Virus record (IMG/VR): IMGVR_UViG_3300023178_000048
Span: 1-63,320 of that record
Length of the DNA: 63,320 nucleotides
Strand: one strand, 5' to 3'
DNA from: a virus
Lineage: Duplodnaviria; Caudoviricetes
Made by a program: the position numbers and the translations under genes. This document shows positions 1-63,320 of this stretch, piece after piece. Positions within the stretch are counted from its first letter, which is position 1. The number at the start of each line of letters is the position of its first letter. Under the pieces are notes generated by a model, which saw only the letters and a list, made by a program, of their open reading frames with translations, ran no database searches and was not told the origin of the DNA.

Positions 1-135
1 CACCCGTTGTCCCACTTAGCCCTCTGACCATCAGGAACCGCAGGGGCTTCTGTATCAACAGTACCTGCTGGCATCAAGTAAACCCCCGGCTCTTTAGGAG
101 ATTCATCAGCCGTGGTCGTTCCTACAAAATAACCA
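1..135. repeat. Terminal direct repeat, copy 1 (matches 63186-63320); probably a circular-assembly overlap
   Basis: 134/135 identical to the window end (a/c mismatch at 127 vs 63312); an ORF reads across the junction. Confidence 0.95.
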
Positions 136-164
136 TCAGAATCAAGTTGTACTACTGTTTTCAC
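1..164 (-). CDS. 5' part of a tail fibre assembly/chaperone-like protein that continues across the junction into 63185..62984
   Basis: GTG at 164 after GAGG; reads (M)KTVVQLDSDGYFVGTTTADESPKEPGVYLMPAGTVDTEAP and joins ORF 62984..63262. Confidence 0.75.
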   Translation of the reverse strand, partial: MKTVVQLDSDGYFVGTTTADESPKEPGVYLMPAGTVDTEAPAVPDGQRAKWDNG

Positions 165-171
165 ATTCACC

Positions 172-720
172 TCAATACTTAATACAAGCCAATAATGCTA
201 CGTTACGTGGACGAGCTTCAGAGCCCTCGTTTTGTGCTTTAAATGCGTCGCTGTCAGTTGGGTACACATAGGTGTTTGCCCCGCCGTATCGGTAGTAACT
301 AACCTCAGCATTAATCTTACGATAGGCGTCACCTGCTGTCGTTGTACCGCTATAGCCACCACCGCCGCTTGTAAACGAACCAGTGCCAACGTAGTGTCCG
401 TGCTCTTGGTTTGCGGCACTCTGTGTGCTTCCTAAACTACGTCCAGTATCAACCCCAGCCCCATCATCCAAAGCACGTAGAAACTCTCCACGTAGGTCAG
501 GTACGTTAAACGTGGTAGACCCATCGCCTGACCCAAAGGTTGTGCCGATAGCGGCAAACAAAACATCATAGGTGGTACGCGACACCGCTGCACCGTTACA
601 CTTTAAGAAACCATTAGGGGCTGTGGTCATACCAAAGAAACACACCTGACCAGCCAAGAAAGGCAAGGCATCGGCTGTGACTAATCCTACCCCGTTTGTT
701 CCGTCAATCGTTACTGCCAT
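172..720 (-). CDS. Tail collar domain protein
   Basis: GQVCFF...APNGFLKCNGAAVSRTTYDVLFAAIGTTFGSGDGSTTFNVPDLRGEFLR...EARPRNVALLACIKY is the classic tail-collar signature. Confidence 0.9.
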   Translation of the reverse strand: MAVTIDGTNGVGLVTADALPFLAGQVCFFGMTTAPNGFLKCNGAAVSRTTYDVLFAAIGTTFGSGDGSTTFNVPDLRGEFLRALDDGAGVDTGRSLGSTQSAANQEHGHYVGTGSFTSGGGGYSGTTTAGDAYRKINAEVSYYRYGGANTYVYPTDSDAFKAQNEGSEARPRNVALLACIKY

Positions 721-729
721 GTTCTCCCC

Positions 730-3657
730 TTAAACCACTACCCAACGGCTACCAGTAGGAATCGTTACAGTGATGCCACTGTTAATTGTGATAGGCCCTG
801 CTGACATTGCACTCTTGTTGGTGCTGATGGTGTAGTTGGTTGTTACAGTTTGTTCGTTCTCATAGAACACTGCATCGCTACCACCGCCAGTAGCTCCACC
901 ACCCCCACCAATAGCACCCCAAGCGGAGCCGTCATAACCCTCAAAACTACCATCGTCCGAGTTAAACCGAATATAACCAGCAGACGGTGACCCATCGCGC
1001 TGCGCTGTGGTGCCGCTAGGCAGTTCAGCCGACCCAGTAGAGGATGTTCTAGTTACTAGGTTATCTGCGTTTACGTCGCCTGTGGCAGTGAAGTCACCAC
1101 TAGACTTATCAAAGGTAAAGCGTGTGGTACCGTTGTCGGTGATGATGAAACTTACAGCCGAAGCCTCAAGCTCCATCTCCATCGTGTTGGCAGTGCCATC
1201 GTAGAAAAACTTTGCATCATCTGAAGAGCCAAAACGCAAATGCTCAGTACCACTCGTCCCATCACCAAAGTCAATAATAATAGGATACACATAACTTATA
1301 TAACTATAACTTCCATAGTAATAACTTGTGGTAAGACTGTTGAGACTCGGGTTGTAATAAAGACCTGAATCAATACCTAACGCATAATCTCCCGTGGTAT
1401 TGCCACTAGCAAACGGAATATAAAAATTAGCTGATGTCCCAGTAGCTGTAAGGGCAACGTTATCGGCATTGGTTGCATTAGTTGCGTTTGTTGCTGAGGT
1501 GGCAGATGTCGCGGTGCCTGCGTTGCCAGTAATGCTGATGCCCCACGTGCCGGTAGCGTTGGTTCCGCTGGTGCTAGGTGCGCCCACAGTGTTGTAGCTA
1601 ACAGAACGTGCAACGCTACCGTCAAACGATATAGGCGCTGTATCGCCGCCGCCAGTACCAAAACTAACAGAATTAGATACTTGGTTTGCTGTAGTAGCAG
1701 TAGTAGCAGTAGTAGCAGTGTCTGCGTTACCGGTTAAATCCCCCGTTACCGAGCCAACAGTTAAAACATTGGTGTTGGGGTTATAAGTAAATGTAGCGGT
1801 GCTGTCTTGTAAAAGCGCGTAATTGCCAGTGGTAGAAGCCGTCGTATTAGCAAACGGTACTTTAAATGCACTAGCGGTTGTAGACGTTGCTACGTTTACA
1901 TTTATGGCATTTGTGGCTGTGCCAGCTGAGGTAGCCGAAGTCGCTGTGGCAGCGTTACCAGTAGTGTCCTGATTGCCCGCCGCGTTGACCCCGGGCAAAT
2001 TTATGTCGGCGGTACCATCAAACGATACACCACCTATATTACGAGCGGTCTGAAGTGCCGTGGCCGTTGCCGCATTACCTGATGTATCTTGGTTACCAGC
2101 AGTATTGACCCCGGACAAGTTTATATTTGCGGTGCCATCGAAGCTAACGCCACCAATTGTTCTGGCTGTCTCAAGCGATGTGGCCGTGTCGGCGTTTCCC
2201 GTTAGGTCGCCCGTAAAGCTGGTGGCAGCTAAATCGCCTGTAGCTTTGGTAAACGTGAATCTTGTTGTGCCGTTGTCGGTGATGATGAAACTATTAGCAG
2301 CAGACTCAAGTTCCATCTCCATAGTGTTGTTAACACCATCGTAGAACATCTTGGCGTCTTCACTAGCCCCCCAAACTACATAATCATCGTCTCCAAATAA
2401 TCTAACGCCGGTAGTAAAATAACCAACACCAGAAACAGTTAAATAACTTGTGAATAATTGGTTAAGGCTGGGGTTGTAATAAAGACCACTATCAACACCT
2501 AACGCATAATTCCCTGTGGTATTTCCACTAGCAAATGGAATGTAAAAGGTAGATGATGTGGATGTGTTTGTTAAGGCAACATTTGTTGCGTTTGTGGCCG
2601 TACCACTCAAATCAGCGGTAATAGTGCCAGCGCTGAAGTTGCCAGAAGCATCACGAGCAACAATAGTAGAAGCAGTGTCTGCATTGGTTGCGTTAGACGT
2701 AACCGTGAAAGTCGCGTTGCCGGTCTGGTTGGCAGTAAACGTCTGGGAGCCTGACAAGCCCGTGCCAGACACACTCATCGTCAGCGTACCGTCCCCGGGT
2801 TGTGGAGATGCAGCAAACTGCGAATACGTTATGTCCGTGGTACCAAACGTAATGGTGCCTTGCGTGGTCAGTACGTACGACTCACCGGCTCCGGTATCAC
2901 CCTCAAGCACAAAGAACGCATCGCCCTGACCCATAGCATCCGGGTCGCTTGGGTTGTAGGTGTCGGCATCGGTTGCTCGGGTCAGCACCCAGTTTGTCGA
3001 GTCAGAGCCAATATCCGTAACCGTGTAAACGCCGTTCTGAGTTTGATCGACTTGGGTGTAAATTAGCACCCTGTCGCTGGTAGCCATCGTAATACCGTCG
3101 ATTACTAGCGCAGCCTGAGTCCCCGAGTTGGTCAGGGTAGCGCCAACACCGGACGAGCCGTTGTTATAAGTGGCCGTCAAAGCCGTAGGCGATTCAACCC
3201 GCACCGGGTCATGGTAGTGCAGGGCAGCAGCCGTGGCGTTATCTACGTATTCTTTGGTCGCAACATCTAAATTATTAGTTGGGGCAGCGCCAACCGTAAT
3301 CTTGCCGCCAACCGTTACGTTGTTGGAAGCATCTTCAAAGACCGCCTTATCAGACGGCTGAGTGATAAATACCTCTTTTGTGCCAGCGCTAAAGTTGACT
3401 GCCGAACCGGAATTACTAGAGGACAGGATAGTGTCCCGGCTAAGCGTCGTACCACTGGCCGTAAACGTGCCAATACCTACTTCCCACTCACCAATAGACG
3501 CACTGGCGGTATTGTGTATGGTGTAGTAAACCGTATCCCCGTCGGACACAGCCGACGTGAAACTTTGGTACCCCGGATAGGCTCCGGAAAGCGTAATAGT
3601 GCCCGTCCCCGTCGTGGACGAGGACTCACGAACGCGGTCTTTGAGCGACAGGGCCAT
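730..3657 (-). CDS. Long tail fibre/spike protein with internal duplications
   Basis: 975 aa, T/S/G/A-rich; repeated GNAATAT and ARxIGGVSFDG motifs; tail-gene context. Confidence 0.8.
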   Translation of the reverse strand: MALSLKDRVRESSSTTGTGTITLSGAYPGYQSFTSAVSDGDTVYYTIHNTASASIGEWEVGIGTFTASGTTLSRDTILSSSNSGSAVNFSAGTKEVFITQPSDKAVFEDASNNVTVGGKITVGAAPTNNLDVATKEYVDNATAAALHYHDPVRVESPTALTATYNNGSSGVGATLTNSGTQAALVIDGITMATSDRVLIYTQVDQTQNGVYTVTDIGSDSTNWVLTRATDADTYNPSDPDAMGQGDAFFVLEGDTGAGESYVLTTQGTITFGTTDITYSQFAASPQPGDGTLTMSVSGTGLSGSQTFTANQTGNATFTVTSNATNADTASTIVARDASGNFSAGTITADLSGTATNATNVALTNTSTSSTFYIPFASGNTTGNYALGVDSGLYYNPSLNQLFTSYLTVSGVGYFTTGVRLFGDDDYVVWGASEDAKMFYDGVNNTMEMELESAANSFIITDNGTTRFTFTKATGDLAATSFTGDLTGNADTATSLETARTIGGVSFDGTANINLSGVNTAGNQDTSGNAATATALQTARNIGGVSFDGTADINLPGVNAAGNQDTTGNAATATSATSAGTATNAINVNVATSTTASAFKVPFANTTASTTGNYALLQDSTATFTYNPNTNVLTVGSVTGDLTGNADTATTATTATTANQVSNSVSFGTGGGDTAPISFDGSVARSVSYNTVGAPSTSGTNATGTWGISITGNAGTATSATSATNATNATNADNVALTATGTSANFYIPFASGNTTGDYALGIDSGLYYNPSLNSLTTSYYYGSYSYISYVYPIIIDFGDGTSGTEHLRFGSSDDAKFFYDGTANTMEMELEASAVSFIITDNGTTRFTFDKSSGDFTATGDVNADNLVTRTSSTGSAELPSGTTAQRDGSPSAGYIRFNSDDGSFEGYDGSAWGAIGGGGGATGGGSDAVFYENEQTVTTNYTISTNKSAMSAGPITINSGITVTIPTGSRWVVV

Positions 3658-3669
3658 TTGCCCCTCCTA

Positions 3670-4092
3670 TTAAGCTATACGGATGATAGCAGTGGTTGCG
3701 CCCGCTGCCGGGAACTGAATAGTGAAATCACCTGCTGTAGATGTTTTATCCCCACCAAAATCCAGCACCGCAACAGCCGCGTTAGAATTGCTTGAGTTAT
3801 AAATCAGAGCGCCTCTAGCCGTAATAGTCGCAGTAGACCACGTAACATCACTAAAGTCTATATACGCCGTAGTACCGCTAGACGTAGGCGCAGTGCTAAC
3901 TGTCAATGGTTTGCCGCCCGCCGTGTAGCCCGTACCACTAACTTCGTTACTAGCCGTATACGCCGAAGTAGAGGCATCTAACGTAGCCGAAGAAGTATAC
4001 AAAGCAATATAGTATGTATCAGTGTCAAAATCTTCATCAGCCTTCATAAGATTTACTTTGAAGGTGGTGCACATTGCTTGAGTAATAGCCAT
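3670..4092 (-). CDS. Conserved virion structural protein
   Basis: 140 aa (YIALYTS..., GYTAGG, TITARGALIYN); GGAG RBS; late operon. Confidence 0.65.
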   Translation of the reverse strand: MAITQAMCTTFKVNLMKADEDFDTDTYYIALYTSSATLDASTSAYTASNEVSGTGYTAGGKPLTVSTAPTSSGTTAYIDFSDVTWSTATITARGALIYNSSNSNAAVAVLDFGGDKTSTAGDFTIQFPAAGATTAIIRIA

Positions 4093-4109
4093 ATTAAGCT
4101 CCTGTCAAA

Positions 4110-4766
4110 TCAAGTTACTGGGACTCGCACCTGACCAGCTCGGTACGAATCTTGCCGTTCAAGCCCATCACCAAGCCGTTTAGCTAGTTGAAGTGCCTCG
4201 TTGTACTTTGCGTTGTATAGCTGCAATAAATCAGGCTCGCCCTTCATGAACGTATAAGCCTCGACCAAAGAGCCGTACAACAGTACAGAATCAAAGTTAT
4301 CGCCCAACCAAGAAGTGCCGGAAGCAGCGGTCGTGATTGACGGTGGGTAATAGTAATAGTGAAGCTCCGCCGTGTAATTGGCATCTGGCGTAGGGCCAAG
4401 AATAAAAGACAACTCGTTCACATCCCCAGACTGCGGGCCAAAAATAGCATAGTATTTGGGGGTGCCAGTAGCTGTGGGGGTTGGGTAAGCCTGCCGGATA
4501 AAATTAACGTCTTTATTTAGCAGATACTCGTAAGCACCATCACCATCAACAATAGCTAGAGAATAAGGTGACAGAAAATCGTTAGGGCAAGATAGATATT
4601 TGTTGTTTAGCGTAGCGGTGCCGGTTACATTTTTACGTAGCGACGGGAACTGAATCGAGTTGTAAATGCGTTGCTCAGCCTGCTCAACAAACGTAGCAAG
4701 ATCCGTGGACGTAAACGTGTTTTCCGTGTAGTCCTGTATCGCAGTCGTCAACTCAGAATAGTTCAT
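4110..4766 (-). CDS. Putative head-tail adaptor/connector protein
   Basis: FVEQAEQRI, GTPKYYA, LLYGSLVEAYTFMKG motifs typical of adaptor proteins; context. Confidence 0.6.
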   Translation of the reverse strand: MNYSELTTAIQDYTENTFTSTDLATFVEQAEQRIYNSIQFPSLRKNVTGTATLNNKYLSCPNDFLSPYSLAIVDGDGAYEYLLNKDVNFIRQAYPTPTATGTPKYYAIFGPQSGDVNELSFILGPTPDANYTAELHYYYYPPSITTAASGTSWLGDNFDSVLLYGSLVEAYTFMKGEPDLLQLYNAKYNEALQLAKRLGDGLERQDSYRAGQVRVPVT

Positions 4767-4978
4767 TACATCACCCCGCCGCTAGCCCACGGCACGGAAG
4801 TAGCCCAAATCTTTACGCTTTGTTTCGGCTCCCAAGGCTGACCGCAGTTAGTGCAAACACCCGTGGATTCTTCAGCAGCGCTAACCGGGTCGTTGCAATG
4901 AGCACAAACGACCTCAATCTCATGGGTAGGTTCGACCACCCCATTCTCAAGCTGCCTAGACTCTACACGCGTCTTCAC
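4766..4978 (-). CDS. Small Zn-ribbon protein
   Basis: CAHC...CTNC; start and stop coupled to neighbouring genes. Confidence 0.6.
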   Translation of the reverse strand: MKTRVESRQLENGVVEPTHEIEVVCAHCNDPVSAAEESTGVCTNCGQPWEPKQSVKIWATSVPWASGGVM

Positions 4979-5136
4979 GCCATTGGCCCCCGGGCCATCG
5001 TGCCCTTGGTCGCTGCACCGGTACCGCGAATCTTGACACCAGAGGTTTTAGCCCCGGTCTCAGGATACCCAGCCGTTTTTGGCACGGGTACAGGTTTTGG
5101 TTGCGTGTATTTGTTCAAACAAGCGGTTTTATTCAT
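4975..5136 (-). CDS. Small basic protein, 53 aa (not in ORF track)
   Basis: AAGGAG RBS; MNKTACLNKYTQPKPVPVPKTAGYPETGAKTSGVKIRGTGAATKGTMARGPMA; stop overlaps next start. Confidence 0.7.
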   Translation of the reverse strand: MNKTACLNKYTQPKPVPVPKTAGYPETGAKTSGVKIRGTGAATKGTMARGPMA

Positions 5137-5145
5137 ACTAACTCC

Positions 5146-5484
5146 TTACGATATAGACACCGTAACAGTGCCAACTGTACCCGAAGATTGCACTCCAGAC
5201 AAGGGATTGAACGTGCCCGGGATGTACCGGGATGAGGTTGGGATGTTGACATCGCTAAGCGAGCGGTCTGGGCGCGGGTTCATAATTGCCTGCGGATCGA
5301 CCACCGGATACTTGCCAACTTTGTACTGAGGATGGTCTGGCTCCCAGCACTGCGGACACACCTGAAGATTGGTCGGAGCCTCGTTGACCACCAACTCTTT
5401 GAGCACCCTACGCTTATACTGGAACCCACACCTATCGCACTCGGCGATGGTGTATTTACCCTGAGCGTATTTGGTTGCTGACAT
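5146..5484 (-). CDS. Conserved Zn-binding late protein
   Basis: CDRC...CPQC followed by WEPDHPQ; tight operon packing. Confidence 0.7.
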   Translation of the reverse strand: MSATKYAQGKYTIAECDRCGFQYKRRVLKELVVNEAPTNLQVCPQCWEPDHPQYKVGKYPVVDPQAIMNPRPDRSLSDVNIPTSSRYIPGTFNPLSGVQSSGTVGTVTVSIS

Positions 5485-5490
5485 TAGGGT

Positions 5491-6183
5491 TTACCCTATA
5501 GTCATATATCGTGGTACAAGCTGGAACGTGGCTTTTTCTCTATCTTCAGTAGCAGCAAGCTCCCATGCTTCGTCATACTGCTGTTTGAGTAAGCCAATAC
5601 GCTCAAGCCCGTTCGGAAGCTTCAGCGCCAAGTAATACGCCAAGCCAGCCGTCAGACAGTTCAAAAACCTAAAAGGCACATCCATCGTGTTTACGCCATT
5701 GCCAGCATCTTGAATACGACGTAGGCGCCAGTAGACCAGCGTGTAGGTCTCGGCAGTATCGGGCACAGGCCAGAGGTTAATTGATGGGGCACTCGTCTGG
5801 CGGTCAATATAGACTTGTACAGGTCTGCCCGTGGTCAATTTGTTGGGGATGCTGGAATACGTAGATACACTAATACGAGAAAGCGCCAAGTCAGCTTGAT
5901 TAGCCGCAGACCCCGAATCTGTGCGGATTACGTGCTCCAAAAGGTCAACCGTGTCAGCCGGTAGAGTGTACGTGCCGATTCCGGCAGTAAGTACCTGAGA
6001 CCCTTGTTCAACCGTCCAAAGGTTGATACCCCGGTTAGCCCAGTCGGTAAACATGAGATTCAGGCTACGGCGGGCCGTACGCAGGTCATACCCAGTACGC
6101 ATCTCGCTACCCGCGCGCTCGAACGCCTCCTCGACCAACTCGGTCAAGTCCATGTTGAATGTTGCGGTACCTGATGTAGCCAT
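5491..6183 (-). CDS. Putative head-tail connector / tail tubular-type protein
   Basis: EEAFERAG, ARRSLNL..WANRG.NLWT, GRP.Q.Y, LAYYLA motifs; structural context. Confidence 0.6.
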   Translation of the reverse strand: MATSGTATFNMDLTELVEEAFERAGSEMRTGYDLRTARRSLNLMFTDWANRGINLWTVEQGSQVLTAGIGTYTLPADTVDLLEHVIRTDSGSAANQADLALSRISVSTYSSIPNKLTTGRPVQVYIDRQTSAPSINLWPVPDTAETYTLVYWRLRRIQDAGNGVNTMDVPFRFLNCLTAGLAYYLALKLPNGLERIGLLKQQYDEAWELAATEDREKATFQLVPRYMTIG

Positions 6184-6428
6184 TATTTACCTCTGTTCCT
6201 ATGCGGAGCCACTTTCTTTGCTATTTTTGTTGGTTGTTTGACGAATTGTTGCCCTTTAGCCATTCCTTTACGCTTCGCTCTGCTAGTGCTAGCGTATTCA
6301 GCAGGGGTAAGAGACCTAATAGCAGATTCAGGCAAGTATCTTTCGCCCGTTTCAGAAGATTTTTTACCACTCTTGGTTCTCCATTTCTGCTTCGTCCAAG
6401 CCTTTAACGATTGTTGGGGCTTCTTCAT
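6183..6428 (-). CDS. Small basic conserved phage protein
   Basis: QQSLKAWTKQKWRTKSGK..TGERYLP; coupled to neighbours. Confidence 0.7.
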   Translation of the reverse strand: MKKPQQSLKAWTKQKWRTKSGKKSSETGERYLPESAIRSLTPAEYASTSRAKRKGMAKGQQFVKQPTKIAKKVAPHRNRGK

Positions 6429-6577
6429 TCTTCGCCGCCCCAGAAAAACAACACACGTAGAACCAACAAATCAATAGCTAGGGCACTTTCTTCGCTATCT
6501 TCGTCCGCCTGTGGTACATACTCAATACCTAGGCTGACGCCAAATATTGGGTGGATCTCGATTTCAAAGCTTTTCAT
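6425..6577 (-). CDS. Small hypothetical protein, 50 aa (not in ORF track)
   Basis: MKSFEIEIHPIFGVSLGIEYVPQADEDSEESALAIDLLVLRVLFFWGGEE; 4-nt overlaps at both ends. Confidence 0.6.
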   Translation of the reverse strand: MKSFEIEIHPIFGVSLGIEYVPQADEDSEESALAIDLLVLRVLFFWGGEE

Positions 6578-6777
6578 AGCTTTTCTGCGGTTTTATATGC
6601 CTTTAGCTCCGTTTCAAGCTCTCTAATCCGTTTATCTCTTTCATCCAGCTTACGCATCAGCCCGATATTCATTTCCGCCCAAGTAGAGATTGCTTCCACA
6701 CGTTCTTTATGGTCTTCAGCCATCATCTTGAACATGCGCTCGGCAACGTCTATTTGGGTTTTCATGAAGTCATTCAT
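6574..6777 (-). CDS. Small coiled-coil protein
   Basis: 67 aa, fills the operon, heptad-like C-terminus. Confidence 0.6.
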   Translation of the reverse strand: MNDFMKTQIDVAERMFKMMAEDHKERVEAISTWAEMNIGLMRKLDERDKRIRELETELKAYKTAEKL

Positions 6778-6938
6778 TACTTCTTCTTCGCTCTTAGCTT
6801 TTTAAGCATAGTTGCCATCGAGTTAGTTTTTGGCTTAGTCGAAGTCTTTTTAGTACCGCCCGGATTTATAGGGTTCCTACTAGACTTACGCTCCGGTATA
6901 ACACTACCCTTAGCAATACCTTTCTCAACCTTAATCAC
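6777..6938 (-). CDS. Small Lys-rich protein (probable GTG start at 6938)
   Basis: C-terminal part of ORF 6777..7046; overlaps the upstream stop codon. Confidence 0.5.
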   Translation of the reverse strand: MIKVEKGIAKGSVIPERKSSRNPINPGGTKKTSTKPKTNSMATMLKKLRAKKK

Positions 6939-7170
6939 GATACCCACCGCCTTTCTCTTTGTACTTCTTGGCAAGCAACTGTGCCTTACGAGCTGACCAC
7001 TGGCCAGCCTTTGTACCCTGAGTAGCAGATGCCTTGATCGACTCAAACAAACTCTTACGCATACCGGGTTTGGTGTAGTTACCAGCCTGATTTACTTTAG
7101 ACTTGGTAGCGCCACCTTTTTTCATAGCGACGGGTTTCATAGCCCGCCCCATACCACGGCAGTTCATCAT
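6931..7170 (-). CDS. Small basic conserved phage protein
   Basis: MMNCRGMG...MKKGG...GQWSARKAQLLAKKYKEKGGGY; start re-called to the ATG after the upstream stop. Confidence 0.7.
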   Translation of the reverse strand: MMNCRGMGRAMKPVAMKKGGATKSKVNQAGNYTKPGMRKSLFESIKASATQGTKAGQWSARKAQLLAKKYKEKGGGYRD

Positions 7171-7171
7171 G

Positions 7172-7414
7172 TCAGCACATCCTACCTTTGGTTTTGCCAC
7201 GCTGGGCAATACCATCGCCACGAACTTTGCCGCCTTTCTTGTACTTAGCCATACCACCGGATTTCATCATTTTTCCGGCTGCACGGTCTTCGTCAACGTT
7301 TTTCTGATCAATGGCATTGGCGCGATCTCGGGCGCGATTAGCGCCTTCAGTATCACCAGCGGCTTCTCGCTCGTCTGCGAGTTTTCTAAAGTCTGCGGCG
7401 GTCATTTCTGCCAT
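7172..7414 (-). CDS. Small protein with MKSGG/YKKGG motifs
   Basis: C-terminal GGKVRGDGIAQRGKTKGR; operon packing. Confidence 0.7.
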   Translation of the reverse strand: MAEMTAADFRKLADEREAAGDTEGANRARDRANAIDQKNVDEDRAAGKMMKSGGMAKYKKGGKVRGDGIAQRGKTKGRMC

Positions 7415-7416
7415 GA

Positions 7417-7581
7417 TTAACCTTTCACATTCTTTTTGGCTATCTTTTTAGCCGTTTTGTGGGCACGTTTACCCACGAACTTGTCTGCCACGCCCTTAGA
7501 AACACCGACCTTCTTTGCAAACTTTGGGTTATTAGCCACGGCCTGCATGAACTTTTCTTGTTTCTTACTCTTCGCTGGCAT
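7417..7581 (-). CDS. Small basic protein, 54 aa (not in ORF track)
   Basis: AAGGA RBS; MPAKSKKQEKFMQAVANNPKFAKKVGVSKGVADKFVGKRAHKTAKKIAKKNVKG. Confidence 0.7.
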   Translation of the reverse strand: MPAKSKKQEKFMQAVANNPKFAKKVGVSKGVADKFVGKRAHKTAKKIAKKNVKG

Positions 7582-7753
7582 CTTTTTTCCTTACTTTATC
7601 GACCAAGCCCTGCACCGTATCACTTTCCCAGATGCGGATACCCAGCCAGATGATGGTGAAAACGGAACCCACCGCAGGCAAAATATCCATTACGGTTCCA
7701 ACAGTGGTAGCCACAGCTACTGCGTCTGCTACAGCTTTTACATCGCCACTCAT
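7565..7753 (-). CDS. Small membrane protein (holin-like)
   Basis: Hydrophobic ILPAVGSVFTIIWLGIRIW followed by a charged tail. Confidence 0.55.
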   Translation of the reverse strand: MSGDVKAVADAVAVATTVGTVMDILPAVGSVFTIIWLGIRIWESDTVQGLVDKVRKKDASEE

Positions 7754-7754
7754 A

Positions 7755-8021
7755 TCAGCAGTTCCATGCTCTAAGGCTCTTGTTTATACGACTGTTCGGG
7801 TCTTTCGCTGTCTTGGAAGACGTCAGCTTCTTCTTCATGCCTTCCATTCGAGAGCAGAAAGACTTTCGCCTCGCGGCGTCCTTCTTTGTCTTTGGCTTGG
7901 GTGCGGGCGGCTTGAGCCCCGGTTTCCCGGGGTTGGCTCGGTTGTAAGAGGCGCGCCCTTTGGCGTTCAGTCCGCCTTTGGGGTTCTTGCCTTCTTTGCG
8001 CGTCCATGCTGCGCTCGCCAT
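7755..8021 (-). CDS. Small basic conserved phage protein
   Basis: AWTRKEGKNPKGGLNAKGRASY...RRKSFCSRM...SRINKSLRAWNC. Confidence 0.75.
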   Translation of the reverse strand: MASAAWTRKEGKNPKGGLNAKGRASYNRANPGKPGLKPPAPKPKTKKDAARRKSFCSRMEGMKKKLTSSKTAKDPNSRINKSLRAWNC

Positions 8022-8023
8022 GA

Positions 8024-8326
8024 TTAAGCAGCCTTGCCGCCAACAAACAACACCACCACGCTAGTAACCTTAGCCGGGTCAAACGACACATAAATGTCGG
8101 TCGAACACAAGATACCGTTGTCGGGTATCAAAAGGTCATGCGCGCCAGCAGCCGGAGGGCTAGGCACAGATAGCACCGTGGTGCCGCCTGAACCGCCGTC
8201 TTTGAACACAATCGTGTCTGCCGTACTGGTCGAGATGTAGTAGATGCCCGCAATACGCGAGCGTCCGTTTACCGCTGTTCCAGCAGCAGTCAGGGTCTTA
8301 GCCTGAATGTCACTTGCAAAACTCAT
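8024..8326 (-). CDS. Putative virion structural protein (beta-rich)
   Basis: 100 aa, AGGAG RBS, downstream of the capsid module. Confidence 0.6.
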   Translation of the reverse strand: MSFASDIQAKTLTAAGTAVNGRSRIAGIYYISTSTADTIVFKDGGSGGTTVLSVPSPPAAGAHDLLIPDNGILCSTDIYVSFDPAKVTSVVVLFVGGKAA

Positions 8327-8365
8327 AATTTGCTCCTTGAGTTAAAAACCCTCGCGGGAGACAAA

Positions 8366-8575
8366 TTACGACAATGCAGCGCCTACAGCAGTCTTCCAAG
8401 CCGAGCCGTCGCTGATCACAATGCAAATTTCGTCATTGCCAGCGCCGTTATCGGTGATGATATACATGGTGCCAGCGGCAACCGAAGAGGCTGCGGGCAA
8501 CGAGGCCGTAACAGTGACAGGGGGTACGAAGCCGTTGGTCGAAATAACCGGGCCAGAAAAAGTGGTATTAGCCAT
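8366..8575 (-). CDS. Putative head decoration/fibre protein
   Basis: MANTTFSGPVISTNGF...SDGSAW; GAGGA RBS before the ATG at 8575. Confidence 0.6.
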   Translation of the reverse strand: MANTTFSGPVISTNGFVPPVTVTASLPAASSVAAGTMYIITDNGAGNDEICIVISDGSAWKTAVGAALS

Positions 8576-8582
8576 TTTCAAT

Positions 8583-8674
8583 CCTCACATGCGAGTTAAA
8601 ACGTAGGTATTACTGTCTGCATGTCGTCAGCCGGGACTGTCAGTAATACCGGGTGACCCCGGACTTGCCTACGT
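8583..8674 (-). ncRNA. Structured RNA, probably the Mu-gpT-DE motif
   Basis: 10-bp stem GGUAUUACUG/CAGUAAUACC (8650-8641/8615-8606); CCGGG/CCCGG and ACAUGC/GCAUGU pseudoknot pairings; lies downstream of a Mu gpT-like capsid gene. Confidence 0.6.
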
Positions 8675-8702
8675 AATATACACGATTTAAACTACGTGTC
8701 AA
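8675..8702 (-). promoter_or_regulatory. Sigma70-like promoter for the RNA element and downstream late genes
   Basis: TTGACA-16 nt-TATATT on the minus strand. Confidence 0.55.
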
Positions 8703-8723
8703 TAGGTTAATAGGGAGAAAAAA

Positions 8724-9164
8724 GTGGACTACAAAGTCCGTTGCGTGGATACATCAAATATCCACTGGCGGAACATTATTTGCGGGCTACAGCTACAGTG
8801 CCTCCCGTACGATGAAATCTTCCCTCCGCACGAGGGTTGGTGGTTTGTTGCGTTTGAGCGCAGGGCTGGGCCGGTCGGATTTGCCGGGATGGTTATGTCG
8901 TCCCGTTGGACAGATTGCGTGTACTTCTGCCGCTCTGGGGTTAAAGAAGAGCATCGAGGCAACGGACTGCAAAAGAAGTTAATATACGCCCGTCTCAAGC
9001 GAGCACGAATGATGGGTATGAACTGGGCTGTGACTGAAACTTTTAGTAACCCAGCGAGTTCTAACAGTCTTATAAGTTGTGGTTTTAAATTATACGAACC
9101 TACAGTACCTTGGGCTGGTGATACCTGCCTTTACTGGAGGTGTAAAGTGAATAATGCCTTATAA
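8724..9164 (+). CDS. GNAT-family acetyltransferase
   Basis: Acetyl-CoA motif A V.EEHRGNGLQKKL; N..S...L..CGF motif B. Confidence 0.8.
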   Translation: MDYKVRCVDTSNIHWRNIICGLQLQCLPYDEIFPPHEGWWFVAFERRAGPVGFAGMVMSSRWTDCVYFCRSGVKEEHRGNGLQKKLIYARLKRARMMGMNWAVTETFSNPASSNSLISCGFKLYEPTVPWAGDTCLYWRCKVNNAL

Positions 9165-9543
9165 AGATCCGAAGAAGCGAAAAGAAGTTTCAAAACAAGC
9201 CTCAGCTAAACACTACCAAAATAACAAAAAAGAACTAGCCGCTAAGCAGCGGCAGCAAAGACGTACGTTTAGTAAGCGCTGGGCAGAATACAAAGCCAGC
9301 ATCAAATGCGCTAGTTGCGGGTTCTCACACCCAGCAGCCATAGATTTCCATCACCCACCGGGCACTAAAGAGCACCATATCCACACGCTGGTACGGCGTC
9401 GGGCTGAAGAATTATTGTTTGCCGAAATAGCCAAGTGCGTGCCACTGTGCGCTAACTGCCACCGTATCCACCACCATAACTTGCGTGAAGAGCGCAAACG
9501 TAAAAAGAAGATAAATAAAAAGGGGAGCCGAAGCTCCCCTTAG
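9154..9543 (+). CDS. HNH endonuclease
   Basis: CASCG...AIDFHH...EIAKCVPLCANCHRIHH. Confidence 0.85.
   Translation: MPYKDPKKRKEVSKQASAKHYQNNKKELAAKQRQQRRTFSKRWAEYKASIKCASCGFSHPAAIDFHHPPGTKEHHIHTLVRRRAEELLFAEIAKCVPLCANCHRIHHHNLREERKRKKKINKKGSRSSP
9514..9541 (-). terminator. Rho-independent terminator after the major capsid gene
   Basis: Minus strand GGGGAGC-TTCG-GCTCCCC followed by a T-rich tract; a second UUCG hairpin lies just upstream. Confidence 0.8.
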
Positions 9544-9566
9544 GGTGTAAGGCCGAAGCCCTACGA

Positions 9567-10478
9567 TCAGGTCGAGCCTGAAGTGCCCCACATACCCAGC
9601 GGGTCGCTCCAGCCGAAGCTGTAACGCTCACGGGCCTTGTACCGCACGTTGCCGGTATCAAAGTCACCGTCCATGCCGGTGGTCATGGCAGCACGGGTGA
9701 AGTGCTTCATGCCGTTGGGCACATCGGTCTTGATGAACCAAGCATTGGTATCGGTCAAGAAGTGGTTGACGGTGTAGCCCTCGGGGATCGAGCCCATCGC
9801 CTTAATGGCGTTCAGGTCGTTGTCAGCCGTAGCCACGCGGAGGTCGGTGTCAAGAATACGCTTGGCAACGAACATCAGCGCCGGGGGCACAATCAACTTA
9901 CGAGGCTTAGCAGCAATCAGCAGGCCACGCTCGTCCGTCCAAGCAGCGATCTGAATGATTGCAGCCTCTAGCGAGGTTTCGTTCAAATCGACTTGAGCAG
10001 CCGGGGTGTTGCTGTTGGTGCCGCCACCAACCAAGGGGTGAGCCGTAGAGAACAGAGCCACATTGTCGCCGCCTTTGTAGGAGGCGCTGAAGCCGTTGTT
10101 CAACACAGCAGCAGCCTTAACCTGCTTGGTGTAAGCCATAGCACGAGCCAGAGCCTTGGTGTAACGAGCAGACAAGCTGTCGTACAGGTTGTCCTCAACC
10201 GCCTCTTCGGTGATCGAGAAGCCCATAGCAATGGTTTCGTGGTTGTAACGAGTCGTCCAAGCCTCTTGAGCATTGTCATAGACCATAGCAGCGCCTTCGG
10301 CTTTCACCGGGGCGGCACCAAAGCCAGACAGCTTGGTTTCCTCTTCAAACGAGCGCTCCGAGGTCTCACTTTCGTAGATCTCTTTGTGCTCTTCGCCGTA
10401 CTTTTGATACTCCAGACCAAACAATGCGTTCAGGCCCGGGAGCAGCTCTTTCAGTAATTGACTGCGTGAAATAGCCAT
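9567..10478 (-). CDS. Major capsid protein (Mu gpT-like family)
   Basis: MAISRSQLLKELLPGLNALFGLEY..., LIVPPAL, DFDTGNVRYKARERYSFGWSDP; follows the scaffold; strong RBS and terminator. Confidence 0.9.
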   Translation of the reverse strand: MAISRSQLLKELLPGLNALFGLEYQKYGEEHKEIYESETSERSFEEETKLSGFGAAPVKAEGAAMVYDNAQEAWTTRYNHETIAMGFSITEEAVEDNLYDSLSARYTKALARAMAYTKQVKAAAVLNNGFSASYKGGDNVALFSTAHPLVGGGTNSNTPAAQVDLNETSLEAAIIQIAAWTDERGLLIAAKPRKLIVPPALMFVAKRILDTDLRVATADNDLNAIKAMGSIPEGYTVNHFLTDTNAWFIKTDVPNGMKHFTRAAMTTGMDGDFDTGNVRYKARERYSFGWSDPLGMWGTSGST

Positions 10479-10491
10479 TTTAGTTTACTCC

Positions 10492-11097
10492 TTAGACGCC
10501 AGCGTTGTTAGTCATGTGGTGCCCACCAATCGTAAACTTAACGTATACGTCTGGGTAAGCGTCACCAACGGGAGAGGCAAAACCAACAATCAGCAATCCG
10601 CCGACGGTAGTTTGCACGCTCGCGTCAAGCGCCACATTAGAGTTGCCAGTAGCAGTGCTACCGGAAGTCAGGGCATTCTGGGCAGCGGGCAGCTTGGTAA
10701 TAGCACCAAGAACGGCCTGCGAACCAGAGCCATCAAGCTGGGCTTGGAACATCACCATCGGATCATCCACAACATACGCCTTAACGACACCGGTGGTGCC
10801 AGAAGGATAGTATTGAGAATGGATGACCTGCCCCTGTGCGTTCACATACTCACAGCCCATGAACACACCAAGAGCACCGATGGTATCGCCACCAAAGTTA
10901 TTGGTAGTAATATCAGCACCGGTACCGTCAGCTAGTTCAACGTAGCCAGCAGTAGTCAATTGCACAATCGAGCCGTGGAAGATGTTGTTGGCAACACCAG
11001 CCGGGTCAATTAGATATTCACTGACAGCGCCCGCATAGGGCATACCATCAGCACGCTTTACGGGACGCAGCCCGTAGGGTGTCTCGGTAGCAGCCAT
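10492..11097 (-). CDS. Capsid-associated (cement/decoration-like) protein
   Basis: PYGLRPV N-terminus, GVFMGCEY, VVDDP; between scaffold region and MCP. Confidence 0.6.
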   Translation of the reverse strand: MAATETPYGLRPVKRADGMPYAGAVSEYLIDPAGVANNIFHGSIVQLTTAGYVELADGTGADITTNNFGGDTIGALGVFMGCEYVNAQGQVIHSQYYPSGTTGVVKAYVVDDPMVMFQAQLDGSGSQAVLGAITKLPAAQNALTSGSTATGNSNVALDASVQTTVGGLLIVGFASPVGDAYPDVYVKFTIGGHHMTNNAGV

Positions 11098-11114
11098 TTA
11101 GACTCTCCTAAAAA

Positions 11115-11567
11115 TTAAGAACCAGAACCAAAAGTGACCTTCGATTTTTTGTCCGCAAACAAAGGCATGCGAGGGTCATTCTCACGAAGAAAATTGTTAT
11201 CGACCGAATCCACTTGAGCTCTGTTCTGCGCCTCATAATACGCAGCACGTTGCTTGAGGAATTCCTCTGGGATGCGGCACAACAACAGACCACCGATCTC
11301 AATGTTCCCTTTAAAGCGGGAATCTTGAGAAGCGAGGTGCATCATTTCCGGGTATTCGTCGATCTTGCACGCTTCATACCCTTCACGGAACTTGGCAGAG
11401 ACGTTTTGACCATCGGGTTGCCCCATCATGCTGACACGCACCCAACGGTGCTTCCAGCCGGGTCTTTCGTCTGGCGTGGGCAAAGTCTCCGGGGGACGCC
11501 ACGCCTCAGGGCGGACGCTAGCCGTGCGATTTTCACGTTCGCGAACGATTCGATTTTGCTCAGCCAT
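11115..11567 (-). CDS. Conserved head-module protein
   Basis: W.PP..LP.P..RPGW.HRWVR, IGGLLLCRIP. Confidence 0.65.
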   Translation of the reverse strand: MAEQNRIVRERENRTASVRPEAWRPPETLPTPDERPGWKHRWVRVSMMGQPDGQNVSAKFREGYEACKIDEYPEMMHLASQDSRFKGNIEIGGLLLCRIPEEFLKQRAAYYEAQNRAQVDSVDNNFLRENDPRMPLFADKKSKVTFGSGS

Positions 11568-11569
11568 TT

Positions 11570-12553
11570 TTAAGCTCCATTCCTTAAGTTAGCAACCTGT
11601 TTAGCGTAAAGTTCTAGCGGAACCCCAATTCGCTTGGCTATCGCGACCTGAGACGCCGTTAACCTTACCTGTTTAGGCGAGGTGCTTCGGGTAGCCGGGG
11701 CTACTACCGGAGCGGGTTTTGATGCACGGCGCGGAGGTTCATCCTCTTGAGCCGGTTCGGATGCTTGATTTTGAGGAGCATCACTAGCCTCATCGCTCCC
11801 GAAATAATCGGGGAAAGTCTTACGCATCGTCTTATCAATTTCTTGATAGTACCGATCCGAAGATGGATCTAGTCCGCGATCTTCGACCAACTCTGAATGC
11901 AGCCCTAGGGCGAACGCAGTCATACGTCGATTTTGTCCAAACCAATCATTTTGACTACGCCATTTCTCAGCACGTCGGTCAACAGTTTGCGGCTGTTGTT
12001 GCGTTTGTACCTCTTTTTCCTCAACTTGTAAAGGTTTTAGTTGAGTTGCTTTGTCAAGTTTAAGAGTTGCCTTAGCAATTTGTTCCTGAGCCGCAACAAT
12101 TGCGTCGGTATCGGCGTCCTGATAGGCGTCTTTATAAGCCCTTTTTGCCGCCTCTAACTCGTTCTCAGCAACCTGCTTGGCTTGGTCTATGTACTCCTGA
12201 CTACCTGAGGCAAGCTTCTCTTGGAGCTTTTTGTTTTGCTCAAATAGCTGTCTGGCATATTCCTCTGCAGCTTGACGCTCACGCATGGCTGCTTCTTTAG
12301 CCCGTCGTTCATCATGGTACCCACGTGTAAACTTTTTTATTCGTTTTTGTACCTTTTCGTCGTAAGAAGCTAACTCTTCTTCAGTTACTTCTTCTGGGGG
12401 GTCGCCAGCTTTGCGGCCTCGGTCTTCTTCAGGGGTGTCATCCTCAACCTCGAAAGAGAATTCTTTCTCTTCCGCATTTTGTTCTTCGGAGACAGTTTCA
12501 TCTGCTTCGTCAGGGAATTTGTATTCTTCACCTTCAAACTCTTTCTGTGCCAT
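11570..12553 (-). CDS. Putative scaffolding protein
   Basis: Acidic, coiled-coil; C-terminal LTASQVAIAKRIGVPLELYAK; between portal and MCP. Confidence 0.7.
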   Translation of the reverse strand: MAQKEFEGEEYKFPDEADETVSEEQNAEEKEFSFEVEDDTPEEDRGRKAGDPPEEVTEEELASYDEKVQKRIKKFTRGYHDERRAKEAAMRERQAAEEYARQLFEQNKKLQEKLASGSQEYIDQAKQVAENELEAAKRAYKDAYQDADTDAIVAAQEQIAKATLKLDKATQLKPLQVEEKEVQTQQQPQTVDRRAEKWRSQNDWFGQNRRMTAFALGLHSELVEDRGLDPSSDRYYQEIDKTMRKTFPDYFGSDEASDAPQNQASEPAQEDEPPRRASKPAPVVAPATRSTSPKQVRLTASQVAIAKRIGVPLELYAKQVANLRNGA

Positions 12554-12563
12554 AAATTACTCC

Positions 12564-12977
12564 TTACGCACGTGAGATGCCACGGGGATCTTCCACAACC
12601 GCCTCGACCGAATCATCGTTGATGATGCGGAACTCACGGCCATGAATCTTCAGACGGGTGCCTGAATTCGGTCGCACGACGATGAAATCGCCTTGCTTAC
12701 ACGACGGCCCACTGGGGAACCGAGTCGTATCTTTGTAAGCATCTGGGCCAACCTTGACGACGAACAGAACGGGGGTCAATACCTCTTCGTAGTGGATCGT
12801 AGAGCCAGCTTTAATAATGCCGCTTTCGCTTTCAGAGAATTCCTCCATTGCTTCTGGAACTACGCACAGAAGATGGTAGGTTTTAGGGTCAGGCAACTGC
12901 TTGGCCTTTTGCTCCGGGGTCGCCCCCAAAACACTGGATAAATCCACAGCCGCAGTGTCGAACTCAGTCGTCGTCAT
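12564..12977 (-). CDS. groES: GroES/Cpn10-like co-chaperonin
   Basis: P..YHLL, SGII mobile loop, VVKVGPDAY, KQGDFIV, GREFRIINDDSVEAVV; start re-called to ATG 12977. Confidence 0.8.
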   Translation of the reverse strand: MTTTEFDTAAVDLSSVLGATPEQKAKQLPDPKTYHLLCVVPEAMEEFSESESGIIKAGSTIHYEEVLTPVLFVVKVGPDAYKDTTRFPSGPSCKQGDFIVVRPNSGTRLKIHGREFRIINDDSVEAVVEDPRGISRA

Positions 12978-13164
12978 CAGAACGCTCCATTCTTTGCACA
13001 AGGTCTTTGACAATAGACTCTGCATGCGTAAGACCCCGGATTACGCCACAGAGATGCCGGTACTCGGCGAAGTCCGCCGCTCTACCGGAGTTGAGAAACA
13101 CAGATTGCTCTGCCCGGAGCTTGTCGAACTCAACGAGCAGGTATTGGATTACTTTATCGTCCAT
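12964..13164 (-). CDS. Small conserved protein after the portal
   Basis: DFAEYRHLCGVIRGL motif; coupled to the portal gene. Confidence 0.7.
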   Translation of the reverse strand: MDDKVIQYLLVEFDKLRAEQSVFLNSGRAADFAEYRHLCGVIRGLTHAESIVKDLVQRMERSDDDD

Positions 13165-15636
13165 TTATTTCTTGGTTTGTTGACGGGACTGGGCCATCTG
13201 GGCACGCTCTTTAGCGATCTGTACTCCTAGTTTGGCCCCCTCAAGTTGGTCTTTCGACTTCAAATTAGCCCTATCAACCGCTGTTTTAGCGCCAACCTGC
13301 ATTGCGGCGATACGTTCTTGTACCGCGATACGCTCTTTCTCGATGAGAAGCTGGTCTGCTTTGGCAGCGGTATCAGCCGCGAGTTTCTTCTCTTCGAGCT
13401 CCATCTTCTTCATCTTGATCTGGAGTTCTTGCATCTGCATCTGCAGCACTGGGTCTTGCGCCTGCTGTTGAGCCTGAGCCTGTTGAGCTTCTGCTTGGTC
13501 ACGCTGGAGAAGTCTGGCGGATGCTTTGGCTGCAAGTTGAGCGACTTCTGCCGCCACCTCGGGCTGCATCGTTTTGTTCTGCTCTTCGGACGGCATCGGC
13601 AGGCCAAGCTGCTCTTCGATCTGTTTGCGATACTCGAACGCCACGTGCTCGTTGATGTGCGCCAACATCGTCGCTTGCATCTGCTGAGCCATCGGGTTCT
13701 GCCCCACGATCTGCATAATCTTCGGATCCTGCATGGCTGCTTGGTGTACAGCAATGTGGGCCTTATGATCCTGCTCTATAAACGCCTTGACAGGTTTGCC
13801 AGTCAGAATGTTCTGGTTCTCCTGCACCGGGTCGGTCGGGGTCTGGTCATCCTCAATCGGCACCAGCTTGTCGGCGTTCTTAACGCCTAACACCTCAATC
13901 ATCTGGCGGTGCAACAGCGGTAAGTTGTACAACTGTGGGGCGCCTTGAGCCAACTGCATCACGGCTTGATACTGGACAACTTTCTGCGCCATCGTTGACG
14001 CATTGGGGTCGCTTACCGGAATGACGTCGGTCACGTCGTAGTCAACACCCTTGGCTTTACGACCGCCGGTCTCGGGCTTGTAGTCATAGTCATCGTCGGT
14101 GTAGTCACGGATGACACCCTTCAACAACTTAAACTCTTGACGCATAGAGTAGTGCAAGCGGGCCTGCACAGCGCCCATCACCTTCAACATACGCTCAAGA
14201 ATCGCAAGCGTCGTACCCACGGGGGCATTGGCGCTCATATCGCTTACGTTTAAGTCCCCGGCAGAGGCAAACGCACGGCCTTCTTGGACGATGTTTTGGA
14301 AGAGTGCATAGAGCACTTGGCTCGGCTCTTTGTACGGCAGGGGGAGGATGTTGTCACGGATGCTGCCACTCGGGACGTCCACGTCACGGAATTCACCGGG
14401 AGCAATGGGGGTATCGTCGCCTTTAATCCGCAGCCCGCGTGATTTCAAGCCGCCGGGCAAGTTAGAGAGCGTACCGGCATCTACTAACTGCCGAATCAAC
14501 ATCGTGGCTGACTTAGCATAGCCACCGATCAAGTGAATCAGACCAAACCCATAGAACCCAAAGCCCGGGATGTATTGATAATGCACGAAGTGCATACGCT
14601 TGGTCATTAACTCATCGTCTTCACGCCAATTGCGACGGATAGACAAGATAGCCCCAGTGCCTTTCTCAAGGGTCACCACGTATGGCAGCGCAATGCCAGT
14701 AGGCTTACCCTTCTTATCTTTATCCTCGTACCCCGGCAGGTCTAGCTCGACGTGCATCTCAAGGATACGGAAGCGATTGTCCTGTGAAGCAGAGAACCCT
14801 TGCTCTTTGGCTTTCTGTTTCTCTACATCGTCTAGCTCGCTGCTCGGCTCGCCTAAGTCAACATCGCTATAGAACCCAGCGGCCTGCAGCTTAAGAACCT
14901 CGTTCTTAGTCTTACGCATCACGTGCGTGACACGCTCGGCATTCTCTAGGCTAGACGCGCCATAGGGTGCTACGATGTCCTCGGCGGGAACAAACATGGC
15001 AACTTGACGACCTTTGCCCGGATCGTAATAAACCTTCTTGAACGCCGAACCAGAAATTGGTAGACTCCACAGCATGCGTTCGTGTTCGGGCCGATACTCG
15101 GGCATCCCCTCGGTCAGCTCGTAGTTCATATCGTCACGTACACGTTCTGCGGCGTCTTCTTTTTCAGGGGTTATTGCGCCCAAAATTTGGGTCTTAACCG
15201 GGCCGGAGGCAGGAAACGTCTCCATGATCGCCTCGCTTTGAAAGCGCACCACGGACTCAGTGAGCATCGGATGGAATACACCACAGGCACCTTCCCAAGG
15301 CTCCGTACGTTCCTCATACTTAAGGCCCAAGAGCTTCATGCCCTCGACGTATGTCTCCATCCATTCCTTGCGGTCGCCTACGTCCTTATCGAAATCAGCT
15401 AGCAAATCACTGCTCAATTCTTCTAGCTCTTGATCGCCCATGAAGTCGGCGAGGTTGGCATCGAAGTCTTCTGCGGTCGGCTCGGCTTTCTCTAGCTCAA
15501 TCTCTATACCACCCATCTCAATAGAGACTTTCTCCGGGTCTTCGATCTCGATCTCGACCTCGGGTTCATCCATCATGGCCTCTTCAAGCCCGACGGGAGC
15601 CGCATACAAACCTTTATCAATTCCACTTGTGGCCAT
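13165..15636 (-). CDS. Portal protein
   Basis: 823 aa after TerL; PWEGACGVFHP, GSAFKKVYYD, PGFGFYGFGLIH, Q-rich C-terminal barrel as in P22-like portals. Confidence 0.88.
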   Translation of the reverse strand: MATSGIDKGLYAAPVGLEEAMMDEPEVEIEIEDPEKVSIEMGGIEIELEKAEPTAEDFDANLADFMGDQELEELSSDLLADFDKDVGDRKEWMETYVEGMKLLGLKYEERTEPWEGACGVFHPMLTESVVRFQSEAIMETFPASGPVKTQILGAITPEKEDAAERVRDDMNYELTEGMPEYRPEHERMLWSLPISGSAFKKVYYDPGKGRQVAMFVPAEDIVAPYGASSLENAERVTHVMRKTKNEVLKLQAAGFYSDVDLGEPSSELDDVEKQKAKEQGFSASQDNRFRILEMHVELDLPGYEDKDKKGKPTGIALPYVVTLEKGTGAILSIRRNWREDDELMTKRMHFVHYQYIPGFGFYGFGLIHLIGGYAKSATMLIRQLVDAGTLSNLPGGLKSRGLRIKGDDTPIAPGEFRDVDVPSGSIRDNILPLPYKEPSQVLYALFQNIVQEGRAFASAGDLNVSDMSANAPVGTTLAILERMLKVMGAVQARLHYSMRQEFKLLKGVIRDYTDDDYDYKPETGGRKAKGVDYDVTDVIPVSDPNASTMAQKVVQYQAVMQLAQGAPQLYNLPLLHRQMIEVLGVKNADKLVPIEDDQTPTDPVQENQNILTGKPVKAFIEQDHKAHIAVHQAAMQDPKIMQIVGQNPMAQQMQATMLAHINEHVAFEYRKQIEEQLGLPMPSEEQNKTMQPEVAAEVAQLAAKASARLLQRDQAEAQQAQAQQQAQDPVLQMQMQELQIKMKKMELEEKKLAADTAAKADQLLIEKERIAVQERIAAMQVGAKTAVDRANLKSKDQLEGAKLGVQIAKERAQMAQSRQQTKK

Positions 15637-15645
15637 GTTCTGTCC

Positions 15646-17160
15646 TTACACTGTGTAGTAGCGCTCTCTGCTAGAGCTTCTGAAATACCGAATATCTTCT
15701 GGCTCATCCGTCGGCAGACGGATAAAGCCGCCCTGTCTGAAGCGCAGCAGCGCTTGTGTTGTGCTGTCAACTAAGTCGTCGTTAGCCCCGCTCGGAAAGT
15801 CATTGCACTCTTCAACCACTTCCCTCGCCCACCTACGGTTCGGCGCCCAGACTATGCCCGACGAAAACATATCGGAAACCGCATTTACCCTGCTAATCTT
15901 ATCTTGTCCTTTGGTAGGAGTAAACTCCCCAACGGGTATGCCCATCCGCCTTAGCTCTTGGTACAGCGCCGCGCCGTTGGATTTCTTCTCCACCACGAAC
16001 GCATCTGGCTCCCACTGAGCGTACTGCTCTAGCACCATCTGTTTTAGCTGCGGAAACTCTAGACGTTCTTTTATGGCGTTCAAAAGAATAATGTTGTACG
16101 CCCCCGTCTCTTCATTCATGAATACGCCCCACGTAGTCAGGGCGTTGTAGTCAGCGCGGTTGTTTGCCTCTTGGGCCGCATCCAGACTCATGATGATAAA
16201 TTCACAAGGCGGTGGATCGCTATTCTCCCATGTCTGCCACCACTCTCTTTTTATCAGGGCGCCTTCTTCAGACACCGGATTCTGCATATACTGGGCCTCC
16301 CAGTACCGCACATCCATACCAGCCTTCTTAGCTAGTAGCTCTTCTAGTGTCCAAAACTCGCTCCATAGCGGTTTTTCGTTCAAAATCGCTGGAAATTCAA
16401 CAACTTCCCACTCATCTACGCCTTCTTCGCGGCCCATCTGACTGATAATCTGCCCAGTCAAGTCCAATTTAGACCAGCGGGTCATAACAATAATAATCGC
16501 GCCGCCCGGCATCAAACGCTGGATAGGCCCAGACTGAAACCATTCCCATGCGGGCAGAAATACGTCTGGACGCCCGGTTTTAGCCTCTTGTTCGGAGTGC
16601 GGGTCGTCAATAATGAACAAATCTGCGCCGCGTCCAGCCAGCGCACCGCCAACACCGATGGCAAAGTACTCACCTTGGAAGTTTGTACCCCACCTAGATG
16701 CCGATTTCGAGTCCGATTGCAGCTCAACCTGCGGAAAAATGTCTTTGTAAGCGTCCGCACTGACCAAATTTCGCACCCTACGGCCAAAATTCACCGCTAA
16801 ATCAGCGGTGTGCGACGCCATAATGATCTTTTTATGTGGAAATTTGCCTAAAAACCACGCCGGAGCCAGATAACTTATAAGCTCTGACTTACCATGGCGC
16901 GGCGCTATGTTAACAATGACCCGTTTTTTCCTGCCTAGGGCTATTTCTTCAAAGATTTTGGCCAATCTGCGGTGGTGTGGCCCTACTTTGTACCCCGGAT
17001 ACACGTGATCGGCGAACTCTAGCAGCGAATCTTTGCCAACCAACTGAACTGTCTGGCTATCCCACTCCTTAAGCAGGTCTAGCGTACGCCTTTTCTCTGC
17101 CTCTCCCATAGTTGGAAGCAAGGCCCGCAGAGTATTTATCTGGTCAGGCGTTATTCTCAT
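15646..17160 (-). CDS. terL: Terminase large subunit
   Basis: Walker A IAPRHGKS, Walker B FIIDDP, VMTRW coupling motif, RNase H-like SLD...DDLVDS. Confidence 0.95.
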   Translation of the reverse strand: MRITPDQINTLRALLPTMGEAEKRRTLDLLKEWDSQTVQLVGKDSLLEFADHVYPGYKVGPHHRRLAKIFEEIALGRKKRVIVNIAPRHGKSELISYLAPAWFLGKFPHKKIIMASHTADLAVNFGRRVRNLVSADAYKDIFPQVELQSDSKSASRWGTNFQGEYFAIGVGGALAGRGADLFIIDDPHSEQEAKTGRPDVFLPAWEWFQSGPIQRLMPGGAIIIVMTRWSKLDLTGQIISQMGREEGVDEWEVVEFPAILNEKPLWSEFWTLEELLAKKAGMDVRYWEAQYMQNPVSEEGALIKREWWQTWENSDPPPCEFIIMSLDAAQEANNRADYNALTTWGVFMNEETGAYNIILLNAIKERLEFPQLKQMVLEQYAQWEPDAFVVEKKSNGAALYQELRRMGIPVGEFTPTKGQDKISRVNAVSDMFSSGIVWAPNRRWAREVVEECNDFPSGANDDLVDSTTQALLRFRQGGFIRLPTDEPEDIRYFRSSSRERYYTV

Positions 17161-17704
17161 TCTTCACTTCTACGACTTCTACGTCTATGGTGCGCTTTTG
17201 CAGTCGCTCTAATGTATCTAGTAGTTCTTTTTCTACTTCTTCAATAGATTGCTGCTTAACCGTAACTTCCGAGCGCTTCTTGAATGCATCTACGCCGTCA
17301 ACTTCGCCGAGTTTTGTAAGCGCAGCCACCCTTATCTTTGCATCGGGATGGTCTGTCTCTTTCACTAGCTTATTGATAACGAAGCGCTTGAGATCCGCTA
17401 GTTCCTTGACTAAATCAGCCTGATACGCGGTCACCATACCCGCTAGATACGCCATCGTCTCGTTGGGGTAGTCGTTCAAATTCAATCGCACTGAAGAGTC
17501 AGACATAACTTGCTGTGCTAACGCAGAAGCCTGCGCCCTGTGGTCTTCGTTAGGCTCAATAGGCTTGCCTTCTATGTCGGCAATCATCTTGACTGTGCGC
17601 CCGCGCATCTCGATTTCTTCGAGATCAGTAAGAGGCGGAAACGCCTCAGTGGCCGTAGCCGGAAGCGGTACGTTGGGCTGTATATTCGCAACTAAAGTCG
17701 TCAT
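17144..17704 (-). CDS. Putative terminase small subunit
   Basis: Directly upstream of and overlapping terL; helical RVAALTKLGEVDGVDAF motif. Confidence 0.55.
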   Translation of the reverse strand: MTTLVANIQPNVPLPATATEAFPPLTDLEEIEMRGRTVKMIADIEGKPIEPNEDHRAQASALAQQVMSDSSVRLNLNDYPNETMAYLAGMVTAYQADLVKELADLKRFVINKLVKETDHPDAKIRVAALTKLGEVDGVDAFKKRSEVTVKQQSIEEVEKELLDTLERLQKRTIDVEVVEVKNENNA

Positions 17705-17737
17705 AGGAGGAAGACGGGCACTCCTTAAGTTCTACGG

Positions 17738-17765
17738 ACTGTACCACAAATATACAAATATGCAA
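17738..17765 (-). promoter_or_regulatory. Candidate promoter for the late arm
   Basis: TTGCAT-16 nt-TACAGT with TG extended -10, upstream of the terS-like gene. Confidence 0.4.
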
Positions 17766-18138
17766 GGGGTGGGGGCGTCGGGTCAACTTTGGAGATAGAA
17801 AAGTTAGGTTAATGAATAATCCCTAGCCCCCAGAGCCAACTCTACCGATGGCCGCTAGAAAATATATTGGGGTTTTCCCGAGGAGGTTGGGACTCCTGAC
17901 GGGGGGTGTTTCTAGAAATGGCGACTTTGTGGGGGGAGGAAAAAAAGAAGGCCCCCGGGGGGGCCTAACTCTCTGTGGAAGAGAGGGAGGAGAAAGCAGG
18001 AGGAACTGCTCAAGGGGATTATATCGAAAGTTGGGAAATTGTGTAGTTATTTGTGCAAATTATTAAGTATGTAGTACACGATAGCAACGCGGCGCGCCGA
18101 GGGGGTGCCCCTCCGGTGGGGTAAGACCCCCCACCAAC

Positions 18139-18168
18139 TTGACAAACCCTACCCCCATCAGGTAGAAG
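18139..18168 (+). promoter_or_regulatory. Early promoter P1
   Basis: TTGACA-18 nt-TAGAAG(ATAAC); same layout as the promoters at 18824 and 19675. Confidence 0.6.
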
Positions 18169-18212
18169 ATAACCATGAACAGCAATGGTGCTGTTCTAAC
18201 TAAGGAGACGAT

Positions 18213-18383
18213 ATGCTATATCGCACCGAGGTTAAGTGGGGCGACCTAAAAAAGTCCCACACCGCTTGGACTAAGCGGAGTGCAGTTGAGTGGGCGCAAG
18301 CCTACCGAGGTCAGAAGGATGTGATTGCGGTCATCTACCCAATCCTACGCAAGCCGGAAGTGGTGAAGTACACCAAGTCCTAA
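18213..18383 (+). CDS. First early gene, 56 aa hypothetical (not in ORF track)
   Basis: TAAGGAG RBS; MLYRTEVKWGDLKKSHTAWTKRSAVEWAQAYRGQKDVIAVIYPILRKPEVVKYTKS. Confidence 0.75.
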   Translation: MLYRTEVKWGDLKKSHTAWTKRSAVEWAQAYRGQKDVIAVIYPILRKPEVVKYTKS

Positions 18384-18422
18384 ACCAAGGGGGGCGCAAG
18401 CCCCCCACTCTAAGGAGAAGAC

Positions 18423-18686
18423 ATGATATTCACGGATAAGACATCTAGGCAAGAACTGCAGGCTTTGATTGTTTACGTTGACAAATTGCACACCCGCTAC
18501 TACGAGTTGCGTACGAAGGCGCTTCTGGAGAGAGGAGAAGATAGATGCAGGACTGAAATGGAGAAAGTAAAAGACCAAATGGAAGAGACAGGGATAAGGG
18601 TGATACTGAAAACAACAAAGAAGGACTATGAGTTTGCGATGGGTAAGTTGGCTCGGTTAGGCGAGTTCCCAGCCGTCCCGTTATAG
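18423..18686 (+). CDS. Early hypothetical protein
   Basis: TAAGGAG RBS; followed by a terminator. Confidence 0.75.
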   Translation: MIFTDKTSRQELQALIVYVDKLHTRYYELRTKALLERGEDRCRTEMEKVKDQMEETGIRVILKTTKKDYEFAMGKLARLGEFPAVPL

Positions 18687-18696
18687 CTTTTTAGCC

Positions 18697-18730
18697 AAGC
18701 CCCGGCGCCAAGCGCGTCGGGGCTTTTTTT
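18697..18730 (+). terminator. Rho-independent terminator
   Basis: GC hairpin AAGCCCCGGCGC/GCGTCGGGGCTT followed by a T-tract. Confidence 0.85.
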
Positions 18731-18742
18731 GTGTCTGGGGTT

Positions 18743-18853
18743 TTGATACCAGTTATTTTCCCCCACGCGAGTGCGCGGCGGCGCCGCTGACGCCTTACCT
18801 ACCGCGTCAGACCCCCCGGACAATTGACAAACCCCAAACAAACCCGGTAAAAG
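18743..18853 (+). repeat. Early regulatory module, copy 1 (with promoter)
   Basis: TTGATACCAGTTATTTT...CGCG.GTGCG + degenerate N5 palindrome + GTCAGACCCCCCGGAC + TTGACA (18824). Confidence 0.85.
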
Positions 18854-18908
18854 ATAATTGTCGGACGCGAAAACGCCCGGCGTTTTTTAACTTCTAGGAG
18901 AAATCAAG

Positions 18909-19547
18909 ATGGTAACCAAACCTAAGTTAGCCGCTGAGGCGGTTGTTTCGAGTTCTGATTCGTATAAAAACCTGACGTATAAATTCGCAAGCGCAAGCCA
19001 GTCGATGCGGACAATCGCTCAGGCGGTGTACGAAAAGAACCCATCACTCGCCACGGCTGATGAAATCAGCGAGGAAGTCCTAAGCGAGATGAAGGAAGGC
19101 GCCGCGCTCAAGTGGCAGGAAATGAACCCGGCGGTAGGGTATTCGAGCGAATGGATACCGACTCAAGATGACAAACCAGCAGTGGTCGCGACTCTGGCCA
19201 TGGCGTTGTCTTACTCGCCGCAAGCGCTTAATTCACTTAAGAAAGATGACCCGGTTAAGCGCGACGTTCTATTTGACTTGCATACCCGGTTCCGCAAGTA
19301 CTTCAATGCGCTTAAGAACCGCCTGATTGGTGAACTAAAGCGAATCGAGAAGGAAAGAAACGGCGAGTCGGTTACCCGAAACCCGGCGGCTGATTTTGCC
19401 AAGTATCTAGACGATACCCTTACGTCAATCAAAGCGCGATGCAAGACGTCATCGAATCGTGGCGATGCTACCGCTGACTTGACCCGAATCGAGTCGGCGA
19501 TTGTGGCCTTCAAAGCCGCCTATAACCGCCCGGTCTCCGGCGGTTAA
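18909..19547 (+). CDS. Early protein of unknown function, paralog A
   Basis: AGGAG RBS; own promoter and terminator; aligns end to end with 19750..20325. Confidence 0.85.
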   Translation: MVTKPKLAAEAVVSSSDSYKNLTYKFASASQSMRTIAQAVYEKNPSLATADEISEEVLSEMKEGAALKWQEMNPAVGYSSEWIPTQDDKPAVVATLAMALSYSPQALNSLKKDDPVKRDVLFDLHTRFRKYFNALKNRLIGELKRIEKERNGESVTRNPAADFAKYLDDTLTSIKARCKTSSNRGDATADLTRIESAIVAFKAAYNRPVSGG

Positions 19548-19552
19548 CCCTA

Positions 19553-19588
19553 GACCCGACCAGCCGCTTGGCTGGTCGGGTTTTTTTT
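19553..19588 (+). terminator. Rho-independent terminator
   Basis: ACCCGACCAGCC-GCTT-GGCTGGTCGGGT running into a T8 tract. Confidence 0.9.
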
Positions 19589-19595
19589 CGGCCCA

Positions 19596-19704
19596 TTGAT
19601 ACCAGTTATTTTTCCTCGCGCGTGCGTGTCAGCGTGCCTGACGGACTATTTAATGTGTCAGACCCCTCAGACAGTTGACAATGCTCCCCCATATCCGGTA
19701 ATAC
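19596..19704 (+). repeat. Early regulatory module, copy 2 (with promoter)
   Basis: TTGATACCAGTTATTTTTCCTCGCGCGTGCG + GTCAG-N5-CTGAC (19628) + GTCAGACCCCTCAGAC (19657) + TTGACA (19675). Confidence 0.85.
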
Positions 19705-19749
19705 ATAATGAGCGGATGCGCGGTGTATCCGTTTTTTTGGAGAATGACA

Positions 19750-20325
19750 ATGGATAGTTTGAAAACACTTGGTTATCAGTTTGCCCAGTCTGAAGAAGCA
19801 ACCCAAGAAATAGCGCGCAAAGTGCTAGAGCGTTGCCCTGATTTTGTCAACGTGGTTGCAACTGACAATGACAAGTTTGCAGAGTTGGATGAGGGCTTCG
19901 CTCTACGCTTCCAAGAATTGCGTGAGCCTGTGGGTTACTCTAATGACTGGACACCCATAAAGGGCAAAGGCAAGCCCGCATTAATTGCAACGCTTGCGTG
20001 GGCTATGTCATATAGTCCCCAGCAACTGAACTCACTTAGAGCAACTGAGCCTGTTATGGTTGACATAGCCCGTGCGTTGCATAGGCAATGGGGGCAATAC
20101 AAGTCTGCCCGGCGCAATGCTCTACTGAGGGCAGTGCGTAAGTGTGTGGAGCCTGAGAAAAAAGAAAAAGCAAAACCCGTTGACTTTACTGACTACGTTG
20201 ACAATGTGTTTAGTGACTTAAAAACCCGATGCAAAAACGCTAAGCGTTTGCGCCATGATGATACGGCAGACTTAGACAAGTTTAACAATGCCGTATCTGC
20301 CTTTATGTCAATCTGGAAAGCCTAA
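19750..20325 (+). CDS. Early protein of unknown function, paralog B
   Basis: GGAG RBS 7 nt before ATG 19750; shares EG.AL..QE, VGYS..W.P, KPA..ATLA.A.SYSPQ.LNSL, K.RCK and TADL with paralog A. Confidence 0.85.
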   Translation: MDSLKTLGYQFAQSEEATQEIARKVLERCPDFVNVVATDNDKFAELDEGFALRFQELREPVGYSNDWTPIKGKGKPALIATLAWAMSYSPQQLNSLRATEPVMVDIARALHRQWGQYKSARRNALLRAVRKCVEPEKKEKAKPVDFTDYVDNVFSDLKTRCKNAKRLRHDDTADLDKFNNAVSAFMSIWKA

Positions 20326-20334
20326 GTTGACTAT

Positions 20335-20368
20335 GCCCCAGCGCCAAGTTGGTGCTGGGGCTTTTTTT
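20335..20368 (+). terminator. Rho-independent terminator
   Basis: GCCCCAGCGCC/GGTGCTGGGGC hairpin followed by T7. Confidence 0.9.
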
Positions 20369-20380
20369 CGCCCAGCGTTT

Positions 20381-20458
20381 TTGAAACCAGTTATTTTTCC
20401 TCGCGCGTGCGCGTCAGTCTGGCTGACGCAATAAATAACGCGTCAGACCCCTCTGACA
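20381..20458 (+). repeat. Early regulatory module, copy 3 (no TTGACA)
   Basis: TTGAAACCAGTTATTTTTCCTCGCGCGTGCG + GTCAG-N5-CTGAC (20413) + GTCAGACCCCTCTGAC (20442). Confidence 0.85.
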
Positions 20459-20487
20459 CTAGGTAAACAGTATTACAAAATCAGCCT

Positions 20488-20853
20488 TGTTCCAGCGATG
20501 TTCTGCATTTGTTCCAATTTTCGGATATGGCGTGGAACAAGAATTTCCAGGTTTTATGCGGCTTCCAGCGATTCTGTTCCGTTGTTCCACGATTTTTAGG
20601 TATTACATGACTTTTTTAAAAATTAAACCTGATCGTTCGACAGCATATTGCGTTGCAAATCAGCAAATTGAATTTTCCAGCCATACCCTGAAAATCGTGG
20701 AACAACGGAACAGAAGTATTATATATATTATATTATTATTACTCTCTCTCCTCTATTTTAACACTTTTCAACCTAAATTAAAACCTTTACTCTTACAAAA
20801 ATCTTGTTCCATCTGTTCCAAGTAATACCACCCCGAAATGGAACAACGGAACA
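20488..20853. other. Origin-like non-coding region: TGTTCC/GGAACA repeats, 25-bp inverted repeat, AT-rich core
   Basis: At least 11 TGTTCC/GGAACA hexamers; perfect IR 20572-20596 / 20691-20715; A/T-only run 20717-20741. Confidence 0.55.
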
Positions 20854-20911
20854 AAACCGAGTTCCCCGCTAGACAAACCCTGCCGTCCTATCCCAAAATA
20901 GTTACATAATA

Positions 20912-20946
20912 CACTTGTATAAGTTGACAATCTAGTATATAATATA
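20912..20946 (+). promoter_or_regulatory. Early promoter (31/35 identical to 22227-22261)
   Basis: TTGTAT-17 nt-TATAAT. Confidence 0.7.
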
Positions 20947-21031
20947 AAGACGGTGGGGAACAAAAAGTACATCACCGTTAAGTAGTGCGTCAGACCCCTC
21001 TGACGTTTGCAATCACAAACTGGAGAACGAC

Positions 21032-21280
21032 ATGGAATACACAATCACGCTATACAACATCAAGACCCAGCGCGGTATGGAAGTCACCACTGTGACACCT
21101 TACGAATTGCATGACGCTTGCTTTCAAGTGTTTGAGTTTGTAAAGCAACATGCGCTGGACGACCGGGCGGAGATTAAGATAAACGGCAGAAAGTACGACT
21201 CAATCCGCGACTTGCACGACCGCTTGATTACACCGATTAATCGCTGTTCGTTAGCCGCTGGCGGTTGCCGCATCTTTTAA
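21032..21280 (+). CDS. Early hypothetical protein
   Basis: GGAG RBS; promoter and palindrome upstream. Confidence 0.7.
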   Translation: MEYTITLYNIKTQRGMEVTTVTPYELHDACFQVFEFVKQHALDDRAEIKINGRKYDSIRDLHDRLITPINRCSLAAGGCRIF

Positions 21281-21342
21281 GACAGGCTCATACAGGCTCA
21301 CGAGAGAATCACTTCACGTAAAAGTTTACTAACAGGAGAGTA

Positions 21343-21543
21343 ATGATGGAACTCGACGGATTCTTTATTGACAATGAACAATACATGGCTCTTGACAAAC
21401 TAAGCAAAGACTTACACGCCGGTAGCGATGCCATGCGGGACATCGGTCACAAACTGTGGTACCTGCTGGACTTCATATCTAAGCAAAGAATATCTGCGCG
21501 GGTGACGGCAGTTGAGGAGTGCGACGATGATAAGGTTCATTAA
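21343..21543 (+). CDS. Early hypothetical protein
   Basis: AGGAG RBS. Confidence 0.7.
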   Translation: MMELDGFFIDNEQYMALDKLSKDLHAGSDAMRDIGHKLWYLLDFISKQRISARVTAVEECDDDKVH

Positions 21544-21724
21544 GAGTACCGCTGTGTTTGTGTCTTGCTTGGCGCTGTGGGTTGGTATGTTTGTCATCTT
21601 GGTTGAGTGGATGGCGGGATGCGGAGAGACCTACTACACGCATAAGGGGAAACAGATTGGCGAGTGTGTGTTTATGGGGAAGTGGTCAGACTGGTCTGAC
21701 GCAGTAACAGGAGAAAGCAAATGA
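21527..21724 (+). CDS. Small membrane protein
   Basis: GAGGAG RBS; one TM segment then EWMAGCGE.Y.....IGECVF. Confidence 0.65.
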   Translation: MIRFIKSTAVFVSCLALWVGMFVILVEWMAGCGETYYTHKGKQIGECVFMGKWSDWSDAVTGESK

Positions 21725-22053
21725 AAGTAAAGACAAATGAACTAAGCGGGGTTGCGCTCGATTGGGCGGTGGGAAAGTGTGAAGGGGTTGTCAATGGCGA
21801 TGCGCTTGACATTGGTTTTATTAAAGAGGGAGGTTACACACCATCAACCGACTGGGGGCAGGGTGGGCCGATTATTGAGCGGGAGCAGATTGCTATTTAT
21901 TTAGGAGATGAAGATGAGTGGACGGGTTTAGATGGGTGGAAAAAAGGGACTGGCCCAACGCCCCTAATCGCCGCCATGCGTTGTTATGTAGCCAGCAAGT
22001 TGGGCGACGAGGTGGAAGTGCCCGATGAACTTTTGGAAGGAGAAAGCAAATGA
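21721..22053 (+). CDS. NinX/DUF2591-like phage protein
   Basis: KT.EL.G.ALDWAV, Y.PSTDW.QGGPIIERE, GPTPLIAAMRCYVASKLG. Confidence 0.8.
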   Translation: MKVKTNELSGVALDWAVGKCEGVVNGDALDIGFIKEGGYTPSTDWGQGGPIIEREQIAIYLGDEDEWTGLDGWKKGTGPTPLIAAMRCYVASKLGDEVEVPDELLEGESK

Positions 22054-22220
22054 ACATAGAAATACTTAGCGCATACGAGCGTGGCTTGGACGATGGGTTT
22101 TTCAGGGGTGAGCGTGTAAACATATCACTTAACAAATCGGATGATGAGCGCATAGCCTATAAATGTGGCTATGACCACGGCGTGTGGATGTACACCGAAA
22201 CGTGTGAACAAGAAAGTTAG
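22050..22220 (+). CDS. 56-aa protein with a ribosome modulation factor-like pattern (not in ORF track)
   Basis: AGGAG RBS; MNIEILSAYERGLDDGFFRGERVNISLNKSDDERIAYKCGYDHGVWMYTETCEQES. Confidence 0.6.
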   Translation: MNIEILSAYERGLDDGFFRGERVNISLNKSDDERIAYKCGYDHGVWMYTETCEQES

Positions 22221-22226
22221 GTAAAC

Positions 22227-22261
22227 CACTTGCACAAGTTGACAAACTACTATATAATATA
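22227..22261 (+). promoter_or_regulatory. Early promoter (duplicate of 20912-20946)
   Basis: TTGCAC-17 nt-TATAAT. Confidence 0.7.
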
Positions 22262-22356
22262 CATATGGTCGGGAAGCAACCGAGCATAGTGGCATTCAGT
22301 TCAATTCAGTTGTTTAACGTGTCAGACACCTCTGACGCATCAGTAAGGAGATAGTT

Positions 22357-22608
22357 ATGGGCGCTTTCAAGCAATTACTTATACAACACGCCGAGGCGGG
22401 GTTGACATTACCACCGCATCCCAAGGCATACATACTTATGCGTAGCAACGTGCCGATTGGTGCGTACTACAACGAGCAGACCGCTGACTATGAGCGACAC
22501 ATTGCTCAGTTGGGCGATGAGGTGCAAGACGAATGGCACGAGTATTCAATACACGAAGTGCCAATGGAACAAGCAACCATCGACGACTTACTACAGCGGA
22601 GTAACTAA
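22357..22608 (+). CDS. Early hypothetical protein
   Basis: TAAGGAG RBS directly after a palindrome copy. Confidence 0.7.
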   Translation: MGAFKQLLIQHAEAGLTLPPHPKAYILMRSNVPIGAYYNEQTADYERHIAQLGDEVQDEWHEYSIHEVPMEQATIDDLLQRSN

Positions 22609-22610
22609 CC

Positions 22611-22829
22611 ATGTCAAAGATGAAGCCGATTTGCCGCGACTGCGGCGAGACATACGCACCCGCTAGGAAAGCAGCGGGGTTCCGAGTTTGCCTTGAGTGT
22701 GGCGAGGCGCAAGCCAAAGCCGCTAGGAAACATTGGTGCGTCGCACCCATGCACAAGTCAAACTATATGCTATTCACACAGAAAGCCGACCTTGTCGGCA
22801 TCAACAACAAAGGCGGGTTAGTCAAATGA
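22611..22829 (+). CDS. DksA/TraR-type C4 zinc-finger protein
   Basis: CRDCGETYAPARKAAGFRVCLECGE; C-terminal PMHKSNY...NNKGG. Confidence 0.7.
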   Translation: MSKMKPICRDCGETYAPARKAAGFRVCLECGEAQAKAARKHWCVAPMHKSNYMLFTQKADLVGINNKGGLVK

Positions 22830-23113
22830 GAAGGGAATTAGATTTGTACACAAAAATTCACAAGCAACGATGGATGGACATGCTTGAGAACCACGAGCAC
22901 ATGAAGCAGACAATCCTCAAGATGTTGGAGAACCCTGCAACCGAGCCAGAGCAGTTAGCCCTAGCCCATAAGGCTTACGCTAGTGTATGCAAAGCGTTGC
23001 AGGAGACGAGTTTTATTTTGGATGTGTACCTACGCACGGGCGTCAAGCCCACGGATGAACAAGTTAAAAACTTTACCGAAGTGGTGGAGGAACTAAAAGG
23101 GGCAATCAAATGA
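22826..23113 (+). CDS. Hypothetical helical protein
   Basis: ATGA overlap at 22826; coupled to the next gene. Confidence 0.65.
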   Translation: MRRELDLYTKIHKQRWMDMLENHEHMKQTILKMLENPATEPEQLALAHKAYASVCKALQETSFILDVYLRTGVKPTDEQVKNFTEVVEELKGAIK

Positions 23114-23418
23114 AATACGAAACACACAACGATACGTACATTGATATTGACGGCACATGCTTGCAGGGGAGAGTCGGAGCCGACTATAAACAATTGGTCA
23201 GACTATTCGGACAGCCTACTGAAGGCGACGGGTGCAAGACAGACGCCGAGTGGGAAGTTAAGTTTTCGGATGGCGTCGTGGCTACGATTTACAACTGGAA
23301 AGACGGTCATAACTTTTGTGGGGAGGGCGGTAAGGATACAAACAAGATTAAGCGTTGGAATGTTGGTGGGCGTTCGCAGAGCGCCATTGTTAATGTGTTA
23401 AACATACTGGAGAAATGA
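23110..23418 (+). CDS. Conserved phage protein
   Basis: GTCLQG, LFGQP, KTDAEW, ATIYNWK, WNVGG. Confidence 0.7.
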   Translation: MKYETHNDTYIDIDGTCLQGRVGADYKQLVRLFGQPTEGDGCKTDAEWEVKFSDGVVATIYNWKDGHNFCGEGGKDTNKIKRWNVGGRSQSAIVNVLNILEK

Positions 23419-23419
23419 G

Positions 23420-24331
23420 ATGGAAATTCAATCACCAGACCATGTGGTAAGCCTTGCGTCATCGGGCGTACTGGTCAATATCGACATCAAAGTATGGTCT
23501 GCTACCAAACAGGATAAGGGTATCAGTGAGGAAGTAGCGGGTGCGTACAAGGCAAGCAAGGATAGCGGCAGGTACACCAAAAACTTGCTGGCTAACCATC
23601 CTAAACACCGCGCGCTGGCTAACCATAGGCAGACCATGCGTAACTGGCTTCAACGTAGGGCGTATCCGTGGCACGACCAGCTCAACTACGTTCCGACTGT
23701 GTTGCTAGATAAATTTATGAAGGAGTACAGAGAGTACGAGGCGGAGCACGCCAAGTTACGGGATGAGTTTATTGAGGCTTATCCGAACATCATCAGCGAC
23801 ATGGCGTTTAAGAATGGCGATATGTTTAATCGGTCAGACTACCCTGACGCACAAGATTTGATGTCCAAGTTCACAATGAATCTGTATGTCACAGAGGTTC
23901 CAACCAACGACTATCGCAATGCTATATCGCAAGATATTGCAGAGGACTTGAAGAAGCATTACAACAAGCAAGCCGAGAAGTTCGTCGATGCAATCATGCA
24001 GAAGACGGGCGAACAGTTGGTAACGTTTGCAACACGTATTAGTAATGCATGTCGTGATGTAACTGACGAAGAGGGGCGCAAACGCAATCCGAAAATTTAT
24101 TCGGGAACGCTTGAACAAGCCAAAGAATTATGTGATACTTTGTCAAGTTTCAATCTGACCAAGAATCCGGTCATCGAACAGGCGCGTTCAAAACTAGCCG
24201 AGAGTCTCAGGGGAGTAGACGCACAAACGTTACGGGACAGTAGCGTGATGCGTAGTGAAGTGAAAGAGTCAGCGGATGAAGTGTTAGACGTTCTTAAGAA
24301 GTTTGACATGAACCCTGATATGTTTGATTAA
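23420..24331 (+). CDS. Conserved helical protein (DUF3150-like) upstream of AAA-VWA
   Basis: WSATKQD, G.YTKNLL, FNRSDYP, FNLTKNP; position typical of this three-gene unit. Confidence 0.6.
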   Translation: MEIQSPDHVVSLASSGVLVNIDIKVWSATKQDKGISEEVAGAYKASKDSGRYTKNLLANHPKHRALANHRQTMRNWLQRRAYPWHDQLNYVPTVLLDKFMKEYREYEAEHAKLRDEFIEAYPNIISDMAFKNGDMFNRSDYPDAQDLMSKFTMNLYVTEVPTNDYRNAISQDIAEDLKKHYNKQAEKFVDAIMQKTGEQLVTFATRISNACRDVTDEEGRKRNPKIYSGTLEQAKELCDTLSSFNLTKNPVIEQARSKLAESLRGVDAQTLRDSSVMRSEVKESADEVLDVLKKFDMNPDMFD

Positions 24332-24366
24332 TCGTCAGCGCAGTCTGACACATTTGGAGAAGCAAG

Positions 24367-25476
24367 ATGGCAAGAGCAAATACCCTACCTATGGTGGACA
24401 TCGACGAGTGCAAGAAACTGATTCGCACCATCGGTGATAAAGCAAGTGTGATGATTATTAGTGAGCCGGGCGTTGGCAAATCGTCAATCCTGAAAGCACT
24501 AGCCGAAGACTTTGGTGACAAGTGGCGTAGCCCGAAGGATGAGTATCCCGAAGACAAGTACGACTACATCTACGTTGACTGTCCTAACAAAGAATTGATG
24601 GACGTTGCGGCGTCGATTCCTAATCACCAGTCGAAGACGCTTGAGTATTACGTTTCTAGTTTGTTCAAATTAGACAACGGCAAGCCTAAAGTGATTATGC
24701 TTGACGAGATGCTCAAAGCGCCGAAGATGATGCAGGTCTTGTTCACTAGGCTGGTTCTTGAGCGGTTCGTCGGTGACAAGGCGCTACCCGAAGGTTCGTT
24801 ATTGTTTATCACATCCAACAATGCGACTGATGGCGTTGGCGACTCAATGCTTGCCCACGTTGGCAATCGTATCGTTAAGGTTCATATGGCAAAGCCGACT
24901 GCGTTGCAGTGGTCACAATGGGCTACCGCCAACAACATCTCAAGTTCAATTCGTACTTGGGTTGTTATGAATCCACGAGTGATGGCGTCTTATATTGATG
25001 GCGACCAAGACGATAACGAGTTCATCTTTAAGCCTAGCAGTACAGTTAAGCAGTTTGCATCGCCTCGGTCATTGGCAATGGCTGACCCAATCGTTAGGAA
25101 TAGCGACATCCTAGGCGAGAACACTACGCTTGCGGCTCTGTGCGGCACTATCGGTGAAGCGGCGGCTCGGTCTCTGACTGCGACCATACGACTTGAGAAG
25201 AATATCGCTAAGTATGAGGACATCATTGCCGACCCGCTTGGCGCTGTCTGTCCGCAAGAGGACGTTGCGGCGTTGCTCATGACGATGTTCCAAGGCGTTG
25301 ACCGGATTGATTCGCACGACGAGTTGAGTAAGTTTATGACTTGGGTTGAGCGCGTGAAACGTGAGGAAGTTCAGTCAATATTCTTTACGTTGATGATGCG
25401 TATGAAAATCAAACTAGCAGGTCAGAACGACAAGATTCGTCAGTGGGCTAAGACTAACCTTGAGTTGATGGGGTAA
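24367..25476 (+). CDS. MoxR-like AAA+ ATPase
   Basis: Walker A SEPGVGKS, Walker B IMLDE, SPRS sensor motif. Confidence 0.85.
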   Translation: MARANTLPMVDIDECKKLIRTIGDKASVMIISEPGVGKSSILKALAEDFGDKWRSPKDEYPEDKYDYIYVDCPNKELMDVAASIPNHQSKTLEYYVSSLFKLDNGKPKVIMLDEMLKAPKMMQVLFTRLVLERFVGDKALPEGSLLFITSNNATDGVGDSMLAHVGNRIVKVHMAKPTALQWSQWATANNISSSIRTWVVMNPRVMASYIDGDQDDNEFIFKPSSTVKQFASPRSLAMADPIVRNSDILGENTTLAALCGTIGEAAARSLTATIRLEKNIAKYEDIIADPLGAVCPQEDVAALLMTMFQGVDRIDSHDELSKFMTWVERVKREEVQSIFFTLMMRMKIKLAGQNDKIRQWAKTNLELMG

Positions 25477-25480
25477 GAAC

Positions 25481-26695
25481 ATGGTAGACCAAGTAACAAG
25501 ATTGAAGCGGTCACACATCCGCTTGATGAAGAACAAACGCACTGCCTTGTATAGCGGGGTGCTGATGCTCGGCGATTCGGAGATTGTCTCTAACTGCAAG
25601 ACTGCATACACAGATGGGGTCAACAAGCGGTACGGCGAGGCTTTTATGTCAGGACTGTCTGACGCGGAGTTTAACGCCGTTGTCATGCATGAGAATCTGC
25701 ACGTTGCGCTGAAGCACTTACCGCTACACAAACGCAAGTGGAAAGAGAACGCCAAAGCCGCGAACATTGCGGCGGACTTTGTTGTGAACGACATCATTTA
25801 TCAATTGGAGAGGTGGGACAGCGACTTTATTAAGTTGCCTAAGTGTGCTTTGTATGATGATAAGTATCACAATTGGTCTTTCGATCAGGTGTACCGTGAC
25901 TTAATGGATAAATCATCTACGTCAAAGAAGCCCGGTAGTTGTCAGCAGGGTGATGGCAATGGTGACCCGCTTGATGGTATGGAGCCACTTGACGAGCACG
26001 ACTACGAGTCAGAGGTGTCTGACGCGAAAGGTAACGAACTATCTGATAAACAGATAGCCGATGCTGTAGACAGTGCTTTGCGTGAAGGCGGTATGCTTGC
26101 AGGGAAAGTAGGCGGCGATATGCCTAGAGCAATCAAAGATTTGCTTACACCGCAGGTTGATTGGCGTGAGGAACTACGGGAGTGGGTGAGCGAATTTGCC
26201 GTGGGTAAAGATGAGTACACATTCCGTAAGTTTGATAGGCGTCACATCGTCAATGATTTGTATATGCCAACCACTTATTCCGATACGGTAGGCGACTTGG
26301 TTGTTTGTATTGATACATCAGGTTCAATTGGTCAGCATCAAATCAATGAGTTTGCGACAGAACTGGCTTCAATTACAGAAAGCGTTACGCCAAGCGGTAT
26401 ACGAATATTGTGGTGGGATACTATAGTGAGGGGTGACCAACGGCTTGAACCGACTCAGTATTCAAGTCTTAAGACGCTTCTCAAACCCAAGGGAGGTGGG
26501 GGCACTAGCATTGCTTGTGTTCCTAAGTACATTAAAGATAAGAACATAGAAGCAGAGGCGGTTATTGTCTTTACCGACGGTTACCTAGACGATGAGGACA
26601 AGTGGTCATCAAACGCGCCGACGCTTTGGCTTGTAACGCAAAACCAAAACTTTGTCCCGACAATGGGTAAAAAAGTTAAATTCAACCTTGATTAA
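25481..26695 (+). CDS. Metallopeptidase-like + VWA domain protein (DUF2201-like)
   Basis: TAYTDG, HENLH (HExxH), NIAAD..VN; MIDAS DTSGS, GGGGT, FTDG. Confidence 0.88.
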   Translation: MVDQVTRLKRSHIRLMKNKRTALYSGVLMLGDSEIVSNCKTAYTDGVNKRYGEAFMSGLSDAEFNAVVMHENLHVALKHLPLHKRKWKENAKAANIAADFVVNDIIYQLERWDSDFIKLPKCALYDDKYHNWSFDQVYRDLMDKSSTSKKPGSCQQGDGNGDPLDGMEPLDEHDYESEVSDAKGNELSDKQIADAVDSALREGGMLAGKVGGDMPRAIKDLLTPQVDWREELREWVSEFAVGKDEYTFRKFDRRHIVNDLYMPTTYSDTVGDLVVCIDTSGSIGQHQINEFATELASITESVTPSGIRILWWDTIVRGDQRLEPTQYSSLKTLLKPKGGGGTSIACVPKYIKDKNIEAEAVIVFTDGYLDDEDKWSSNAPTLWLVTQNQNFVPTMGKKVKFNLD

Positions 26696-26709
26696 CAGGA
26701 GAAACCAAG

Positions 26710-27708
26710 ATGAGCAACGATATATTTCATCCGTCAGTCACCCCTGACACGTTATCTGCGTGGCAAGATGTTGCCCCCGAAATTCAGAAAGCGGCTAAAG
26801 AAGTTATAAAACATAGCGAGGGGCTGTACATTCACTCAGTAGGTTCTTGGAATGATACGGGAAGAGCGGGCGGTGACAAAGTTGCCGTACTAAGTGACAA
26901 GCACGGCTTAATAGCGATGCAAATTACTATGGTGTTTCGCCACCAAGGGCCTGACTATTACAGGTATGTTATTAAAACTCCATTTACTCGCCGAGAGAGG
27001 GCGGACTACACGCTACCCGGCGGATGGGCATCTTATGCAAGGGCATCGGCAAAACTAAGCACTGTCATAAAAGCAGTTAAGCAGGATTGGGGTATCGACC
27101 CGAAAAAGAAATTTAGTGGTGACATACTAGAAGAGGAAACTTTTAAGAATTTTAAAGATAGGTCAAGACCAACTTTGCGATTCCTACTAGAGAGGATTAA
27201 TGAAAGATCTTCAATGCCGTCCCTTGTCAATACAGACCGGGACTTTGAGAGGAGTATGCTTGAGTACATTGTTAACGGTGTACCTCTATCCATCGAAGCT
27301 ACGACTCAAGCCTCGGAACTCCTAATGCATTCTGTACGACTGGAACAAGAATATCAGAAGCAACTAGCCAATAAAGTGCCGTTGGATGGCAGGTATAAAA
27401 TTACCACAGAAATAGGATGCGCGACTGGTAATCTATTTATTACAGGGGTAGCAACTGTAGAAGAGACGGATGAGACTCTTATGCATTTTACAAAAGCTAC
27501 TTTATCCGATATTACTATCTCTAAAGAGTTAGACGAGGATACAAAAATAGACTTGTTAATGCATATGGAAGCCAAAAACATGTCTACAGATAGCGGTTTT
27601 ACTATTCCTAGAAGTGACACTGTGGTTAAAGAATTGCTTAGCGCAACGTATTACAGCGGCGGCGGGAGAGCCCAAGAGATCGACAGGTTTTTTATTAAGA
27701 AACTTTGA
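26710..27708 (+). CDS. Hypothetical protein
   Basis: 332 aa, AGGAG RBS. Confidence 0.75.
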   Translation: MSNDIFHPSVTPDTLSAWQDVAPEIQKAAKEVIKHSEGLYIHSVGSWNDTGRAGGDKVAVLSDKHGLIAMQITMVFRHQGPDYYRYVIKTPFTRRERADYTLPGGWASYARASAKLSTVIKAVKQDWGIDPKKKFSGDILEEETFKNFKDRSRPTLRFLLERINERSSMPSLVNTDRDFERSMLEYIVNGVPLSIEATTQASELLMHSVRLEQEYQKQLANKVPLDGRYKITTEIGCATGNLFITGVATVEETDETLMHFTKATLSDITISKELDEDTKIDLLMHMEAKNMSTDSGFTIPRSDTVVKELLSATYYSGGGRAQEIDRFFIKKL

Positions 27709-28061
27709 TGGTAGTCGAGCCTATGCCCCATCAGACTTTGAAGGGTGCTTGGCGCGTTCCAGTGGTAGTAATTGATTGCGGGGATACGTATGAGGTTTAC
27801 ATACACAGTAACTATCTTTTGCGGTACGAGAGTAAAAAGCTTCCGAACAGCATAAGGATGAGGCTGTCTATGATTCATGCCATCCCGACACCAAAACAGA
27901 TTTCCAAAAAGGCAGGGGCTTTGTCTGACCACAGTATGTATATCAATTACCATGATAAGCGGCTCGATGAAATCGGGTGGCAATCAGGTGCCGATACATA
28001 TATTGTTGTGTTAGAGCAAAAAGACTTTATGCGTCTTCGCGGAACCCTACAAAGGACGTAA
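27705..28061 (+). CDS. Hypothetical protein
   Basis: Coupled to upstream gene; LP..IR.RLSMI, EIGW motifs. Confidence 0.65.
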   Translation: MMVVEPMPHQTLKGAWRVPVVVIDCGDTYEVYIHSNYLLRYESKKLPNSIRMRLSMIHAIPTPKQISKKAGALSDHSMYINYHDKRLDEIGWQSGADTYIVVLEQKDFMRLRGTLQRT

Positions 28062-28063
28062 CA

Positions 28064-28369
28064 GTGACACCTGAGGCAAAAGTCAAAAGAGTTGTTACCC
28101 GCACACTGGAGTCAATGGGGGCTTACATTGTTAAGCCCCTGACAGGCGGGTATGGTTCGTCAGGGGTGCCTGACATCTTAGTTTGTTGGAAAGGGTTGTT
28201 TATCGGTATTGAATGTAAAGCCGCAAGAGGTAAATTGACTGAACTTCAAAAGCATAACTTGGAGCAGATTACTATCAACGGCGGCTTGGCGCTTGTTGTT
28301 AACGAGCAGAATGCGAGCACGTTTCAACAGGAAATTGATAACTGGTTTCTCAGGAGGCAGAAAACATGA
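28064..28369 (+). CDS. VRR-NUC domain nuclease (putative Holliday junction resolvase)
   Basis: TPEAKVK...GYGSSGVPD...FIGIECKA...TELQ; GTG start re-called. Confidence 0.85.
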   Translation: MTPEAKVKRVVTRTLESMGAYIVKPLTGGYGSSGVPDILVCWKGLFIGIECKAARGKLTELQKHNLEQITINGGLALVVNEQNASTFQQEIDNWFLRRQKT

Positions 28370-28587
28370 GGGAATTTTTAGTGCAAGATATTTGGACTCA
28401 ACACGCGGAAAAGTACTGCGACGAGTGTGAATATAAACAAACGCATATCAGTTTCGTGCCATACGGCGAATCATCGACTGAGTTGCGGGACGAATCCTGC
28501 GTGTTGTTGAACGACCCCAGTTTACCGGCAACGTGGTGCGCGGGTTACGACGACTGGAAACAAGCTGAGGAGAGCGATGATGAATAA
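28366..28587 (+). CDS. Small Cys-containing hypothetical protein
   Basis: AGGAGG RBS; CDEC...C...C. Confidence 0.6.
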   Translation: MREFLVQDIWTQHAEKYCDECEYKQTHISFVPYGESSTELRDESCVLLNDPSLPATWCAGYDDWKQAEESDDE

Positions 28588-29644
28588 CGCAATGATTGCA
28601 GACATCGAACAAATATCCCCGCGACTGCTAAACCCTATGGAGTGGACTTGGGCAGAAATAGACATACCAATAGAAGACGCATCCCCATGTTTCAAATTGT
28701 TGGGTAGGGAAGACGACATGGGGGACGGTGTTTTTACTTCAAGCGAAGTCTACGACAGGGTACGCTTACCGTTTCCTGATATGGCTATTTACCAGACCGC
28801 CGGGGCCGGTAACAACAAGAAAATAATTCTTTTAGAGCATAAAACAGACAAGATAATAGTAAATATATACGAAAAACTAGCGCCAAACGTGGCGAATAAT
28901 TTAGAAAAAGTTACAGGTTTTAAATGGTTTGGGTGGAAATTTGTTTGTACTTTAGTCTTTAATGAGTCTGGTCTAGATTCAGAGTCTATACGCTGGCCTT
29001 TATTAGCCAATATGGGACTTCTAATGAATGAAATAATGGTAGACGCTAAAAGAAGGTTTAGCCCAGACTATGTACCATCGGAAAACAACGAGTACGGAGA
29101 AACTATAGGGGAGATGAACGCGCGTTGGGAAAATGTTTCTATACCAGCCGAGAGGGATGCCCCCTATTTTTACCGGGACGTACCTGAAAAACTTAGGAAA
29201 ACAACGTGGTACTACATGGAAAGCTTCCACAGGACGGCTTTAAATTCTATGGCTAAATTAACTTTAGCCAACGAAACCGCATCGTTGAAAATATATCTAC
29301 CTGCTAAAGCAGTGGGTAAAGACAAAATCAATAAAGCCCGCAAGAAAAAGAATCTACAACCTATGTTACGGTGGACGGAACGAGTGTTTGAGCCCCAAGT
29401 TGTGCGTGTGGGTGGGGAGTCTAGAAAAGGTGGTACGCATGCCAGCCCGTATTACCACAAACGCCGAGGGCATTGGCGTCATCTCTTATGTGAAGATATG
29501 ACCAAAATACCTGAAGGGTGGGAAATAGCAGAAACCCGTCCGGGCCACATTAGGCGGTGGATAGAGTCTATGGAAATAAATGTTAGGTTCAAGCATAGTG
29601 GTAAAGCAGTCTTTCATGACTACAAAATAAAGGAAGCAGCATGA
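28577..29644 (+). CDS. Hypothetical protein with C-terminal HASP..H.RRGHWR motif
   Basis: GGTHASPYYHKRRGHWR...VFHDY. Confidence 0.75.
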   Translation: MMNNAMIADIEQISPRLLNPMEWTWAEIDIPIEDASPCFKLLGREDDMGDGVFTSSEVYDRVRLPFPDMAIYQTAGAGNNKKIILLEHKTDKIIVNIYEKLAPNVANNLEKVTGFKWFGWKFVCTLVFNESGLDSESIRWPLLANMGLLMNEIMVDAKRRFSPDYVPSENNEYGETIGEMNARWENVSIPAERDAPYFYRDVPEKLRKTTWYYMESFHRTALNSMAKLTLANETASLKIYLPAKAVGKDKINKARKKKNLQPMLRWTERVFEPQVVRVGGESRKGGTHASPYYHKRRGHWRHLLCEDMTKIPEGWEIAETRPGHIRRWIESMEINVRFKHSGKAVFHDYKIKEAA

Positions 29645-29970
29645 GAAACCAAATAAAAACCCGTGCGCTGGTGTCAATGATTAAAGAATTATACGAAGGC
29701 GCAACGAAGGCTGAGTTAGAGCAGGCGAGCGGCTTGCATCACAACACCATATACCGCTGGATGCGGACGATGCGGGCGCAGAAGATTGTATACATAGAGG
29801 GGTGGGAGCGCGATTCGCGGGGTTGTAATATGATTCCGGTGTACAAGTTGGGCGATGGGTTTGATGCCAAGCGACCACCACGTATGACCCCGCTGGAGCG
29901 AACCCACGCATACCGACGCCGTAAAAAACTACGGCAGATTCAAGCAGCTTTAACTGGAGGTGCAGTATGA
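29641..29970 (+). CDS. HTH DNA-binding protein
   Basis: TKAELEQASGLHHNTIYRWM winged-HTH pattern. Confidence 0.7.
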   Translation: MRNQIKTRALVSMIKELYEGATKAELEQASGLHHNTIYRWMRTMRAQKIVYIEGWERDSRGCNMIPVYKLGDGFDAKRPPRMTPLERTHAYRRRKKLRQIQAALTGGAV

Positions 29971-30191
29971 GCAGTTTTTTTAAGGTTGAGTTGATACGCG
30001 AGAACCCCGATGGTAGCGCCGACTATATGTTCAACTTGACTCCTGAATCTGTAATGTCGTTTGCACGGCTGGGCATCATGACGGCTATTCAAGCGGGGCT
30101 GGACAAAGCCGAACGGTACGAGCCTGATGTTGATGCCAGCGACACATCGTCAGAACGTGTCGATGAAACGGAGAAACGTAAACATGATTGA
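29967..30191 (+). CDS. Hypothetical protein
   Basis: GGAGG RBS; ENPDGSAD motif. Confidence 0.65.
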   Translation: MSSFFKVELIRENPDGSADYMFNLTPESVMSFARLGIMTAIQAGLDKAERYEPDVDASDTSSERVDETEKRKHD

Positions 30192-30408
30192 ACCCTACGT
30201 GCCCAAGGTTGACCCAAGAGGTATCTATGCCCGAGCCGCCCACGTTGGTGGGCTAGGCTGGATGCTCAAAGACGCCGCGCACTACGAAGCCCTGATGGCG
30301 ATGGTGGATTACGTCATAGCGTATTGCCATTCTGCTGATGCCCAGCAGGTAGAAGAAATCAAACGCTATATACGTGAGAAAGACTTTGATATGGATGGGA
30401 GATGCTGA
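30184..30408 (+). CDS. Hypothetical protein
   Basis: GGAG RBS before ATG 30184. Confidence 0.55.
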   Translation: MIEPYVPKVDPRGIYARAAHVGGLGWMLKDAAHYEALMAMVDYVIAYCHSADAQQVEEIKRYIREKDFDMDGRC

Positions 30409-30409
30409 T

Positions 30410-30988
30410 ATGTCGAAACTAGAAATCCATTTTCCGGTGGTTATCTACGTTGAACATGATTTGTTTGACGGCGAGCAGAACCGTATATGGCGGGACAGAG
30501 CGTTGGATATACGTAAGCAGTACCCTAGCAGTAGAAATTGGGAAGGTGGTACTTACACAACTATCAATGGTGATTACTCTGTAACATCCGATGCAGTTTT
30601 CTTACCACTTGTAGATGCAGTTACCAAGCACGCTAATGAGTTTGCCAAAGCCCACGCATCAGACTTTGAATACAAGACGCAGGGTGGTTGGTTAAACGTG
30701 TCGGAGCCGGGCAACTCACAAGAGTTTCATGCCCATAACGATGCAATCATTAGCGCCGTTTACTTCATCTCTGCTCCCGCTAGTAGTGGAAACCTTATGT
30801 TTGAAGACCCTAAGCAACCGGACATGCTACCGCTGAGAAACTTAAAAGAGTCGAAAGTAATCAATGCCGATAGAGTTGGCTTTGAGCCCAAAGAAGGCAC
30901 ATTAATTTTATTCAGGTCTTATCTTAGACACATGGTTACACGAAACATGTCAAATGATGTGCGTGTTTCCGCGTCGTTTAATCTGTAA
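30410..30988 (+). CDS. 2OG-Fe(II) oxygenase (TIGR02466-like)
   Basis: W.N, HAH..., SAVYF, G.L.F.SYL.H.V, RVSASFN. Confidence 0.85.
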   Translation: MSKLEIHFPVVIYVEHDLFDGEQNRIWRDRALDIRKQYPSSRNWEGGTYTTINGDYSVTSDAVFLPLVDAVTKHANEFAKAHASDFEYKTQGGWLNVSEPGNSQEFHAHNDAIISAVYFISAPASSGNLMFEDPKQPDMLPLRNLKESKVINADRVGFEPKEGTLILFRSYLRHMVTRNMSNDVRVSASFNL

Positions 30989-31011
30989 CTCACCATGTTT
31001 GGAGTCGTAGC

Positions 31012-31254
31012 ATGAGTCGAAGCCGAACACCCGACGCCAAAGAGCTTGAATCCGTTCAGCGTAAGGTCAATCTTGTGCTGGGCGTTTCAGGGCAGAAAGA
31101 CGAGCAGATTAACGTGTTAGTGCATTCGCTATCTAAACTTAGCGCTATGCATAGGCTAGAGATGGCAAGCGTTATAGCTGCGTTATGCGAATCTTATTTG
31201 ATGTACATAGAACTGATGGTTCGTGAACAGGAAGAAGGAGAAGACGATGAGTGA
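31012..31254 (+). CDS. Hypothetical protein
   Basis: GGAG RBS. Confidence 0.6.
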   Translation: MSRSRTPDAKELESVQRKVNLVLGVSGQKDEQINVLVHSLSKLSAMHRLEMASVIAALCESYLMYIELMVREQEEGEDDE

Positions 31255-31408
31255 TTTACCTGAACCGCGTGGTCGTGGGCCGAGTGATTTGGAAATTTTT
31301 GATGAGATATGGCACCTGATTAAGTCGGGTATTATTTTGTGTGTTCTCTTGTCGGGCATGGCGTTTATCACTGGCTTGGCATGGGGTTGGATTGGGAGGT
31401 TCCTTTGA
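31247..31408 (+). CDS. Small membrane protein
   Basis: AGGAG RBS; C-terminal TM helix. Confidence 0.55.
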   Translation: MSDLPEPRGRGPSDLEIFDEIWHLIKSGIILCVLLSGMAFITGLAWGWIGRFL

Positions 31409-31629
31409 CTAATTTATCGGTAGCGTTTTTCCCGTGCCCTGAGTGCGGCAAGTTAGCTAAATGCTTAGAGGTGCGCAAGCGCGCAAGCGGTGAGGGTACG
31501 TGGAAATATCGCAGGTATGAATGCTCTAGTGAGCACAAGTTTTCTACCGCAGAACATGTTTACCAGCCCGTGCGTGGGCACAAGAAAAGTTTGATTCAGT
31601 TTCGAGAGGAGCTAGACGATGCCAAGTGA
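31405..31629 (+). CDS. Zn-ribbon protein (NrdR N-terminal/Ogr-like)
   Basis: CPECG...V....YRRYEC...HKFST.E; GGAGG RBS before TTG. Confidence 0.65.
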   Translation: MTNLSVAFFPCPECGKLAKCLEVRKRASGEGTWKYRRYECSSEHKFSTAEHVYQPVRGHKKSLIQFREELDDAK

Positions 31630-31855
31630 AGAAGAGTTCAGAGAGTTAGATTTACTTCTAGGAGACGCAAGAAATGAAAACAGAATCTTACGACACAGAT
31701 TGGATAAAGCCTTGGATGAGGCCGTGCGACTACGACAAGCACTGGAAGGCATCCTCGCCCTATCCTACCAATCCATTTATCCGAGTCAATCCCAAGGAGT
31801 TAGTGAAGGCCCACCGAATGTGGGAGAAGCAGCAACAGAAATCGGGGCAGACTGA
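31619..31855 (+). CDS. Small coiled-coil protein
   Basis: GAGGAG RBS; heptad ENRILRHRLD. Confidence 0.5.
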   Translation: MPSEEEFRELDLLLGDARNENRILRHRLDKALDEAVRLRQALEGILALSYQSIYPSQSQGVSEGPPNVGEAATEIGAD

Positions 31856-31886
31856 CCTTGACGATCTAGGCGAAGCGCCATTTTGA
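31674..31886 (+). CDS. Small hypothetical protein overlapping the previous ORF
   Basis: AGGAG RBS; PFIRVNPKEL...LGEAPF. Confidence 0.45.
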   Translation: MKTESYDTDWIKPWMRPCDYDKHWKASSPYPTNPFIRVNPKELVKAHRMWEKQQQKSGQTDLDDLGEAPF

Positions 31887-31908
31887 AAGGAGTAAACTAA
31901 TGTAATAC

Positions 31909-31938
31909 TTGACAAACTGATATTTGACCGCACATAAT
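31909..31938 (+). promoter_or_regulatory. Sigma70-like promoter for replication genes
   Basis: TTGACA-18 nt-CATAAT. Confidence 0.5.
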
Positions 31939-31969
31939 CACGATTCAATTTTTTTGGAGAAAGCAAATC

Positions 31970-32413
31970 ATGCGTAAAACATCACGTAGACAGAAAATCA
32001 TTCAGCAAATCAAACTTGGCAAGACCAACCAAGAGATACTTAGTTCCATCAGAGGCGTCACCAAGTCTCAGGTGTATAACGCTCGATGGGAGTTTAATAA
32101 GTCAGCGGGGTCTGACGAAGTAGTTAAAGCCAAGCGACCAGTCGGGCGACCAAAGAAAGTTATAACATTAACGCCTAGCGGAGTCGAACTTTTAGATAAG
32201 CTCGCATCCCATGATAGGAACAAGGTGGTTAACAATCCGCCTCACTACACTGATGGCGGTATGGAAGTTATTGACTTTATCGAAGCCAAGAAACTAAACT
32301 ATCACCTAGGCAACGTAGTAAAGTACGTGTCACGAGCGGGTAAGAAAGACAATGCGCGAACAGACTTAGAAAAAGCTAAGTGGTATCTAGAAAGAGCCAT
32401 CGAGCGTATATAG
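31970..32413 (+). CDS. DUF3310 (T7 gp1.7-like nucleotide kinase) protein with N-terminal HTH/AT-hook-like extension
   Basis: VNNPPHY..GG.E.ID.I....GN..KY..RAG.K...DL.KA.WYL; RPVGRPKK. Confidence 0.8.
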   Translation: MRKTSRRQKIIQQIKLGKTNQEILSSIRGVTKSQVYNARWEFNKSAGSDEVVKAKRPVGRPKKVITLTPSGVELLDKLASHDRNKVVNNPPHYTDGGMEVIDFIEAKKLNYHLGNVVKYVSRAGKKDNARTDLEKAKWYLERAIERI

Positions 32414-32454
32414 TCTTAAGCGGGGGCTTGTCCCCCGCTGCCCCCGGAGAACAG

Positions 32455-34335
32455 ATGTCGTTAATTACACTAGACTTTGAGACTTACTATTCAAAGTCGT
32501 TCAGCCTATCTAGGCTACCCACAGAAGAATATATACGGTCACCTGAATTTGAGGTGATTGGCGTCGCTATAAAGATTGACGAAGGCGAAGTAGTATGGCA
32601 TGCCGGTAACAAAGAGGCCCTACGCAAAACTTTGTTGGCGCTCGATTGGAAGAACAGCGCCCTGCTTTGCCACAACACAATGTTTGATGGAGCCATACTT
32701 AAATGGTTCTTTGGTATAACCCCCAAATACTATCTAGACACGCTATGCATGGCTAGAGCCGTTCACGGCGTAGAAGTCGGAGGTTCGCTCGCGGCGTTAG
32801 CAGAAAGATACCAAATAGGCAAGAAAGGCACAGAAGTAGTCAACGCGCTTGGTAAGTATCTAGCTGATTTCAACGAAGAAGACTTGGCGCGGTATGGTGA
32901 GTATTGCCGTAATGACGTTCAGTTAACGTTTGACTTGTTCGCTAGGCTTGGCGCAAATATAGACGAGTCTGAGTTGGACTTGATTGATATGACAATCAGG
33001 ATGTTTACGCATCCGAAACTACAAGTTGATGTTGAACTGCTTGAGAAGCGGCTGGTAGAACTTAAAGAAGAAAAGCTTGAGCTACTGTCTTCACTAAAGG
33101 AAAAACTTAAATGTGAGACAGAAGAAGACGTCCGTAAGAAACTGTCATCTAACCAGCAGTTTGCCAATGTGCTTAGGGATTTTGGTGTTGAGCCAAAGAT
33201 GAAGATAAGCAAAACTACGGGCAAAGAAACCTTGGCGCTGGCTAAAGGCGATCCGGAGTTTATTGAGTTAACTGAACACGAAAATTCATTCATCCAGCAC
33301 CTATGCACTGTGCGTCTAGGCACTAAGTCAACCATTGAAGAATCGCGCATACAGCGTTTCATAGACATAAGTAAGCGTAATCGCGGCGCGCTACCGATAC
33401 CATTGAAATACTACGGCGCCCACACTGGGCGGTGGTCGGGCTACGACAAAGTTAACTTTCAGAACCTACCTAGCCGCGACCCGAAAAAGAAAACGCTAAA
33501 ACAAGCAGTGATAGCGCCAGAAGGTTATGTTGTTATCAACTGTGACTCTTCTCAGATTGAGGCGCGGGTGCTTGCTTGGCTATCCGGTCAGACTGATCTG
33601 ACACAATCTTTTGCCGACAAAGAAGACGTTTACAAAATAATGGCGGCTTCCATCTATGACAAAGATAGGGAAGATATAACCAAAGACGAGCGATTCGTTG
33701 GTAAGACAACTATCCTAGGATGCGGCTACGGCATGGGAGCAAAGCGCTTTGCGTTGCAGTTAAAGACGATGGGCGTTGACATGACCGAGGACGAAGCCAA
33801 ACGAATCATAGATGTATACCGTAGCGAATACAGCAATATAAAAAACTTATGGTACGAGGCCGATAGATTTATAGATACTATGCTGGCTCAGGATTTCAAA
33901 GAGACGCTATATTTTGGTCAGCATAAGTGCGTCAAGGTCTACAACGACGGCATCACCCTACCCAATGACTTACGTATATCTTACAAAAACCTACGCCGCG
34001 AGAATGTACCGAGCGAGCACGAGGGCGAGCCACCGGTATCTAAGATTGTCTATGACTCGCGTAAGGGAAAGGTATTCTTATGGGGCGGCACGTTCGTAGA
34101 GAACGTTATTCAAGCCTTGGCGCGAATCATTGTGGGTGAGCAGATGCTCGCTATTAACAAGAAATACCAAGTGGTGCTGACCGTCCACGATGCGGCGGTA
34201 GTAGTCGTGCCTGAAGACGAGGCTGACGAGGCCGTTGAGTATATAACTGGCATCATGTCTACGCCCCCCACTTGGGCGTCTACGCTCCCGGTAGCCTGTG
34301 AGGCAGAGTTTGCACAACGCTACGGCGACTGTTAA
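32455..34335 (+). CDS. polA: Family A DNA polymerase with 3'-5' exonuclease
   Basis: ExoI LDFET, ExoII HN.MFD, ExoIII YC.ND; TGRWS, NFQNLP, DSSQIEAR, R..GKTTILGCGYG, VHD; start re-called to ATG 32455. Confidence 0.95.
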   Translation: MSLITLDFETYYSKSFSLSRLPTEEYIRSPEFEVIGVAIKIDEGEVVWHAGNKEALRKTLLALDWKNSALLCHNTMFDGAILKWFFGITPKYYLDTLCMARAVHGVEVGGSLAALAERYQIGKKGTEVVNALGKYLADFNEEDLARYGEYCRNDVQLTFDLFARLGANIDESELDLIDMTIRMFTHPKLQVDVELLEKRLVELKEEKLELLSSLKEKLKCETEEDVRKKLSSNQQFANVLRDFGVEPKMKISKTTGKETLALAKGDPEFIELTEHENSFIQHLCTVRLGTKSTIEESRIQRFIDISKRNRGALPIPLKYYGAHTGRWSGYDKVNFQNLPSRDPKKKTLKQAVIAPEGYVVINCDSSQIEARVLAWLSGQTDLTQSFADKEDVYKIMAASIYDKDREDITKDERFVGKTTILGCGYGMGAKRFALQLKTMGVDMTEDEAKRIIDVYRSEYSNIKNLWYEADRFIDTMLAQDFKETLYFGQHKCVKVYNDGITLPNDLRISYKNLRRENVPSEHEGEPPVSKIVYDSRKGKVFLWGGTFVENVIQALARIIVGEQMLAINKKYQVVLTVHDAAVVVVPEDEADEAVEYITGIMSTPPTWASTLPVACEAEFAQRYGDC

Positions 34336-34369
34336 CATATAGCTCCCTTTACAAACCGGAAGATTTAGT

Positions 34370-35029
34370 ATGAATACAGTCAAGTGGTCGTTCTCCAGTC
34401 TAAAAGATTACATTAACTGCCCACGGCAGTACCAAGAAATTAAAGTTCTCAAGCGGTTCCATAAGGCGCCAACTCAGCAAACACTTTATGGTCAAGAAGT
34501 ACATAGGGCACTAGAGGACTATGTCAAAGACGGCACGCCGCTTGCGAAGAACTATCAGAAATACAAACCTCAGCTAGACCCGCTTAGAGATATGCCGGGT
34601 GATAAGTACCCCGAGCATCGCATGGCGCTGACCATTGACAAAGAACCATGCAAGTTCGGGTCGCCCGACTATTGGGTACGAGGTATTGCTGACTTAGTGG
34701 TGGTGGATGGAGACACAGGCTTCATAGTTGACTATAAAACGGGGAAGTCAACCTATCCTGACCTGAAACAGTTGCAGTTGATGGCGCTTATGGCGTTTGC
34801 CCATTTTCCGCAATTAGAGCGTATAAAGGGCGGATTACTTTTTGTCGCCTACGAAGATTTCTTCACTTCTGAGTACACGCGGGATAAAATTGATGAATAC
34901 TGGGAGTCGTTCAACGAACCACTGACTCGGTTACAGTTTTCTTTAGATAACGACACTTGGCAAGAAAACCCGACAGGGCTTTGCGGGTGGTGTCCAGTAT
35001 CTATATGTCAACACTACAAGGAAAGGTAG
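34370..35029 (+). CDS. Cas4-like PD-(D/E)xK exonuclease
   Basis: WSFSS...CPR; RGIAD...IVDYKTGK...QL; C-terminal CGWCP..C. Confidence 0.85.
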   Translation: MNTVKWSFSSLKDYINCPRQYQEIKVLKRFHKAPTQQTLYGQEVHRALEDYVKDGTPLAKNYQKYKPQLDPLRDMPGDKYPEHRMALTIDKEPCKFGSPDYWVRGIADLVVVDGDTGFIVDYKTGKSTYPDLKQLQLMALMAFAHFPQLERIKGGLLFVAYEDFFTSEYTRDKIDEYWESFNEPLTRLQFSLDNDTWQENPTGLCGWCPVSICQHYKER

Positions 35030-35031
35030 AC

Positions 35032-35229
35032 ATGCAGGTTTCAGGTTTAATCGACTACGCAAAACCAATGATGGATGCAGAACAAGCGTTGAAAAATATG
35101 CATCAAGCGGCGCTACATAAAGACTTTGAGATCGCTAAAGAGTTTGCGCTTGAGGCTATGAGCTATACAAAGCTGGCTATGCATTCCATCACAATCATGG
35201 AAGAAGACAAAAATGGCTTACGTCAATAA
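35032..35229 (+). CDS. Small hypothetical protein
   Basis: LIDYAKPMM.AE.ALK motif; RBS present. Confidence 0.6.
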   Translation: MQVSGLIDYAKPMMDAEQALKNMHQAALHKDFEIAKEFALEAMSYTKLAMHSITIMEEDKNGLRQ

Positions 35230-35533
35230 AAAACGCCCTTACAAGAAAGAGTATCAGCAACAAAAAGCGCGTGGCGAACACGCTAACCGTATGGAGCGTC
35301 AACGCCTCCGGCGAAAAGTCGATAGCGAAGGTCGAGATGCTAACGGTAACGGTAAAGCCGATGCGCGTGAGGGCAGAGACTTATCGCATAACAAAGCGCT
35401 AGGCAAGGGTGGTTCAAACGCCGATGGTTACAAGATTAAGTCCGCCAGTGCGAATCGTTCGTTTCGCCGTGACTCAAATGGTAAGTTGGTGTCTGAAACA
35501 AGCAAGCGAGAAAAAAAGCGAAAAAAAGCTTGA
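35213..35533 (+). CDS. HNH-like basic protein
   Basis: RPYKKEY...GRDLSH.KAL.KGGSN...S.S.NRSF. Confidence 0.65.
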   Translation: MAYVNKKRPYKKEYQQQKARGEHANRMERQRLRRKVDSEGRDANGNGKADAREGRDLSHNKALGKGGSNADGYKIKSASANRSFRRDSNGKLVSETSKREKKRKKA

Positions 35534-35558
35534 CAAACTAGAAAATCGCCCCTACATT
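35530..35558 (+). promoter_or_regulatory. Sigma70-like promoter upstream of the helicase
   Basis: TTGACA-17 nt-TACATT. Confidence 0.65.
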
Positions 35559-35564
35559 AGGGGC

Positions 35565-35677
35565 TGCGACTGTAAGGCATGAGTGGGTCGCACAGGTTTG
35601 TATATCTACCTGATCAACCATGTCAGCCGAGCGGGGCTCAAACGTTTTCTTGTCGTCTCCGGCTCGACAGGCTCGGC
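35565..35677 (+). ncRNA. Candidate structured 5' leader RNA
   Basis: Four stems plus a 6-bp pseudoknot between promoter and helicase RBS (see findings). Confidence 0.4.
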
Positions 35678-35697
35678 ACAAACAGTTTTGAGGTAGT

Positions 35698-37281
35698 ATG
35701 GAAGTAGTTTTAGATAGTGCGATTAAGTTTAAGGCTCCGGTTGAACACGCCGAGCATATAACTCGCGCCATTGATAAAAGCGAGATTCTGAACGTAGCGT
35801 CAGGCGTTGCTGACGTCCTAGTTAACTGGGAACTAGACGAGATGAAAACACTCGCTAGATACGTTCCGCACGACATAAAAATTCCATCCCCCATAGTAAG
35901 AGAGTACGACTGGCCCGGCTTGTTCAAGCCATTCCAGCATCAAATAGAGACCGCTGAGTTTCTGTCCTTACGACAACGAGCATTCTGCTTCAACGAAGCC
36001 GGTACTGGTAAAACGTCAGCCGCTATTTGGGCGGCGGACTACTTAATGAAAAAAGGGCTGGTACATCGCGTCTTAGTTGTGTGTCCGCTGTCCATCATGT
36101 ACTCAGCGTGGCAAGCCGATCTATTCAAAACAGTCATGCATAGGCGTAGCGCTGTGGCTTACGGATCGGCGTCTAGGCGCAAGAACATAATTGAAAGCAC
36201 CCCGCATTACGAGTTTATCGTAACTAACTATGACGGCGTGGGCGTCATGCACAAAGAAATCAAAGAGGGCGGCTTTGACTTAATCATCGTTGACGAAGCT
36301 AACGCTTATAAGAATGTATCGACAGTTCGCTGGAAGAAACTATCAAAGATAATTGACGCGACTACATACGTTTGGATGATGACCGGCACACCGGCATCGC
36401 AGTCGCCTATGGATGCTTTTGGTCTGGCTAAGATAATCAACCCCAACGGCATAACCCGCACTGCTACGGCTTGGCGCGATAGAGTGATGTATCAGGTAAC
36501 TAGATTTAAGTGGTTACCCAAAGCAGAATCAAAACAGACGGTATTTGACGCGCTACAACCAGCCATCAGATTTAATAAGAACGAGTGCCTAGACTTGCCT
36601 GACGTCATGTACCAAACTAGGGAAGTACCGCTGACGCCACAAGCCTTGTCTTTCTATAAGAAACTCAAAAACGATATGATGATTAAGGCGGCGGGCGAAG
36701 AAGTTAGCGCAGTCAATGCCGCCGCCGCTTTGAATAAGTTACTTCAGTTGTCGGGTGGCGCAATCTACACGGACAACCAAGAAGTGCTTGAGTTTGACAT
36801 AGGCCCCCGCAAGCAGGCGCTTAAAGAGGTTCTAGAAGAGACCGAGCACAAAGTCATTGTGTTCGTGCCGTACCGTCACACGATTGAGTTAGTAAGTAAC
36901 TTTCTGCGCTCAGAAGGCTATACTGTCGAAATCATATCAGGCGATGTTACTGCTAGAGAGCGCGGCGAAATATTCAACCGCTTTCAAACAACGAACAATC
37001 CGCACGTGTTGGTGATTCAGCCGCAAGCGGCGTCGCATGGCGTAACCCTAACCGCAGCCAATACGGTTGTGTTTTGGTCGCCGGTAATGTCAGTCGAGAC
37101 TTATATGCAGTGCGTCGCGCGTATTGATAGGGTAGGTCAAAAGAACAAGATGACTGTTGTTCATCTTCAAGGGTCGGAGGTAGAACGTCGTGTATTTAAT
37201 ATGTTGATGGATAAAAAAGAATTACACGAGGGCTTAGTTGATCTTTATAAACAGGAAATGGAAGGAGAAAATAATGGTTGA
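35698..37281 (+). CDS. SNF2-family helicase
   Basis: Q motif PFQHQ, EAGTGKT, VVCPLS, IVDEA, MTGTP, GVTLT, ARIDRVGQ. Confidence 0.92.
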   Translation: MEVVLDSAIKFKAPVEHAEHITRAIDKSEILNVASGVADVLVNWELDEMKTLARYVPHDIKIPSPIVREYDWPGLFKPFQHQIETAEFLSLRQRAFCFNEAGTGKTSAAIWAADYLMKKGLVHRVLVVCPLSIMYSAWQADLFKTVMHRRSAVAYGSASRRKNIIESTPHYEFIVTNYDGVGVMHKEIKEGGFDLIIVDEANAYKNVSTVRWKKLSKIIDATTYVWMMTGTPASQSPMDAFGLAKIINPNGITRTATAWRDRVMYQVTRFKWLPKAESKQTVFDALQPAIRFNKNECLDLPDVMYQTREVPLTPQALSFYKKLKNDMMIKAAGEEVSAVNAAAALNKLLQLSGGAIYTDNQEVLEFDIGPRKQALKEVLEETEHKVIVFVPYRHTIELVSNFLRSEGYTVEIISGDVTARERGEIFNRFQTTNNPHVLVIQPQAASHGVTLTAANTVVFWSPVMSVETYMQCVARIDRVGQKNKMTVVHLQGSEVERRVFNMLMDKKELHEGLVDLYKQEMEGENNG

Positions 37282-37675
37282 CATGGAAGAGTTGGTTGTC
37301 GCATACTTGGCGATTCGTACCGAACGAGACAAGATCAAAAGCGAGTACGAGCGCAAAGACGAAGCCTTGCGAGATGACTTGGCGAAGCTGGAGAAAGTAA
37401 TGCTAGAAGGATGCAGTGAAGTAAATGCTGACAGCATCCGTACTAAAAACGGTACGGTCATGCGTGTAGTAAAAGAGCGCTTCTTTTGTACCGACTGGGA
37501 TAACTTCAGGAAGTTTGAGTTAGAGAACCCTGACTACGACTTTCGGGAGCGCCGAATCCACCAAGCCAATTTTAGAGATTTCATGTCCGAGCATCAGCAA
37601 GATGGCTTGCCGCCCGGTGTGAATGCGATGCGTGAGCTGGCTATTACAGTACGTAAAGCCCGTGACCGCGATTAG
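37274..37675 (+). CDS. Conserved replication-module protein
   Basis: AGGAG RBS; coiled coil + SIRTKNGT, DWD, PPGVN. Confidence 0.7.
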   Translation: MVDMEELVVAYLAIRTERDKIKSEYERKDEALRDDLAKLEKVMLEGCSEVNADSIRTKNGTVMRVVKERFFCTDWDNFRKFELENPDYDFRERRIHQANFRDFMSEHQQDGLPPGVNAMRELAITVRKARDRD

Positions 37676-37698
37676 TTTTAATTCAGTTGGAGATTATC

Positions 37699-38553
37699 AT
37701 GGCAAACGAACTTGCTAAATTTTTCGAGAACAACCCCGCTCTTATTGAACAGGGTTTAGATGAAGATACCCTTGCCGTCGCTGGCGGCGCTACAAAGGGT
37801 GCGAAGCGCATTTCTATCAAAGGGCGTGTGTTTCGTAAAATTGTTGGTGGTAAAGAAGTAAGCGTCAACGAAGATAACTTCATGAATGTTATCTTTGTAA
37901 AGATGGCCCACGAGGCGTCGCGCACTTGCTACGATGGTGCTTACAAGGAGGGGGAAAAAGTCGGCCCAGTTTGCTGGTCTTCTGATTCACGCAAGCCTGA
38001 CCCCGCTGTACCTAACCCACCAGCATCCGCTTGTGATATGTGCCCTAACTCTGTCAAGGGCAGTGGTCAAGGTGGCAACGGCACTAAATGTAAACTGTCT
38101 TGGCGCACTGCGGTAGTATTGCCGCATGACCCGGATGGTGATGTTTATCAGTTGGTTCTACCAGCCATGAGCGTGTTTGGTAAAGAGGAAAACGGTCGCT
38201 GGCCTTTCCGCCCATACATTCAAATGCTGGCAAACAACAACGTCAGCGCTGGCCGCGTGGTTACTAAGATGCAGTTTGACATCAAAGCGCCCGTGCCGCG
38301 TGTGTTATTCTCACCCGCTCAAGCAGTACCCGAGGAATTGCGTAACTCTGTGATGGCACAGGCAAAGTCTCAGGCGGCTGAGTCAGCGGTTAAGATGACC
38401 GTGTATCAAGCTGATGGTGGTTCTGATACGGAAGTAGCCCAGCCGGAAGCGTTAGAAAGCGATCCCGTTAAGCGTCCTAGCGCCAAGAAAGCTGAACCCG
38501 AGGAAGTTACTGACCACGTTGATGTAATCAAGAAGTGGACTAAGAAAGGGTAA
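37699..38553 (+). CDS. Putative ssDNA-binding/annealing protein
   Basis: RISIKG..FR, CWS.D...P, C..CP...GSG, C; acidic C-terminal region; between helicase and primase. Confidence 0.6.
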   Translation: MANELAKFFENNPALIEQGLDEDTLAVAGGATKGAKRISIKGRVFRKIVGGKEVSVNEDNFMNVIFVKMAHEASRTCYDGAYKEGEKVGPVCWSSDSRKPDPAVPNPPASACDMCPNSVKGSGQGGNGTKCKLSWRTAVVLPHDPDGDVYQLVLPAMSVFGKEENGRWPFRPYIQMLANNNVSAGRVVTKMQFDIKAPVPRVLFSPAQAVPEELRNSVMAQAKSQAAESAVKMTVYQADGGSDTEVAQPEALESDPVKRPSAKKAEPEEVTDHVDVIKKWTKKG

Positions 38554-38555
38554 AG

Positions 38556-38858
38556 ATGGTAAGACCGCACGGCGGTAAACTACTCAGCACCCTTGAAACC
38601 CAAGATGGGTTAGGTATCGAACTGGGCCGAGTTTGCATCGACGCTAAGTTGCCTATGAAACAGGTAGGCTTGGCGCTCGGTGTGAGCCGGTTTACGATAC
38701 ACAAGTGGTTTCTCGGTAGCGTTATTGCTAATAGGTATCACGCAGTGATTGAAGCGTTTATTAGTCAAGTCAGGTCAGCTATGGAAGTGGGGAGACTTCC
38801 AGCAAAAGACTGGCAAGATGCTAGAAAGTATTTCGATGAGACTAAGAACGCAGTCTAA
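38556..38858 (+). CDS. Cro/XRE-like HTH protein
   Basis: MKQVGLALGVSRFTIHKWF HTH. Confidence 0.7.
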   Translation: MVRPHGGKLLSTLETQDGLGIELGRVCIDAKLPMKQVGLALGVSRFTIHKWFLGSVIANRYHAVIEAFISQVRSAMEVGRLPAKDWQDARKYFDETKNAV

Positions 38859-38915
38859 TCAAACCAACAACTTGCAGGGCGGGGGGAACCCCGCCCTTAA
38901 CATCTCTGCGAAGCA

Positions 38916-41825
38916 ATGGAAACAAGACAATTCTATGAGGCAATCCTGCCTGAACACGGGGAATACTGTGTCGCGTCAATCCACAGAACAAGTTTTGGCA
39001 CAACACGAGACGGCAAGCCTTTTAAAATCAAACACAAATACACCAGCGACTTTGAAGAATTTCTTTCGTTGGTTGAAAGATCGAACGAACAAGAGTTAGT
39101 TAATACGTACTTTACGCCCAGCACGTTTGATACGAATCGGCGTAACGCTTCTAACAGCGAATACCTAAAGTCTTTTTGGCTCGACATTGATTGTGGCGAA
39201 GACAAACCGTATGCTGACTATGAAGAAGCCGGGAAAGCATTAGATAAGTTTGTATCTGAGTCTGGTCTGCCCGAACCGATCCGTATGGTGTCGGGGCGCG
39301 GTATGTATGCTTTTTGGGTTCTTAACGAGCCGGTAGCACCAGATGCTTGGAAATCTTCAGCCGAGCGCCTTAAGAAGTTAACAGCCGACCTTGGATTTGA
39401 AGTAGATACCGCTGTAACTGCCGACAGCGCTAGGTTGGTACGCGCGCCTGAGACGCTCAACTGGGGCAAGGAAGAGAAACCTAACGACCCCCCATTACCT
39501 AGTTTCTTTCTAACAGAAGAACTTCTTACTTACCCGTTTGATACTATACAAGAAATACTATCGGCTGTTGAAATAGCAGATACTAAAGACCCACTAAGTG
39601 ATGTAATGCGGGGGTTGGACGAAGACACCCGCAAAATGCTTGGGCACGATAACTTCAAGTGGTCTTTCGAGCGTATAGCCGAGAGAAGCGTCGAAGACGA
39701 GGGTTGCGCCCAAATCAAATGGGGCTTAATTAACTCAGCCGAATGCCCTGAACCGATGTGGCGTTCGATACTGTCTATAGCAGTTTTATGTGAAGACGGC
39801 GACACAGCTATACATAAACTATCAGAAGATCATCCTAACTACAGTCCGGAAGAGACTGAAAGGAAAGCAGATGAAATACGAAAAGCAATCAAAGGCGCCC
39901 ATACCTGCGCTACTTTTGAGTCTCACCAACCGGGTGGATGCGACGGATGTCCACACAGAGGTAAGTTCAACTCTCCCATTGCCCTTGGGAAAGTATTCAA
40001 GGAAGCAAGACAACCAGCGGCTACAGAAGAAGCCAAAGAGGAAGCGGAGTCACTTGGGTATGTCGAGAAAGATACATCTTTCTACCTCCCGGACTACTTA
40101 AGACCGTTTATGCGGGGAGAAAGCGGCGGGCTTTATTATCAGCCGCCACCTAGAAACACCCCTAACGGAATAGTAAACTCCGACCCGGTATTATTAACTA
40201 TGTACGACTTCTGGCCCACCGCTAGGTTACATAGTATGTACGACGGGGAGTGCTTGAGCATGAGGTTGACGTTGCCTAAAGACGGCCACCGCGACTTCTT
40301 ACTACCCATGAAAAGCGTATCTGCACCCGACGAATTGAAAAAGATACTTAGCAGTAACGGGTTATTTGCTGAGTCAAAACAAAAAGCGGATCTTCTTATG
40401 AACTACATTTTTAAGTGGGGCACGTATTTGCAACAACAGGAAGCTGCGAAAATAATGAAGTTCCAGCAGGGGTGGTCTCAGGATAAGAAGAGTTATCTTA
40501 TCTATAACAAAGAATACACCCGAGACGGTGTCATCGACTGCCCCCCGACTGGGAAAGCTGAAAACGCTACACAGTGGATGAAACCCAAGGGTACATATGA
40601 GAAATGGCGTTGGGCCATTGATAAACTAAACGACCCCGGATATGACCTGCACCGGTACGTAATGCTGAGAGCTTTTGGCTCTCCGTTGGTTACGTTTACA
40701 AACGTAAACGGCTCGGTGGTGGGTCTGCTCGGTAATACAGGAGCCGCTAAGAGTGGAGCAATGTACGCCGCTGTTAGTACTTACGGTCAGCCTAAAAATC
40801 TGTCCGTTTTTGACTCTACGGCAAACGGTCTTGTTGAACGTATGTTGACACTAAAAAATCATGCATACGGGCTTGATGAGTTTTCTAATCAGAACGGTGA
40901 ATTTTTATCTGATTTAGTTTACAAACTTAGCGCTGGGCAAGCCAAAATACGCTTGACGGGTTCTACTAATGCAGAGCGTCTGGTAGCCTTTTCTTCGGCT
41001 ATGCTCTCCACCATAACAATGAACCAGTCGGCCAGAGACAAGATCGCTGGCTACAAGAAGAACAGCGGCGCTGAAATGGTTCGGTACATAGAATACGAGG
41101 TTGAAAAACCGTCTGAGCCGGGTTATGAGCTAACGGCAGAGCGGGGCGCAGATATGTTCCAGACGCTACAGGAGAACTATGGCCATGCGTTACCTATGTA
41201 TATACAGTACCTGCTGTCACTAGACCTAGAAATTATAGAAAAGCGTATAAAGGATTGGACTTCCCGCGTAGTGGAAGATTTGAAAAATTTCTCCGAGTAT
41301 CGGTTTATACACGCTGACTTTGCTTGTACTTTTTGCGGTGCTGAGCTGGCTAACGAAGCAGGGGTAATAGATGTAGACGTCGAGGCTACCTATAAATATA
41401 TGCTGAAAAAGGTAATCGGGGTTGTATCTAAATATACCAACGTCGAGCTTGACTATGAAGCACTGCTGGGCGAGTTTATAAACAACAACCTAAATAACAT
41501 GCTAGTTATGAAAGACGGCAAAGTTATAACCGAACCTAGGGGCACTCTACTTATAAGGGCCGACGCCGACAAAGGGCTTTTATACGTGGCCAAAACACCG
41601 TTGAAAGAGTTCATATCTAAAGGTAATGCGGGTATCACTCAGTTTGAAAGGGTGCTTACAGACGCCAACATCATGACCTCAGCCGGTAAAAAAGTGCGTT
41701 TAGGAACGGGGTGGAAGACTTCTACAGGGTTATCTTCAGTCCATGCTTACGAATTTACAACCAACCTACAAGAAGTGATAGCAAATGCCGAAGAGAAAGC
41801 CGCAACCGGAACCGATGCCGATTGA
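38916..41825 (+). CDS. Primase-helicase (AEP/RepB-like primase, Cys cluster, DUF927-like ATPase)
   Basis: WLDIDC, SGRG, D.ARLVR.P.T.N; C...C..C; G.TGAAKS and GLDE motifs. Confidence 0.82.
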   Translation: METRQFYEAILPEHGEYCVASIHRTSFGTTRDGKPFKIKHKYTSDFEEFLSLVERSNEQELVNTYFTPSTFDTNRRNASNSEYLKSFWLDIDCGEDKPYADYEEAGKALDKFVSESGLPEPIRMVSGRGMYAFWVLNEPVAPDAWKSSAERLKKLTADLGFEVDTAVTADSARLVRAPETLNWGKEEKPNDPPLPSFFLTEELLTYPFDTIQEILSAVEIADTKDPLSDVMRGLDEDTRKMLGHDNFKWSFERIAERSVEDEGCAQIKWGLINSAECPEPMWRSILSIAVLCEDGDTAIHKLSEDHPNYSPEETERKADEIRKAIKGAHTCATFESHQPGGCDGCPHRGKFNSPIALGKVFKEARQPAATEEAKEEAESLGYVEKDTSFYLPDYLRPFMRGESGGLYYQPPPRNTPNGIVNSDPVLLTMYDFWPTARLHSMYDGECLSMRLTLPKDGHRDFLLPMKSVSAPDELKKILSSNGLFAESKQKADLLMNYIFKWGTYLQQQEAAKIMKFQQGWSQDKKSYLIYNKEYTRDGVIDCPPTGKAENATQWMKPKGTYEKWRWAIDKLNDPGYDLHRYVMLRAFGSPLVTFTNVNGSVVGLLGNTGAAKSGAMYAAVSTYGQPKNLSVFDSTANGLVERMLTLKNHAYGLDEFSNQNGEFLSDLVYKLSAGQAKIRLTGSTNAERLVAFSSAMLSTITMNQSARDKIAGYKKNSGAEMVRYIEYEVEKPSEPGYELTAERGADMFQTLQENYGHALPMYIQYLLSLDLEIIEKRIKDWTSRVVEDLKNFSEYRFIHADFACTFCGAELANEAGVIDVDVEATYKYMLKKVIGVVSKYTNVELDYEALLGEFINNNLNNMLVMKDGKVITEPRGTLLIRADADKGLLYVAKTPLKEFISKGNAGITQFERVLTDANIMTSAGKKVRLGTGWKTSTGLSSVHAYEFTTNLQEVIANAEEKAATGTDAD

Positions 41826-42012
41826 CGAACCGGAATGGCTATTTCCATTTGAGTTTATGCGGGTAGGGGATAGTTTCTTTATCCCCACTTTGCGCCCCGC
41901 CTACATGATTTATGCGATTGAGAACGGAGCCAAACGCGCCAAAGTTAAAGTGAAGGCATACAAATTCAGCGAAGACGGTGTGCTTGGCGTCCGCGCGTGG
42001 CTTATTGGGTAA
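41785..42012 (+). CDS. Small putative DNA-binding protein
   Basis: PFEFMRVGDSFFIP...GVRAW motif. Confidence 0.65.
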   Translation: MPKRKPQPEPMPIDEPEWLFPFEFMRVGDSFFIPTLRPAYMIYAIENGAKRAKVKVKAYKFSEDGVLGVRAWLIG

Positions 42013-45000
42013 TCCCGTAAGCCTTAAACTTTTCTATGAGATCGCGCTTAATGATTGATTCTGTCAGTTTAAGCATACGCAATTCACGGTCTCTAGTCTT
42101 GGGCGTTATGCCTTCCATACGTCGGATCTTATTCATTTCCTCGCGAACATCACGTAGATAGCCATTTACTTCTTTGTTGTAGCTCTGTACCAAATATTCG
42201 TGGAACGGATTCTCGCTCAGATACTTGTCGTAGCGGTCTGGGTAGTTTTTAAGAACCCTTAGCTTGTCAGCAATCTCACGGATCTGCACATCAACGTTTC
42301 TGAACTCTCGGGAGTCTACGTTAGAGACAGCGCCGAAGAAGCGGTCAAACAGTAATGTGTCCGTGCGGGGGTTAAATTCTTTGCTACCCGCCGCAGTTTC
42401 GACTATGTTCAGTCCGTTATGCATCAGTCGGGCTAAGCCGTCTGCGTAGTTATTAGCGAAGAAGTACAGAACGTTTGGCGAGACTTCCCAGCCAAGATTA
42501 TCGAACGCAAACTTTGCTGCGTTTTTATACAGCTCCGGTATGTTATCTCCGCCGGTAAAGGCTTCACTTACGCGGCTGCTGTACTTGTTGTAGATCTGAC
42601 GACCCAGAGCATCTGTATTCATGCCGTATTCAACCAACGGACGGCCAATGGACGGGGTAATTGTGTCGATCATCCACTGAACAGGGCGCTCAAACGGGTT
42701 AATCCGGGACACCGGCAGGGGCAAGAACGAATCCATACCCACCTCAATCAGGTGCCCCATCATGTCCAAGAACGACCTATCACCCTCAGGGCGCAACGCT
42801 TTAGCATGCCCGTACCCAGCTATCTGAGCGCCAGCAGAAGCTACAGCGCCAAGGCCGAATCCCCACGGTAGCTGGAACACGAAATCACGGTCGCCAACGC
42901 TAAAGTGGAACCGGGCATACCGAGTCCAGCGGGCCATATCATCCGTCAGCACCTTATCGCGTCCTAAGTCATCGTCGTCTCCGATGACCGCAGCCATCGC
43001 GTATACCGCAGCGCCAAGACCGAATGTAGCGGCTAAGACAGCCCTAGCATTCCTAGCATTTTCTTCGTGCTTTTCTTTAGCCTTCTCATAGCCGGGCAAC
43101 TTAACTTTGTTTCCGTTTTTATCGTACTTAATTAAGTTACGCTGGGCGCTGAGAGGTAGGGTTTCTACGTACCTGTCAAAACCAATTAAGGCGGGATAGA
43201 TTGACTCAAAAGCACGCTGGGCGCCGGTGGCTGCCGGACGGAAGAACATAAACGCCGCGCCAACTGCCTGACCATAACGACCAACTTGCTCAAAGTTAGC
43301 TAGGTTTTTAGTGGCAGCAGCAGCCCGTGATCTTAACGCCTCTTCGCTAAGGCTGGGATCTTGCGCCCGGAACTGAGCTTTGTATACACGATAACCTGCT
43401 GTACGGCTAGCCAATTCAAAAGCATCCGTCCAGACATCGACTACTTTGTCTATGTTCTTCTTGGTTAACACGATAGGGTTGCGGTCTTGAGCATCCCGCG
43501 CTAGCTCATTAACACCTTCCGCCGTCAGCCCTCGTACATAAGCAGTACGACCGCCAAGCCTTACATACTCCAGCATGTCAGCATAGAAAGCATCTTTCTT
43601 TGCCAGACTATTTATGGTGTCGAATTTACCTGCGGCATACAACGCGGAGAATTTACCGGCTTTATATAGGCCACCGTGCAATACTGCGTTACCGATTAAC
43701 TGCTTCATGTATCTCGGAGCAAGACCCAGACCGCCTTGAGCCGCTATGTTAAGCGCGTTGGTTATACCGTCAATTAAGAAGTTAGCAGGGCCAAACGCTA
43801 TGTTGTAGCGCGTATGCATCTGCCCGAAGAAACTCGTAGCCGTATTTAGCACGTTTACGATTGGGTTAGTTGTCTGGTACACCTTACGAATACCGTTCAA
43901 CAGCTCTTGGTCTTCTATTCTTATAATAGTTATGTCGCCGTTAGCCTCGTAGTGTAGGACTACGTTAGACTTTCCTTTCAGATCACTTAGCTTAGTACCG
44001 CCTTTATAGCGCTCAGCAAAGGTTATTTTCTGTTTAGCGTCGCCCTTGATAAGCTTCTGGTTGACCGCATTTTTAATCGCGAGTGATAGACCGTTACCAC
44101 GCTCCGATACGGGAACATCCTGTCCGGGTTCAGGAGCTACTTCAAGACTACGTCCCGCTCTAGCCGCTGCCTTAGTGGCGTCGATCATTGTCTGAACAAG
44201 GGCGTTATTGGAGTCGGATACGCGACCCTCAAAACTATTCTGAGCGTCTAGAACTTCCCTTGCCGCAGAACGCCGAACGTCAAACTGCCGGTTTTGCTCG
44301 TTGTCTACGATACCCTTCAGCGGGACGTAATAGTTAAACCCGTAGAAGTTAACCACAGCCTCCACTTGGTTGCTGTAGTAGTTAGACATACGGTCTAAAC
44401 CTAGGGTTTCCCGGTTAAGAGTTTTTAGGTTCTTAATGACGGCGTCTACTTCTGGCATTTGCTCGTACTTCTTAGCCGTCTTATAGAACTTTTGCCACTC
44501 GTCCGCGTCAAACTTTGCTAGAACGTTGTATGCTGAATCGTTCTCATCTGTACTGTTGTACCTAGCAGCGCTGTCAGTAGCCAATATGCTCGCGGTGGGA
44601 TCATCGCCCCATGTAAAACCAGCAGCGTCTTTATTTTTAGCTACGATAGATTCTAGGTCTTGCATAGCCTTAGCGGCGTTTGCGGGATTAATCTTACCGT
44701 TTCGCAGATCATTTATTATCTTAGCGCGGTCGTTAAACCCCTGCTGAGTAAGCGGCACATAAAACAGATACTTGACATGACGACGCTCTCTTTCATGGAG
44801 AGTCTTCATAATCATGTCCATCGTTTTGAAAGCTTCGTCTACAGTTATATCTAGCTTATCAGCCAGTGCTTTCATATTTTTATGTAGCTGCTCAACCGTC
44901 CCTTCAAGGCGGGTTTCATATAAGAAACGACCACGAGACATAGAGAGAGTTATCTGGTCATATATAGCATTCTTCTTTGCGCCAGCGTATATTGCTTTTC

Positions 45001-48000
45001 CGGCCCTTTCAATCGTACCCTGCAAAACCTTAACTATGTGGCGTTCGTTCACAAACTTAGTAGTCGCCTCCCTAGCACCGCGCATAGAGAAGAAATTCTT
45101 GATTCTGTTACCCACATAATTAGGGTTTATACCGGGAGAGCCTTTAACAGCATCATCAAAAGTAGTTTCTGGAGCCCTTGCGCCCGCAGGCACAGTGACG
45201 GGCAGCGTTTCAGCCCCCGTATCCAAGGTGAATTCTGGTAATGCCTCTGGCGAAGACAAGACATACTGGAAGGCAGCAGCCACTTCCAAGAAGGCGTTAC
45301 CCCTGTAGCCGGGTGTCTCCACAAGGATAGGCACGGTGTTGGTATAACCCGTTGCGAGTTCCTGCTCAGTCTGTTGACGGTACTGCTTAGCGCCGCGTTC
45401 CCGAAGTCCGGCTATTTGTTCTTCTACGGAAGGCTGCTCTATAAGAGTTGGCTCTGCAGCTTGTGCCTCTAGTTCAGCTTCTCGGATAGAAACAAACGTA
45501 TCCCAGTCGCCTTGAGATATAAGGTCTTGAACGTCGTTTTCTGTTAGCTCTTTCTTTGAGCCCCTACCTTCAAACACTAACTCGCCGGGCTTGAGTGGTT
45601 TTGAGTCTTTGCTAGGTAGAAAATATTTCTCAATAAGCTTACCGGGCGTGAATATTTTGTAAATCCACGCTAAGGCACCGGTAAATACATCCCATAGGTT
45701 TTCTACAATAGCGTCATATCCGCGTAAGTCTGCTTCTCTAGTCGCCGCGTTTTGAGCGCTAGGCGCGTCTTTAGCCGTATAAAAGATTTTCTGTTCGTCT
45801 TTTATTTGTATCTCGGACAGCCGTCGTTGAAAGTCAGGGTCAGTCAAGGCATAGGAAACAAACTCGTACGTATTGTCAAACGCCCGAGGAAACTCTCTAC
45901 CCAGTTGTTGTTCGGCTAGTTTTTGTACGTTGATAATTTGGCCTACAGCGGCTCTAACCTCTGGGTTAAGTAGTGTGGGGTTTTTAAAATACTGCTGAAG
46001 AATCTTAACTGTGTATGCATGTACTAATTCATGCAAGAGCGCCGTTTCAGACAGCCCTCTGTCGTTAAAGTAGATAGTATTTGTACGCGGCTCATATGTA
46101 GCTGGGCGCGTTGGCGACGTCTTAGAATATTTAGACTCGTAAACAAAATTAACGGCGGATGTCTGGTCAGACATCGACAATAGGGTACCAGCTAAGGTTC
46201 TGTAAACAGCCGCGCTTATTTCTTGCCGCTGGGCGCCAAAAAGTTTTACGGTCGCAGGCATGCTTCTCATCTGCGCCTTGCTCATACGGGCGCCAGCTGC
46301 GTTACTCTTTAAGTAATTTAGTAATGCCTTTAACTTTTCTCGGCCAGACTTATTACGGTCTTTTAATAAGTCAACTATGCCCTTGCCTTTTGTGTCGTCC
46401 CGCGTCTTCTGTAACGCGGTTCCGTAAGATACGTCCCTCCCACCGGCAACAGCTTCTTGCCGCCGTTGTTCCGAGATAGCCGCGCTGGTACGACGCCGTT
46501 CTTCTATATTTTGACCCTCAATCGGGGCCATTTTTCTAAGTGCCAACTCTTGTTCTACGGGGGAGCCGTACTGAACTGTATCTAACCAAATCTGCCTAGA
46601 TTCGTCAGAAAGCTGGCTCCACGGGGGCATGAACGCTGGCCGGTTGGTCTCATAAGCAAGCGGCTTACCATACTTTTTGTGCAGTTCGGCGTCTGTAGGC
46701 GCTTCTCTACCCTGCGCTTTTGCAGCGCGCCTTTCATCTCTAGCGAACGACAGAAAATTTGTTCTGTAGTCGTTTAAGCGCTCAGCCGCACGTTGATGTT
46801 CTTCCGGGGTATTTAGAGATATATTTTCACCAAAGTAGACAAGCTTTTCCGCTGGGTCTAGCTTACGAAACTCTGGAAATTTGTAGTCTTTTAGTAGAGG
46901 GTCTTCCTCGGCATCTATAAGAGCGTTGAATTCGTCTTTAGTTTTTTCATACTGTTCGCGTTGTTCTTCACTAAGTTTATATCTTCTAGCTTTTACACGC
47001 TTAGCTTCGGCTTCCAACTCCTCGTCAGAATACTCAGACAGCGGTAAATTCATTGCCCCGGCTTTAGCCCTTTGTATATCAGCAGTCGCCCCATCTATAT
47101 CAAGAGAACCATCTTCTGCTACATAAGCTTCTGGACTTAAACCTACTTTTTGTAGGGCGCCGAAAAACATTTCGCGCTGATCCTCTGTGATAGCCAGCGT
47201 CGAGTCGTCTTTAGGCTGTACTTTTAGGCTGTTTAATAAATCTAGGGTCTCATCTATTGTCGATGGCGCAGCGCTAAGAGTGGGCTTAGCACGTTCTGGA
47301 GTTGTAGTTTCAGCTACTGGAGTAGGCGGTTCAGTCTTAAATGCATCGGGTACATCATCTAATTCAGCTACTGTAGCGGGTGCTCCAGCTTCTCTTCCAT
47401 CAGGTGTTGCAACAGCTTCTCCAGTAACGCCCACTCCACCAACGTCAGCTTCTGCAACTCCGGCTCCGGCGGGTACTCCATCACCGGGTTCGACAGGTAC
47501 TGCAGCGCCTTCTCCAGTAGGTGTGGCTCCAACTCCCTCAGCGGGAGGGGTAACGGCGGCAGTTGCATCTTGCTCTCCAGTTATCGGCGTAGTAGGTGCG
47601 GCATCAATAGATTGGACAGAGTCTTCTGGGCTATATAGATTTTCATACTTGTTAGGCTTAACGATAATCTCTTTATCGTCTTGCTCCGTTGTATCCGCTG
47701 GTGGGGCTTCTTGTTCGGTCGTGTCGGTTACGTCTTCGCCAGTATCAAAGAACGACCTATCCTCTACTTCGTCTACTTGTCTACCATCTGTACGGCGCCC
47801 AGTGATAACATCGGCTGCGCCGGTAATAGCACCACCGCCTAGACCACCCTTCAGACCGGCGTCAATAAACCGGACAAAGTTTTCTGGGCTAAAGAACTTC
47901 TGATTCTCATCTACAAATGCCTCTGCCGCAGCCGAAGACATCTCTTGTACAGCTTCCGTGGCGCCTTCAGTGAAGAACCCTTTAGCCCCGCCTTTAGCGG

Positions 48001-48862
48001 CACGTTTGTACCACGCCCCGGTAACTTCCTTAGGGGAAAGCCCAGTTTTCTGTAGCTTACTTAGCAACGTGACAGGAAGAATAGAATCCAACACGGCGTT
48101 AAAGCCCCCTGCCACAACGGCAGCGCCAAGCTCTTCTTTGCCTGTAGTTTCTAATATGTTCTGATATACCTCAGGTATATTCAATGCAGCGGAGCCAGCA
48201 AAAGCGCCAGCCGTCTGATTCATAAGTGCTTTACGTTGGGCAGCTTTAACGCCCGCGTCTAAAGCCTTGTCTTGTATCTCTTTTATAGCCGCAGCGTTCA
48301 GGCCCTCTAGACCTTTTTCGCCTATAGCTTTCTTACCTAATTCATTTCTTACGGCAGTGGCCGCAGCTTGTTTAGCAGCTTCTACTCCGCCCCGTCCAAG
48401 GAAAGCCGCAGCGCCGCCAGTAAAAATAGCGGGTAACATCGTGGGGACTGCCTCTCCCACGGCTTCGACAATATAAGTTAGAACGTCGCCAGCGCCCTCA
48501 ATATTTGTAAACGAACCTACGGCAGGTCGGTATTTCTGCTCAATCTCTTTCTGAGTCTGCGCCGCCTCTTCCATCTGGCGCTTGTAGTAGTCTTCCGCAC
48601 CGACAGCCTTACCCACCATACCCGGCAACACATCGCCAAGCAACATACCGGTTTGCTTAAAACCACGGGCAATCGACGGCCCAATAGCGCTGAGACCAGT
48701 TGCTCCGGGTTCAGGGATAGGCTCTGGCGCAGGCGCAACTTCCTCAGAAGTTGAATCCATCCTAGCAAGAATGGCATCTATAACTTCGTCTCGCGTAGCG
48801 CCTTCCGGCCCCTCTATCTGGTAAGTCTTACCGTCCGGGCCCTTTATCTGATATAACGGCAT
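42002..48862 (-). CDS. Giant internal virion/ejection protein (polyvalent-protein-like, HExxH domain, LPD38-like C-terminus)
   Basis: 2286 aa, last late gene; G/A-rich hydrophobic N-region; LLHELVHA; FQLPWGFGLG-type C-terminal region. Confidence 0.75.
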   Translation of the reverse strand: MPLYQIKGPDGKTYQIEGPEGATRDEVIDAILARMDSTSEEVAPAPEPIPEPGATGLSAIGPSIARGFKQTGMLLGDVLPGMVGKAVGAEDYYKRQMEEAAQTQKEIEQKYRPAVGSFTNIEGAGDVLTYIVEAVGEAVPTMLPAIFTGGAAAFLGRGGVEAAKQAAATAVRNELGKKAIGEKGLEGLNAAAIKEIQDKALDAGVKAAQRKALMNQTAGAFAGSAALNIPEVYQNILETTGKEELGAAVVAGGFNAVLDSILPVTLLSKLQKTGLSPKEVTGAWYKRAAKGGAKGFFTEGATEAVQEMSSAAAEAFVDENQKFFSPENFVRFIDAGLKGGLGGGAITGAADVITGRRTDGRQVDEVEDRSFFDTGEDVTDTTEQEAPPADTTEQDDKEIIVKPNKYENLYSPEDSVQSIDAAPTTPITGEQDATAAVTPPAEGVGATPTGEGAAVPVEPGDGVPAGAGVAEADVGGVGVTGEAVATPDGREAGAPATVAELDDVPDAFKTEPPTPVAETTTPERAKPTLSAAPSTIDETLDLLNSLKVQPKDDSTLAITEDQREMFFGALQKVGLSPEAYVAEDGSLDIDGATADIQRAKAGAMNLPLSEYSDEELEAEAKRVKARRYKLSEEQREQYEKTKDEFNALIDAEEDPLLKDYKFPEFRKLDPAEKLVYFGENISLNTPEEHQRAAERLNDYRTNFLSFARDERRAAKAQGREAPTDAELHKKYGKPLAYETNRPAFMPPWSQLSDESRQIWLDTVQYGSPVEQELALRKMAPIEGQNIEERRRTSAAISEQRRQEAVAGGRDVSYGTALQKTRDDTKGKGIVDLLKDRNKSGREKLKALLNYLKSNAAGARMSKAQMRSMPATVKLFGAQRQEISAAVYRTLAGTLLSMSDQTSAVNFVYESKYSKTSPTRPATYEPRTNTIYFNDRGLSETALLHELVHAYTVKILQQYFKNPTLLNPEVRAAVGQIINVQKLAEQQLGREFPRAFDNTYEFVSYALTDPDFQRRLSEIQIKDEQKIFYTAKDAPSAQNAATREADLRGYDAIVENLWDVFTGALAWIYKIFTPGKLIEKYFLPSKDSKPLKPGELVFEGRGSKKELTENDVQDLISQGDWDTFVSIREAELEAQAAEPTLIEQPSVEEQIAGLRERGAKQYRQQTEQELATGYTNTVPILVETPGYRGNAFLEVAAAFQYVLSSPEALPEFTLDTGAETLPVTVPAGARAPETTFDDAVKGSPGINPNYVGNRIKNFFSMRGAREATTKFVNERHIVKVLQGTIERAGKAIYAGAKKNAIYDQITLSMSRGRFLYETRLEGTVEQLHKNMKALADKLDITVDEAFKTMDMIMKTLHERERRHVKYLFYVPLTQQGFNDRAKIINDLRNGKINPANAAKAMQDLESIVAKNKDAAGFTWGDDPTASILATDSAARYNSTDENDSAYNVLAKFDADEWQKFYKTAKKYEQMPEVDAVIKNLKTLNRETLGLDRMSNYYSNQVEAVVNFYGFNYYVPLKGIVDNEQNRQFDVRRSAAREVLDAQNSFEGRVSDSNNALVQTMIDATKAAARAGRSLEVAPEPGQDVPVSERGNGLSLAIKNAVNQKLIKGDAKQKITFAERYKGGTKLSDLKGKSNVVLHYEANGDITIIRIEDQELLNGIRKVYQTTNPIVNVLNTATSFFGQMHTRYNIAFGPANFLIDGITNALNIAAQGGLGLAPRYMKQLIGNAVLHGGLYKAGKFSALYAAGKFDTINSLAKKDAFYADMLEYVRLGGRTAYVRGLTAEGVNELARDAQDRNPIVLTKKNIDKVVDVWTDAFELASRTAGYRVYKAQFRAQDPSLSEEALRSRAAAATKNLANFEQVGRYGQAVGAAFMFFRPAATGAQRAFESIYPALIGFDRYVETLPLSAQRNLIKYDKNGNKVKLPGYEKAKEKHEENARNARAVLAATFGLGAAVYAMAAVIGDDDDLGRDKVLTDDMARWTRYARFHFSVGDRDFVFQLPWGFGLGAVASAGAQIAGYGHAKALRPEGDRSFLDMMGHLIEVGMDSFLPLPVSRINPFERPVQWMIDTITPSIGRPLVEYGMNTDALGRQIYNKYSSRVSEAFTGGDNIPELYKNAAKFAFDNLGWEVSPNVLYFFANNYADGLARLMHNGLNIVETAAGSKEFNPRTDTLLFDRFFGAVSNVDSREFRNVDVQIREIADKLRVLKNYPDRYDKYLSENPFHEYLVQSYNKEVNGYLRDVREEMNKIRRMEGITPKTRDRELRMLKLTESIIKRDLIEKFKAYGITQ

Positions 48863-48870
48863 TTTTACCC

Positions 48871-51561
48871 CTACTGCGGAACAGTTACTAGCTCACCGAA
48901 ACCTTCTCTTTTATACACTGATCTTATCTTAGCTTCCCGTTCCTTGAGCTGGGCTTTTAATTTGTCTATCGTTTTCTGCGCGTCAGCTTTCTTATCTTTG
49001 TCTTCTATTACACCAAGCCTACTCGTTCGCTGGGCTATTTGTTCTTCTAGCGATTGAATGGTTTTATCCGTTGTCAGGGCTTTACTCAAAGCTGTACGTC
49101 TGGCTTCTTCCCTGCTAAGTCTCGCTTCGTTCGCACTCTGTTCGGCTCCTATTTTAGCCACATCACGTTGTGTCTGACCCTGCATAACTTGGCGTTCAGT
49201 CTGCATTCGTTGCTCGTATATGCCCATTGCGCGGTCAGCGTCCGCCTGAGCTTGTTTAACAGCCAAATCTCTATTCATACCAAGCTTATTGACATAGTAG
49301 TCAGACATAGTCTTAGCGTAACCAGCGCCCGCTTTCTTGAGATCAGTCTGAGCGGATAGCAACAGGCGTTTATTCTCACGGCCTTCTAGTCTACGATACT
49401 TATTAATATCGTTTTGGGCTTTTTCAATATCCATACGCCGGTCGTAAATTTTGTCGGCGCCCTTCTTGTACTCGGTTAAACCGGCGGTCATACCCGCCGC
49501 AATGTTTGCAAAGGCATTGGGGTCTTTACCGCCCATAGTTGTTAAGCCCGCCATCATGATGGCAAAACCAAAGTTCTGCTTCTCGTCTTTGTCGAGTTTA
49601 GCGCTACGCTCGCTCAGGCGCTTCATTTCTTCTTCGCCGTACACGCCTTCGTCTTTTATCTGCTGTTGAAGAGCAGATAGGTTATCCCTAGCTATCTCAA
49701 TCGGCATAGCGGCTGCGTCCATAACACTCTTATCCGCCGCTTTCATTTGATCCTCAAGCGGTTTTAGGACGGCAGCATAATTAGTTTCTGGCGGGAGAAT
49801 ACTCGCCGGGGACAAAGCTGGGCCAGCCGGTTTGGCGGGTTCAGCGGGTTCAGTCGGTTTAGCAACGCTCGGCGCCACGCCCTCTGCTTGTTCAGCGCCC
49901 GCTTTCATCCGCTCATAATCTTCTTGGGATACAGGTTTGTACGGAACCGCTGGTTGAGCTGGTGTGGCTGCAGCAGCTTCTGGTAGTGCTGCGATTCCTG
50001 CAGGGGGTGAAGACTCAGAAGCTAGTCCAAATGCTCCACCAAGTCGGGTATTACTCAGGACAGGTTTTGGTAAATTTTCTATCGCCCCCTGAGCCATACG
50101 AGGAAGAAACGCGGCAACGTCATAACCAATTTCGCTAAGTTTTTTGAATACTGCTTCCACTGCGGCGCGATCGCCAGTACGTTGAGCTTCAGCTATTGCA
50201 GCCCTAGCCTGTTCGTCTAGCTCTCTTTTAGCCATAACCTGACCGCCGGTAGGCGCATCAGCGCCCGGGATAACTCTAGGCGCAGGAACTTCGCCAGCGG
50301 CTCGGAACCCAATAATACCACCTTCGGCGGCAGAAACTACGGCGTCATCTGCTAAAGCAAGGGCTGGCAAGCCTCTCTCCATAGCATCTTCTTGAACCAC
50401 AGTCATCTGCGGTTGGGGTTGTTGGTTAGCAGCGGCAGCGAGACCTCGCAAGTTAGCCCTATCAGCCTTCTCCTGCTGCAGAATCATGTTAGCGTAGCTA
50501 ACTACATTTGGCTTTATGCTCTTATCTATTTGAGCGTCACTAAGTTTGTCTGCTACGGTATCTAACTCTACCGGGTTTAGGCTTCCTATACCTCCACCCT
50601 CTACAAAACTAGCAATACCGCCATCGGCGTAACCCGGAACCGAGCCACCTTCAGCAGCACCAAAAGTTTTATAAGCGCCATAGGCTGCAGTACCAGCACC
50701 CAACAACTGAGACAGCGGACTAGCACCGGGCTGCTGATAAATAGTTTGTGCAGTTTGACCAACTGGCACACCACGGATCATGTCGGCCATGAAGCCAAGC
50801 TGCTGATACGGGTACTGCTGTTGACGTAAGAAATCTTGGTAACCAATGTCGTAACCAGCTTGACGCAGCGCCTGTTGCTCTTTACCAACATCACGTTGCA
50901 GATTAATAATCCCTTGCTCTTGAGCAAATTGAGTCTGACCCAGCTGGCCAAGAGTGCTAGCCATTTGACCGGCTTGCCCCAAACCACGGAGACCCAACTC
51001 AGCACCGAACTGCTGTGCTTGACGAGCTTGCTCAAACGCAGCCTGAGAGCCTTTAGCTTGGATGTCGCCCATCTGCTGGGCCAAATTACGGTTGGCTTCA
51101 ATATCAGCAAACTGTGCACGAGTGCCACCAAACGCACCAGACTTAACGGCTTGCGACCCACGCTGGGTAGCGGCAATATCAGCTTGGCGCTGCGCTTCAC
51201 GCTTCTGGATGTCCACCACGTTCTGCATATATGGCGACATATACGCCTGCATAGAGCCGGGGTCGGTAGCCATCTGCCCGTATTGTTGGCCAGCCATTAA
51301 CGAACCAAGCCCAGCCGTACCAGCCATACCTGTAGCAGCACCGATTTGAGGAGCGACTTGCATAGCCCCAGCAGCCTGTTGGGCCTGCTCTTGCATAGGG
51401 GTAAACCCTGCTATGCGCTCGCCACCATAAGTTTGGTACGGTTGAGAGGTGAGCTCTTGCGTCTTAGCCAAAGTTTCTTTGGCATACGGTTTCGCCCAAT
51501 CCGGCAGTTCGGTAATTTGTGTTGCTGTTTGCTCTTGAGTGCCGCCACCACCACTAGCCAT
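48871..51561 (-). CDS. Internal virion/DNA ejection protein
   Basis: Q/A/G-rich; YMSPY...V, GAFGG.R, YQDFL.Q..YP motifs; coiled coils. Confidence 0.7.
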   Translation of the reverse strand: MASGGGGTQEQTATQITELPDWAKPYAKETLAKTQELTSQPYQTYGGERIAGFTPMQEQAQQAAGAMQVAPQIGAATGMAGTAGLGSLMAGQQYGQMATDPGSMQAYMSPYMQNVVDIQKREAQRQADIAATQRGSQAVKSGAFGGTRAQFADIEANRNLAQQMGDIQAKGSQAAFEQARQAQQFGAELGLRGLGQAGQMASTLGQLGQTQFAQEQGIINLQRDVGKEQQALRQAGYDIGYQDFLRQQQYPYQQLGFMADMIRGVPVGQTAQTIYQQPGASPLSQLLGAGTAAYGAYKTFGAAEGGSVPGYADGGIASFVEGGGIGSLNPVELDTVADKLSDAQIDKSIKPNVVSYANMILQQEKADRANLRGLAAAANQQPQPQMTVVQEDAMERGLPALALADDAVVSAAEGGIIGFRAAGEVPAPRVIPGADAPTGGQVMAKRELDEQARAAIAEAQRTGDRAAVEAVFKKLSEIGYDVAAFLPRMAQGAIENLPKPVLSNTRLGGAFGLASESSPPAGIAALPEAAAATPAQPAVPYKPVSQEDYERMKAGAEQAEGVAPSVAKPTEPAEPAKPAGPALSPASILPPETNYAAVLKPLEDQMKAADKSVMDAAAMPIEIARDNLSALQQQIKDEGVYGEEEMKRLSERSAKLDKDEKQNFGFAIMMAGLTTMGGKDPNAFANIAAGMTAGLTEYKKGADKIYDRRMDIEKAQNDINKYRRLEGRENKRLLLSAQTDLKKAGAGYAKTMSDYYVNKLGMNRDLAVKQAQADADRAMGIYEQRMQTERQVMQGQTQRDVAKIGAEQSANEARLSREEARRTALSKALTTDKTIQSLEEQIAQRTSRLGVIEDKDKKADAQKTIDKLKAQLKEREAKIRSVYKREGFGELVTVPQ

Positions 51562-51563
51562 AA

Positions 51564-51986
51564 CTATTCCCCTAAGAATTTCTGGTACATAACTTCTTGT
51601 ACCTCAAAACCATGTTTCTTAGCAGTCATCCGCCAACCGGGGCGTCCGACGAATTCGATACCAGAACAGCCTGCATCCTTGGCAAAGCGCTCTAGCATCT
51701 CAAACATTTTGTCCTCCACATATTGCATGTGGTTTGGCTCCCCAGCGCAGTACTGAACTGTCAGCATTTTGCACTGCGGATATTGTTTCACTTCGGTTAT
51801 AACGTGCCCGTATATTGTATTGCCTTCGTGTGCAACAAACAAATACATTTGGCCATTTAGTATGAACCGAAGTATGTCGTCTACCCTTGCCCTGCCGCGA
51901 GTCCACTCTTCTGACTTCTGTAGATACGGCAAGAGGGCAGGGAGCACGTAGCTGACCTGCCCCGGGTAAACGAGAGACATCTCCAT
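51564..51986 (-). CDS. GNAT-fold protein in the ejection module
   Basis: YPQCK.L, FAK..GC..IE..GR.GW. Confidence 0.6.
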   Translation of the reverse strand: MEMSLVYPGQVSYVLPALLPYLQKSEEWTRGRARVDDILRFILNGQMYLFVAHEGNTIYGHVITEVKQYPQCKMLTVQYCAGEPNHMQYVEDKMFEMLERFAKDAGCSGIEFVGRPGWRMTAKKHGFEVQEVMYQKFLGE

Positions 51987-53641
51987 TAGGCACGCGCTAC
52001 CTTATCGGGATTGATTTGGCTCTGCTGACCGGATTTACCATGAGCAGCTTTGCGGACTCGGGCCATCAAGTTGTACAACTTCTTAGCGCCCTTCTCAACG
52101 TCCCCGCCACCCAGTCGGCGAACAGCCTCGGTTGGGACATAAGCCTCATCCTTAGCCACTCGTGCGGCCTGCTTACCCTCGATAGAGGTGGGGATAGAAT
52201 CGCTCATGCCGTCGCCCGGGCCGTCAATCTTCTCAGCACGTGGGGCACCAACTTTGGAAAGCATCTTGTTAAGAGCCATCAATCCGGCATCATTGCTGCC
52301 ATTGCCCAGCGCCGCGAGAACGTCGGCGGGAACAATAAACGAATCTTTCTTTAGACCGCTCTCTCTGTAGCTAAGGGCGCCGCCCTCTGATAGAGACATC
52401 AGACCACCACCGGCGACATTACGAGTCTTACGCTCGCCGTAGCTAAACCCGGGGTAGTAATTAACTTCTCTGGTGGAATAAGGCAACCCAGCTTCGCCTG
52501 CACCAAAACTCGCGCGTTGAGCAGCAATCTGCTCAGGGGTAGCCCTACCTAGAGTAAAGTCAGGATAGTAGTACTGCTCGGTATCTTTCTTGACTTCTTC
52601 CTCTTTATCGTCTTTCTTCAAAGCCGCAGAGACCATCGGGGCAGCAGCCATGCCGATGTCCATAGCGTTATCTTTTAAGAACCCGCCAATACCACCCGGA
52701 GTTTTACCAGCCAGCACATTTTGAATGCCCGTACCCATCTCACCTACACTTGCTCCGGCTTGGCCAATAGCTGCCTGCATCGGGGATTGAGTAGCAAAAC
52801 CACTTGAGTCACCCTGCGCCAAAGCTTGTTCTAAAGTGGGTACAGTAGGCTTAATTAGTTCTGGTGCGTATGTTACTGGGGGGGCCGTTCTAGGAAGGTC
52901 AGGTAAACTGGCGAGTTGTTGTTGAGCTGCGATCCGTTGTTGTGTACTAAAAGCGGGATTGAGGCTACGTTGGCTTACACGAGCCATTTCGGCAAGGGCG
53001 CCTTCTGGGTCTCTCATACGTTGAACAGGATCAAGAACGGATCCAAAACCGCCCACGTCCGCACTGGTGGAAAACCCACCCATTTGATTCAGCATAGAAG
53101 CGTCCGGCATAGCTGGAATTGCGGCTTTAGGCATTACAGCGGGAGCACCTTGCAACCCCGGTATCGGGGGCCTACCAGCCGCCGTAATAGCCGCATTAGC
53201 CTGAGGAGCAGCGGATGCTGCGGGACTAACACTTGGTGCTGCAGTTGCTGCACCTGCCCCCATCAAAGACTGACCCAGCCCGTAGCCACCGAAAGCGCCA
53301 AGACCGGCCATCAAGCCTTGCTCCATATCACCCGTAACAAGCCCAGTCAAACCGCCAATGGTCAGAGAACTCATAAGAGGGCTACCGAAAAGCGTGCCCA
53401 TAATCCCACCCATACCGGCTAAGCTCGGAGCCATAGCCCCTGCAATGGTGGGCAACAAAGATGCCAAGAAGAACGCCTCAGGCTGTCCAGTCTCGGGGTT
53501 AATTGTCAACGTACCACCGTTTGCTTCGGCCATGCGTTGGAGTGCAGCGACCTCGCCCGGGGTCATGTGAACGAGCATGGAGTCGCCGTTTCGGCCCTGT
53601 GACCGGACGGCCTCGGCGATGGGGTGTAGGCTCATGTTCAT
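51986..53641 (-). CDS. Internal virion/pilot protein
   Basis: GRNGDSMLVHM.P.EV, LTINPETG.PEAF, hydrophobic Gly-rich segment, GPGDGMSDSIP. Confidence 0.7.
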   Translation of the reverse strand: MNMSLHPIAEAVRSQGRNGDSMLVHMTPGEVAALQRMAEANGGTLTINPETGQPEAFFLASLLPTIAGAMAPSLAGMGGIMGTLFGSPLMSSLTIGGLTGLVTGDMEQGLMAGLGAFGGYGLGQSLMGAGAATAAPSVSPAASAAPQANAAITAAGRPPIPGLQGAPAVMPKAAIPAMPDASMLNQMGGFSTSADVGGFGSVLDPVQRMRDPEGALAEMARVSQRSLNPAFSTQQRIAAQQQLASLPDLPRTAPPVTYAPELIKPTVPTLEQALAQGDSSGFATQSPMQAAIGQAGASVGEMGTGIQNVLAGKTPGGIGGFLKDNAMDIGMAAAPMVSAALKKDDKEEEVKKDTEQYYYPDFTLGRATPEQIAAQRASFGAGEAGLPYSTREVNYYPGFSYGERKTRNVAGGGLMSLSEGGALSYRESGLKKDSFIVPADVLAALGNGSNDAGLMALNKMLSKVGAPRAEKIDGPGDGMSDSIPTSIEGKQAARVAKDEAYVPTEAVRRLGGGDVEKGAKKLYNLMARVRKAAHGKSGQQSQINPDKVARA

Positions 53642-53650
53642 AGTGCTTTT

Positions 53651-53679
53651 ATTTTAATGTGTCAAGGGGGTGTAGGCAA
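53651..53679 (-). promoter_or_regulatory. Candidate promoter for the ejection-protein operon
   Basis: TTGCCT-17 nt-TAAAAT, 9 nt before the ATG at 53641 (near-leaderless). Confidence 0.45.
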
Positions 53680-54312
53680 TGGGTCTGGCACTGGAGCGAT
53701 AAAGTTCACAGCCAGTACGGATGACGAAATGCCCGGGTGGGGGGTTGAGGCGGCTTCTGCCGTCAGGGTGACGTCGAGGTCAGAAGCACCCCAGTAAATT
53801 TCGAGGTACTGCCCAGCCGTCATGTCGATGTTGAAGTTCCAGCTCACCGAACGGTAGTGGTTGTTGGTTTCTAAGGTGTAAGCCCTAGTAGAGTAGCCAA
53901 TCGGCGTACCATTTCTTACCAACCAAATCCAAACTGTTTTAGCGCTAGCGTTTGTGCTTAAAAGCTGCCCGCTATATTGGAAGTTATAAATACCGCTAAT
54001 CCCGATCTCTATGCGGGACGGGTTCGTGGCGTTTCTATCTACAGCATTGTTCAGGTAGGTATTGTTATAAACTATTGGGTAGCCTGTATTAATAATCGCG
54101 AGCGTTTGGGATGCTGTATTAAAAAACAGCCCATTGGGGCAGTCCACGTACTGACCGCCGTTAACCCCGGTAACAGAAGATACTAAATTATTTAGGCGGT
54201 TAAAGTACAGACGCAGCACGTTACTGTACTGATCCATCTCTTGCTGGCTATACGCATCCCCAGCTGAAGGTAGTCGAGGCGGTGCAACACCATCTAACAG
54301 CACTCTAGCCAT
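53662..54312 (-). CDS. Tail-associated structural protein (C1q/BclA-like beta C-terminus)
   Basis: LRLYFN N-terminal helix; GIYNFQYS.QL, YLEIYW. Confidence 0.6.
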   Translation of the reverse strand: MARVLLDGVAPPRLPSAGDAYSQQEMDQYSNVLRLYFNRLNNLVSSVTGVNGGQYVDCPNGLFFNTASQTLAIINTGYPIVYNNTYLNNAVDRNATNPSRIEIGISGIYNFQYSGQLLSTNASAKTVWIWLVRNGTPIGYSTRAYTLETNNHYRSVSWNFNIDMTAGQYLEIYWGASDLDVTLTAEAASTPHPGISSSVLAVNFIAPVPDPLPTPP

Positions 54313-56513
54313 TAGCGACGCCCATCTGGTTTCAGGTTAATGCGCGGCACGCCAAGTTGCCACTGGGTTCCAAGTGTGTTTGACTCGATCTTGAACGCCA
54401 TCTGACGGCCACGCACACGGATCGGTAACTGGTCAGTAAATCTCTGCACCTCGTACTGACGGGTCGTTGTGTAGTTATTAGCGCTAACCACATCCCCTGT
54501 TTCAGCCGTGCCGTAGTTACTGCCCGGATATTGGCGTGGGGTCAAGCTGACTGTTACTTGAGGCGCAGCAGTGGTAGAGCCATCAAACTTAACATCAGGA
54601 ATCATGCGCCAGCCATACTGGAACTGATACCCATCTGCTAAATCAAAATCCGCAGACGTAATATAGGCCGTCATGGCGCTACCATCGGCATCAACCCCGC
54701 TCTCATGGTTGTATAACTCACCATTGACACCAGCATAGCCAGTAGCCACCGGGTTATTACGCAATGGGGTATCGAGCCACGCGGTGCGGTCTAGATTGCC
54801 GTAGTACCAAATCTTGTCGGTGTAGTTAAACACAACATAGCGGTCAATTGTGTTTGATCCTTCAGAACAGTAAAACCACCAAATTTCGTCAAAACCTTCA
54901 TTGGTAGTGGCAAACACCTGAGAATGCTGATCCTTGTTAATGTTGTAAAACACCCACTGCCATAACGGGCAAGGCAGCGTATTTACTCGACCATCATAGT
55001 AATAGAACTTGTCTTCACCCATCCAGAAGGTCAGGTTAGAAGCAGTGGCTACGGCGTTTGGCCCGACAATAGATATGTTTGCACCAACTTGCTGAAAGCC
55101 CCACACATACGGAGCGCCGAGGTACTGCATAGAGTACACAGCGGCGTCGGTAAAGACCAAAATCTCTTGGCGCTGTGGTTTGATCGCAACAATTTCAGAC
55201 CCAGCCGAGAGCGTAAAACTACCCGCTTGGTTAGTGACAGCGGGTGTCCATGTGGCGTAATCTTCTTGATCCGACCAACGCACCAGCAACGGATTCAACG
55301 TGGTATCAAAGTAATCATTACAACCAAATGCGATAACAAAGCGCGACGAATCGCTTACATGCACTATGTTGCACTTGCTGGGGCAACTGGTATCAGTCGT
55401 CCAGTACGCCACGCCTTCTTGTGTATTAGTGTTTGTTGACGACAGAATCTGAGCGCGTGTATATGTAGCCGTGGCTGACGATGGCACCCACAAATATAGA
55501 GCGCCCCCGCGCGCATTAAATATAAGCCGCTCGCCAAAGTTAATCTGGCTCCATAAGCGTAATGGCGCAGAAACAAGCGCAATGGACGACGATTGCCCCC
55601 ATCCAGTCCAATCGCTTGTGACTTGAGTAACCGTGGCCCCAGAACTATGAGAAGCCGCCGATGTTCCAAGTGCGCCACGAGTACACGGATCAAACGTGTT
55701 GCCAGCTATGCCGGTGTAAGTAATTAACTCAGAGTCAATAATTATCGTTCCAGAACCATCAAAGTCCGCTGTGCTGGTCACCGCGATAGTGGTATCCGAA
55801 TCGTTTAAAGCACCATTTAACGTAGTAACAGTAGTGCCGGTAACCGACCCGCCCCAAGTTCCCGCGCCAAAACCGTTTAAACTTACCCCAACATCGTTAC
55901 CGCTGTTAATCTGGAAAGCGGCGGTTATAGAGGTGCCACCACCCGGAGAGTTACCGGCATCAGTTGTGTTAGCCGTAGTAGAGACCGTGATAGTGAAGTT
56001 GTTTGAATCTACGTAGGTTACTTGGTGTTCAGCATTGAGGATGACATCGGTAATACTGCCACCAAGCCCAGCAGCACCACTAAACGTAACAAAGTCGCCA
56101 GTTTGGGCATTGTGCCCCGTAATATTTACATTGATGATCGACGAGTTATTCGTGGCAGTAAAGCAGTTATCTGTATCAGGAGAGGTGAACGTAGCACGCA
56201 ACGGCGTGATGTCATACAAATATCCGTCGGTGGAATCTTGTATATAAAATTTAAGGTTTGTGCCAAGGCCGAGTAGATTGTTCCCTTTTAGGGTAATCCA
56301 GTTCCACAGCGAACGACAAACACCCCAAAACCTCCCAGTCGGCGGAGTCAGCGTAGCGTCAAGCGGGCCGCCATCTTTTGTCCAGCCACCAATCTTCTCA
56401 GGCAAACCACCACGAAAACGCACTTTATCGCACTCAAACCATGCACCTTCATTAGATAAAGTGGTGGCGTTACGTCTTACACCGGGTTGAAATTTAAGCG
56501 CTTGTAATGGCAT
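54312..56513 (-). CDS. Tail tubular/nozzle protein (P22 gp10 / T7 gp12-like)
   Basis: CDKVRFR.G.PEKIGGW, VRWSDQE, FWMG, EIWWFY, R.RGRQ, PDGRR. Confidence 0.75.
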   Translation of the reverse strand: MPLQALKFQPGVRRNATTLSNEGAWFECDKVRFRGGLPEKIGGWTKDGGPLDATLTPPTGRFWGVCRSLWNWITLKGNNLLGLGTNLKFYIQDSTDGYLYDITPLRATFTSPDTDNCFTATNNSSIINVNITGHNAQTGDFVTFSGAAGLGGSITDVILNAEHQVTYVDSNNFTITVSTTANTTDAGNSPGGGTSITAAFQINSGNDVGVSLNGFGAGTWGGSVTGTTVTTLNGALNDSDTTIAVTSTADFDGSGTIIIDSELITYTGIAGNTFDPCTRGALGTSAASHSSGATVTQVTSDWTGWGQSSSIALVSAPLRLWSQINFGERLIFNARGGALYLWVPSSATATYTRAQILSSTNTNTQEGVAYWTTDTSCPSKCNIVHVSDSSRFVIAFGCNDYFDTTLNPLLVRWSDQEDYATWTPAVTNQAGSFTLSAGSEIVAIKPQRQEILVFTDAAVYSMQYLGAPYVWGFQQVGANISIVGPNAVATASNLTFWMGEDKFYYYDGRVNTLPCPLWQWVFYNINKDQHSQVFATTNEGFDEIWWFYCSEGSNTIDRYVVFNYTDKIWYYGNLDRTAWLDTPLRNNPVATGYAGVNGELYNHESGVDADGSAMTAYITSADFDLADGYQFQYGWRMIPDVKFDGSTTAAPQVTVSLTPRQYPGSNYGTAETGDVVSANNYTTTRQYEVQRFTDQLPIRVRGRQMAFKIESNTLGTQWQLGVPRINLKPDGRR

Positions 56514-56696
56514 TTAAGATCCCCGAACACGCACATCAGAGTAGCACGCAGCTACAAACGGCGTCGATTTGTCAAGGTTAATTTCTCTTACCAATTCCAT
56601 ACATTTCTTTTCGTCAGGCACTTCCAACTTATGCGCCACCTGCAATGAATTCCCCGGGCCAGCCACGAAGATAAGCACTGCAATGATGGTGTTCAT
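56514..56696 (-). CDS. Small protein with hydrophobic N-terminus
   Basis: Coupled to the endolysin; two Cys. Confidence 0.5.
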   Translation of the reverse strand: MNTIIAVLIFVAGPGNSLQVAHKLEVPDEKKCMELVREINLDKSTPFVAACYSDVRVRGS

Positions 56697-57148
56697 TACA
56701 TAAGCTCAAAGTGTGGCCCGTCAATAAACGGGCGTTTGCCTTGCGACCTACGCAGGTCGATGTATGTGGTCATGGCGTCTTCCATCTTGCCCTGCCACGT
56801 GCCAATATCGTCAATGTGCCAAGCGCCGCCCCAGCGGACAGTAACCCCGTGCTCTTTGGCAGCAGCAGCCATAGCGTCGGCTATGTCGTCATAAAGATTT
56901 AATTCCCACGACACCCGGCCCGATATATAGGCTACTAAGTCCACAGCCAAGCCGTCGATATGCTTGGATTTCATGGTTTTGCTAGCGCCGCGAGCGACGA
57001 GTTCCATCTGACGGGGCACCGAGCGCAGACCTTCGGACACACCGAAATCTACCTTAGTCAATTGGATAGCACGTTTAACGACCACGACGAGGCTATCTTC
57101 TACCCCCTCAAGCCGTTCTAAGCTGCGCTGCGATAGCTCAAAGCTCAT
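56696..57148 (-). CDS. Endolysin, M15 family peptidase
   Basis: EGLRS..RQ, SKH..G.AVD, RWGG.W, D.PHFEL. Confidence 0.9.
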   Translation of the reverse strand: MSFELSQRSLERLEGVEDSLVVVVKRAIQLTKVDFGVSEGLRSVPRQMELVARGASKTMKSKHIDGLAVDLVAYISGRVSWELNLYDDIADAMAAAAKEHGVTVRWGGAWHIDDIGTWQGKMEDAMTTYIDLRRSQGKRPFIDGPHFELM

Positions 57149-57540
57149 TTGGTCAACCCCTTTTGCTTTTCATAGGTACGGAGACCCCCCAAACCAAGCA
57201 TGCCTAACAACACCGTCATGAGGCTGTCCATGTCGAACGCAGGCAGTGCTGGGAGTGTAACTCCGAAGTACGCAGTTGTAAAGATTACGAGTGGTTGTAA
57301 CACAAAGTGCCACGCTAGGGCAACCCCGCATGTCCACCCCACAAAAGGACGCCACCCAGATACAAAAACCGACCGGTGGGACGCCTCTGCCTTATTGACC
57401 TCAAGCTGCCCCACTGCCAGCTCTTGGGCGTGCTTTTCCGACATTGTGGCGATCTCATGCGCCAGCTTTGCCTTTTGGTCTTTGTCCTCGATAAACTTGT
57501 CCAGCAAACCCGTCACCGGGCCAATCAGAGCACTAAGCAT
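57145..57540 (-). CDS. Holin (3TM / GTA-release type)
   Basis: LIGPVTGLLDKFIEDKD, GWRPFVGW, GMLGLGG.RTYEK; GGAGG RBS before ATG 57540. Confidence 0.85.
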   Translation of the reverse strand: MLSALIGPVTGLLDKFIEDKDQKAKLAHEIATMSEKHAQELAVGQLEVNKAEASHRSVFVSGWRPFVGWTCGVALAWHFVLQPLVIFTTAYFGVTLPALPAFDMDSLMTVLLGMLGLGGLRTYEKQKGLTK

Positions 57541-57751
57541 CTTTGCCTCCCTGCATCTTCGGGCCGCTGTTGACATACAAGCCAAACCACGCCGCGCCAG
57601 CGCCCACAATCACAGACACAAACCCGGCTTGGGCATTGGTCGGATCGGGCAGCTCCATGAACCACGTACAGGTCTTATAGAAGACCAACATGTAACTCAA
57701 AATTAGTAACCTCGGTACGATGCGCCAAGCGTCTAGATCTTTAGCCGTCAT
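57533..57751 (-). CDS. Two-TM membrane protein in the lysis cassette
   Basis: LDAWRIVPRLL...WFM.L..PT..Q..FVSVIVGA. Confidence 0.7.
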   Translation of the reverse strand: MTAKDLDAWRIVPRLLILSYMLVFYKTCTWFMELPDPTNAQAGFVSVIVGAGAAWFGLYVNSGPKMQGGKDA

Positions 57752-58230
57752 ACTTTCCCCACCATCTCAAAGAATATCATCACCAGCCAAGCCAAAGCGG
57801 CTAATAGCGCAGCAATAAGCCCGGTGTAGAAAACAGCAAGAAAAAACTCCTGCCGCTTATGCTTCTGTAGTAACTCAACCCGCTTGCGCTCCATCGCAAT
57901 CTTTTCCCGCTGGCGCATCATCTCAAGGTACGTCTCTTGCCCATAGCGCAGAATGATCATGCTGCGGAGCTCGCGCTCCATCTCGCCCAGCTTCTGCCGC
58001 TGCACCACAAGCTGTAGTGCCTCTTCTTCCACCGATCCAGCAGATAGCAGCTTCTTAAATATCGGTGGGTTTTTGGCTTTTTCTTCTGCCTTGGCTATGT
58101 CGGCCTTAGCCCCACAAAACTTACCAATATAGAGCGCGACATCCTCAATCTCACGCCCAACTTCCACCGCCTTTTTGATGGTGTTAAACGCCGTCGTGGC
58201 GACGGTAAAGGCGGTGATTGGGTCGATCAT
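57748..58230 (-). CDS. Membrane-anchored coiled-coil protein
   Basis: MIDPITAF N-terminus; C-terminal TM helix. Confidence 0.7.
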   Translation of the reverse strand: MIDPITAFTVATTAFNTIKKAVEVGREIEDVALYIGKFCGAKADIAKAEEKAKNPPIFKKLLSAGSVEEEALQLVVQRQKLGEMERELRSMIILRYGQETYLEMMRQREKIAMERKRVELLQKHKRQEFFLAVFYTGLIAALLAALAWLVMIFFEMVGKV

Positions 58231-59160
58231 CTACGCAACACTTCCAAGAATAGTGCCGTTGTTGGTGAGAGAAACTGATGTACCTGAAATAGCTGCACCG
58301 CCGGAGCCGCCTGAACCACCACCGCCTGCTCCACCCGATTGGCCATACCCACCACCGCCGCCCGCAGCTCCAGCATTGCGGGCGCCAGAACTCCCCGGGC
58401 TTTGCCAAAGATAGTAACCATAAGCGCCGCCGTTTTGGTCTTGACCACCGCCGTAGCCACCAGGGTTATCTGCTCCCTCCCCACTTGGGTATAGTGCATT
58501 AACACCATTGGTATTTGTTATTATGCGACCGCCACCGCCGCCACCCGAGCCGCTATCGGTACCGCTGTTTTCTTGTCTGCCAGCGCCTGAACCGCCGTTT
58601 GGCCCACCCTTGCCCCTAGTATTGTTAGAGTCACCTGACGCATCGGAACCCGCAGAACCCGGCGAACCACCAGCGCCACCCGTGTATGAAGCGTCTCCAC
58701 CCTTACCACCACCAGCACCGCCACCGCCACCGGACACACCCTCACCGCCACCTCCGCCACCGCCTCCACCCCCGCCGCCAATAAACGCGCCAGAGCCATT
58801 GATCAGCACGATATTTGGTGCAGCGTTAGAGATGGCGGGGCCGCCGTTGCCGCCAGCAGTGTAGTCATCACCACCGTTGCCACCACGCCCAAGTATGTAG
58901 CCGTTGTTGGTGATGGTGACCAACCCCCGCATGGTGTCAGGCAACGTCAATGCAGCCGTCGAGGTGCTATCCGACCAAATGTAGACGCCCGGGTCAATAG
59001 TCAGCTCGACCGGCTGCCAAGGCATCCAGTAGAGGTCGCGCAGGTAGTCGTACAAGTTAACCTCTTTTTGGTTTGACGTGATGGTGTGCCTAAAGAGACC
59101 ACCGCCGCCAAACCCGAACCCTTTAGCGGACGTGCCGCCGAGACGCACAATAAAAGGCAT
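58231..59160 (-). CDS. Glycine-rich receptor-binding adhesin, T-even gp38-like
   Basis: NNGYILGRGGNGG, GAFIGGGGGGGG, repeated Gly runs, C-terminal NGTILGSVA. Confidence 0.7.
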   Translation of the reverse strand: MPFIVRLGGTSAKGFGFGGGGLFRHTITSNQKEVNLYDYLRDLYWMPWQPVELTIDPGVYIWSDSTSTAALTLPDTMRGLVTITNNGYILGRGGNGGDDYTAGGNGGPAISNAAPNIVLINGSGAFIGGGGGGGGGGGGEGVSGGGGGAGGGKGGDASYTGGAGGSPGSAGSDASGDSNNTRGKGGPNGGSGAGRQENSGTDSGSGGGGGGRIITNTNGVNALYPSGEGADNPGGYGGGQDQNGGAYGYYLWQSPGSSGARNAGAAGGGGGYGQSGGAGGGGSGGSGGAAISGTSVSLTNNGTILGSVA

Positions 59161-59169
59161 GGCCCACCC

Positions 59170-60300
59170 CTACGAGTAGTTAATCAGGCTAGCAAGAACT
59201 GTATACGTCGCCGAGTCCGTTTTAACAATCGTATACGTGTACACATCAATGCCATTGGTAAAGCCCTCGGTGGGTGCTACCCCGCCCTGCCATTTTGGCG
59301 TGACGGTCGTGCCATCAATTTGAAATGTCGCGCCCCAGTACTCGTCCGCGCCGATGGTCGCCATAAAGACCACGGTCATACTCTCGCCGTTGGCCATGAT
59401 GCTATCTAAAGTATTTGAACCATCACCACGAATGTTCAGCGTCCAGTCATCAGAAGCGTCTGTGGTGTAGTACACGATGGCCTGAGTAAGCGCGTCAAAA
59501 TTGATGGTGCCCGTGGCTGCGGTCTCCGACACCGTAATCTTTTCCAGACCTTGCTGCACCTTGACGGTATTTTCAAAAATCTGCTTGGCAGAAAAGGTGT
59601 TTGTGGCAGAAAATGTCTGCTCGGTACCCAGCACAGCCAGCGTATCGTCCACCGTGTCGGGGGCGGTTAGGGTGAAGTTGCCGTCAGTAATTGTGTCCGG
59701 TGCTTTGATGGCTACGTAGTAATCATTTTCCGAGTCGTCGTCTTCATACAGCTTAATTTGCGCTCCGGCACCCGACGTGCCAGCCACGTCCATCTGCGTA
59801 ATGCCGTCGATAGTACCGCCAGAAATAGCACTGCTGGTAAGAGTTGCCGCCGTAGCGGTAAGCGTTGCTACATCAAGCGTAGGGATGTGGGTAATTTGGG
59901 ATACAACATTAGTACCATCGACATAAACAACAGCCGACTTGCCATTTGGAATTGTGACGCCAGAGCCACCACTCGTCTTAACAATAATGCTTTGACCGCC
60001 CGTAGTGTTGTTCTGCACCACATAAGGCTTCTCAATGGTCGGCACCTCCAAGTTACGAGTGTCGTTAAGCTCAACAGAAGTTACATTAAGCACTAAACAA
60101 CGCGCTGCCTGTGTTGCGTTTGAATTTGATAGCGTAAGCGTTAGATCGGCATCCGAAAGAAACGTCACTGCGCCATATCCGACAATCGCTTCTTCTAGCG
60201 CTGTACCAAGGTTTGTGTTGGTAGTTTGGCCCCAAGTACCGGCTTGTTCACCATCGGCTATAAGCTCAATCTTGAGGTTAGTTGAATAATCTGATGCCAT
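59170..60300 (-). CDS. Tail fibre/structural protein
   Basis: GEQAGTWGQTTNTNL, EKPYVVQNNT, PKWQGG.AP. Confidence 0.7.
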   Translation of the reverse strand: MASDYSTNLKIELIADGEQAGTWGQTTNTNLGTALEEAIVGYGAVTFLSDADLTLTLSNSNATQAARCLVLNVTSVELNDTRNLEVPTIEKPYVVQNNTTGGQSIIVKTSGGSGVTIPNGKSAVVYVDGTNVVSQITHIPTLDVATLTATAATLTSSAISGGTIDGITQMDVAGTSGAGAQIKLYEDDDSENDYYVAIKAPDTITDGNFTLTAPDTVDDTLAVLGTEQTFSATNTFSAKQIFENTVKVQQGLEKITVSETAATGTINFDALTQAIVYYTTDASDDWTLNIRGDGSNTLDSIMANGESMTVVFMATIGADEYWGATFQIDGTTVTPKWQGGVAPTEGFTNGIDVYTYTIVKTDSATYTVLASLINYS

Positions 60301-60312
60301 TTTTTACCCCGT

Positions 60313-61410
60313 TTAGGTAGGAATTTCTTCCCATTCAGTAGTTTCTGCTGTTACTACAGGTGTCCAACCATCTGCGGCTCCCGTACTAACACTTGCCCAA
60401 TCCCCAACGGCACCTGTGTCTATGATGCCCCAGACGTTAGTGTAGCTAGTAAGACCAATTCCGTACACCCCTGTCGGGAACACATTTGCCGTGCCAGTAA
60501 CCCCAACAGTGCCTGTACGTCCGGTAGCCTTAAGCCCAGTAACTACCGCTGTTATATCAATTTTGACAGTGGCTGTACCAAGTTCTGCGGTTCCAGCGAC
60601 CCCAGTTACAAGTACATTGGCATCCGCTGTTACGGTTACGTTGGCTAGAACACCAGTAGCAGACAACCCGGACGGGTAAACATTTGCGTCACCTTTTGCA
60701 ACTACCGTCCCTAGCTCCGCCGTAGCCTCTACCCCAGACGGTACTACATTAGCAGTACCTGTTACTGTTACGGTACCTACACCACCGGTAGCGGCCAGCC
60801 CAGATGGGTATACGTTTGCATCAGCTTTAACCGTTACAGAGCCTACGCTACCAGTAGCAGATAGCCCAGACGGATAGACATTTGCGTCACCTTTTGCGGT
60901 TACTGTGCCTAACTCTGCCGTAGCCTGCGCCCCGGACAATACTACGTTAGCGGTTCCAGTTACTATTACCGTGCCTACGCCACCGGTAGCAGACAGCCCA
61001 GATGGGTATACGTTTGCATCAGCTTTAACCGTTACAGAGCCTAGCGCGGTTGTGCCACTTACCCCAGTTACAGTTAGGTTGGCATCCCCACTGACAACCG
61101 GTGACCCGACACCCCCAGTAGCAGACACCCCAGTCGGGTATATATTGGCAGTACCTGTTACAGAAACTACACCCAACCCGCTGGTAGCAGCTACACCAGT
61201 GGGCGATACATTTGCGTCAGCTATTACTACAACAGTACCTACGCCCCCGGTAGACGAGACCCCAGAGACAGACAGTATTTGATCCGTTGTAATAGATACG
61301 GTGCCTACAGCACCCGTAGCAGCAACCCCCGTTACTACTGCGACAGCAGCAGCAGATTCTTCGCCTACATCAGCGAAGGGGGCTACAGCAAAGGGTGAGG
61401 TACCGAACAC
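60313..61410 (-). CDS. Virion protein built from 22-aa tandem repeats
   Basis: ANVYPSGLSATGGVGTV.V.. units; 50-nt identical repeat 60796-60845 / 60994-61043. Confidence 0.75.
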   Translation of the reverse strand: MFGTSPFAVAPFADVGEESAAAVAVVTGVAATGAVGTVSITTDQILSVSGVSSTGGVGTVVVIADANVSPTGVAATSGLGVVSVTGTANIYPTGVSATGGVGSPVVSGDANLTVTGVSGTTALGSVTVKADANVYPSGLSATGGVGTVIVTGTANVVLSGAQATAELGTVTAKGDANVYPSGLSATGSVGSVTVKADANVYPSGLAATGGVGTVTVTGTANVVPSGVEATAELGTVVAKGDANVYPSGLSATGVLANVTVTADANVLVTGVAGTAELGTATVKIDITAVVTGLKATGRTGTVGVTGTANVFPTGVYGIGLTSYTNVWGIIDTGAVGDWASVSTGAADGWTPVVTAETTEWEEIPT

Positions 61411-61417
61411 GTTCTAT

Positions 61418-62095
61418 CTACGCTATCGCCGTAATTGTTAAAACAGGCACCGCAAGGTTGTAAGGTGCTGAAGCGCCTCCACCGTCTCTCCACACGTTTT
61501 GGTGCAAGGCTTGTTGATAAGAAGACCCGTCATATTCACGAGCTTGGAGCTTCAAAGTTTTAGCCGACGTCCAAGAGGTGAACTTACCGTAAGTCGGGCT
61601 GCTTGATGCGGCGTTGCACTGAATCATCCACTCAAACACTTCTGGTGCGTTGTGCTGGGCGGAGGATACATACTCGCCCGGAGCAATAGACCGATACGCA
61701 GGGATGACTTCATCAGTGTCAATATAAAAACGATAGTGACTGATACCCGAATAACCAGTGCAGTCAATCTGCCAAATGAATTTGTACACCACGGTGGTTG
61801 TGCCACTCGGCGGGGTGTATGTCATTTCGCTGCCCGTGACATCTTGGTAACTTGTGGTCAGTTGAAGTACGGCAGTTACGTTTGGAAACGTGTATGTGCC
61901 TGACCCCACAGTCACACTACGCCCATCGCATACACCAGCCAACACCTCAATGATTTGTCCCGGCGAGTACGGCTGCTCAAACGCTCCAGCATCGGCGGCA
62001 ACTATCTTATGACCCGTGGGTAACGCAATCTCGCCAGTGCCTGACTCGGCTTGCAGACTGTTGGTTTCAATCGCGTTTGCTGTTAACGTACTCAT
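61418..62095 (-). CDS. Tail fibre-like protein
   Basis: PGQIIEVL, YQDVTGS...YTPPSGT; context. Confidence 0.6.
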   Translation of the reverse strand: MSTLTANAIETNSLQAESGTGEIALPTGHKIVAADAGAFEQPYSPGQIIEVLAGVCDGRSVTVGSGTYTFPNVTAVLQLTTSYQDVTGSEMTYTPPSGTTTVVYKFIWQIDCTGYSGISHYRFYIDTDEVIPAYRSIAPGEYVSSAQHNAPEVFEWMIQCNAASSSPTYGKFTSWTSAKTLKLQAREYDGSSYQQALHQNVWRDGGGASAPYNLAVPVLTITAIA

Positions 62096-62349
62096 GGCTT
62101 GGGGTACTCCTGTTTAACCGCAGCAATGGTTGCCTTCCAAGCGTCAATACCCTCGTGGTAGATTTGGTCTAGCTGGTCTTGGATGGACGGGTAGGCGCGA
62201 GAGCGTTGCTCTTTGTAGGCTTCAGCATCAGCCCACGATTGCAGCGCCGCCATATCCATGTCAACGACCTCGCCGTTGGCATCGTAGGCAGTTGACCCGT
62301 TGATGGTGACCACGCTCGGGTACAGGGCGGTAATGGCGTTCAAATTCAT
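62092..62349 (-). CDS. Small tail fibre chaperone-like protein
   Basis: AITALYP...Y...R..AYPSIQDQLD..YH...W...I.AVK..YPKP; GGAGG RBS before ATG 62349. Confidence 0.7.
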   Translation of the reverse strand: MNLNAITALYPSVVTINGSTAYDANGEVVDMDMAALQSWADAEAYKEQRSRAYPSIQDQLDQIYHEGIDAWKATIAAVKQEYPKP

Positions 62350-62987
62350 GCCACCACCTCCATTGCGGTAATCGTATTCGCGGTATACCCTGAATACGAA
62401 AGGTCGGTCTCTGAATATGGGCGTCCGACGCCAACCCAATAGCCTGACGAGTACGGTACCGCCAGCTGAATCTTATAAGTCACCGCACTGGTGGTCGCCG
62501 GTGAGTCCAAATATACCGGGGATACCGCTTGTATATCGTAAGTGGTGTTAAACGAGGTGCTCGCGTACCCGTGCCACGTTGACCGAGTCCTGTTGCTACC
62601 TACTTGGTCGCCAATCAAAAGCACCGTGTCAGCCCCTCCACCGATAGAACGCGCAAGGCGCATATCTACGTGCCCCGAATAACCAATAGTGAGGTAAGGC
62701 GTCAGTAAAATCTTGTTGCTGCTTGTTGACGGCGTGATGGTGACACTGAGTCCAGTCACATCAACAAAACTTTGAGACTGCGTGGCAAAGACGTCGGTCT
62801 TTACTGTCTGCACCACCTGCAAAATAGTTCCGTTAGGCATTTGACTGCTACTGATGTTTGCCGCCGTAGACATCAGCGTCCCGCCCTCATCAGGCAGCGT
62901 CAGCGTCCTGTCGGTGTTCGTGGCGGGCGAGGCAATCGTAAAAAGTGCCGTACCGCTTGCGTTGGGGGACAGTGCAATCTTACTCAT
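62346..62987 (-). CDS. Tail fibre-like protein
   Basis: RTLTLPD, ILQVVQ, GLSVTITPS.SSNKIL, LDSPATTSAVTYK, ITAMEV. Confidence 0.7.
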   Translation of the reverse strand: MSKIALSPNASGTALFTIASPATNTDRTLTLPDEGGTLMSTAANISSSQMPNGTILQVVQTVKTDVFATQSQSFVDVTGLSVTITPSTSSNKILLTPYLTIGYSGHVDMRLARSIGGGADTVLLIGDQVGSNRTRSTWHGYASTSFNTTYDIQAVSPVYLDSPATTSAVTYKIQLAVPYSSGYWVGVGRPYSETDLSYSGYTANTITAMEVVA

Positions 62988-63320
62988 GGTTTTGGATACT
63001 TTGCTTTAACAGCCAAACAATCAGCTATATATTTATCAACCTGCGCTTGGTCGCCTTTGACAATACCATCAAGGTAATCATCAGGTGGAGGATATTCGTT
63101 AACCCTGTTTCTTTCCCACGGCTCTAATGGGTCAACCCACTCTTCTACTTCTTCCACAACAGGAGCAGGAATGTCTTCAAACACCCACCCGTTGTCCCAC
63201 TTAGCCCTCTGACCATCAGGAACCGCAGGGGCTTCTGTATCAACAGTACCTGCTGGCATCAAGTAAACCCCCGGCTCTTTAGGAGATTCATCAGCCGTGG
63301 TCGTTCCTACACAATAACCA
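62984..63320 (-). CDS. 3' part of the junction-spanning tail fibre assembly-like protein
   Basis: Continues 164..1; ends R..EYPP..DYLDG.VK...AVKAKYPKP. Confidence 0.75.
   Translation of the reverse strand, partial: GYCVGTTTADESPKEPGVYLMPAGTVDTEAPAVPDGQRAKWDNGWVFEDIPAPVVEEVEEWVDPLEPWERNRVNEYPPPDDYLDGIVKGDQAQVDKYIADCLAVKAKYPKP
63186..63320. repeat. Terminal direct repeat, copy 2
   Basis: Matches 1-135. Confidence 0.95.

What the first reader, a model, noticed from the sequence alone, without database searches (positions are those of the whole stretch)
20442..35814. Candidate new system: early arm marked by 13 perfect GTCAG-N6-CTGAC palindromes, mostly inside genes
Seen (manual scan): perfect sites at 20442, 20989, 21685, 22321, 23833, 24334, 25648, 26008, 26733, 28159, 32101, 33587 and 35799, with one-mismatch sites at 18806, 19657, 23197, 34747 and 37519. 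About 0.06 perfect copies are expected in 63 kb. I found none in the ~39-kb late arm (only near-matches at 8626 and 47024). Density falls with distance from the early end. All 13 are followed by a purine, 12 by RY. Nine are intragenic, eight in one frame (Ser-x-x-[SPA]-Asp). 26008 is the exact reverse complement of 22321. Established: 5-N6-5 is dimeric-HTH geometry (as in CRP sites), and dispersed intragenic palindromes typify parS/matS/Noc-type organiser sites more than simple operators. Inference: a phage protein coats the early arm to silence it as a domain (possibly an integrase-free dormant state), protect or mark incoming DNA, or aid entry or partition. An RNA-hairpin role is possible but does not explain sites upstream of -35 elements.
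Basis: partly seen in the sequence, partly recalled or inferred. Interest (0 to 1): 0.9.

Follow-up and report, generated by a model that had tools for sequence, protein, structure and literature searches.

The report
Lineage-specific palindromes punctuating phage early genes
An uncultured 63-kb phage carries 13 identical-armed 16-bp palindromes only in its early-gene arm, and its many relatives each carry their own version, which points to an unidentified fast-evolving regulator that controls the whole early programme.

Summary
The window holds 13 perfect GTCAG-N6-CTGAC sites, against 0.07 expected. All lie in the + strand early arm. The enrichment survives codon-preserving shuffles.

It is not peculiar to this phage. 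46 of 83 loci anchored on the VWA gene have at least 4 copies of one palindrome of their own. The variants include TTCAC-N6-GTGAA, TCCAC-N6-GTGGA, TTCAG-N6-CTGAA, TTCGAC-N4-GTCGAA, CCTAGA-N4-TCTAGG and CTGAC-N3/N5-GTCAG. In four near-complete relatives every copy sits in a 6-10 kb stretch of the early arm.

Sites abut early sigma-70-like promoters, fill stop-codon-to-Shine-Dalgarno gaps, or recur in the same tolerant linker of long genes.

Four results favour a double-stranded DNA site for a symmetric dimer:
- the spacing is strict;
- half-site extensions occur in both orientations;
- there is no base-pair covariation beyond the arms;
- some sites lie in poorly transcribed DNA behind strong terminators.

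I read the sites as a stoperator-like operator array that shuts off the early arm.

The binding protein is not identified. The best candidate by elimination is a novel-fold, predicted-homodimeric first early protein (18909, 19750), and the evidence for it is weak. An RNA-hairpin role is not excluded.

The parts
17848..42012 (+). Early/replication arm. All genes are on the + strand and every perfect palindrome lies inside it.
   Evidence: ORF map; GC-skew switch; DNA polymerase, helicase and primase hits
20442..20457 (.). Perfect site GTCAGACCCCTCTGAC. It sits in the third terminator-promoter module, 116 nt after the stop of gene 19750-20325.
20989..21004 (.). Perfect site, 27 nt upstream of the ATG at 21032.
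21685..21700 (.). Perfect site, 20 nt upstream of the ATG at 21721.
22321..22336 (.). Perfect site, 20 nt upstream of the ATG at 22357.
23833..23848 (.). Perfect site inside the 303-aa core gene at relative position 0.45. It is orthologous to TTCAGAGTACCCTGAA in L062, L068 and L074.
24334..24349 (.). Perfect site, 2 nt after the stop of the 303-aa gene and 17 nt before the ATPase ATG. L007 has a site at the same junction.
25648..25663 (.). Perfect site inside the VWA/DUF2201 gene at relative position 0.14.
26008..26023 (.). Perfect site in the acidic linker of the VWA gene at relative position 0.43. Relatives of seven motif classes carry their own palindrome in this linker.
26733..26748 (.). 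Perfect site at codons 8-13 of gene 26710-27708.
28159..28174 (.). Perfect site inside the Hjc/VRR-NUC-like nuclease gene.
32101..32116 (.). Perfect site inside the HTH-DUF3310 gene 31970-32413.
33587..33602 (.). Perfect site inside the DNA polymerase gene. It is the only intragenic site in the other reading frame.
35799..35814 (.). Perfect site near the start of the helicase gene.
18806..18821 (.). One-mismatch site, 2 nt upstream of TTGACA in the promoter of gene 18909.
19657..19672 (.). One-mismatch site, 2 nt upstream of TTGACA in the promoter of gene 19750.
23197..23212 (.). One-mismatch site inside gene 23110-23418.
34747..34762 (.). One-mismatch site inside the PD-(D/E)XK nuclease gene.
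37519..37534 (.). One-mismatch site inside gene 37278-37675.
19628..19642 (.). GTCAG-N5-CTGAC variant, 14 nt upstream of site 19657.
20413..20427 (.). GTCAG-N5-CTGAC variant, 14 nt upstream of site 20442.
18697..18857 (+). Repeated regulatory module 1. Order: strong intrinsic terminator, conserved GATACCAGTT block, palindrome, then a TTGACA promoter with an 18-nt spacer.
19552..19708 (+). Repeated regulatory module 2, with the same layout as module 1.
20335..20470 (+). Repeated regulatory module 3. It has a terminator and a perfect site, but the promoter hexamers have decayed.
18909..19547 (+). EA1a, the first-early-gene family. This is the candidate palindrome binder by elimination only.
19750..20325 (+). 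EA1b, a paralogue of EA1a at 37% identity.

Best explanation
The palindromes are operator-type DNA sites for a symmetric, probably dimeric, phage-encoded regulator. Its sequence specificity evolves quickly, and its sites are kept along the whole early arm.

In this phage the protein would bind at three kinds of place:
(a) beside the -35 element of the tandem early promoters;
(b) in the short gaps between a stop codon and the next Shine-Dalgarno sequence;
(c) where genes are long, in coding segments that tolerate the motif.
This leaves a site roughly every 0.5-1.5 kb.

I infer that occupancy turns the early arm down once enough protein has been made. It would do so by hindering the promoters and by blocking elongating host RNA polymerase, as mycobacteriophage stoperators do. 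I also infer that divergence of the motif gives each lineage private control of its own early genes.

Shown here: the sites, their clade-wide and lineage-specific conservation, their placement and their symmetry. Inferred: binding to double-stranded DNA, repression, and the identity of the protein. The best candidate is the first early protein family at 18909 and 19750.
For: Enrichment and strict geometry:
- 13 sites against 0.07 expected.
- Only N6 (13 sites) and N5 (2 sites) spacings occur, and isolated half-sites are not enriched.
- The enrichment survives codon-preserving shuffles, with 0 of 1000 reaching the observed count.

Clade-wide conservation with changed sequence:
- 46 of 83 VWA-anchored loci carry at least 4 copies of one palindrome of their own.
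- 29 of 79 EA1-anchored loci do so, after dropping 5 low-complexity cases.
- All 4 further loci that I examined carry TTCA-N8-TGAA in 10-12 copies.

Restriction to the early arm in near-complete relatives:
- 11 of 11 sites lie within 9 kb of a 59,966-bp genome.
- 7 of 7 lie within 9.1 kb, 7 of 7 within 5.7 kb, and 5 of 5 within about 10 kb.

Orthologous sites change symmetrically. GTCAG..CTGAC in the window matches TTCAG..CTGAA at the same codons of the 303-aa gene.

The VWA linker carries an own-motif site in 12 of 45 loci from seven motif classes. 11 of the 12 lie at relative position 0.3-0.5.

Signs of a DNA-level, symmetric reading:
- The GTCAGAC extension occurs 6 times on the left and 5 times on the right.
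- There is no Watson-Crick excess at 15 mirrored flank or spacer pairs, in 84 TCCAC-class and 91 TTCAC-class sites.
- Of 195 one-mismatch sites, 104 break pairing outright.
- Sites 18806, 19657 and 20442 lie 75-100 nt behind terminators with 12-14-bp stems. Two of them lie 2 nt before a TTGACA hexamer.
- In relatives the first site lies beside or over promoter elements, at variable distance from the -10.

Candidate protein (EA1):
- It is found in almost every locus that reaches that far (47 members).
- It and the 27705 family are the only universal, fast-evolving families that the window also has.
- Its identity drops from 88% between loci with the same motif to 47% and 27% between loci with different motifs, while core proteins stay at 67-86%.
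- A homodimer model scores 0.81 against a best control of 0.00. That mark was reached by 20 of 30 proteins solved as pairs of one chain and by 1 of 23 proteins solved as single chains. The runs agree in at least 85% of contacts and the partner's pLDDT is at least 80.

Precedent. Stoperators are dispersed and lineage-specific, and they co-vary with their repressor (PMC6550527, passages read).
Against: No protein is shown to bind the sites.
- EA1 has no recognisable DNA-binding fold. Its model has pLDDT 89.5, but the best PDB match has E 0.5 and TM 0.2. It has no Pfam or PDB sequence match.
- The EA1 column that best tracked motif class (LR[W/F]) fails in L341 (TCCAC with W) and in L363 (TTCAG with Y). 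That column also lies in the modelled dimer interface.
- L341's EA1 is closer overall to the TTCAG/GTCAG type, yet its motif is TCCAC.

About half of all sites sit immediately 5' of ribosome-binding sites. In L013 the repeat extends through the Shine-Dalgarno sequence to the ATG. That fits an RNA or translational role equally well.

As RNA the 13 sites would fold at -5.3 to -11.2 kcal/mol.

The +1 purine is found in 13 of 13 sites, but the mirrored -1 pyrimidine in only 8 of 13 (Fisher p 0.039). Mismatches that give G.U outnumber those that give A.C, 57 to 34. Both are weak hints of strand asymmetry.

Some lineages have the arms in swapped order with N3 or N5 spacing. A single conserved dimer architecture does not easily explain this.

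Repression rather than activation is inferred only from analogy and from the variable geometry relative to promoters.
Confidence: 0.45

Rival explanations
1. The element acts as an RNA hairpin in the early polycistronic transcripts. A lineage-specific phage RNA-binding protein or endoribonuclease would recognise the stem. It would process, stabilise or translationally silence each cistron, in the manner of a coat-protein operator, Cas6/Csy4 or the T7 RNase III sites.
For: - 148 of 459 sites in relatives have an ORF start within 45 nt downstream, and 224 of 459 are not inside a + strand ORF.
- Many sites lie exactly between a stop codon and the Shine-Dalgarno sequence. In L046 the 3' arm abuts AAGGAG. 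In L013 the repeat includes the Shine-Dalgarno sequence and the ATG.
- The predicted RNA hairpins fold at -5.3 to -11.2 kcal/mol.
- Sites occur only in co-directionally transcribed DNA.
- G.U-type mismatches outnumber A.C-type, 57 to 34.
- The downstream purine is invariant, 13 of 13.
Against: - Stem sequence, not pairing, is what is conserved. There is no pairing excess at the 6th pair or in the flanks across 175 sites.
- 104 of 195 one-mismatch sites destroy a pair.
- Of the five early-arm one-mismatch sites in the window, only one (37519) keeps a wobble pair.
- Spacer asymmetry occurs in both orientations, so the loops would be C-rich in some copies and G-rich in others.
- The three promoter-module sites lie behind strong terminators and upstream of promoters.
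- There is no Rfam family match.
- No RNase or RNA-binding domain was found in the scanned proteins.
Confidence: 0.25
2. The sites nucleate a ParB, Noc or MatP-like organiser that coats or compacts the early arm. Its purpose would be partition, a dormant episomal state, or protection of incoming DNA, rather than transcription control as such.
For: - The sites are 16-bp palindromes clustered around an origin-like iteron region (20470-20990) and thinning with distance.
- Spacing is regular and is maintained even inside genes.
- From recall, the commonest half-site in relatives (TTCAC/GTGAA) resembles the arms of bacterial parS.
Against: - No ParB/Srx, ParA, integrase, protelomerase or other plasmid-maintenance domain was found in the window's proteins that were scanned.
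- The nearby ATPase is an AAA/MoxR-like protein paired with a VWA protein, not a ParA.
- The genome layout is that of a lytic podovirus-like phage. Its nearest cultured relatives at the terminase level are lytic marine or freshwater isolates.
- parS-type sites are usually conserved across lineages, not lineage-specific.
Confidence: 0.12
3. The palindromes are boundaries of mobile regulatory cassettes. Like the PeSL promoter-terminator motifs of T4-type phages, they would be short conserved intergenic repeats that mainly serve as homologous-recombination points for shuffling early genes.
For: - The sites flank many small, lineage-variable early ORFs.
- The three modules in the window combine a terminator with a promoter.
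- The 3.9-kb gap without sites (28175-32100) coincides with genes that have no homologue in relatives.
- PeSLs are described in PMC4122927 (abstract read) and PMC2839356 (search listing only).
Against: - Sixteen base pairs is very short for homologous exchange.
- Sites are conserved inside core genes at orthologous positions, with symmetric sequence change.
- The strict dyad and N6 spacing are not needed for recombination.
- Every copy in a genome changes in concert between lineages, which requires a trans-acting reader.
Confidence: 0.05
4. The palindromes are hairpin promoters of the kind that phage N4's virion RNA polymerase reads on extruded single-stranded DNA. The 2286-aa virion protein would be the polymerase.
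For: - The VWA/ATPase module's nearest cultured homologues are N4-like phages, at 27-31% identity.
- A giant protein is encoded next to ejection proteins.
- Relatives L005 and L075 have a 7-bp stem with a 3-nt centre.
- Sites lie 6-35 nt upstream of ribosome-binding sites.
Against: - The 2286-aa protein has no T7-like polymerase motifs and no PDB or PHROG match. Its only domain hit is LPD38.
- Clear sigma-70-type TTGACA promoters head the early arm.
- In L046 the palindrome abuts the Shine-Dalgarno sequence, leaving no room for a leader.
- Many sites are intragenic.
- The loops vary and occur in both orientations.
Confidence: 0.04
5. The sites are binding sites of a host global regulator that each phage lineage has adopted according to its own host.
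For: - The 5-N6-5 geometry is that of many bacterial dimeric regulators (recall).
- No phage-encoded reader was identified here.
Against: - Close relatives carry unrelated palindromes. L064 and L075 have core proteins 68-77% identical, yet one has CCTAGA-N4-TCTAGG and the other CCTGAC-N5-GTCAGG.
- L010 (TTCAC) and L026 (TCCAC) have core proteins 76-86% identical.
- Host regulators change specificity far more slowly than this.
- The same 16-mer occurs in L007, whose proteins are only 28-38% identical to the window's.
Confidence: 0.05

Closest known systems
Stoperators and operators of Cluster A mycobacteriophages (L5, Bxb1) with their immunity repressor
   Same: - There are many dispersed sites of one sequence per genome. 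Some lie in promoters, but most do not.
- The motif differs between lineages and co-varies with the repressor.
- Bound repressor blocks elongation.
Source: PMC6550527, passages read; PMC9283540, listing and start of the abstract only.
   Different: - Stoperators are 13-bp asymmetric sites. They are read by a monomer and are oriented with transcription. They lie across both genome arms of temperate phages and serve lysogenic immunity.
- Here the sites are 15-18-bp dyads and are confined to the early arm.
- This phage has no sign of lysogeny functions, and its reader is unidentified.
Conserved inverted repeats (CIRs) bound by the phiC31 c repressor (recalled; not found in the searchable library)
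   Same: - A palindromic operator at the regulator's own promoter is repeated in many highly conserved intergenic copies through the early region.
   Different: - phiC31 is an integrating temperate actinophage with a known repressor family.
- The only link to that family here is a sub-threshold language-model hit of EA1, at 0.78.
- Intragenic copies and lineage-specific turnover are not known features of CIRs, to my recollection.
PeSL composite promoter/terminator motifs of T4-type phages
   Same: - These are short repeated intergenic elements that punctuate early, variable genes and combine promoter and stem-loop parts (PMC4122927, abstract read).
   Different: - PeSLs are recombination points in hyperplastic regions and are not known to need a dedicated reader.
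- The present sites are strict dyads, occur inside core genes, and change in concert between lineages.
KorB OB sites of plasmid RK2, C1 operators of phage P1 and parS/ParB (recalled)
   Same: - One palindromic or fixed site is repeated about 10-20 times over a replicon and is bound by one global regulator that silences many operons.
- parS sites cluster near origins.
   Different: - No ParB/KorB-like or C1-like protein was detected.
- Those systems serve plasmid or prophage maintenance.
- Their sites are conserved within a family rather than differing in each lineage.
N4 virion-RNA-polymerase hairpin promoters and lambda-type boxB/N pairs (recalled)
   Same: - These are short dyads in the early region whose sequence co-evolves with a phage-specific reader.
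   Different: - They are few (2-3 per genome), they act as single-stranded DNA or RNA hairpins, and their readers are known families.
- None of those readers was found here.

Membership tests
Stoperator/immunity-repressor system (Cluster A mycobacteriophages) | Tens of dispersed copies of one short site per genome, mostly away from promoters | tested here: met
   13 perfect and 5 near-perfect sites. Only 2-3 are next to promoters.
Stoperator/immunity-repressor system (Cluster A mycobacteriophages) | [quoted passage not shown] | tested here: not met
   The sites are dyad-symmetric. The half-site extension occurs 6 times on the left and 5 times on the right.
Stoperator/immunity-repressor system (Cluster A mycobacteriophages) | Site motif differs between lineages and co-varies with the repressor | tested here: inconclusive
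   Motif turnover is shown. The partner protein is not identified, and the EA1 covariation has 2 exceptions.
Stoperator/immunity-repressor system (Cluster A mycobacteriophages) | Temperate phage with a repressor gene and integration or partition functions | tested here: not met
   No integrase, ParAB or known repressor family was found in the scanned proteins. Not every small ORF was scanned.
ParB-parS / Noc / MatP-type organiser | A ParB/Srx, Noc or MatP-family protein encoded with the sites | tested here: not met
   Pfam and PHROG scans of 60 window proteins gave no such domain.
ParB-parS / Noc / MatP-type organiser | Palindromic sites clustered around the origin | tested here: met
   The sites start beside the iteron and AT-rich region at 20470-20990 and thin out over about 17 kb. 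That this region is an origin is itself inferred.
ParB-parS / Noc / MatP-type organiser | Protein spreading or bridging from the sites | not testable with these tools
   This needs ChIP-seq or biochemistry.
N4-type hairpin promoters | Virion-packaged T7-like RNA polymerase | tested here: not met
   The 2286-aa protein has no polymerase motifs B or C, no PDB or PHROG hit, and only an LPD38 domain.
N4-type hairpin promoters | 5-7-bp stem with a 3-nt loop, a few copies at the genome end | tested here: not met
   In the window the stems are 5-6 bp and the loops 4-6 nt. The 13 copies are spread over 15 kb, and 9 are inside ORFs.
PeSL mobile regulatory cassettes | Composite early promoter plus stem-loop terminator in intergenic hyperplastic regions | tested here: inconclusive
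   Three modules have this make-up. Most palindromes stand alone without promoter or terminator parts.
PeSL mobile regulatory cassettes | Confined to gene boundaries | tested here: not met
   9 of 13 sites are intragenic. Internal sites recur in the VWA, ATPase and 303-aa genes of relatives, in 12 of 45, 17 of 44 and 17 of 44 loci.
Known RNA families (Rfam 15) | Match at the gathering score | tested here: not met
   There were 0 matches in the whole window.

The most novel reading that the evidence does not exclude
A large, uncultured clade of about 60-kb phages (at least 479 IMG/VR contigs) runs its early programme through a private address code. In this reading a novel-fold homodimer, made from the very first transcripts (the EA1 family), reads a lineage-specific dyad that is written every kilobase or so into the early arm, even into coding linkers. 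It then closes that arm as a unit.

Rapid co-divergence of reader and sites, including swapping of the arm order, would give lytic phages a form of regulatory heteroimmunity or incompatibility during co-infection.
Probability: 0.2. Interest if true: 0.85.

Novelty: new variant of a known kind. Interest (0 to 1): 0.66.

Why it matters
Dispersed arrays of regulator sites are known from a few temperate phages and plasmids. There they underlie immunity and global silencing.

Here the same logic appears in a widespread environmental clade that looks lytic. It takes a dyad form, is limited to the early arm, and its sequence has been rewritten many times among close relatives.

That provides a natural series of reader-site pairs for studying how DNA-binding or RNA-binding specificity and dozens of target sites evolve together. 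It also provides a ready sequence signature for sorting these uncultured phages into regulatory types. If the sites are operators, the pairs could serve as orthogonal repressor-operator parts.

The finding also shows that coding sequences in these phages are shaped by a non-coding constraint.

Tried and rejected
Close DNA relatives. A megablast of 16 kb against 50,697 phage records found none.

The giant 2286-aa protein as a polymerase. There was no PHROG hit, no PDB hit and no polymerase motif. I dropped the idea.

- Its recognition helix has Trp in the TTCAC, TTCAG, GTCAG and CTGAC lineages and His, Ser or Tyr in the TCCAC lineages.
- The HTH domain is undetectable in 27 of 47 loci that carry a palindrome in at least 4 copies. 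Some of those loci are truncated.
- It is also undetectable in 0 of 5 longer contigs, which are 37-83% complete.

It is present in 5 of 5 relatives and in 395 IMG/VR stretches. However, one helix type (VSRM/VTRM..SWFRG) goes with TTCAC, TCCAC, ATCAG and CTTCA motifs alike. It more likely reads something conserved.

HTH 29641. It has no homologue in 84 loci.

EA1.
- Pfam scans of 39 members gave nothing consistent.
- The PDB profile search gave nothing below E 0.06.
- The fold search gave nothing.
- The protein atlas gave only sub-threshold leads: DUF3102 at 0.79 and phiC31-type repressor c at 0.78.

The 27705 family. It showed the largest fall in relative identity between same-motif and different-motif pairs, 0.81 to 0.45. 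These pairs are not phylogenetically independent. Its confident model (pLDDT 88) has no PDB match, and the atlas gave no usable hit.

Families D343, D320 and U151. They diverge strongly with motif change, but the window lacks them.

Conserved flanks around the TCCAC and TTCAC sites (A at -9, TA at -6/-5, mirrored at +20/+21 and +24). I first read these as an extended 36-bp dyad. They are confounded by stop codons upstream, by TAAGGAG downstream and by orthologous copies, so I make no claim.

Metatranscriptomes. Three RNA runs (X18-X20) hold 8-25% of the sampled words. The laid contigs are short, at depth 2-5, and may be DNA carry-over. Some bridge sites (18806, 24334, 25648) and one starts 9 nt after 26008. 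There is no consistent pattern, and contigs cannot show RNA ends.

Metagenome scan for the exact 16-mer. It gave 116 or more stretches, mostly single chance hits. The 12 stretches with two or more GTCAG-N6-CTGAC sites share no protein with the window.

Cultured relative DSL-LC04 (terminase 53% identical). It has a different early layout, and I did not analyse it further.

Supplements of papers were not requested, and figures S1-S2 of PMC6550527 could bear on the stoperator comparison.

Full report
**1. What is in the window**

The window is a complete IMG/VR virus record of 63,320 bp. Genes on the + strand run from about 17.8 to 42.0 kb. They include a MoxR-like ATPase, a VWA/DUF2201 protein, a family-A DNA polymerase, a helicase and a DUF927 primase. 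Minus-strand structural genes lie on both sides. They include terminase, portal, capsid, tail fibres, an ejection protein and a 2286-aa protein with an LPD38 domain.

No cultured phage is close. The best protein identities are:
- 32% for the polymerase, to the Pseudomonas phages KPP25 and phiR18 and to Rhizobium phages;
- 27-31% for the VWA protein, mostly to N4-like phages;
- 53% for the terminase, to phage DSL-LC04 and pelagiphages of the HTVC023P type.

Near-identical DNA occurs in salt-marsh metagenomes. Ten runs not flagged as a possible source hold 70-96% of the sampled words.

**2.

- Thirteen perfect GTCAG-N6-CTGAC sites lie at the stated coordinates, against 0.07 expected.
- Eight one-mismatch sites exist against about 1.4 expected.

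The enrichment is not a by-product of coding.
- A codon-preserving shuffle gives a mean of 0.33 intragenic sites and a maximum of 3. Nine are observed, and 0 of 1000 shuffles reach nine.
- Eight of the nine share one frame.

The arrangement, not the pentamer, is what is enriched.
- Only N6 (13 sites) and N5 (2 sites) spacers occur among spacers 0-14.
- Isolated half-sites are no commoner in the early arm than in the late arms.

Distances between neighbouring sites have a median of 851 bp. One gap of 3.9 kb (28175-32100) is the exception. That gap coincides with nine genes that have no homologue in any of 84 related loci. It is probably a later insertion.

**3. Context in the window**

The start of the arm holds three tandem units. 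Each unit has this order:
- an intrinsic terminator with a 12-14-bp stem;
- a conserved block (GATACCAGTT...);
- in units 2 and 3, a GTCAG-N5-CTGAC dyad;
- 14 nt further on, the N6 dyad;
- 2 nt further on, TTGACA, an 18-nt spacer and a weak -10.

The first two N6 dyads carry one mismatch. The third is perfect, but its promoter hexamers have decayed. These units drive two paralogous genes of unknown function, which I call EA1a (18909) and EA1b (19750).

An origin-like region follows at 20470-20990. It has eight TGTTCCA/TGGAACA iterons within 600 bp and an AT-rich stretch.

Downstream, four sites lie 17-27 nt before a start codon (20989, 21685, 22321, 24334). The rest lie inside genes.

**4. The decisive comparative result**

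I anchored a search on the VWA protein and recovered 80 related loci out of at least 479 in IMG/VR. Anchoring on EA1 gave 79 more.

Each relative has its own dominant palindrome.
- 46 of 83 VWA-anchored loci carry at least 4 copies of one 5-bp-arm dyad.
- 29 of 79 EA1-anchored loci do so, once five low-complexity cases are set aside.
- Four loci that seemed to lack one have TTCA-N8-TGAA in 10-12 copies.

The classes found are:
- TTCAC-N6-GTGAA
- TCCAC-N6-GTGGA
- TTCAG-N6-CTGAA
- CTCAG-N6-CTGAG
- GTCAG-N6-CTGAC
- TTCGAC-N4-GTCGAA
- CCTAGA-N4-TCTAGG
- TGTCG-N8-CGACA
- two classes with the window's arms in swapped order: CCTGAC-N5-GTCAGG and CTGAC-N3-GTCAG.

In four near-complete genomes every copy lies in one stretch of the early arm. 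The counts are 11 of 11 in 9 kb, 7 of 7 in 9.1 kb, 7 of 7 in 5.7 kb and 5 of 5 in about 10 kb.

Placement is the same as in the window. Sites lie beside or over the first promoters and in the gaps between a stop codon and the Shine-Dalgarno sequence. They also recur in particular coding segments.
- Of 459 sites, 224 are not inside a + strand ORF, and 148 have an ORF start within 45 nt downstream. These totals include the five low-complexity loci.
- The acidic linker of the VWA protein holds an own-motif site in 12 of 45 loci from seven motif classes. 11 of those 12 lie at relative position 0.3-0.5. The window's site 26008 is at 0.43.
- At the orthologous codons of the 303-aa gene the window has GTCAGACTACCCTGAC, where L062, L068 and L074 have TTCAGAGTACCCTGAA. 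Both outer bases have changed symmetrically.

Close relatives can differ completely.
- L064 and L075 have core proteins 68-77% identical but unrelated dyads.
- L010 (TTCAC) and L026 (TCCAC) have core proteins 76-86% identical.
- Conversely, L007 and L009 share the window's exact 16-mer although their proteins are only 28-38% identical to the window's. I cannot explain this.

A concerted change of many scattered copies requires a trans-acting reader that co-evolves with them.

**5. DNA or RNA?**

For a duplex-DNA site read by a symmetric dimer:
- The spacing is strict.
- The half-site extension GTCAGAC occurs 6 times on the left and 5 times on the right. The spacer is therefore C-rich in some copies and G-rich in others relative to transcription.
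- Across 84 TCCAC-class and 91 TTCAC-class sites, none of 15 mirrored flank or spacer pairs shows more complementarity than base composition predicts.
- 104 of 195 one-mismatch sites break pairing.
- Three sites lie behind strong terminators and just upstream of promoters.
- In relatives the first site lies at varying distances from the -10, sometimes over the -35 region. That suits an operator better than a fixed-geometry activator site.

For an RNA role:
- Sites hug ribosome-binding sites.
- The L013 repeat runs through the Shine-Dalgarno sequence to the ATG.
- The hairpins would be moderately stable, at -5.3 to -11.2 kcal/mol.
- G.U-type mismatches outnumber A.C-type, 57 to 34.
- The downstream purine is invariant, 13 of 13, while the mirrored upstream pyrimidine occurs in 8 of 13 (p 0.039).

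Rfam has no match. The metatranscriptome contigs were too sparse to help. I weigh DNA over RNA at roughly two to one.

**6. The reader protein**

I could not identify it.
- Among families that are both universal and fast-evolving, the window has only EA1 and the 27705 family.

Points in favour of EA1:
- It is the first gene of the arm in almost every locus that reaches that far.
- It is often duplicated.
- It is flanked by sites.
- Its identity falls from 88% between same-motif relatives to 47% and 27% between different-motif relatives, while core proteins stay at 67-86%.
- It is modelled with confidence as an all-helical protein with one small hairpin (pLDDT 89.5).
- A homodimer model scores 0.81 against a best control of 0.00. 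That mark was reached by 20 of 30 proteins solved as pairs of one chain and by 1 of 23 proteins solved as single chains. The runs agree in at least 85% of contacts and the partner's pLDDT is at least 80.

Points against EA1:
- It has no similarity in sequence or fold to any DNA-binding protein.
- The alignment column that tracked the motif best fails in two lineages and lies in the modelled dimer interface.
- First early genes of lytic phages are often anti-defence proteins, which also evolve fast (general knowledge).

EA1 is therefore a candidate by elimination only.

**7. Mechanism proposed**

A phage-encoded dimer made early binds the dyads. At the promoter modules it hinders initiation. 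Along the operon it blocks elongation at intervals of about 1 kb. The early arm is thereby shut as a unit when replication and late expression take over. This follows the stoperator precedent (PMC6550527, passages read).

Motif divergence would make control private to each lineage.

The ParB/Noc-type organiser, the RNA element, the PeSL-like recombination cassette (PMC4122927, abstract read), the N4-type hairpin promoter and the host-factor site are kept as rivals, with the weights given.

**8. Novelty**

My literature searches found stoperators and PeSLs. They found no description of this clade's dyads. These searches cover open-access full text only. The phiC31, P1, RK2 and N4 comparisons are from recall.

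I file the finding as a new variant of the known kind "dispersed regulator-site array". It differs in five ways:
- its dyad symmetry;
- its restriction to the early arm;
- its maintenance inside coding linkers;
- its repeated rewriting among close relatives, including the swapped arm order;
- its occurrence in a large, apparently lytic, uncultured clade.

Noticed in passing
window 20470-20990: An origin-like non-coding region. It has eight TGTTCCA/TGGAACA iterons within 600 bp, in both orientations, and a long AT-rich run. The same heptamer clusters next to the first palindromes in relatives whatever their palindrome class: 36 of 162 loci have at least 4 copies within 600 bp.
   Followed up: partly
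window 18860-18895 and 19708-19740: The leaders of both EA1 genes hold a short GC stem followed by a T run, right after the promoter. They look like attenuators, which hints at regulated read-through of the first early genes.
   Followed up: no
window 38556-38858: A 100-aa HTH protein just upstream of the primase gene is conserved in 5 of 5 relatives tested and in 395 IMG/VR stretches. Its recognition helix is nearly constant (..SR.T.H.WFRG). It is a better candidate for reading the conserved iterons or late promoters than for reading the palindromes.
   Followed up: partly
window 28366-31855: A block of nine genes has no homologue in 84 related loci and no palindrome. It includes a 2OG-Fe(II) oxygenase and an HTH protein. 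It is probably a recently acquired island inside the early arm.
   Followed up: partly
window 42002-48862 (- strand): A 2286-aa protein sits next to the ejection protein. Its only domain hit is LPD38 at the C-terminal end. It contains a HELVH metallopeptidase-like motif near residue 944 and long Ala/Gly/Pro-rich stretches. It has no polymerase motifs.
   Followed up: partly
window 22611-22829: A 72-aa C4 zinc-ribbon protein is conserved in 48 of 84 loci. From recall, the spacing of its cysteines resembles TraR/DksA-type proteins that bind RNA polymerase. Pfam hits are below threshold.
   Followed up: no
window 8724-9543 (+ strand): Two + strand genes sit inside the minus-strand late arm. One is a GNAT acetyltransferase. 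The one-mismatch palindrome at 8626 lies just upstream of them.
   Followed up: no
window 23290-23310 and 28290-28308: In DNA run X8 a contig joins 28308 back to 23290 with four extra letters, and loose ends sit at 23310 and 28290. This suggests a population variant rearranged across the 303-aa, ATPase and VWA block.
   Followed up: no
L174 (metagenome contig, 3089 bp), positions 410-1473: Six GTCAGAC....CTGAC-type palindromes lie within 1.1 kb of a contig that shares no protein with the window. L165 and L185 carry three identical copies at a period of about 450-480 bp. These are unrelated elements that use the same dyad.
   Followed up: no
L007 and L009 (IMG/VR): These contigs carry the window's exact 16-mer at syntenic junctions although their proteins are only 28-38% identical. 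Nearer relatives, at 46-52% identity, use other dyads. Motif class therefore does not follow core-gene relatedness.
   Followed up: partly
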